The notes beneath the pieces were generated by a model. That model saw only the letters and a list, made by a program, of their open reading frames with translations. It had not been told where the DNA came from and searched no databases. A program made the translations under genes and the position numbers. DNA of 25,510 nt from a virus (taxonomy: Duplodnaviria; Caudoviricetes). Where the stretch lies: positions 1 to 25,510 of the IMG/VR virus record IMGVR_UViG_3300020043_002318; one strand, written 5' to 3'. Of this stretch, positions 1 to 25,510 are shown in pieces; the first letter of the stretch is position 1; each line of letters opens with the position of its first letter.

Positions 1-321
1 CTCATGGCTCTCTCCTTTGGCTTTGGCGATGGCGGCATCTATCATTGCAATAGCTTTCGGGTCGTCGTGTTGCCATCCGTACTCTTTGCATGTGCACCCA
101 TTTAGTGTGCAGACATCAGACATTGTTGATCTGGTATATTCCAACGCCTCCAGCATGTCAGGGGCGGCGGCGAAAAGCTGAAACATTGCGACCGTTTCGG
201 GGTCGTCATAGAACGATGCAACAAGATTTTGCTTTTCGCTGTTAATATACATTCTACAAGGTTTTTTTTTATCTGTCTCAAAAACAACTTTGTAAATGGC
301 ATACTTTGACTTTGTATTCAT
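1..321 (-). CDS. small phage hypothetical protein (AAAPDMLEAL...AAIAKAKG type), 3' end truncated by window edge
   Basis: Not in the ORF track. ATG at 321 overlaps the upstream stop (ATGA). Reads MNTKSKYAIYKVVFETDKKKPC...FAAAPDMLEALE...IDAAIAKAKGESHE, open to base 1. The motif pair is common in small early phage proteins. Confidence 0.7.
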   Translation of the reverse strand, partial: MNTKSKYAIYKVVFETDKKKPCRMYINSEKQNLVASFYDDPETVAMFQLFAAAPDMLEALEYTRSTMSDVCTLNGCTCKEYGWQHDDPKAIAMIDAAIAKAKGESHE

Positions 322-500
322 TGTGCACCGCTCCGTTTGACGTAGGGGGCTGGGCGTATAATATGTTGCCACGGTTCTCCAGGTTCAACAGTTTCAAACC
401 GACACATTACAGCATCACCTTCGTACATTATCCAAACCCTACCATCTGCATGCACATCCGCTTTTGTCGGCAATCGGTCTGTTATCCATTCTTGAGTCAT
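318..500 (-). CDS. hypothetical protein, DUF551-like N-terminus
   Basis: 60 aa; begins EWITDRLP (W-I-x-x-RLP pattern); ATGA-coupled on both sides. Confidence 0.65.
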   Translation of the reverse strand: MTQEWITDRLPTKADVHADGRVWIMYEGDAVMCRFETVEPGEPWQHIIRPAPYVKRSGAQ

Positions 501-649
501 CGCTTGCTCCCGTTCTTGGCTGCCTTGAGCGCATCGATCTTTGCCTGCAGTAACTTAATAGCCTCTGTGTATGTCTTCGCGTTCTTGACTTCAACGCGCT
601 TGCCGTCAACAAAAGCGTGTATATCGTACACCGTGCGTTCTGTGGACAT
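497..649 (-). CDS. small hypothetical protein (50 aa)
   Basis: Not in the track. GGAGG SD 4 nt before ATG 649; MSTERTVYDIHAFVDGKRVEVKNAKTYTEAIKLLQAKIDALKAAKNGSKR; stop overlaps the next ATG. Confidence 0.7.
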   Translation of the reverse strand: MSTERTVYDIHAFVDGKRVEVKNAKTYTEAIKLLQAKIDALKAAKNGSKR

Positions 650-714
650 GTGTCCTCCGTGTGAATAATGTGGTTGATGAAAATTGCAGTGTAGGATGCT
701 GCACCCCGTGGGAT

Positions 715-927
715 TTAGATTGTTACGACGCTGACATATTTCTGTGTACGTGCGCTGCGATATATCATATGCAATTTGCTACCTTTTGCAGTCTTTGCTG
801 CTCCTGTCCATGCAATCCAGCCGTTCGCCTTCATTTCGCGGGCGCTTGCTGGCCCCACTTCATACTCAGCTACAAGTTCCATTTCGACTTGCTTGCGTCC
901 GACTTGTACTGTGACTGCGTTTTTCAT
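715..927 (-). CDS. hypothetical protein (70 aa), first gene after the early-type promoter
   Basis: Track ORF 715..1020 trimmed to ATG 927 (MKNAVTVQVG...), because the longer start lies upstream of the promoter and next to the terminator. Confidence 0.7.
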   Translation of the reverse strand: MKNAVTVQVGRKQVEMELVAEYEVGPASAREMKANGWIAWTGAAKTAKGSKLHMIYRSARTQKYVSVVTI

Positions 928-968
928 TTCCGTTTCCCGTGTGGTTGTTTGTGGTTGCAATTTACAGT

Positions 969-1001
969 GCAAAAATACACGCCAGATACAATACGTGTCA
1001 A
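969..1001 (-). promoter_or_regulatory. host-sigma promoter TTGACA-N18-TATTTTTGC
   Basis: Perfect TTGACA at 1001-996, 18-nt spacer, then TAnnTTTGC at 977-969 matching the Bacteroidota-type -7 element. AT-rich upstream sequence; lies just after a terminator. Confidence 0.75.
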
Positions 1002-1020
1002 GTACTATTTTCAAAATCAC

Positions 1021-1059
1021 AAAAAAAAATACCCGAACCCCTGTGCACAGAGTTCGGGC
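1021..1059 (-). terminator. intrinsic terminator ending the late/tail operon
   Basis: Minus strand GCCCGAACTCTG-TGCA-CAGGGGTTCGGGT hairpin followed by A and nine T. Confidence 0.85.
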
Positions 1060-1126
1060 GGAGAGTCCCGTCTTTGAGCTTGCCTGGTATTACGAACGTA
1101 ATACTGGTTCAGAGGCTCCGGGAATC

Positions 1127-1249
1127 TTATTTCAGCTTGTCCTTCCAAATCCTGCGTAGGTTTTCCAGTTCTGCCCTGCGTACTGGTGGCATATCCATCT
1201 TGAGCATACGTTCGATCGCCTGCAGGAATACGACTATCTCGTTTTTCAT
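1127..1249 (-). CDS. small hypothetical protein (40 aa)
   Basis: Not in the track. ATGA overlap with the stop of 1246..1785; GGAGG a little upstream; MKNEIVVFLQAIERMLKMDMPPVRRAELENLRRIWKDKLK. Confidence 0.55.
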   Translation of the reverse strand: MKNEIVVFLQAIERMLKMDMPPVRRAELENLRRIWKDKLK

Positions 1250-1785
1250 AGTGCCGTGGCTGCCTCCGTAAATACTCGCAGACGCCCTGCAGCAGTAGCG
1301 GCATAGGTTACAGACGTGCCCGAGTTAGACAACACGACAGCGTAGAATGTCGAAGACGATGACTGCGTCCCAGTGCGGACATACTTGTTTGGATTGATCG
1401 ATGCAATCCAGACCGTGTCACTGAGACGCTTGTAATCTGTGTCAGCAATCGTGAAGATGCCCAGAAGGTTTGTCTTGGCTCCGTTGTAGACAGCCCCTGA
1501 CGTTGGCGTCGTCGGCGCTGTCGTGTTATACAGCAGCACAAGGAGAGGGCACTTTTTGATGTCGCCCGATGTTGCAGCAGTCTCCTCGAACTCTATCTGC
1601 TTGACGATGCAGTGCTGCTCTGTTGTCTGAGCGAGGCCAGACAGCGAGGCCACCGTCGTTGTCAATGGATAGTATTGACTCAAGGCCGTCGTTATCAGTG
1701 CTCCGAGTGAATACCAGCCGTGATCTGTGGACTCGTCGTAAGACAGCACGTTACTCGCTGTCGGTGTGTTAGGTAGGCAGCTCAT
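1246..1785 (-). CDS. hypothetical protein, probable virion/tail-associated
   Basis: 179 aa, Thr/Ser/Ala-rich, beta-type composition; last large gene of the tail operon. Confidence 0.6.
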   Translation of the reverse strand: MSCLPNTPTASNVLSYDESTDHGWYSLGALITTALSQYYPLTTTVASLSGLAQTTEQHCIVKQIEFEETAATSGDIKKCPLLVLLYNTTAPTTPTSGAVYNGAKTNLLGIFTIADTDYKRLSDTVWIASINPNKYVRTGTQSSSSTFYAVVLSNSGTSVTYAATAAGRLRVFTEAATAL

Positions 1786-1788
1786 AGA

Positions 1789-2595
1789 TTATGGTGTTGA
1801 ATGGTCAAATGAATAGTTATTTCCGTTATCTGGTGAGTTCAGGCTGACGTTCTCATAGCAGTTCTCACGATGCGCTGAGATGTAACTATAGAGCGACGTA
1901 GGGAACAGCGACGTCCCTGTGTCCGGTGCTTGTCCCTGTACTGGCTTGAACTTGATCTGCAGGACATCGCCAGCCACCAGCGGTACGTGAATACCACCCT
2001 GCAGCCTGCAGTCTCTGATGTTGTTCTCGCCCATCATGTTATTATCGACCATGTCGATGGTCTTATATTGCGTACCGTTTATGAACACAGCGAGCCGTGT
2101 TTCGATGACTTGCTTCTGCTGTGAAAACCTGATCGCATGAAAAGCATAGACCCACCACGTACCTTCTCCGTCGGTCGGGCACACATACCTCCAGTCAGGA
2201 CTGTTACCATACGAGCCGGTGGCCATCGTGCCCATCGCCTGTAGAATCTCAGTGCTGTAGGGGATAGTGTTCCAGTCGTCCATGTTGTAGTCTATGGCAT
2301 TGCGCATCTCCCACATGAACGACCTCTTGTAATCACCCACAAAGTGCTTCGACCTGTGCTCGCTGTCTGCTATGGCCTTGGTGGTCTGGGCTTGGTTGCT
2401 GTAATAGGTCTGATTTGTGACGAAGTTGTTGACGGTGATTCGATAGTTGATGTCCATGTAATACTGGTAATTGTATACATCACCATCTGGGTCGTCAATA
2501 GCATACGCCTGGCCGAATGGTGAGAGCCTGCGACGCTCAAAGGCCAGCGATCCTGGTGCAACCTTGCGGTTGTTTATCGGGTCGTTTATAGGCAT
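1789..2595 (-). CDS. putative tail tip/receptor-binding protein with C1q/TNF-like C-terminal domain
   Basis: 268 aa; YVCPTDGEGTWWV...VFING...VPLVAGDVLQI resembles the C1q signature (P..G.Y / NG / L..GD.v.v); lies after the tail tip gene. Confidence 0.55.
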   Translation of the reverse strand: MPINDPINNRKVAPGSLAFERRRLSPFGQAYAIDDPDGDVYNYQYYMDINYRITVNNFVTNQTYYSNQAQTTKAIADSEHRSKHFVGDYKRSFMWEMRNAIDYNMDDWNTIPYSTEILQAMGTMATGSYGNSPDWRYVCPTDGEGTWWVYAFHAIRFSQQKQVIETRLAVFINGTQYKTIDMVDNNMMGENNIRDCRLQGGIHVPLVAGDVLQIKFKPVQGQAPDTGTSLFPTSLYSYISAHRENCYENVSLNSPDNGNNYSFDHSTP

Positions 2596-4355
2596 CAGCT
2601 CACCTCGTTCTGTGTTGTTGGTGCAAGCAGAAAATACTTGACTTTCGTCGTGCCTTCAAACCAATTCATAGTGATAGATGTGGGCAGTGCCTGCGACCAG
2701 TTTAGGGCCGTGAAGGTGTCTGCGACGTTATCTGTGAGGGCATGACGTCCGGCAAGACCCTGCGGTCTTACATATTGCGAGGCTGTATAGTTCCACTCCA
2801 TCTCGGCTGTTGCGTTGTTCTCATCTGCGAACACGTGTAAATGCAGCAGGCACAATGCTGCCGTCATGCTTGTCTGTGCCTGCAGTGCTGCCATCTGTAC
2901 CTGGAATGCCGGCTCGTTCGAGAAGTCTGCCTTGAACGCTGTGGGCTCTTCCGAGGCCGTAGACGAGACTTTTACCCATTGGTTAGCCTTTGGGCCATAA
3001 TAGTACTTCGTTGTCTCGTGCACCTTGATAAGGTCGTTCGTGGTGTCAGCGTACAAGATGTGGTTTGTCTGTTTGAGCACGTCACTACGGCCTGAGTTCT
3101 TATGGTAGTCCTTCATCAGGATAACAGGCACGTTGTGAATGATCGGCTCGATGTTCATTGACCGTGACGAACGTGCACCTTTCTTGAGCCTGACTATCTC
3201 TGTGAGATCGTCCTGGTTTGTAGACTCATAACGAACTTCAGCCTTGCCTATATTATCGCCACGCTTGACTATGGAGGGCAGTGCCAGCGCGTTCTCAATT
3301 GACAGTGTGACGTCTGCTGTGTCTGCCGTGTTGGTAGTATCGTCTTTAGAGCCACAAATGCGCTTGGGGAACCACGTTGCAGTGATTCGGTCGACCCCTG
3401 CCGTCGTGCGATATGTGAACTCATAGCTGGCCTTGATGCCCATGGCCTCACATAAGTCACGAAGGATGTCGTACACGGTGACGTCTTTTCGGCCCCATGC
3501 GAAGTTATCCCCCATGGAGTAGATGCCGCCTATCGTCTTACCGTTATATTTTGGCTCAAGGGCATTAGTAAGCAGCACGGCCGTCGTCGATGTTACTGCT
3601 GTTCCTATCTGACGTGGCGTATTGGTCAGGCTGTTGATCTTGTAAAGCTCTAGCGCCGTCGTTAGAAAATCGTCAAGGACCTGCGACCAGTCGAAGATGT
3701 CTGTGGCTGCCGATGTCGTTCGTGCGTAGTTGGTTTTTATGTGGGTGGCCATGCCGGTACGCATGTGACCGACTATGTCGTTGAAGGTGTCTGCCTTGGT
3801 ATCACCTATGGCAGTCTGGAACTGCTGACGTGCAGGGTCGTTCTTCATGCGCACCTGAAACACGTTAGCACTCGGAGGGGTGATAGCGCCGACCTTGCCG
3901 TTGAAGATAGAATATCCGGTCTTGGTCTTCATGGCATGGAACAGCATATCGACAAGCTGGACGCTGTAGGCATAAGAGCCATCGTCTAACGGTTCAAGAT
4001 TGACGGCCTCGACGTTGTCCTCGACACCGGCAAACTCCAGCGAGTACGTAGCACCACCCGTGCCACGGTCTGAGAACAGCATCCAGAGGTTGCACTTGTC
4101 ACCATCGACAGAGGTTTCAATATACGTCTGCATAGCAGTCGGCAGCATATCCCAGGCAAGCTGGAAACGCAGTGTCTGCGGTTTGACCATCCCGTAGGGA
4201 AGGCCGTCGAACTCTGCAACCTGGTCGCCTAACTCCAGCAGGCACACATCACCAAGTGTGGTAATAGTACCACCGAGGTTCGTGTCGTATGGCAGCATCT
4301 CAAGGCGTATGTTCCAGCCGTTGGGCAGCGTTCTCTGTATTCTGTAGTGCGGCAT
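2595..4355 (-). CDS. putative tail tip / baseplate hub protein
   Basis: 586 aa; second gene after the tape measure (Dit-Tal order); TVYDILRDLCEAMG helix typical of hub proteins. Call is from position. Confidence 0.55.
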   Translation of the reverse strand: MPHYRIQRTLPNGWNIRLEMLPYDTNLGGTITTLGDVCLLELGDQVAEFDGLPYGMVKPQTLRFQLAWDMLPTAMQTYIETSVDGDKCNLWMLFSDRGTGGATYSLEFAGVEDNVEAVNLEPLDDGSYAYSVQLVDMLFHAMKTKTGYSIFNGKVGAITPPSANVFQVRMKNDPARQQFQTAIGDTKADTFNDIVGHMRTGMATHIKTNYARTTSAATDIFDWSQVLDDFLTTALELYKINSLTNTPRQIGTAVTSTTAVLLTNALEPKYNGKTIGGIYSMGDNFAWGRKDVTVYDILRDLCEAMGIKASYEFTYRTTAGVDRITATWFPKRICGSKDDTTNTADTADVTLSIENALALPSIVKRGDNIGKAEVRYESTNQDDLTEIVRLKKGARSSRSMNIEPIIHNVPVILMKDYHKNSGRSDVLKQTNHILYADTTNDLIKVHETTKYYYGPKANQWVKVSSTASEEPTAFKADFSNEPAFQVQMAALQAQTSMTAALCLLHLHVFADENNATAEMEWNYTASQYVRPQGLAGRHALTDNVADTFTALNWSQALPTSITMNWFEGTTKVKYFLLAPTTQNEVS

Positions 4356-4867
4356 TATATCAGACTCGATGCTTGACGGAATCGGTGCTTGAGTGTCAAG
4401 GTCAGGCCGCGTGTGCCGTATTCCTTGCGAAGATCAGAACTGAATGAGTCCAAATATACAGGATAGACGTGACCTGATGTGGTCGGGCTTGTCCTTGTTC
4501 CTGCTGTAAATTTTACCCACAGATATTTTTTGTTGTGTATGCCGTCAGAGATGGCAAAGTAATCGTCAAGGTCCACGTCTGTAGTCGATGCATCGAACAG
4601 GAACGGCCAGCACTCGACAGTCCAGATCGTGCGTCGTAGTGCATTGCCTATTGTACCACCACCGATGTCGACGAGTTGTGACGTCTCAAACTCGGCATCT
4701 TCGTAAGGGGCCAGAATAGGACACGAGCCACCTGGGAATGTCGATGTGATGGCACTATAACCCGACAGCGATGTCAGCGAAGATGCTGCCACCGTATCGT
4801 ATGCCGTCGAAGATGTGTCTGCGTTGGCAGCGTAGAGATACATCTGCCATGAGCTGTTACCTGCCAT
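4355..4867 (-). CDS. putative distal tail protein
   Basis: 170 aa directly after the tape measure; positional inference. Confidence 0.5.
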   Translation of the reverse strand: MAGNSSWQMYLYAANADTSSTAYDTVAASSLTSLSGYSAITSTFPGGSCPILAPYEDAEFETSQLVDIGGGTIGNALRRTIWTVECWPFLFDASTTDVDLDDYFAISDGIHNKKYLWVKFTAGTRTSPTTSGHVYPVYLDSFSSDLRKEYGTRGLTLTLKHRFRQASSLI

Positions 4868-4868
4868 G

Positions 4869-7800
4869 TTACCCTCTCAGGCCAGCTACTGCGGCCCTGT
4901 AATTATCACGTCTGAAAAGATAGGTGTCAAGCCCTACGTTGACACCAACATTCATTCTGCCCTGAATACCGTCAGGCATTCTGTCGAGGCGCTGGCGTAT
5001 TGCTGCCAGTTCCTGCCTCATGCCGTACATTTCGTTTTGAATCTCTGGGTTTGCGATGCTTGCGTTCATCGTCAGTGGCAACTTGCCTTGATTCATTTGT
5101 TCCAAGATTCCCCTGAACTTGCTGGTGTTTTCCTTGTTGATGACGAACTCGCCCTTGTGAACCACTCCTGCTGGCTGATACTTGCCACCGTTGCCAGTGT
5201 AACCACCTTCGGCGAAGCCTTGAACGCCTGCACGAGCTGCTGCCACGATGGCCTTGAGTAATGCTGTGAGGGCTGCGGCCTTGATAAGACCGAGCGTTCC
5301 AGCAGATGCCACCGACTCGGCAGATGCCAAAGAGAAACCAGTGATTTGAGCCACTAAGATAGGCACGAGTGCGTCCAAAGTATCGAGTGCGATCAGTAAG
5401 AAAGACTTACCGAACTCACTCTGCTCTGTTATTAGTTGTGCAAATGCAGCACCTGCAACATTTGCAAGCTCGTCGTAGACATCGCCAAAAGACTTTGCTC
5501 CTGCTGCTGCACTTGCCAGTGCGTTGGTGGTCTCTGAAGTTAGTGCTCTGAATGTTTCATTCAGTTGCATCCTCACAGCCTCAAACACCGTCGGAACCTT
5601 CTCAATAGATTCCGAGAGCTTGTCGATGCCGTCCTGATACGACAGCGTTCCTTCTGTTATGCTGTCGACGATCTTGGCTGTGGCCTCCTCACTCGCCTTG
5701 GCAGGCCGTGCGAAGACTTTGTTCCAGTCGATTTTGGTGATGGCCTCGGCTGCGGTCTTGGCTGTGTTTGTTATAGCAGCGCCAAGGTCGAAGCCCTTTT
5801 TCGGTTCCTCTACTTTGACTGGTATGGTAGCACCACCACGGAACTCAGCGAGTAGATTGAGAGCCTGCTGGACTTGCGGAAACCAATACTTGGGATCGCG
5901 CAGCTTGACATCGACCTTGATTTTATCGACCAAGATTTTGTTGTATTCCTGAGTGACCTGGTCGACGTTTTCTTTGTCGGCGTTCAGTCCGACTGTTGTT
6001 GATATTGCGCGGCCTTGTTTGTCAGTTGTTACCTTGAGCAGTCTCTGTGCTTCAGCCAGTACCTTCTCAACATCAGCTTTCTCGAGCTGGCCTGCACGGA
6101 ATTTAAGCGCCTCACCACTAAGACCAGCCTGCTGTTCGAGTGCCAGCGTGGTTTCACGTTCTAATTTTAGCTTCGTTTCAAGGGCCTTAAGTATGTCTTT
6201 TGCTTTTGCAAACTCAGAGTCTTGGGCTTTCTCCGTCTCTTTCTTTGCTTTACCTGTTGCCGTTGCTGTGGTTGTACCAAGGCGAGTGACAGCTTTCTCA
6301 GTTTTGTTGACTTCGTCTGTCACTGCTTTTTGATTTTCTACGGCCTTTCCGGTGGCTTCATTAAATCCTTTGTTATAGGCAGCAGCCACCTTATCACCAA
6401 AACCCGTGAATGCCTTGAGCGCTGCAGTAATATCGAATGAAGCTAGAGCGTTAAAAAATTCACCGATGACGTTCTTGATTTCACGAAACGCCTCGGTAAC
6501 ACCCCCGATTGTGCCCTTGATATTTGCAAAAGCATTGCGCAGAATATCAAGGAATCCAGTACCCCTCTTGGTTTCGTCGTTGCTTTCCTTGCTGACACCT
6601 ATCCATTCGCGAATCTTGGTAATGACCGCAGTAATTACTCCCACTATAGCCTGCAATGGTGTGAGCAGTAACTCAATCACGAACTTGCCCACCATGCTGA
6701 CGACTTCGCCGACGGCAGACAAAACACTTGTCACTGTGCTGAGTGCATCCTTGAACATCTGCACGACGTCAATGGATTGACCCATTGCCCCATCCATGCC
6801 AAAGGCCTGCATGATGGCGTTGATGACAGGCTGCAGTGCATTCTTTATTCCGTCAAATATGCTGTTGATGATGCCGAAGGAAACTTGGAAAGCCGTGGCC
6901 AGCATGTTGATTGCTACGACCAGCGTTCCCATAATGACACCACCGATGGCCATGAGTATTGGCTCGACGATGGCATACATGTTCTGCACGGCTATGCTTA
7001 TCTCGTCGAACGCCTTGCCAACCTGCCCACCAGTCAACTCTGCGAGCATTCCAAAGGCCTTCTCAAAGCCTTGGAAGATGTCGATGGCCACGTTGCCAAG
7101 ATTAGCCTTGACTCGAGACATAAACTCAGAGAAGGTGGCCATGTTCTTTTCGGCCTGAACTGTGGCTTCTGATGTGCCCGTCATGGCCTTGGTAAATTGA
7201 CCAATGGTGTCGACTTGGTCGAGCAGGATGCCAGCAGCAGCAGCGTTCTCAGTGCCGAACAGTGTGGCCTTGAAAGCAGCCTTCTCGGCATCACTGCCGA
7301 GCTTGTCGATGCCGCCACGTAATTCGGTCAGGGCGGCCTGCAGGCCTTGCGTTGTGAGTGTCTTGCCGAGCTGTTCTGCAGATAGTCCAACACCAGCCAG
7401 AGCCTCCGCACCAGGTCCCGATTGCTTGATAAGCAAACCCAGGACATTACGAAGACCCACCCCAGCCTCAGAGCCTACCTTACCACCGACGGCAAGCGCC
7501 TGAATAGCCGCGTTGGTTTCCTCGAAGGATAGGTTTGCACCCTTAGCAGCGACACCAGCCTGGAGGATAGCCTCGGAGACTTGAGGTATTTCAGCAGCGC
7601 CCTCTTTTGCAGAGGCAGCAAGAACGTTGATAAACCGGCCAGATTCTGCGGCCAGTTTTGCAGGGTCAGAGGCGTCCACGCCAAACTGCAGGAGCGCATT
7701 GGATAGGGCATCTACAGAGCCCTTGGCGTCGAGCCCTGCAGCTTTCGCCAGGATATTGACGTTCTCGGAGACGGCATTGAGTGCATCTGGAGTATTGGCC

Positions 7801-8318
7801 AGTGCAGGTCCGAACTTCGACAGAATCGTCTGGAATGATTGCACCTGTGTCGTAGCATCACCACCAAACTTTGCAGCAAGGGCCTGGGCTTTCTCGCCAA
7901 ACTTATCGAGGTCAGCACCAGAGACGCCAGTAATTGCCGAGAGTGCAGCCAGGTTGCTCTGGAACTCCGAGCCCTTGTCAATTACAAACTGGAAACCTTC
8001 GACGATCTTGCCTGCTGCAGCCTCAACACCGGCAACCACACCACCACCGATTATGCCACCGGTGATGCCAGCACCTAGACCAGACAGGGAACTGCCGAGC
8101 CCTTCCTTGAGTTGCGCCCCTACCTCTGCGACTTTTGACTTTGCCTCTGATGCAAATGATGCCAGCGATGCCGAGGCCTGCTTGGTGTCAACATCTGCTT
8201 TGATTGTCAGCGCTTGAGTTATCTGGTCAGCAGAAGTCTTCGAATCACTCGCCGCTTTCTTTAGCGACGTCTGAAACGATGAGGTGTCTAGTTTTAATTC
8301 GTTACTGAATACTGCCAT
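4869..8318 (-). CDS. tail tape measure protein (TP901-type core)
   Basis: 1149 aa, Ala-rich helical; core motifs LSAITG, DALSNALLQFG, FEETNAAIQALA..GKVGSEAGVGLRNVL, LFGTE; amphipathic repeats; C-terminal FAEGGYTG.GGKYQPAGVVHKGEFV. Confidence 0.95.
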   Translation of the reverse strand: MAVFSNELKLDTSSFQTSLKKAASDSKTSADQITQALTIKADVDTKQASASLASFASEAKSKVAEVGAQLKEGLGSSLSGLGAGITGGIIGGGVVAGVEAAAGKIVEGFQFVIDKGSEFQSNLAALSAITGVSGADLDKFGEKAQALAAKFGGDATTQVQSFQTILSKFGPALANTPDALNAVSENVNILAKAAGLDAKGSVDALSNALLQFGVDASDPAKLAAESGRFINVLAASAKEGAAEIPQVSEAILQAGVAAKGANLSFEETNAAIQALAVGGKVGSEAGVGLRNVLGLLIKQSGPGAEALAGVGLSAEQLGKTLTTQGLQAALTELRGGIDKLGSDAEKAAFKATLFGTENAAAAGILLDQVDTIGQFTKAMTGTSEATVQAEKNMATFSEFMSRVKANLGNVAIDIFQGFEKAFGMLAELTGGQVGKAFDEISIAVQNMYAIVEPILMAIGGVIMGTLVVAINMLATAFQVSFGIINSIFDGIKNALQPVINAIMQAFGMDGAMGQSIDVVQMFKDALSTVTSVLSAVGEVVSMVGKFVIELLLTPLQAIVGVITAVITKIREWIGVSKESNDETKRGTGFLDILRNAFANIKGTIGGVTEAFREIKNVIGEFFNALASFDITAALKAFTGFGDKVAAAYNKGFNEATGKAVENQKAVTDEVNKTEKAVTRLGTTTATATGKAKKETEKAQDSEFAKAKDILKALETKLKLERETTLALEQQAGLSGEALKFRAGQLEKADVEKVLAEAQRLLKVTTDKQGRAISTTVGLNADKENVDQVTQEYNKILVDKIKVDVKLRDPKYWFPQVQQALNLLAEFRGGATIPVKVEEPKKGFDLGAAITNTAKTAAEAITKIDWNKVFARPAKASEEATAKIVDSITEGTLSYQDGIDKLSESIEKVPTVFEAVRMQLNETFRALTSETTNALASAAAGAKSFGDVYDELANVAGAAFAQLITEQSEFGKSFLLIALDTLDALVPILVAQITGFSLASAESVASAGTLGLIKAAALTALLKAIVAAARAGVQGFAEGGYTGNGGKYQPAGVVHKGEFVINKENTSKFRGILEQMNQGKLPLTMNASIANPEIQNEMYGMRQELAAIRQRLDRMPDGIQGRMNVGVNVGLDTYLFRRDNYRAAVAGLRG

Positions 8319-8647
8319 TATCGTTTCCCGATTCGGCGTTCGTGTCTGTTCTTACTTATCTGACTTGCTGTCGGCTGGTCCCACGAGGCCGCCCGAACGA
8401 TAGCAACCCGACGCATGAACTCAGACGCACTTAGGGAAACTACAGCTTCGTCAGGGGTAATTTTCCACAACTTGGCCATCTCGACAGCCATGAGAACGTC
8501 ATGCTCCCATGACGGCAGCACGTCCGTGCCTGTGATGCGCTTGGGGTAGGGGTTGCCCTGCTCGTCTACTGGCTTAGCCTTGAGAACTTCGTAGTCTTCA
8601 AAGATTTCGGTGACCTTGGCAACCTCAGAGTTTAGCGACGCCTCGAA
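8318..8647 (-). CDS. tail assembly chaperone C-terminal (gpT-like) segment, probably expressed by +1 frameshift
   Basis: The frame of track ORF 8318..8521 stays open upstream to 8653 and overlaps the last codons of 8625..9161 in the +1 frame at AAC TTT CGA. Confidence 0.75.
   Translation of the reverse strand, partial: FEASLNSEVAKVTEIFEDYEVLKAKPVDEQGNPYPKRITGTDVLPSWEHDVLMAVEMAKLWKITPDEAVVSLSASEFMRRVAIVRAASWDQPTASQISKNRHERRIGKR
8434..8470 (-). promoter_or_regulatory. candidate late promoter upstream of tape measure (DnaA box with 1 mismatch)
   Basis: TTGTGGAAAA (box 8469-8461)-N18-TAGTTTCCC; same geometry as the three perfect sites, but inside coding sequence. Confidence 0.45.
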
Positions 8648-9161
8648 AGTTCTTCACTGCGTTAGTCACCTCCGTCAGGTCTTGAACGTCCCAAAAATCA
8701 TTCACCGAGAGAAGTGCCTTCTGTTCCTCTGTGAGCTGGCTGTCGTCCATGATGATCTTGACTATCTCGATGCAGGCCTCGATGGCTTCATCATTATCGA
8801 GCGGAAACTCGGTGACAGGATTGTTTAGGGCCTCCCAGATATTCGGGAAAGACTCCAGCAGTTCGGACTGGATGCGCTGTGTGACCATAGACTGCAGGTC
8901 GCTGTCGGTGATCTGTGGTATCTCGGCTCGTATTTCTGCGCTGAGCTTTGCCGCGTGCTGGCTGTTAGCACCGCCCGACAGGCTCACGATCTTGGATGCG
9001 TTGGGGGACTCCTGCAGGGCTTTCTGGAAAGCCGCGTTCTGGCCTAGGCCTCGGAGCGTTGCGATAGGCTTCTCAACGGCCTTGATGATCTTACGTGAAA
9101 CGATAGACTTGAGAGCCACGTCCTTGGGCTCGCCTGCGAAATATAGTTTGATCGACGGCAT
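8625..9161 (-). CDS. tail assembly chaperone (gpG-like)
   Basis: 178 aa, helical with an acidic C-terminal half; lies between tail tube and tape measure; ends with an overlap into the second frame. Confidence 0.8.
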   Translation of the reverse strand: MPSIKLYFAGEPKDVALKSIVSRKIIKAVEKPIATLRGLGQNAAFQKALQESPNASKIVSLSGGANSQHAAKLSAEIRAEIPQITDSDLQSMVTQRIQSELLESFPNIWEALNNPVTEFPLDNDEAIEACIEIVKIIMDDSQLTEEQKALLSVNDFWDVQDLTEVTNAVKNFRGVAKL

Positions 9162-9180
9162 GTCAGACCTTTACGAAATA

Positions 9181-9234
9181 TACGGCATGGGATAAAATAG
9201 GCAGGGGCCGCCATGCCGCAGAACGGCCCCCACC
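9181..9234 (-). other. structured intergenic RNA: terminator-like hairpin able to form an H-type pseudoknot
   Basis: S1 GGTGGGGGCCG/CGGCCCCTGCC followed by TATTTTAT; loop TGCGGCATGG pairs with downstream CCATGCCGTA. Confidence 0.6.
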
Positions 9235-9251
9235 ATGATAGCCCAGAGGGC

Positions 9252-9827
9252 TTACTTGTATACGACAGTACCGTAAGGAATTGTCGTGAACAGCGTTACA
9301 GGAGCTGTCGAAGTCATGAAGTCAGTGAAGTAGGTCGCAGCAAGCGTAATAGCGCTCTGCAATTTGAATCCTTCAAATGACAGCGTGACTCGATTGTATG
9401 TTTCACCAGCCTGAGTATAACCACCAGACTCGTTGCTGAGGCGCTGAGGGAATACACCAACCTTGCGCGCTGCTGTTCCTGACTCATTTCCGCCTCCGAC
9501 CTTACCACCACGAACAGCTACGATGAGCTTCTTGTTCTGTGCTGATCCTGTCTCTGATGTTCCGTCCTCGAGGAGCAGGTCCTCGATAGCACCAGCACCG
9601 AGATTCGATGCTGACTCGATAAACGCCTGCAGGGCTGCAGTGTCCTCGACGTGCTCGATAGATACCGAATAAGCACCAGAAGCTGCATCACGAGTGACGT
9701 CTGTGCTGATGATGTTGTCGGCAAGTTTGTAGAGTTGCGTGGAACCGACACCTACCGTGCCGGTATCTTCCACAGTCCATGCGGCGAAGACGTTACCGCC
9801 CGCGACGACGCGACGTGATAGTGACAT
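9252..9827 (-). CDS. putative major tail (tube) protein
   Basis: 191 aa; position before chaperone and tape measure; followed by a structured intergenic region; Gly/Ala/Thr-rich beta composition. Confidence 0.7.
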   Translation of the reverse strand: MSLSRRVVAGGNVFAAWTVEDTGTVGVGSTQLYKLADNIISTDVTRDAASGAYSVSIEHVEDTAALQAFIESASNLGAGAIEDLLLEDGTSETGSAQNKKLIVAVRGGKVGGGNESGTAARKVGVFPQRLSNESGGYTQAGETYNRVTLSFEGFKLQSAITLAATYFTDFMTSTAPVTLFTTIPYGTVVYK

Positions 9828-9828
9828 G

Positions 9829-10572
9829 TTACTTGTCCTTTGTTACATAATACATAAATGATCCAGCATCGCGGTGTATCATCTGTGTCCAGTAAATAAG
9901 CTGGGCATCATCCGTACAACCTGCGATCTCTTGTGCCAGCCCCTTGACATTGCGCTTGACTTTGGCCATCATCGAGTCGGCGTCGACTTCATAGCCTACA
10001 TGATGCACAAGTAGGGAGCAGGTTTCTATTGTTAGGCCCTGGCGTTCTATAGACCATCCTATTTGCTCATGTGCAGCACCCTCGAAAGCAAAGCCTTTGT
10101 AATTACGAAACACCCGACAGGTCGGGTTATGGTATCGCATTACACCTTCGTTTCCGTCATGCTTTGGCTGCACTCCCACGCAGCCACACACGAGCCCACC
10201 AACACCTGGTGGGTAAATAGAAAAGTCCTCGAACCACTCGTGCTGATGGGGCAGCAGACGGTCGTCGGCGTCTATCCACATGACCCATTCACGAGAGCAG
10301 AGACCAATGCAGAGGTTGCGAAGATTGGCGAAGTGGAGCTCTTGCCACTGCGTTGCGTAGTACCGCACCACTGTCCCGTTTTTCAACGTGACTGTCTTAC
10401 GCTCTACAACCTCTGGATTGTCACCCTGCTCATTCCACAGTACGACCAACTCGCAACCACTCGGAAGTGTTGCGATCATCTGCATTACATGGTGTGCTTC
10501 GCTCTTGTGAGCTATGCAGGCAAAGGAAATGTCAAGCTGTTTAGAGCTTGAGTTTTGGCTCGTTTCCGACAT
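9829..10572 (-). CDS. glycosyltransferase family 2 (GT-A fold)
   Basis: HFANLRN, EWVMWIDADDRL (DxD), RVFRN...FEGAAHE, HHVGY...KVKRN motifs. Confidence 0.9.
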   Translation of the reverse strand: MSETSQNSSSKQLDISFACIAHKSEAHHVMQMIATLPSGCELVVLWNEQGDNPEVVERKTVTLKNGTVVRYYATQWQELHFANLRNLCIGLCSREWVMWIDADDRLLPHQHEWFEDFSIYPPGVGGLVCGCVGVQPKHDGNEGVMRYHNPTCRVFRNYKGFAFEGAAHEQIGWSIERQGLTIETCSLLVHHVGYEVDADSMMAKVKRNVKGLAQEIAGCTDDAQLIYWTQMIHRDAGSFMYYVTKDK

Positions 10573-10780
10573 ATAAAACGACTTTAGTTTGTGAAGGTTC
10601 GCTAGGAAACTGCCCGATAATTATCTGCTGTATATCACGAACGAAGAACTCCAACACGGTCACACTAGTAACGTCACGAGGCTGATGATCGCTGAACAGG
10701 TCAGAATCTACACGCACGTCTATATCCCCATAGGCTGCATGGATTTGACGTAAATGATTAGATAGTTCGCTTATTCTCAT
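10541..10780 (-). CDS. small hypothetical protein
   Basis: 79 aa, MRISELSNHL...YGDIDV; ATGA-coupled to the upstream gene. Confidence 0.6.
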   Translation of the reverse strand: MRISELSNHLRQIHAAYGDIDVRVDSDLFSDHQPRDVTSVTVLEFFVRDIQQIIIGQFPSEPSQTKVVLYVGNEPKLKL

Positions 10781-11247
10781 GACTGCAGGTATGTAAATGT
10801 TGCCTCGTATAACAGTGCCACCTTGTCGCTCTTGTCATCGACGTAACCAGTGACGGAGTTGGTTTCGATAGCGTGCAGGGTTATGGTGTAACCTTGATTC
10901 GTAGTGTCTGAATACGGCAGAGCAGCCGCGACGTTGTCCATGACGACGTCCAGCTTTTCAGCAAGCACGCCGTGTGCCAGCGCAGCCGTGCCTAGTTCCT
11001 GCGAATCCAAAGGGTTCTTCTGGATAGCATAGCAGCCGATGCGCAGCTTGCGGAGTCCTGGCGTATATCTGGACTCTACTAAGTCTTCAGCGACGTCATC
11101 ACTGATGATGTTCGTGTAGACATTGGCCTTGGTATTGGATAGCACCGTTTCCTTCGTGAACACATTGACAGGGTTCAACGTATAATCTTCAGCGAGCTTC
11201 TCCCGCACAAGGTCGAGGGCTATTTCATATTTAGATGTTTTACTCAT
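10777..11247 (-). CDS. putative tail terminator/completion protein
   Basis: 156 aa; position after the neck protein; ends in a beta strand (YEATFTY) as tail terminators do. Confidence 0.55.
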   Translation of the reverse strand: MSKTSKYEIALDLVREKLAEDYTLNPVNVFTKETVLSNTKANVYTNIISDDVAEDLVESRYTPGLRKLRIGCYAIQKNPLDSQELGTAALAHGVLAEKLDVVMDNVAAALPYSDTTNQGYTITLHAIETNSVTGYVDDKSDKVALLYEATFTYLQS

Positions 11248-11708
11248 GATGATGCGGCCTGTGATAACTTGCGGAGCATGATCTCGATAATCTTCGGTAA
11301 TGTTTCCTTCTCGAAATCCTTGATGGCTGGCGTTATGTACGGTCGTGCCGGTATTGTCGACATCAGGTTCCGCCCTGCTTGCCCGCCATATTCATGGATG
11401 CGGGCATAGGGAATGATATCTAAGTCAATACCCCAGACAAAGGAATAAGTATCTCCAGCCTGCTTGAACTGTGACGAGTTGCCTCGTGCTTTGTAGACTG
11501 TTGCAGCCTTGAACAGGTTACCTGTCACAAGGTTCAATTTCGACGCAGTGCTTGGGTATTTAGGTGCTCTGTTTGTGACGCCATAGTGGTCTGACACGTT
11601 AGCACCGAGAGCCGTCTGGATGCGCTGCGGGTCGAAAGCATCCTTTGCCAGCGTAGGCAGCAGGCCCAAGATATTCCGCACGTACTGGTCGACAGTTATC
11701 ACAGCCAT
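11244..11708 (-). CDS. virion morphogenesis / neck protein (Mu gpG, HK97 gp10-like)
   Basis: TGNL...PYARIHEYGG...IPARPY motifs. Confidence 0.85.
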   Translation of the reverse strand: MAVITVDQYVRNILGLLPTLAKDAFDPQRIQTALGANVSDHYGVTNRAPKYPSTASKLNLVTGNLFKAATVYKARGNSSQFKQAGDTYSFVWGIDLDIIPYARIHEYGGQAGRNLMSTIPARPYITPAIKDFEKETLPKIIEIMLRKLSQAASS

Positions 11709-12277
11709 GCCCTTACAATATACGGTGCAAGTCGAGAACGGAAACGAGCAGTCAGGTCTTTATAGATTGTCGTCGTTGTTGTGCCACCTTCGGCGCTGGC
11801 CACCGACTGCAAACCTAGACGGTTCTCACGACCTGAAAAGTCTGTGTTCTTGAACAGCTCGAGCACCATCTCACCACAGACACTCTTGATGTCGTAGGGA
11901 CAGGTGGCGTCGGTGTAACCTATGGTGACGTTGGCACGCCAGACAGGATAGGTCAGGCCGTCCTCATAGTACACCTGATACACGCCGTCAGCCTTGACGA
12001 TGATAGCACCCGTGGCTGTTGTCCAAGCAGCATCAAGCACGTCTTCCTTGTACTGTAGTGACGACAGCGTCGTGGTCACAGTATACGGCAGCAGTTGCGT
12101 CTGCCCGTTGCTTCCAATGAAGTCGTAGGGACCCGTCTGCTCGACTATCGGCTGTTTGCAAATGCCGTCAATCATTGCACCGGCTTGATTGATGAGGGCC
12201 TGCAGGCGTGTGTCCTGTGAGCTATCCCCGATGTTGAGCCAGTTGGCTTTGAGTTCCGTGACTGTTAGAAGTGCCAT
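11699..12277 (-). CDS. head-tail adaptor (HK97 gp6 / SPP1 gp15-like, extended)
   Basis: N-terminal LLTVTELK..L.I....D..LQALI.QA...I...C; internal GY....P.DIK; C-terminal LAPY. Confidence 0.85.
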   Translation of the reverse strand: MALLTVTELKANWLNIGDSSQDTRLQALINQAGAMIDGICKQPIVEQTGPYDFIGSNGQTQLLPYTVTTTLSSLQYKEDVLDAAWTTATGAIIVKADGVYQVYYEDGLTYPVWRANVTIGYTDATCPYDIKSVCGEMVLELFKNTDFSGRENRLGLQSVASAEGGTTTTTIYKDLTARFRSRLAPYIVRAWL

Positions 12278-12278
12278 C

Positions 12279-12740
12279 TTATTTTATCCCCACGACGTCG
12301 AAAATTGCTTGGTCTGTTATGTTCAGTTCTTTAGGCAGGCGAGCAGACAAGACAAGGTCTTTTGAGAATGTCTTGACATTTACCGCGTCGGCTTGGTTGC
12401 CACCAAGCAAATAGATACTATTCGTCGTTTCACCAGTGTAGAATCCGACGTGGTGGCCACCTTTGCGCTTGAGTATTACGACAGCACCATACTGAAGTGG
12501 TACTTCGTTGCCCCACTTCATCCATGACTTTGCTGCTGCCGACTTGGTAATCGGATAACCAGCACGAGCCATGACCCAATTCACGAACGAAGAACACCAA
12601 GGAACTTCGTCCTGCTTGGCCTTGAGCGTCGTCATGGCATGGTACTCGAGGATGCGAGGGGTATGTGAGGAGATGCCTGTGATCTCTTTCACACCCTTCT
12701 CACCCTCGGCAATCTTAAGCCATGTGTATTTAGGTGTCAA
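12279..12740 (-). CDS. TIGR02594-family NlpC/P60-CHAP-like cell wall hydrolase (probable endolysin)
   Basis: W..IAE.E.GVKE, DEVPWCSSFVNW, SAAAKSW..WG, GHHVGF, LLGGNQ.D.V. Start moved to TTG 12740 (GGAAAGG upstream) rather than track 12842. Confidence 0.85.
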   Translation of the reverse strand: MTPKYTWLKIAEGEKGVKEITGISSHTPRILEYHAMTTLKAKQDEVPWCSSFVNWVMARAGYPITKSAAAKSWMKWGNEVPLQYGAVVILKRKGGHHVGFYTGETTNSIYLLGGNQADAVNVKTFSKDLVLSARLPKELNITDQAIFDVVGIK

Positions 12741-13020
12741 GCTGGTTGCCTTTCCAAGTCTTGTAGGTCTGCCATGCCATTTCTTCGAATAACCTTGTCC
12801 GCTCCTCGTTGTGTTCCTGACCTGTTGCAGCTTCGAAGGCATGAAACCACTCGTGAAGAAACGTCTTTATTTGCGTCTCGTATGTTGTCAGCTTGCCGTC
12901 GATGTGGGTGGCGATGCGAATTGTGTGCTTGTCAGAGTCGCACTCGCCGTAAGCACCGCGCATCTTGCACAGTCTGACACGCCAGGTATGACCTCCGAGT
13001 TTGAACGAAGTGGGGATCAT
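12730..13020 (-). CDS. small HExxH zinc metallopeptidase-like protein
   Basis: 96 aa; IP.SFKLGGHTW.V, YGEC, TFLHEWFHA...E. Confidence 0.75.
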   Translation of the reverse strand: MIPTSFKLGGHTWRVRLCKMRGAYGECDSDKHTIRIATHIDGKLTTYETQIKTFLHEWFHAFEAATGQEHNEERTRLFEEMAWQTYKTWKGNQLDT

Positions 13021-14081
13021 CGTATCTCTCCCCCTATTATCATCTTGTTGTGAACTGTGAAATCGCCTGTGCTGTCAACATCGACGATGGCAAAGCCGTG
13101 ATTCCAGCCGTTTCTGGCCGCATAGTGGGTGTTTAGGTCGCATAGGCAACCCACAGACCACCCACCAATATACGAGCCGTCCAGCGGCTTTCTTATGACG
13201 TCCGTCGATGTTCTGTGTACGTGCCCGACGAGGATGTTCTCGATGGCCTTCATGCGGTAATTTCGTGCCGGTGTTACGCCACCACCACCAAACCACTCGT
13301 GGCCGTGGTCTATCCACAGCTTGCCTGCTGTCATCTTGGCTCTCTTGTCCACCCATTCAATATTCAGAGCCCGCAGCCCCAAGAACTCCTCGAGATGCAC
13401 AGTGCCCTCGAGTTCCTTGGCCTTGCGTGCTATGTACCGTCCGTACCTCTCCTCGTGGTTTCCTTCACGGTACACGATGCGCTGCTTGTCACCGAAGAAC
13501 CGACGCAGATGCTGCAGCATTGCCTTTGCAACGTCCAGCTCCCACTTCCACGAACGACGTGCTTCGACCTTCTCATGGTCGCTCAGGTTGTAGACGTCCA
13601 GCATGTCACCGTTCAAGACAATCACGTCACACTGGCTGTTCTTGAGCGTCTCGATGGCAGTCATATAAGCGCCGTAAAAATTGCCGTCTCCATCACGCTT
13701 GAGATCGTGGAACGGCCAGTGCGCATCACTGATGATGCCAATACGACCAGTCTGCAGTTCGCAGACCTTGTCTTCCCTGAGCTCGCCCTTGATAGGTTCA
13801 AAATCAGGGACAGCACCGCGAGGAATCACCGGCGATTCTATCGCCAGCAGTTCTTCGTCGGCTTGTGCCTGACGTTCGCGGATGCCCTTGAACCCTCTCA
13901 CCTTGCGACCGATGTGCTCGAGGTGTTCCTGCGAGTTTGCGTAGCTGTGAGCGTTTCTTGTCCTGGCCCCTGTAGTTTCCCCGCCTCGACGCTTTGCGTC
14001 GTCTATACGGCCTTTGCGGGCCTGTGAGATAGCATCCTGTGCAATCTCCCACTCTTCGGATGTAAGGCGTGGACGCGGCAT
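13017..14081 (-). CDS. calcineurin-like metallophosphoesterase
   Basis: All five motifs present: SDAH, NGDMLD, GNHE, HGHE, GHVH. Confidence 0.92.
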   Translation of the reverse strand: MPRPRLTSEEWEIAQDAISQARKGRIDDAKRRGGETTGARTRNAHSYANSQEHLEHIGRKVRGFKGIRERQAQADEELLAIESPVIPRGAVPDFEPIKGELREDKVCELQTGRIGIISDAHWPFHDLKRDGDGNFYGAYMTAIETLKNSQCDVIVLNGDMLDVYNLSDHEKVEARRSWKWELDVAKAMLQHLRRFFGDKQRIVYREGNHEERYGRYIARKAKELEGTVHLEEFLGLRALNIEWVDKRAKMTAGKLWIDHGHEWFGGGGVTPARNYRMKAIENILVGHVHRTSTDVIRKPLDGSYIGGWSVGCLCDLNTHYAARNGWNHGFAIVDVDSTGDFTVHNKMIIGGEIR

Positions 14082-14092
14082 GACCTACGGCC

Positions 14093-14257
14093 TTAGTTAT
14101 TAGATGGCTTATCAGCAGAGAAATAGCCGATGGCAAAGAGTGCCAGGGAGATGATCGAGCTTGTTACAATCTCAGGAATGTAAAAGCCCCAGATGGCATG
14201 AACGCCATAGGCAACAGCAGCGACGATTCCCGAGACAGTTGTTTTCCAGTCCTTCAT
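14093..14257 (-). CDS. putative holin (2 TM helices; frame also open upstream to GTG 14461)
   Basis: MKDWKTTVSGIVAAVAYGV...IISLALFAIGYFSADK; AAGGG upstream of ATG 14257; lies near the hydrolase gene. Confidence 0.7.
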   Translation of the reverse strand: MKDWKTTVSGIVAAVAYGVHAIWGFYIPEIVTSSIISLALFAIGYFSADKPSNN

Positions 14258-14297
14258 GAGAAGACCCTTAATGATTGAATACAGGTGTCTAACTATT

Positions 14298-14334
14298 CCG
14301 AATATACTTGGCTTCGCTTTTGAATTATCCACAA
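14298..14334 (-). promoter_or_regulatory. candidate late promoter with perfect DnaA box upstream of holin/lysis block
   Basis: TTGTGGATAA (box 14333-14325)-N18-TATATTCGG. Confidence 0.6.
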
Positions 14335-14441
14335 CCTCGGGCTGCTCCATGTTGAAGGGCAGCCTGTTCACCGGTATCATCGCGCCGAACTCGTGCGGCC
14401 TCTCTATCTTATTCCGCAGCTCGACTCTGGTGATAAGTGGC

Positions 14442-14729
14442 TCACTGTCCAGATTTGACACGTTTATAGACCTTTTTTTGTGGCGGTGGCGTACTCGTCC
14501 GCTCCTCCAACCTTACCAGCCGCTCGATAATTTCTACGATGCGCTGTGTAATTAGCTCGTCGGATTTCTTGAGAGAGATTATTTCTTGCGTCGTGTTGCT
14601 CATAACTTCGTGCATGGCAATCACGTTGTCGCGTGTGTCACGGAAGTCATTGACCAGCGACTTCACCCAGAAACCAATGATCGCGAGCATGGTGCTCATA
14701 ATCACACCGAATAGCATCTCTATCGTCAT
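14442..14729 (-). CDS. membrane protein, N-terminal TM plus coiled coil (lysis-associated?)
   Basis: 95 aa; hydrophobic aa 3-22, heptad region ending ERLVRLEE, basic C-terminus. Confidence 0.6.
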   Translation of the reverse strand: MTIEMLFGVIMSTMLAIIGFWVKSLVNDFRDTRDNVIAMHEVMSNTTQEIISLKKSDELITQRIVEIIERLVRLEERTSTPPPQKKVYKRVKSGQ

Positions 14730-14986
14730 GGCTGTTCTCCAAACAACGGCGGCGCGGGCTTTGGTTCGTATACGATCATGTCCAGTTCCTTAACCCACAA
14801 GAACGTCGGGTTGCTGCAATACGCAATCTCCTCAGCACTCAATACCCAAACGTCGTTGATGTCCTGTATAGGGTTAAAGTATGAGTCCGTTTGGAACGTC
14901 TGGCCTTGCAAGCTCTGCGCTTGCTCGGGTGTAAGAACGCCAACGTAGGTGGCAAGTTCGGCAATGGGGATTTGTGTTAGTTTCAT
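14726..14986 (-). CDS. hypothetical protein, possible fibre partner/chaperone
   Basis: 86 aa acidic protein; ATGA-coupled directly after the lectin-like gene. Confidence 0.6.
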   Translation of the reverse strand: MKLTQIPIAELATYVGVLTPEQAQSLQGQTFQTDSYFNPIQDINDVWVLSAEEIAYCSNPTFLWVKELDMIVYEPKPAPPLFGEQP

Positions 14987-15813
14987 ACGTTGCGTCCTAG
15001 TCTTCGTTGGTAAAGGTCTACGATGTTATACAGGTTCGTTGCGTCGGTGTCGGTGAGACCGTCACCGATGGTGACAAAAGCTAAATTTCTATTTGAATAA
15101 GCGTCTGCTGTGCCTTGATTGTTGCGAGCGCCAACGTATAATTTTCTATTTGTTGTTGTCCATCCGGAGGTACTAGCTGTATTTGATCCGATTTGTGTAT
15201 TGTTTTTAATTACCCGAAAATCATTTAGTCCAGTACGTGTTGCTACATAATAACCTGTACCGTTTGTATTACTTGCTTCAATTTGTGCTGTACGGTACAT
15301 ATATGACAAACAGATATTTTCATAGCCCGGCTCAGAATATCTATTAAGATGCCAGAAATAACCAGTCGAAGACATTCCTCCAATATCACATCCACTAGTT
15401 CCATCTGTTCTACTATAATTTGAATGATGAGTAGAATTTTCAGTAAGATTCGTTGTAGGAATTAAAAACGTATCTGCAAAAGCATTTGTACCATTTGATG
15501 TAACGCCATTGGCATTATGCGTCCACCCTCCCGAAAACGTTAACCGAAAAGCCGCATCTGCATTGCGTGGGTCTTTTAGGTTATACATGTGCGACGTAGC
15601 AGTACCCCCGACAAACGGGTATATCGCTTTCATCTTCGACCACAGCCCAACACGCTTCAACGACCTAACCAAGTTCACGATAGCCCGTTGCTGGTTCGCG
15701 TTGTAAATTTGCGCCGCTTCCAAAAACGCCAGCGCATCACGATCAGTAGACGCTGTTACGCCCTTCGTGAAGTGCTGCTCAATTGTGTTGTATCGTAGCG
15801 AACGAACGCTCAT
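14983..15813 (-). CDS. putative virion fibre protein with concanavalin A/LamG-like domain
   Basis: 276 aa; G.TSNGTNAFADT, KNNTQIG, LYVGARN, GDGLTDTDA.NLY pattern of LamG-like sandwiches. Confidence 0.6.
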   Translation of the reverse strand: MSVRSLRYNTIEQHFTKGVTASTDRDALAFLEAAQIYNANQQRAIVNLVRSLKRVGLWSKMKAIYPFVGGTATSHMYNLKDPRNADAAFRLTFSGGWTHNANGVTSNGTNAFADTFLIPTTNLTENSTHHSNYSRTDGTSGCDIGGMSSTGYFWHLNRYSEPGYENICLSYMYRTAQIEASNTNGTGYYVATRTGLNDFRVIKNNTQIGSNTASTSGWTTTNRKLYVGARNNQGTADAYSNRNLAFVTIGDGLTDTDATNLYNIVDLYQRRLGRNV

Positions 15814-16145
15814 TAGCTAATCTCGCACCCGTAAGCAGAGAACACGAGGTTATTTGCATTTGATGACCGCACTGTTATCACGTCGGTAGCTGCAAGCGTT
15901 ATGCCTAGCGTCAACGTAACGCTGTCATTAGCCGCAACAGTTACGTCGTAGGCAATGTAATGCTGATTTGCTAGGGTTGCGCCTGCGGGTCGGATGGCGA
16001 TGCGGTAGGTGTAGTTGGTTGCGCTGATATTAGCAACGACAATCGTACTTACTACCGTAGATGTTGCACTCGGTACGGTGTAGAGCGTTGTCGCATTGGT
16101 GTCTGCAGGGACGGATTGTCCGAGCACCTTGTAAGTATTTGGCAC
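15813..16145 (-). CDS. small beta-sandwich virion protein
   Basis: GTG start; MPNTYKVLGQ...TTLYTVP...LTLGITLAATDVITVRSS...FSAYGCEIS. Confidence 0.7.
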   Translation of the reverse strand: MPNTYKVLGQSVPADTNATTLYTVPSATSTVVSTIVVANISATNYTYRIAIRPAGATLANQHYIAYDVTVAANDSVTLTLGITLAATDVITVRSSNANNLVFSAYGCEIS

Positions 16146-16146
16146 G

Positions 16147-16404
16147 TTAGGCCCCCATCAGTAGAAATTCATTCAAAGTAGCGGCAGCGCTGCCAGTTGC
16201 AGTCAAGTCATACTCCGTGCCTGAATCATTCTTGGCGTAAATCTTCCCGTCTGTCTTGGCGTAAATAACCAGCGATCCAGACGAAGGAGTAGCCAGAGAA
16301 GAACCCTGCTCCGTAAATGATGCGCCCTGACCGTTTACGAGCACGTCCGTATTAACATGCTCGGCAAGCTGTGAAGGCCCGACGATTGGTCTTTTGTTCG
16401 CCAT
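16147..16404 (-). CDS. short fibre/adaptor-like protein
   Basis: 85 aa; TPSSG..VIYAKTDGKIYAKNDSGTEYDL fibre-shaft-like segment; hydrophobic C-terminus FLLMGA. Confidence 0.65.
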   Translation of the reverse strand: MANKRPIVGPSQLAEHVNTDVLVNGQGASFTEQGSSLATPSSGSLVIYAKTDGKIYAKNDSGTEYDLTATGSAAATLNEFLLMGA

Positions 16405-16407
16405 ACG

Positions 16408-16917
16408 TTAGGCCAGCGTAATAGGCATCATTGGCTTAAATACTACGGCTGTGCTCGAAACACCAATGCCGATTTCTTGAGAGAGATAGCCCGCTGTTGT
16501 TGGAGCCGTAGCAGTTGATGCGCCTGCTGTCGCTCCGCTGAGATAGCGAGGAACGCCCGGAGTGATTGACGTAAGGCCGGTGATATCTCCGCTCAAATAT
16601 ACCGTCGCATTTGCAGGGCTTGTTACTGCGTCCAATACGAAACCATGAGCACGACGTCCGTTGCTTGCATCTGCCTTACGTGCCTTGCGTGTTCCCGAAT
16701 CGTCGAAGATGTTTACAAGATCGCCTGCGCTTAGGTTCTCGGATGTGGCCATTACTTCAGTATCGGCTCCGATACCTGACGGCATCATCGACGAGTCAAT
16801 CTTACCAGACGAATCCAGACCGATAATTTTACCGGCATCGCCTGCGCCTGCCGATGTTGTTGTTGCTTCGACTTCAGCGAGTTGTCCGCTGTTGTTCTTT
16901 ATATACTTTGCTGCCAT
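16408..16917 (-). CDS. putative head fibre/cement protein (DUF2190-like C-terminal domain)
   Basis: LDSSGKIDSSMMP fibre motif; SENLSAGDLV...KADA...AHGFV...YLS...TATAP. Confidence 0.6.
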   Translation of the reverse strand: MAAKYIKNNSGQLAEVEATTTSAGAGDAGKIIGLDSSGKIDSSMMPSGIGADTEVMATSENLSAGDLVNIFDDSGTRKARKADASNGRRAHGFVLDAVTSPANATVYLSGDITGLTSITPGVPRYLSGATAGASTATAPTTAGYLSQEIGIGVSSTAVVFKPMMPITLA

Positions 16918-16919
16918 GT

Positions 16920-17366
16920 TTACACCGTTGTGATTATTGTGTCGATGTCGATTAAAATCTTTGTTGCTGTTATTGCTTTTGCTACGTGCACGACGATAGA
17001 ACCACCGCTCGGGGCCGTCTGTGTGAGCACTCCATTAGCGCCTAGGTAGATAGCGCCCTTCGTCCATGACCATGATGCGTCGGAGAGTTCGCCGGTAGTC
17101 TTGACTGTTATCGTCTCGCCTGAGCTGCCAGATGTCGTGCTTACGCCGATGACTACAGCATTCGCTAGTGTGTCAGGTGTTGCATAGACGGCCTGCCCAC
17201 TGCCGTTGGTTGTGATGCACCGCAGTGCAGAGATAGACTCTCCAGCGACGAGGCTGGTGTCAATGTTGGCAGCGACTATACCGCCACTTAATATATCGAG
17301 TGTAATGTCCTGCTCGACAAGATTGACCTGCACTGTGTTGTTCAGTACATTGACCGTCGTGCTCAA
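16920..17366 (-). CDS. putative head fibre/cement protein, paralog-like of 16408..16917
   Basis: TTG start overlapping the upstream TGA; AGESISALR...VIGVS...IYLGANGVLTQTAP. Confidence 0.6.
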   Translation of the reverse strand: MSTTVNVLNNTVQVNLVEQDITLDILSGGIVAANIDTSLVAGESISALRCITTNGSGQAVYATPDTLANAVVIGVSTTSGSSGETITVKTTGELSDASWSWTKGAIYLGANGVLTQTAPSGGSIVVHVAKAITATKILIDIDTIITTV

Positions 17367-17707
17367 GATGTTTGCTCCGAGAGTACAGTTACCAAACCAC
17401 GCAATAGCTCTGTTGTAGTTCCAGAGATCGTAACCTCAAGGTCCCAATTGTAAACCTTGCCGATCGTTAAGCCAGCCGTCGTTGCTGACGTCAGCGAAAT
17501 CGAGAACGTGCCAGCAGCAGCGTTCACAGTCGTAATCGTCAGCGAAGCGGCAAGGGTTCCGTCGATCTCTCGTATCTGACCAGCAAAGCTGTAACCAGAG
17601 ATATTTGTCGTGGCTCCGTTGACCTTATACGTGATCGTCCTCGCAAAGGCAGCGCCCTTGCGAAGTTCTAAATCTACCCTTGCACCTGAACTGGATAACG
17701 TGACCAT
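17363..17707 (-). CDS. beta-sandwich fibre attachment protein (BppU N-terminal / T5 p132-like)
   Basis: DLELRKGAAF...NISGYSFAGQIR...GTFSISLTSATTAGL...YNWDLEV...LLRG.VTV. Confidence 0.65.
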   Translation of the reverse strand: MVTLSSSGARVDLELRKGAAFARTITYKVNGATTNISGYSFAGQIREIDGTLAASLTITTVNAAAGTFSISLTSATTAGLTIGKVYNWDLEVTISGTTTELLRGLVTVLSEQTS

Positions 17708-17717
17708 CTTGATTCCT

Positions 17718-17759
17718 GTGTGCTGACCTCAGAGGCCGAAGCCCCTGAAGTCAAGACAC
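17718..17759 (-). other. stable cUUCGg hairpin after capsid/cement genes
   Basis: TGACTTCAGGGGC-TTCG-GCCTCTGAGGTCA (13 bp incl. 2 GU) plus GTGT/ACAC extension; no U-tract. Confidence 0.75.
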
Positions 17760-18197
17760 TTAGTCCTTGATGATGTTTGCAGCAAGGCCGCGCTCTGTGG
17801 CGCTGTTGATTCCTTCACCGTTGTAAAGTACAGCGATGCAAGAACCGTAGGTTCCTGTAGAACCGTCGCCAGCCGTAGCAACTACGTCAATATAACGCTT
17901 GCGACCTGCGAGGTTTACGAAGAAACCGAAAACCTTGTTGTCGTCCGTTGCTGATGGCAGTGACGGAGCACCTGAAGCGCCATAGACGCAACCTGTAATG
18001 TCTCCGTAAGCTGAATCGTCATCAGCTTCCTGCAGCTTGAGGGCTGCCATTGCAATGTCAGTTGCACCGAGGCTGAAGTAAACTGCGAGCTTGCCGTAGC
18101 CAGCCGTGTCGATGCTGTTAGTTGTAAATGATGCGTTGTCTACGATAGCCGCCGGTGGCGTAACGTTGACAACCTTGACGTTTTGTAGTGCGTTCAT
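17760..18197 (-). CDS. capsid cement/decoration protein (Bbp16-like jelly roll)
   Basis: 145 aa directly after the capsid gene; IDTAGY, KLQEADD, KRYIDVV motifs. Confidence 0.7.
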   Translation of the reverse strand: MNALQNVKVVNVTPPAAIVDNASFTTNSIDTAGYGKLAVYFSLGATDIAMAALKLQEADDDSAYGDITGCVYGASGAPSLPSATDDNKVFGFFVNLAGRKRYIDVVATAGDGSTGTYGSCIAVLYNGEGINSATERGLAANIIKD

Positions 18198-18206
18198 GTT
18201 GTCACC

Positions 18207-19556
18207 TTATGAGTTAATAGTTACGAAACCAACGACAGGACCTGTCTCACGGCTTGCTGCCGTTGCATTGTAATTGCCCATCTCGTGCACCTTGATGTCG
18301 AGATATTGCGTTGCCTTGACATAGATTGTATCTGTGTCAAAGCCCTTGCTTGCATCCTGCTTGATGGCTGTCGTCATGCGATCGCCAAGCGTTGCAGCTT
18401 GTGACAGGTTACCGAACCATGCAAACACTTGAGAGTTTGCATCTGTTCCAGGCATTACATCGACGAACTCAACAGGATAGCCGAACAGACGCTGGCCGAA
18501 TGAACCTGCGAGTTCTGCTGCTGTTGATCCACCCTGTGCATATGCCAGGCGCTCTGCTGTCTCACCGAATGCTACCTTGTTGAAGTACCACTTTGCACCT
18601 GTGAGAGCGTATGTTGGAACCTTGCGCATACCTGCGATGAGGTTGCCCATTGTTACTTCTGCGAACGTGTTGCCAGCACATACCTGAGCAGAACCGAGGT
18701 AACCCTTGTGTGTGTCGTTCGTCCAAGTTCCACCACCGTCTGTGAGGACCTTCTGGAGCTTGCCATAGAGGCCAAGAACACCACCGTATGTAGATGTTGC
18801 GTCGCCAAGGAATCCAGCTTGGTCTTCCTTCTTTGCGAACTGGCGAGCTACCGATTCAGCAAAGCGAAGGCCGAGGTTCTGTGTGCTGTTCATCACGAGT
18901 TCTTCAGAGAGAACTGCGAGGGCATACATCTTCTTAGCGTTCAGTGTTACAGCGTCGAATGACATGTCAGATGATGACAGTGTTCCTGTCTCAGAACCCC
19001 AGTAAGCCGTTACGTCATCACCTGTGCGGAAGATGCGGATCGACTCCGAGCCCATAGGCTCTACACGGACGTTGCGACGGAATGAACCGTATGTGTCCTT
19101 GAGGTTGATGATAAGGCTCGATGTCTCCGTTGGTACGAAGATGCCGCCTGTGGCGTCGTTGCCTTGTGTGTGTGTCTTGTAATCTATGCCAGTGACTTCA
19201 GCGTACTTCTGACGAGCAGCTTCGTTCTGGAGACCACCAACAAAGAGGCCTGTCACGTAAGCCTTATATTCAGCTTCCGGCATGTTTGCCTTTGCTGATG
19301 ACTCACCGACCTTGACGTCTGATGTTTGTGGGAGCTTGTTGACTGCTGTCTTAACTTCAGCAGCACGCTGTGCGTTCTTGGCCTTGATAGCGTCGAACGA
19401 CTTGATCTCTTCGGCTTGTGCCGTCAGGCCGTCGATCTCTTCGTTGAGAGTCTTGGCAGCCTTCACTTCATCCATCGAAGGCTCTGTCTTTGCGAGCAGT
19501 GTTTCAAGCTCGGCAGACTTCGCAACGATGGTGTCGTTGATCTGTTGCAAGTTCAT
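18207..19556 (-). CDS. major capsid protein, HK97 family
   Basis: 449 aa; N-terminal coiled-coil delta domain; GGIFVP, AYWGSE, VTLNAKK, SEEL, EDQAGFLG, RLFGYPV. Confidence 0.95.
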   Translation of the reverse strand: MNLQQINDTIVAKSAELETLLAKTEPSMDEVKAAKTLNEEIDGLTAQAEEIKSFDAIKAKNAQRAAEVKTAVNKLPQTSDVKVGESSAKANMPEAEYKAYVTGLFVGGLQNEAARQKYAEVTGIDYKTHTQGNDATGGIFVPTETSSLIINLKDTYGSFRRNVRVEPMGSESIRIFRTGDDVTAYWGSETGTLSSSDMSFDAVTLNAKKMYALAVLSEELVMNSTQNLGLRFAESVARQFAKKEDQAGFLGDATSTYGGVLGLYGKLQKVLTDGGGTWTNDTHKGYLGSAQVCAGNTFAEVTMGNLIAGMRKVPTYALTGAKWYFNKVAFGETAERLAYAQGGSTAAELAGSFGQRLFGYPVEFVDVMPGTDANSQVFAWFGNLSQAATLGDRMTTAIKQDASKGFDTDTIYVKATQYLDIKVHEMGNYNATAASRETGPVVGFVTINS

Positions 19557-20302
19557 TGTTTGTTCCTTTTGTTTACAATTTGACGCAGGGCTTCCATTTC
19601 CATAGCTGCCTTTGCGTTCACTGGTTGTGCGGACTCGATGAGACCCTTGATGCTTTGCACCGCAGAGGCCAGCGTGTCCATGAGTTCGGTAAGGCGTGTT
19701 ACGTTTGCCGACGATAACGTTCGCCCTTCCTTAAGTCTGATCTCAGCACGTTCGTTCAACCTCGTGACAACACGCTCGACGTCGGCTCCGACGTCAGCAA
19801 GGTCGTCGTTGAGTCCCTTGGCACTGATTAATGCAGTTTCTGAGTTAGCTCCGAAGAGCACAGGAGACCACTCATAAAGTCGCCCCTTGACAAGTTCACG
19901 GGCTCCGTCTGGAGAGTACCCCTCCTCTGTCACGGAGTAGCCTATTGAGAACTCGTCGATGATACCTTCCTTGATGTCGCTGTATGTCTCACGGCCGCGT
20001 TGCGTGTTCATATTGAACTGGCCCTTGATATACAGGCCACCGAGGTCCTTGAGCTTTTCCGGCAGCAGGGCATCACCTGGCATAAGCTCCCGAGCCTCGA
20101 GAGTTTTGGCCACTGGTGTTTTCCAGTCGTGTGCCCATACGCCTTTGGGTAGCTTCGTGCTTAGGGACTCGTCGAAGAATCCAAACTTCACACGGTCACC
20201 ATAGCTATCGACGTTGTTGAATACTGATACAATGGCCTCGATTACACCGTTGTCGCCTTCGGCCTTGGTTTCAATATCAAATGATTTGCGTTCTATCTTC
20301 AT
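19553..20302 (-). CDS. prohead maturation protease, HK97 family
   Basis: SVFNNVDSYGD, WAHD (His), FSIGY (Ser), LYEWSPVLFGAN; C-terminal KEGRTLS.AN extension. Confidence 0.95.
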   Translation of the reverse strand: MKIERKSFDIETKAEGDNGVIEAIVSVFNNVDSYGDRVKFGFFDESLSTKLPKGVWAHDWKTPVAKTLEARELMPGDALLPEKLKDLGGLYIKGQFNMNTQRGRETYSDIKEGIIDEFSIGYSVTEEGYSPDGARELVKGRLYEWSPVLFGANSETALISAKGLNDDLADVGADVERVVTRLNERAEIRLKEGRTLSSANVTRLTELMDTLASAVQSIKGLIESAQPVNAKAAMEMEALRQIVNKRNKQ

Positions 20303-20324
20303 TGTTTACGTTCCCCGTAATGAT

Positions 20325-20361
20325 GCGAACTTGCATAGTGTTCGCGTGTAATTATCCACAA
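20325..20361 (-). promoter_or_regulatory. candidate late promoter with perfect DnaA box upstream of protease/capsid
   Basis: Intergenic; TTGTGGATAA (box 20360-20352)-N18-CAAGTTCGC; a GCGAAC/GTTCGC inverted repeat overlaps it. Confidence 0.7.
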
Positions 20362-20409
20362 TTTGCATGGCTGACCCTGAACATTCTCGCGCTTTCACCT
20401 TGAAACTTC

Positions 20410-22662
20410 TCACACGGCCCTACGAGCTCGTGCGAAACATCGGCAGTTGACGGAATTCTTGGCTGACAGCCCAGGCCCTGCAGGGTAAGGAGTCATCTCA
20501 CCACCCACATTGAACATGCCGTTCTCATCTTCGGCCGTGTCGTGTGCTGCAGCGTGTGCTGGTCGTGCCCCTGCCAAGGCTGCCCATGTTCTTGTGATAC
20601 CACCGATTTCAGCCCACACCGATTTCTGCACCGTGCCGGTCGTCGCTGTTGCTGTCGTGCGACCGATGGCGTTGGCTCTGGACTTGGTGATGTTTGAGAT
20701 CTGGTCGTATATCAGCTTGCTGAGTTCGTCAGCCGATGCCGTCGGATTCGCAAAGATGACCTTCTGCACGTCTGCCTTGAGCGTTGGCACGGTCTCGACT
20801 ATCTTATTGCTTGACTCGAGCTGTCCAGCCTCACGGGCTTTTGCGAACTCACCAGGCTCTGCATCGACTTCCTCTTGACTTAATCGGATGACAAGGTCGA
20901 TCAATTCGTTGCGGTCTTCCTCTGTACCCTGCAGAAACTTCTCAGTCCAGACATCCACGTTGAAATCCTCGGCTTTGGTTTCTATTGCGCCAAGGCTCTT
21001 GGTGTCTCGTAGATACGTCGCCAGTTCCATGGCCACCTTCGACCACGACTTCGCAATGCGATCATCGTAAGGCTTCAGTGCCTCGTCGTACTGCTTACTA
21101 TAAACATGTGAATCTGGATGCTGCAGCCATGTCTTGACGTCGCTCTTAAACAGCGCCTTCTGCTCGTCTTCAGCGTTCATCTGCTCGACTAGCTTTGCAC
21201 TCCAGCGCTGACCAGCATCACCACCCCACAGAGCCCAGGCGATGCGACCGGCAGACGGGAAGCCATCCTGTCCTGGTGACCAGCCCTCGCCTTGTTTGTC
21301 CACCTCGTGCCGTGCAAAGTAACTGTTCATGCGACGGGCTGTATCTGGCGAGATCGCACGGCCATTGCTCAGGTCACGGGCTCTGGCAACACCTACGGCA
21401 GTGCCTCCTCTGTTATACTCACGACGCCACTCAAGGCCCTTGGCAGCTTCGTCACGAACGCCCTTCGGTGGTAGAAAGTCGATGCCTTCATATTGCTTGG
21501 TTTCTACGGAAGGTATACGAAAGCCACGCGCCTCAACAGGCACAGCGCCTCCGTCGCTGGAGTTGTCACCGTTCACATCTGCATCCTGAGTTGACACGGC
21601 CTCGGTCGCAATAGCATCGCCAGCAAGTGCCTGAACTGTAGATAGGTCGAAACCGATCTCGACACCATACTCAGGGATGGCGAGCTGTGAATTGATCTGG
21701 TCGGCAAGCATATTCCAGAACGGAACACGTACCATATTCGTGAAGTCCTTGGACGCCTGCTCAAAGTTACTGTATGTAGATTGAGACAGACCCATATGAG
21801 TCCCTGCAATAATCGGGTGCACCTTGTAAGCACCACAGATACGGGTCTCGTATTGACCGAACGTATCAGACAGCCCGAGCTCGTTCCAGTCAAGGGCCAG
21901 GCGCTTGACGTCCTTCACGCCCCACATGATACCAACGGAACCTCGACGGTCTCCACCATATTTGCGCTTGAACGAACGCTCGGCAAGGCTTACCTGTTCC
22001 GGTGTCAGTTCTTCATCGTAGACCACGATGGTCTTCGGCATGGCGTCGTTCTTGTGAATGTTGAACACCGTGGCACTGGCCTCGTTGTAGCCCTCAATAG
22101 ACTGCGCAGCAAGCTCGACAGGTGAGCCGCCACCAAGTGGCTTCTCTGGGTCATACCAGAAGCCCACGATGTGCACAACGTCTTCCTTCGGTACGGAGTA
22201 GGTTACAGCACCGTTGTAGTAATGATAATAATCAACATCACCCCATCCGTCATTTACAGGCGCGAAATACTTATCTGAATACCACCTAATACCTATCACA
22301 GCACCCGAGGCATTGCGCAGCTTGTAACCGTAGGCATTGCCACCGATGCAGAGGATGGTCATGATCTCTGCCATCGTCACTCGCCACTGGTTACGTGTGA
22401 GCATGGTGACTATAGGGTCGTCATAGCTGTAACCTGATGGAGTGACCACACCGAGTTGTGCCTCGGGCATCATCAGTGAGTAGGTGATAGTGCAGGCCTG
22501 TGCCACAGGGTTAGCCTTCCACATCTTGTAAGCTCCAGACCAGTTTACTATCGGTGTGAAGCTGTGCTTTGTCCATACCTCCTCGAGCGGCATAGGCAGG
22601 TCGTTCTGTGCGACTTGGCCGTCTGGAGAAATGAATGCCTTGATTTGTTGTATAAGTCCCAT
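20410..22662 (-). CDS. portal protein (HK97 family) fused to an uncharacterised domain and a Mu gpF/SPP1 gp7-like head morphogenesis domain
   Basis: GNAY, EDVVHI, G.SPV, ICGAYKVHP, TYSNFEQ portal motifs (aa 1 to about 350); middle RGGTAVG..RARDL...IAWALWGGDAG domain; C-terminal RA..I.RT, W...RPAH, FNVGGE..YP, VNCRC. Confidence 0.9.
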   Translation of the reverse strand: MGLIQQIKAFISPDGQVAQNDLPMPLEEVWTKHSFTPIVNWSGAYKMWKANPVAQACTITYSLMMPEAQLGVVTPSGYSYDDPIVTMLTRNQWRVTMAEIMTILCIGGNAYGYKLRNASGAVIGIRWYSDKYFAPVNDGWGDVDYYHYYNGAVTYSVPKEDVVHIVGFWYDPEKPLGGGSPVELAAQSIEGYNEASATVFNIHKNDAMPKTIVVYDEELTPEQVSLAERSFKRKYGGDRRGSVGIMWGVKDVKRLALDWNELGLSDTFGQYETRICGAYKVHPIIAGTHMGLSQSTYSNFEQASKDFTNMVRVPFWNMLADQINSQLAIPEYGVEIGFDLSTVQALAGDAIATEAVSTQDADVNGDNSSDGGAVPVEARGFRIPSVETKQYEGIDFLPPKGVRDEAAKGLEWRREYNRGGTAVGVARARDLSNGRAISPDTARRMNSYFARHEVDKQGEGWSPGQDGFPSAGRIAWALWGGDAGQRWSAKLVEQMNAEDEQKALFKSDVKTWLQHPDSHVYSKQYDEALKPYDDRIAKSWSKVAMELATYLRDTKSLGAIETKAEDFNVDVWTEKFLQGTEEDRNELIDLVIRLSQEEVDAEPGEFAKAREAGQLESSNKIVETVPTLKADVQKVIFANPTASADELSKLIYDQISNITKSRANAIGRTTATATTGTVQKSVWAEIGGITRTWAALAGARPAHAAAHDTAEDENGMFNVGGEMTPYPAGPGLSAKNSVNCRCFARARRAV

Positions 22663-22677
22663 GATCTTAATAGTTAG

Positions 22678-23850
22678 TTACAGGAATACGACGCCAGCAC
22701 CTTGTGACTTGACTGCTGCCATCTCTGCATATACGAGGGCATCTACCATGTCGTCATGGTTGCCCTCTGGAAAACTTAAAAGCTCCTGCTCAAACGCAGG
22801 GTCTAATCCTCTCACATGTGTAACCAGTAGCTGCTCATACCTTGCCAGCAGCCCGTGAAATCGTGTTACCTTATCACGGTCGGGCTTGACACCCTTGACA
22901 GGTAAGGACGTCTTACGGAGCAGCTCCTGCACGACAGCCACCTGATACTGCACGGCCTCGATGTTGATACGTGACGGGTTCCATTTGGTAGCCAGTGCAT
23001 TGACCGCTCCCACGACTTCATGAAATCCTATCTTACCTCGCCAGATGTCAAGCACGTATCTACGGCCTGACTCCTTATCGTAGCCCACAACAGCAATAGC
23101 AGTATAGTCTGCGCTATCTGATTTCGAGATGGCAAGGTCGACACCCATACCAATCTTCAGGTCGCGAGGCACTTGGTCACTGTTGACATACGTGATCATC
23201 TCACGTTTCACCAAAGCGCCCTGCACATCAACGAACTCGGCAAGGTACTCCTGATTGAACACCACCGTCGGCAGTTCCTTCTGTGCAGCCTCGATCTCGT
23301 CGAGTGATATATACGGATTCACCGAGGTCGGCATCCTAAAGCTGGCATACGTCTCATCTGTCCTGGCACGCTCGAACATCGTGTGGAAGTCGTTGCGTCC
23401 CTTGGGTGTCGAGAAGAAATAGCCGTCACCCTTGTAATCCGTCAGAGTCGGACGTATGGCCTCGTTCCAGGCGTCCATGAACGACCGCACCATAGCGACC
23501 TCATCACACACCGCTCTGGCATACTTACGGCCTCGCACGCTGTCGTAAGCATCCAATGACCAGAAGTCAATCACGCCTCCCGTGGTTAGCATCAGGCGCT
23601 TCTCCTGTTCACTTACCGATGTGGTAATCGGATGCAGGGCCGTCTTTACAGCTTTCCAAACATCAGACAGCATCTTGTATGTCGGTGCAAAGTAAGCACA
23701 CGGCAGGCCCTCGATAGCCTTCTCGATAAGCAGGGCCTCAGCCATTACCGTCTTGCCAAACCTACGACCACAGGCCACAGTGTTAAACCGTCGTCGGTTC
23801 TTAAATATCAGGGCTTGACCAGGGTGGAACTGTGCGTCGATCGTTATCAC
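22678..23850 (-). CDS. terL: terminase large subunit
   Basis: Q-motif HPGQ, Walker A CGRRFGKT, Walker B AVCDE, STPKG, QEYLAEF, nuclease GVDLA...DYTA...HDDMVDA. Confidence 0.95.
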   Translation of the reverse strand: MITIDAQFHPGQALIFKNRRRFNTVACGRRFGKTVMAEALLIEKAIEGLPCAYFAPTYKMLSDVWKAVKTALHPITTSVSEQEKRLMLTTGGVIDFWSLDAYDSVRGRKYARAVCDEVAMVRSFMDAWNEAIRPTLTDYKGDGYFFSTPKGRNDFHTMFERARTDETYASFRMPTSVNPYISLDEIEAAQKELPTVVFNQEYLAEFVDVQGALVKREMITYVNSDQVPRDLKIGMGVDLAISKSDSADYTAIAVVGYDKESGRRYVLDIWRGKIGFHEVVGAVNALATKWNPSRINIEAVQYQVAVVQELLRKTSLPVKGVKPDRDKVTRFHGLLARYEQLLVTHVRGLDPAFEQELLSFPEGNHDDMVDALVYAEMAAVKSQGAGVVFL

Positions 23851-24227
23851 TGCGCTGGCCCTATTGCTATGACCTCAGCATCCTCGATGGCCTTGGGCTC
23901 CTCTGTCGCTGGTGTCAGCAGAATCCTGATGTCTGTCTTGCCGGTAACCTCGGTGGCTGCCTTATCGGTCTGTGCTAGGTGTTGCTTGCCTAACCAGATG
24001 AGCATGGTGTTATCACCACTCAAGGCCTTCTCGATCTGTGTGCTCGCAAGCTGGAACCTGACGTCGTTACGTTCGTTCTCGATCATAAGGCCATAGTCTG
24101 TCTTGAGTTCAGAGACAGGCACGTCACGACCTAACAACACCGAGCACCACCTCGACAGAGCCGTCCACCCGAGCATAGCACGGGCGCGTCTCTTGAGTTC
24201 GGCCTCTTGTGATGGCGTCAAATTCAT
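23847..24227 (-). CDS. terS: putative terminase small subunit
   Basis: Directly upstream of terL (GTGA overlap); A.SGDNTMLIWLGKQ.L.Q.DK motif; start taken at ATG 24227. Confidence 0.7.
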   Translation of the reverse strand: MNLTPSQEAELKRRARAMLGWTALSRWCSVLLGRDVPVSELKTDYGLMIENERNDVRFQLASTQIEKALSGDNTMLIWLGKQHLAQTDKAATEVTGKTDIRILLTPATEEPKAIEDAEVIAIGPAQ

Positions 24228-24229
24228 GC

Positions 24230-24266
24230 GGTAAAATATCGCAATGGCTCTGGTATTTATCCACAA
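24230..24266 (-). promoter_or_regulatory. candidate late promoter with perfect DnaA box upstream of terS
   Basis: Intergenic; TTGTGGATAA (box 24265-24257)-N18-TATTTTACC-GC-ATG. Confidence 0.7.
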
Positions 24267-24268
24267 CC

Positions 24269-24568
24269 TCACAGCCCATGCACTAGCTGTGCATAGTTGA
24301 CGCCTCGTATCTGTGCTACAACGCTGCGGATGTCTGCATACAGCAGAATACCGTCCTCAATTGCACGGATGCCATGCAAGACAGTGGTGTGGTGTTTCTT
24401 GCTGTGCTGTGCTATGGTAGTCAGCGACCAGCCGTAATGCTTACTCAGCACATACCAGGTAATCGAGCGTGCTCTGACGGCTCCAGCTTTCCTGTTGTTG
24501 GCATACACTTCCTCGGGCGTAACACCGAGCAGGTGGCAGACGTCGGCAAGGATCATATCGTATATCAT
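24269..24568 (-). CDS. stand-alone DnaA domain IV (Bac_DnaA_C)-like HTH protein
   Basis: 99 aa from ATG 24568 (TAATG overlap); I...V.....V....V....R....V.AR.I..Y......SL..IA......HTTVLH....IE matches DnaA C-terminal domain consensus; no AAA+ domain. Confidence 0.85.
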   Translation of the reverse strand: MIYDMILADVCHLLGVTPEEVYANNRKAGAVRARSITWYVLSKHYGWSLTTIAQHSKKHHTTVLHGIRAIEDGILLYADIRSVVAQIRGVNYAQLVHGL

Positions 24569-25008
24569 TAGTTCCCCCTTACAAATTCGACAGCTTCTGT
24601 TACTGACCTGACTACAGCGTATGGCACACCATAGCGCAGACAGCACTCACTGAACTTGTGCTGGCTTGGTGATGTCTTGCCGGTCGCTGTTTTGACCTCC
24701 AACATCCATGCACGGCCGTCCCTGTATACAGCAAGGTCAGCATGTCCGCTGGTGGCGTTGATGTTCACCACACGGTATGCAGAGAGCCTTGTGCCGTGCT
24801 CCATCGTCTGCACACTGCTGTTCACCCTGATGACCATATAACCGAGCAGCTCAAGCTGTGTGGCGATGGCCTTCTGTACTTCTCTCTCTGGTATCTTGCC
24901 AGCTTTGCGCTTGGCTATCCTGGCTGCCTTGTCTGCTCTGATCTTGTCCAGCATCTCGTGTTCCTTGGCATCCCAGTCGAGATCATCGAGGTCCCTGTCG
25001 TCTATCAT
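24568..25008 (-). CDS. VRR-NUC domain nuclease (probable junction resolvase)
   Basis: E..VQ..I...L, SGHADL, LEVK...GK.SP.Q..F PD-(D/E)xK motifs; start at ATG 25008 (ATGA overlap). Confidence 0.9.
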   Translation of the reverse strand: MIDDRDLDDLDWDAKEHEMLDKIRADKAARIAKRKAGKIPEREVQKAIATQLELLGYMVIRVNSSVQTMEHGTRLSAYRVVNINATSGHADLAVYRDGRAWMLEVKTATGKTSPSQHKFSECCLRYGVPYAVVRSVTEAVEFVRGN

Positions 25009-25496
25009 GTCAGTCCTGTGTGATTGAAACAATGCCACTGTCCGTCATGCCCCTCAAACCATGTGTAATCCTGGACGTTGTGCTCATACATCAGGGACAG
25101 CATTGTGCGTCCTGGTCTGACCCTCTGGCGTTCCACCATAGCCGACTCCAGCACCTCGATGTCAGGGATGGCTCTGGCCTCATGGGTGTCGAACTGGTTT
25201 AGATCAAGGCCGTTGTCGGTATTTATACCGTCCCAGGCGTCACCAGGTGGGTGTCTGTGGCGTTTATAGAACCTATAATCTGCACGTATTAGCTCACCCA
25301 GGTTGCAGGTATTGGTGGCTTCAATGGCCAGATCGAGGTTGTCGATTGCTAGGGGCTGGCAACCAGTAGCAACCTCTAAAAATCTTTGTAAGTCGTATGT
25401 GTTCCACAGACTTACAAGATATTCAGCAAGTCCATGGTTGCTAGGGTTGCATGGTAAAACTTGAGTTTCATCTTTACCATTTACATTTATTTCCAC
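25005..25496 (-). CDS. hypothetical protein, possibly 5'-truncated
   Basis: 163 aa from GTG; frame stays open to the window edge; 3' end coupled to VRR-NUC; 5' part overlaps the dyad element, so the true start is uncertain. Confidence 0.55.
   Translation of the reverse strand: MEINVNGKDETQVLPCNPSNHGLAEYLVSLWNTYDLQRFLEVATGCQPLAIDNLDLAIEATNTCNLGELIRADYRFYKRHRHPPGDAWDGINTDNGLDLNQFDTHEARAIPDIEVLESAMVERQRVRPGRTMLSLMYEHNVQDYTWFEGHDGQWHCFNHTGLT
25359..25450. repeat. nested inverted repeat, candidate replication origin element
   Basis: GCAACC-AG-TAGCAACC ... TTGTAAGTC-N14-GACTTACAA ... GGTTGCTA-G-GGTTGC; AT-alternating tract at 25502-25510. Confidence 0.55.
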
Positions 25497-25510
25497 TAGA
25501 GTATATATAT

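Follow-up and report, generated by a model that had tools for sequence, protein, structure and literature searches.

In the DNA of an uncultured phage analysed here (the window, a 25,510-nucleotide stretch of a Caudoviricetes virus record), a stand-alone DnaA domain IV protein of 99 amino acids probably binds four DnaA boxes and, judged from the sequence, is predicted to activate the packaging, capsid, lysis and tail promoters by replacing their missing -33 element. The protein and the box change together across related phages, which makes the protein a likely late-gene switch. What was observed directly is the protein's fold, where its gene lies, that the boxes keep one orientation and spacing and are conserved, and that helix agrees with motif in each lineage. 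The box pattern is real, and chance is ruled against. The original prediction of a DnaA-type activator of late promoters was supported by the box and its 18-nt spacing being conserved in sister phages, and by the recognition helix and upstream motif co-varying across lineages.

Gene organisation and the DnaA domain protein

The gene of the 99-aa protein (24269..24568, minus strand, as for all features below) is the last one before the putative terminase small subunit gene, terS, and has a Shine-Dalgarno-like GGGGGA upstream. Its product matched PF08299 (Bac_DnaA_C; E 6.4e-16, 58.6 bits against a cut-off of 31.5) and no other Pfam family. Its AF2 model (pLDDT 94) was similar by Foldseek to 3PVP and 1J1V (TM 0.78-0.79, rmsd 1.4), and the basic-loop R26 and the helix KHHTTVLHG align with the solved DnaA chains; the recognition helix is of the DHTTV type, with Asp replaced by His. 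The AAA+ domain III and the full length of a DnaA replication initiator are absent from this protein, which scored 43-44 bits against cut-offs of 344-410 for initiators. The domain tree was poorly resolved, with a single origin for the phage family neither rejected (p-AU 0.44) nor established, and the phage domain proteins did not nest within the DnaA of the candidate host.

The upstream neighbour of this gene across the lineages examined is a VRR-NUC nuclease gene (24568..25038; PF08774 below cut-off, phrog_93). Downstream are terS (23847..24227), which had no family match in Pfam, PHROG or NCBIfam and was assigned from its position before the terminase large subunit gene (22678..23850; PF03237, PF17289), then a portal fused to a head-morphogenesis domain (20410..22662; PF04860; phrog_2662, 2859, 2468), a prohead protease (19553-20302) with an HK97-type major capsid protein (18207-19556; together 18207..20302, PF04586 and PF05065), and the tape measure protein (4869..8318; PF10145, phrog_991).

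An early promoter, TTGACA-N18-TATTTTTG, was confirmed at 1001-970 (970..1001) and serves as the unactivated comparator. Just upstream of it, a hairpin resembling an intrinsic terminator (1022..1059; 11-pair stem followed by T9) closes the late region. G001 and G008 share this promoter form, and a candidate host lineage has it ahead of tRNA-Gly. The form fits the Bacteroidota-type promoter TTG-N17-23-TAnnTTTG, of which the late sites retain only the -7 part. As TAnnTTTG spans -12..-5, with +1 about 12 nt from its first T (PMC9723704), this geometry was the basis of the starts predicted here; RNA data consisted of contigs and yielded no start sites. No sigma factor, no integrase and no second regulator that is conserved appeared among 64 early ORFs from four genomes; the phages carry their own primase-helicase. 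The Rfam search gave no match. Since every gene lies on the same strand and no terminator was predicted from the early region up to terS, transcription could read through.

Four late sites

The DnaA box TTATCCACA is present at 24257-24265, 20352-20360 and 14325-14333, and TTTTCCACA at 8461-8469, all on one strand, which confirmed the positions and common orientation originally reported. The four boxes (TTGTGGAWAA) are perfect or near-perfect DnaA boxes, and each is followed after exactly 18 nt by a Bacteroidota-type -7 element, so that the box occupies the place that TTGACA has in the early promoter, at about -39..-31 relative to the predicted +1. The downstream element was thus correctly located at N18, and its identity had to be revised, as it corresponds to the -7 element TAnnTTTG and not to an E. 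coli -10. The proposed 12-mer also had to be revised, as sister lineages have G for its 11th base at their terS site.

Site 1 (24231..24265) consists of the box TGTGGATAA (24265-24257), 18 nt and the -7 element TATTTTAC (24238-24231). The terS start codon is 11 nt past the first base of this element, so the predicted +1 (~24226) coincides with it and terS is predicted to be leaderless; in 12/14 representatives the start codon is likewise 11-15 nt from the -7 element, i.e. at the predicted +1. Site 2 (20326..20360) is intergenic, with the box at 20360-20352, 18 nt and the -7 element CAAGTTCG; with its predicted +1 at ~20321, the message would have a short leader containing GGGGA ahead of the protease start codon (20302). 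Site 3 (14299..14333; box at 14333-14325, 18 nt, -7 element TATATTCG) is within an ORF (14093-14461) that was kept in 7/7 relatives covering the region. An in-frame ATG downstream of the site (14257) could begin a putative holin part, and metallophosphoesterase and CHAP endolysin genes follow. The label of holin given earlier found no match in Pfam, PHROG or NCBIfam. A one-mismatch form of this site, TGTTGATAA-N18-TATGTTGC, is present in G003-G005. Site 4 (8435..8469) has the box TGTGGAAAA (8469-8461), 18 nt and the -7 element TAGTTTCC within the second tail-chaperone frame (8318-8521), and the tape-measure start (8318) is 112 nt downstream of its predicted +1. Both site 3 and site 4 fall in coding sequence.

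The expectation for TTGTGGATAA was 0.03-0.04 per window (Markov orders 0-4). In 300 order-3 simulations, TTGTGGAWAA occurred with a mean of 0.057 and never twice, and box-N18-YAnnTT in none of them. The loose consensus TTWTNCACA was only mildly enriched, with 5 seen against a mean of 1.9 (at least 5 in 6/100 shuffles).

Conservation and co-variation across lineages

The four sense sites were found at the identical four places in 5/5 clade-A genomes and in 0/6 other genomes. Box, orientation and N18 were kept at all four places in 4/4 complete or near-complete sister genomes, with spacers that diverge; this was the check in relatives called for by the original prediction. The clade-B box was found exactly twice in 2/2 clade-B genomes and in 0/9 others. 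Equivalents of sites 3 and 4 were not found for clade B, nor seen in lineages C-E.

In five more distant lineages the gene is kept, and both the recognition helix and the upstream motif are different. The canonical box was found only in the lineage whose helix is DnaA-like; the basic-loop Arg together with a DHTTV-type helix was not found in lineages B-I. Helix class corresponded with motif class in 75/75 loci where both were readable, from patterns written after the data were seen and in loci that represent six lineages rather than independent cases, and kin share traits. The terS and protease sites had the same motif class in all 45 loci having both (six lineages). Without anchoring, the terS-protease comparison beat dinucleotide shuffles in 10/11 representatives (0-4/150); the A2 pair by itself did not reach significance (14/150). 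The motifs of lineages C-F are alike (cross scores up to 17, diagonals 11-18). With the true pairing, the anchored upstream zone scored best (1/720 permutations; spacer, 43/720).

The shared motif is 6-8 nt further upstream in lineages C and E than in A and B, so that no single geometry serves every lineage. At terS, the -7 element of lineages C-I is perfect, and these lineages might need no activator. TerS itself was considered as the reader of the motif and rejected: lineages D and E have TerS proteins that are 85% identical and different motifs, two E members have TerS proteins only 65% identical and the same motif, and the motif tracks the DnaA-like protein.

Proposed mechanism and comparison with known systems

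After accumulating from the early operon, the 99-aa protein would contact the TGTGG half of the box, at about -39 to -35, through its recognition helix, and the ATAA half, at about -34 to -31, through its basic loop. Bound there, it would replace the -33 element and recruit host sigma to what would be host-polymerase promoters, possibly through a contact with sigma region 4 like that of GafY with RpoD. With a terS message predicted to be leaderless, packaging would depend on the switch.

The original prediction knew of no description of such a system, which overlooks two activators of terS-led gene-transfer-agent operons: GafY (HdaB, CCNA_01111) of Caulobacter crescentus, a DnaA-domain-IV protein, and GafA of Rhodobacter capsulatus, which has an N-terminal DnaA domain IV (PMC9632790, PMC11150451, PMC7049699, PMC9638019, PMC6363796). 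DnaA-domain-IV activation of terS-led operons is therefore already known, and the idea is not wholly new. Both also directly activate accessory-locus promoters besides the head-tail cluster, and GafY binds RpoD domains 3-4 and offsets a degenerate -35. GafA homologues have been noted in roseophages. Like these proteins, the 99-aa protein has a DnaA-domain-IV-like DNA-binding domain and no AAA+. GafY and GafA are chromosomal, alphaproteobacterial and paired or fused with GafZ, whereas here a phage gene is beside terS, and no Pfam match to GafZ (DUF6456, sigma-like) was found in the 38 window ORFs or the 64 early ORFs of four relatives. The GafY site is at -123..-113, with IHF needed and no consensus derived, and GafY lacks the Arg399 equivalent; here the box is at about -39..-31 and the basic-loop Arg is kept. 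The canonical DnaA box right over the -33 hexamer, the Bacteroidota-type promoters and the lineage-specific helix/box pairs are further differences, and our literature search turned up no published phage setting, canonical box over -33 or helix/box series that co-varies.

As with the Ltr regulators, a small gene ends the early cluster directly before terS (PMC3753634). The Ltr proteins belong to the RinA, ArpU, LtrC and LtrD families, bind repeat arrays at one promoter and serve Gram-positive temperate phages under cI control, whereas here the fold is that of DnaA with only PF08299 matched, single 9-mers are found at up to four promoters with one box at terS, and no integrase or repressor was found. 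T4 MotA/AsiA similarly has a phage activator box in place of -35 at fixed spacing to the downstream element; it acts on middle genes through an unrelated fold and requires AsiA (PMC6755090), and here no co-activator was identified. CtrA sites in alphaproteobacterial phage promoters (PMC9437464) are likewise sites of a host cell-cycle regulator, but in the present family the reader comes from the phage itself, and only 1 of the 6 paired-site lineages has a host-type site.

For this family at least, these findings give a testable job to a gene that is widespread in phages and usually carries the annotation of replication initiator (the DnaA-domain profile matched 1,824 clusters, and the nearest Atlas clusters were 76-95% viral). 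No site consensus could be derived for GafY, and the family provides a phage counterpart to it; its DnaA-domain-IV variants, for which sites are predicted, form a natural series from which the recognition code of the domain could be read directly. Orthogonal activator-promoter pairs for Bacteroidota might also be drawn from the family, and any cross-talk of host DnaA with phage late transcription becomes cleanly testable.

Alternative explanations

A broader scenario, which we regard as speculative and rather unlikely, is that a captured DnaA domain became the family's late activator, that host DnaA competes at the canonical boxes and so gates virion production on the replication state of the host, and that the sister lineages escaped by co-evolving orthogonal helix/box pairs. 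If true, a phage activator of this type would be the sort of ancestor behind GafY and GafA.

The protein could instead be the cognate reader but a repressor, with the -7 element firing alone and the late genes kept off until genome copies titrate the protein. Proteins over -33/-35 are known usually to block polymerase (the same argument is made in 10.1101/172254), and at terS, lineages C-I have -7 elements that are perfect, which would suit such a role. We consider it improbable, as no TTGAC is found beneath the box to occlude, the clade-A -7 elements are degenerate compared with the early promoter, the constant orientation and spacing suit polymerase contact, an early-operon product rises over time, and GafY and the Ltr proteins are activators.

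A main role for host DnaA as reader of the boxes in this lineage, whether it activates or blocks, with the phage protein competing and late expression tied to host replication, is quite improbable in our view. In its favour, clade A has the canonical DnaA box, the candidate-host DnaA has the canonical helix DHTTVLH and the same box is found upstream of the candidate-host dnaA. Against this, the layout is shared by five sister lineages whose motifs are non-canonical, which makes host DnaA dispensable for the design; a canonical box could simply reflect the ancestral specificity, and the sites are single and unclustered. The host role originally suggested had no direct support and, with the canonical box limited to one lineage, cannot be general.

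A use of the boxes in packaging or replication (a TerS pac signal, an origin or a DnaA sink), with the protein acting on host replication as HdaB might, is very improbable. Site 1 adjoins terS, and excess HdaB disturbs initiation via HdaA (PMC7049699). The boxes are nevertheless separated by kilobases and each is in phase with a -7 element, the motif does not follow TerS, the phages encode a primase-helicase, and a later paper assigned GafY/HdaB to transcription. Finally, a chance or coding artefact is scarcely credible, most clearly at sites 1 and 2: site 3 encodes VVDN and site 4 LWK, and a collection-wide scan for box-N18-TAnnTT gave an estimated ~1,400 mostly chance matches, with the gene at 4/120 loci read (all of this family), but against it are the 0/300 simulations, the four places conserved in five genomes and the needed codons being minority choices (Leu TTG 7%, Lys AAA 23%).

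Distribution and host

Activation by the 99-aa protein is proposed here for one family. Among 74 terL loci with >1,200 nt upstream, the DnaA-C gene was absent in 66, the remaining 8 being family members. Cultured phages with DnaA-C genes (Mae-JY35, phi19:3, HTVC100P) had no exact box, and relaxed boxes did not exceed expectation; in phi19:3 and HTVC100P the gene is not directly before terS. No relatives of P0016 were found in the viral contig collection.

Assignment of the host to the candidate lineage is only hinted at. A capsid search of genome contigs for a host gave no match, and across 41 candidate-host genomes TTGACN-N18-TAnnTTTG showed no genome-wide enrichment (summed counts of 51, and of 58 for the reversed control). 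The capsid matched 1/201 genomes of the candidate order at 32% identity, and short matches of 64-91% to the window DNA were detected in 15/254 genomes of that order. A 34-bp match of the window DNA was present in G039.

Results

The annotated genes of the window, a 25.5-kb portion of a tailed-phage genome, are all on the minus strand. They run from a VRR-NUC nuclease through the gene of the 99-aa protein (24269..24568), terS, terL, portal, protease and HK97 capsid to decoration/fibre genes, the lysis region, neck, tail and tape measure, past which lie a terminator and the beginning of the early region. The original prediction described four DnaA boxes in one orientation, 18 nt ahead of YAnnTT elements, and both positions and phasing were re-found in the sequence. 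By expectation the window would contain 0.03-0.04 copies of the 10-mer TTGTGGATAA, and neither two copies of TTGTGGAWAA in one sequence nor box-N18-YAnnTT appeared in order-3 Markov simulations (0/300 each). The looser DnaA consensus alone was weakly enriched (5 seen, reached in 6/100 shuffles), so what stands out is the exact box together with its phasing.

The element downstream of the boxes agrees with the Bacteroidota -7 promoter consensus, TTG-N17-23-TAnnTTTG (10.1101/172254). In Flavobacterium that element spans -12 to -5 (PMC9723704), a register that places the box at about -39 to -31, over the entire TTGACA position. In 12/14 representatives the terS start codon follows the -7 element's first base by 11-15 nt (exactly 12 in nine) and coincides there with the predicted +1, an independent check of the register; we infer a leaderless terS message. 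In lineages E and F a leader of 30 nt, containing a Shine-Dalgarno-like run, precedes terS. Certain lineage A2 and E genomes (L163, L196, L200 and G009) carry an additional gene after the terS promoter and before terS itself, with the motif still ahead of it. The early promoter of the window is TTGACA-N18-TATTTTTG, preceded by an 11-pair hairpin and a T run. TTGAC(T/A)-N18-TAnnTTTG occupies the equivalent place in relatives G001 and G008, the spacer is shorter in G007, and the scan detected no such promoter at that place in the remaining genomes it covered.

Conservation was assessed in ten relatives with whole or nearly whole genomes, by a scan tolerating one mismatch. The window, G001, G003, G004 and G005 each have four sites on the sense strand, one apiece at terS, the protease, the putative holin and the tail chaperone, and G003 and G004 each have one additional antisense match; the six genomes of other lineages gave no clade-A site. 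The expectation that the box is conserved ahead of late genes thus holds within these close relatives and does not extend to the other lineages. At terS, TTGTGGATAA and TA..TT are constant in ten distinct sequences and the spacer varies at almost all positions. Sites 3 and 4 (holin and tail chaperone) fall within coding sequence. In G003-G005 site 3 is TGTTGATAA-N18-TATGTTGC despite an altered encoded peptide, and site 4 requires minority codons; both sites are probably real in the window's lineage and weaker than sites 1 and 2.

The ORF at 14093-14461, whose MKDWKTT part we take to be the holin, has a 68-codon N-terminal extension, open in 7/7 covering relatives but poorly conserved in sequence. 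From site 3, a shorter product starting at the internal ATG (14257) would be possible. At 8620-8636 (minus strand) the tail-chaperone stop lies in a conserved CT(A/C)AACTCTGA run, with equivalents in relatives (nine of ten covered), and the +1 frame past the stop stays open into the 8318-8521 ORF. A shifty-stop programmed +1 or -2 frameshift, not the usual -1, is likely.

In distant lineages (terL 65-69%) the DnaA-domain gene is kept before terS, and both the helices and the upstream motifs differ. Lineage B pairs helix ERQPV with GGTGCAAAA-N18, C pairs WRLATV with CTAACATATCA-N22 and D pairs FHRVTI with TGTGTAAAW-N20; the helices of E and F are WNRITV and QSRLTV. The site and the DnaA-domain gene overlap at the gene's 3' end in B-F. 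A terminase search confirmed 188 loci; its best 80, with other matches and the window, gave 82 loci to read, some on the same contig, of which seven lacked a readable helix. Helix class equalled terS motif class in 75/75 loci with a readable helix from this set, and terS and protease classes were identical in 45/45 loci having both regions among the matches listed, the class patterns having been written after the sequences were seen and six lineages underlying both counts.

Two tests are less circular. An unanchored best-segment comparison of terS with protease exceeded shuffles in 10/11 representatives (0-4/150; 14/150 for A2), setting A and B apart, with C-F remaining cross-similar. When anchored on the -7 element, by anchors derived from the motifs themselves, the true pairing of the six lineages ranked 1/720 for the upstream zone and 43/720 for the spacer. 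Each of the two B genomes has exactly two copies of the B box, and the other nine genomes have none. Between D and E, TerS is 85% identical, the DnaA domain 31% and the motifs unlike, whereas two E members share 65% of TerS, 100% of the DnaA domain and an identical motif; the motif therefore follows the DnaA-domain protein, not TerS. L249, L285 and L288 represent three more lineages with new helices and new upstream sequence, with no protease region for pairing. In clade B a third GGTGCAAAA copy, lacking a -7 element at the 18-nt distance, lies upstream of the VRR-NUC gene (G008 position 12800; L165, L173) and is possibly an autoregulatory site.

The 99-aa protein matches PF08299 (E 6e-16). 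Its AlphaFold model (pLDDT 94, built from 21 sequences) has DNA-bound DnaA domain IV as top structural matches (3PVP and 1J1V; TM 0.78-0.79, rmsd 1.4). When the protein is aligned with solved DnaA chains, R26 falls at the basic-loop Arg and KHHTTVLHG at the signature helix. We take the two to be the counterparts of E. coli R399 and D433-H439. The roles of R399 and T435 in DnaA have been described (PMC9638019).

Discussion

The conserved regulatory layout is real, and comparative support for a cognate protein-site pair is strong. In the proposed mechanism, the 99-aa protein would accumulate from the early operon, occupy each box in one orientation and help holoenzyme, probably via sigma region 4, to fire promoters whose -7 element is weak and which lack a -33 element. 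Following DnaA-DNA geometry, the helix would face the TGTGG half, upstream, and the basic loop would enter the minor groove to read the ATAA half, an arrangement that could leave space for sigma region 4. Of the co-variation evidence, what weighs most is that the canonical box and the DnaA-like helix belong to the same lineage. Rival readings, each given a low probability, are repression by the protein, control by host DnaA, and a part in packaging or replication. Host DnaA could also bind the clade-A sites; however, five lineages manage without a canonical box. A role as replication initiator was ruled out by profile comparison. The complete genomes of relatives measure 32-34 kb and include a primase-helicase gene of their own. 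No sigma factor or integrase was found in the 64 early ORFs from four of these genomes, and two DNA-binding matches were weak, below cut-off and lineage-limited. It is likely that the 99-aa protein is an activator.

GafY, homologous to DnaA domain IV, binds and activates many gene-transfer-agent (GTA) promoters (PMC9632790). It binds RpoD domains 3-4, occupies promoter positions -123..-113 and depends on IHF (PMC11150451), and it has no Arg399 equivalent (PMC7049699). The N-terminal DnaA-like domain of GafA is required for GTA activation (PMC9638019), and GafA homologues were noted in roseophages (PMC6363796). Ltr late regulators share the genomic position (PMC3753634), and the MotA box takes the place of the -35 (PMC6755090). 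The phage system would thus resemble GafY in its working, Ltr in its position and MotA in its geometry, and belongs to none of them. The claim of no prior description overlooks GafY and GafA, which activate GTA promoters by DnaA-like domains (PMC9632790, PMC9638019). For phages, full-text literature that included few subscription papers yielded neither a late activator with a DnaA domain nor late promoters with DnaA boxes; phage homologues of GafY may be listed in supplements.

No DnaA-domain gene was present at 66 more distant terminase loci with sufficient upstream sequence, and exact boxes were absent from three cultured phages with DnaA-C genes, so the pairing is established only within the window's phage family. 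One contig of the family, L285, was binned with G019, a possibly Kapabacteria-like genome that carries canonical DnaA and just one primary sigma; this sigma has 287 aa and shares 70% identity with its counterpart in a named Bacteroidota genome. Binning may err, and no close DNA link was found between the window and the candidate-host genomes. TTGAC(A/T)-N18-TATGTTTG precedes tRNA-Gly in G019, likewise at 8/10 sites checked in its relatives; the TTGAC-type pattern showed no genome-wide enrichment in candidate-host genomes (51 vs 58 for the reversed control). DnaA boxes just upstream of this tRNA-Gly promoter (L380 1356-1625) possibly belong to an origin region.

Library proteins P0009, P0010, P0014, P0019 and P0071 contain 3 to 14 tandem DnaA-domain-IV-like stretches. 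The portal (20410-22662) is a fusion protein that also carries a phrog_2859 insert, at about residues 391-511, and a head-morphogenesis domain; insert and fusion differ among relatives. A metallophosphoesterase with a long N-terminal extension in the lysis region (13017-14081) and a family-2 glycosyltransferase amid the neck/tail genes (9829-10572) are both kept across lineages.
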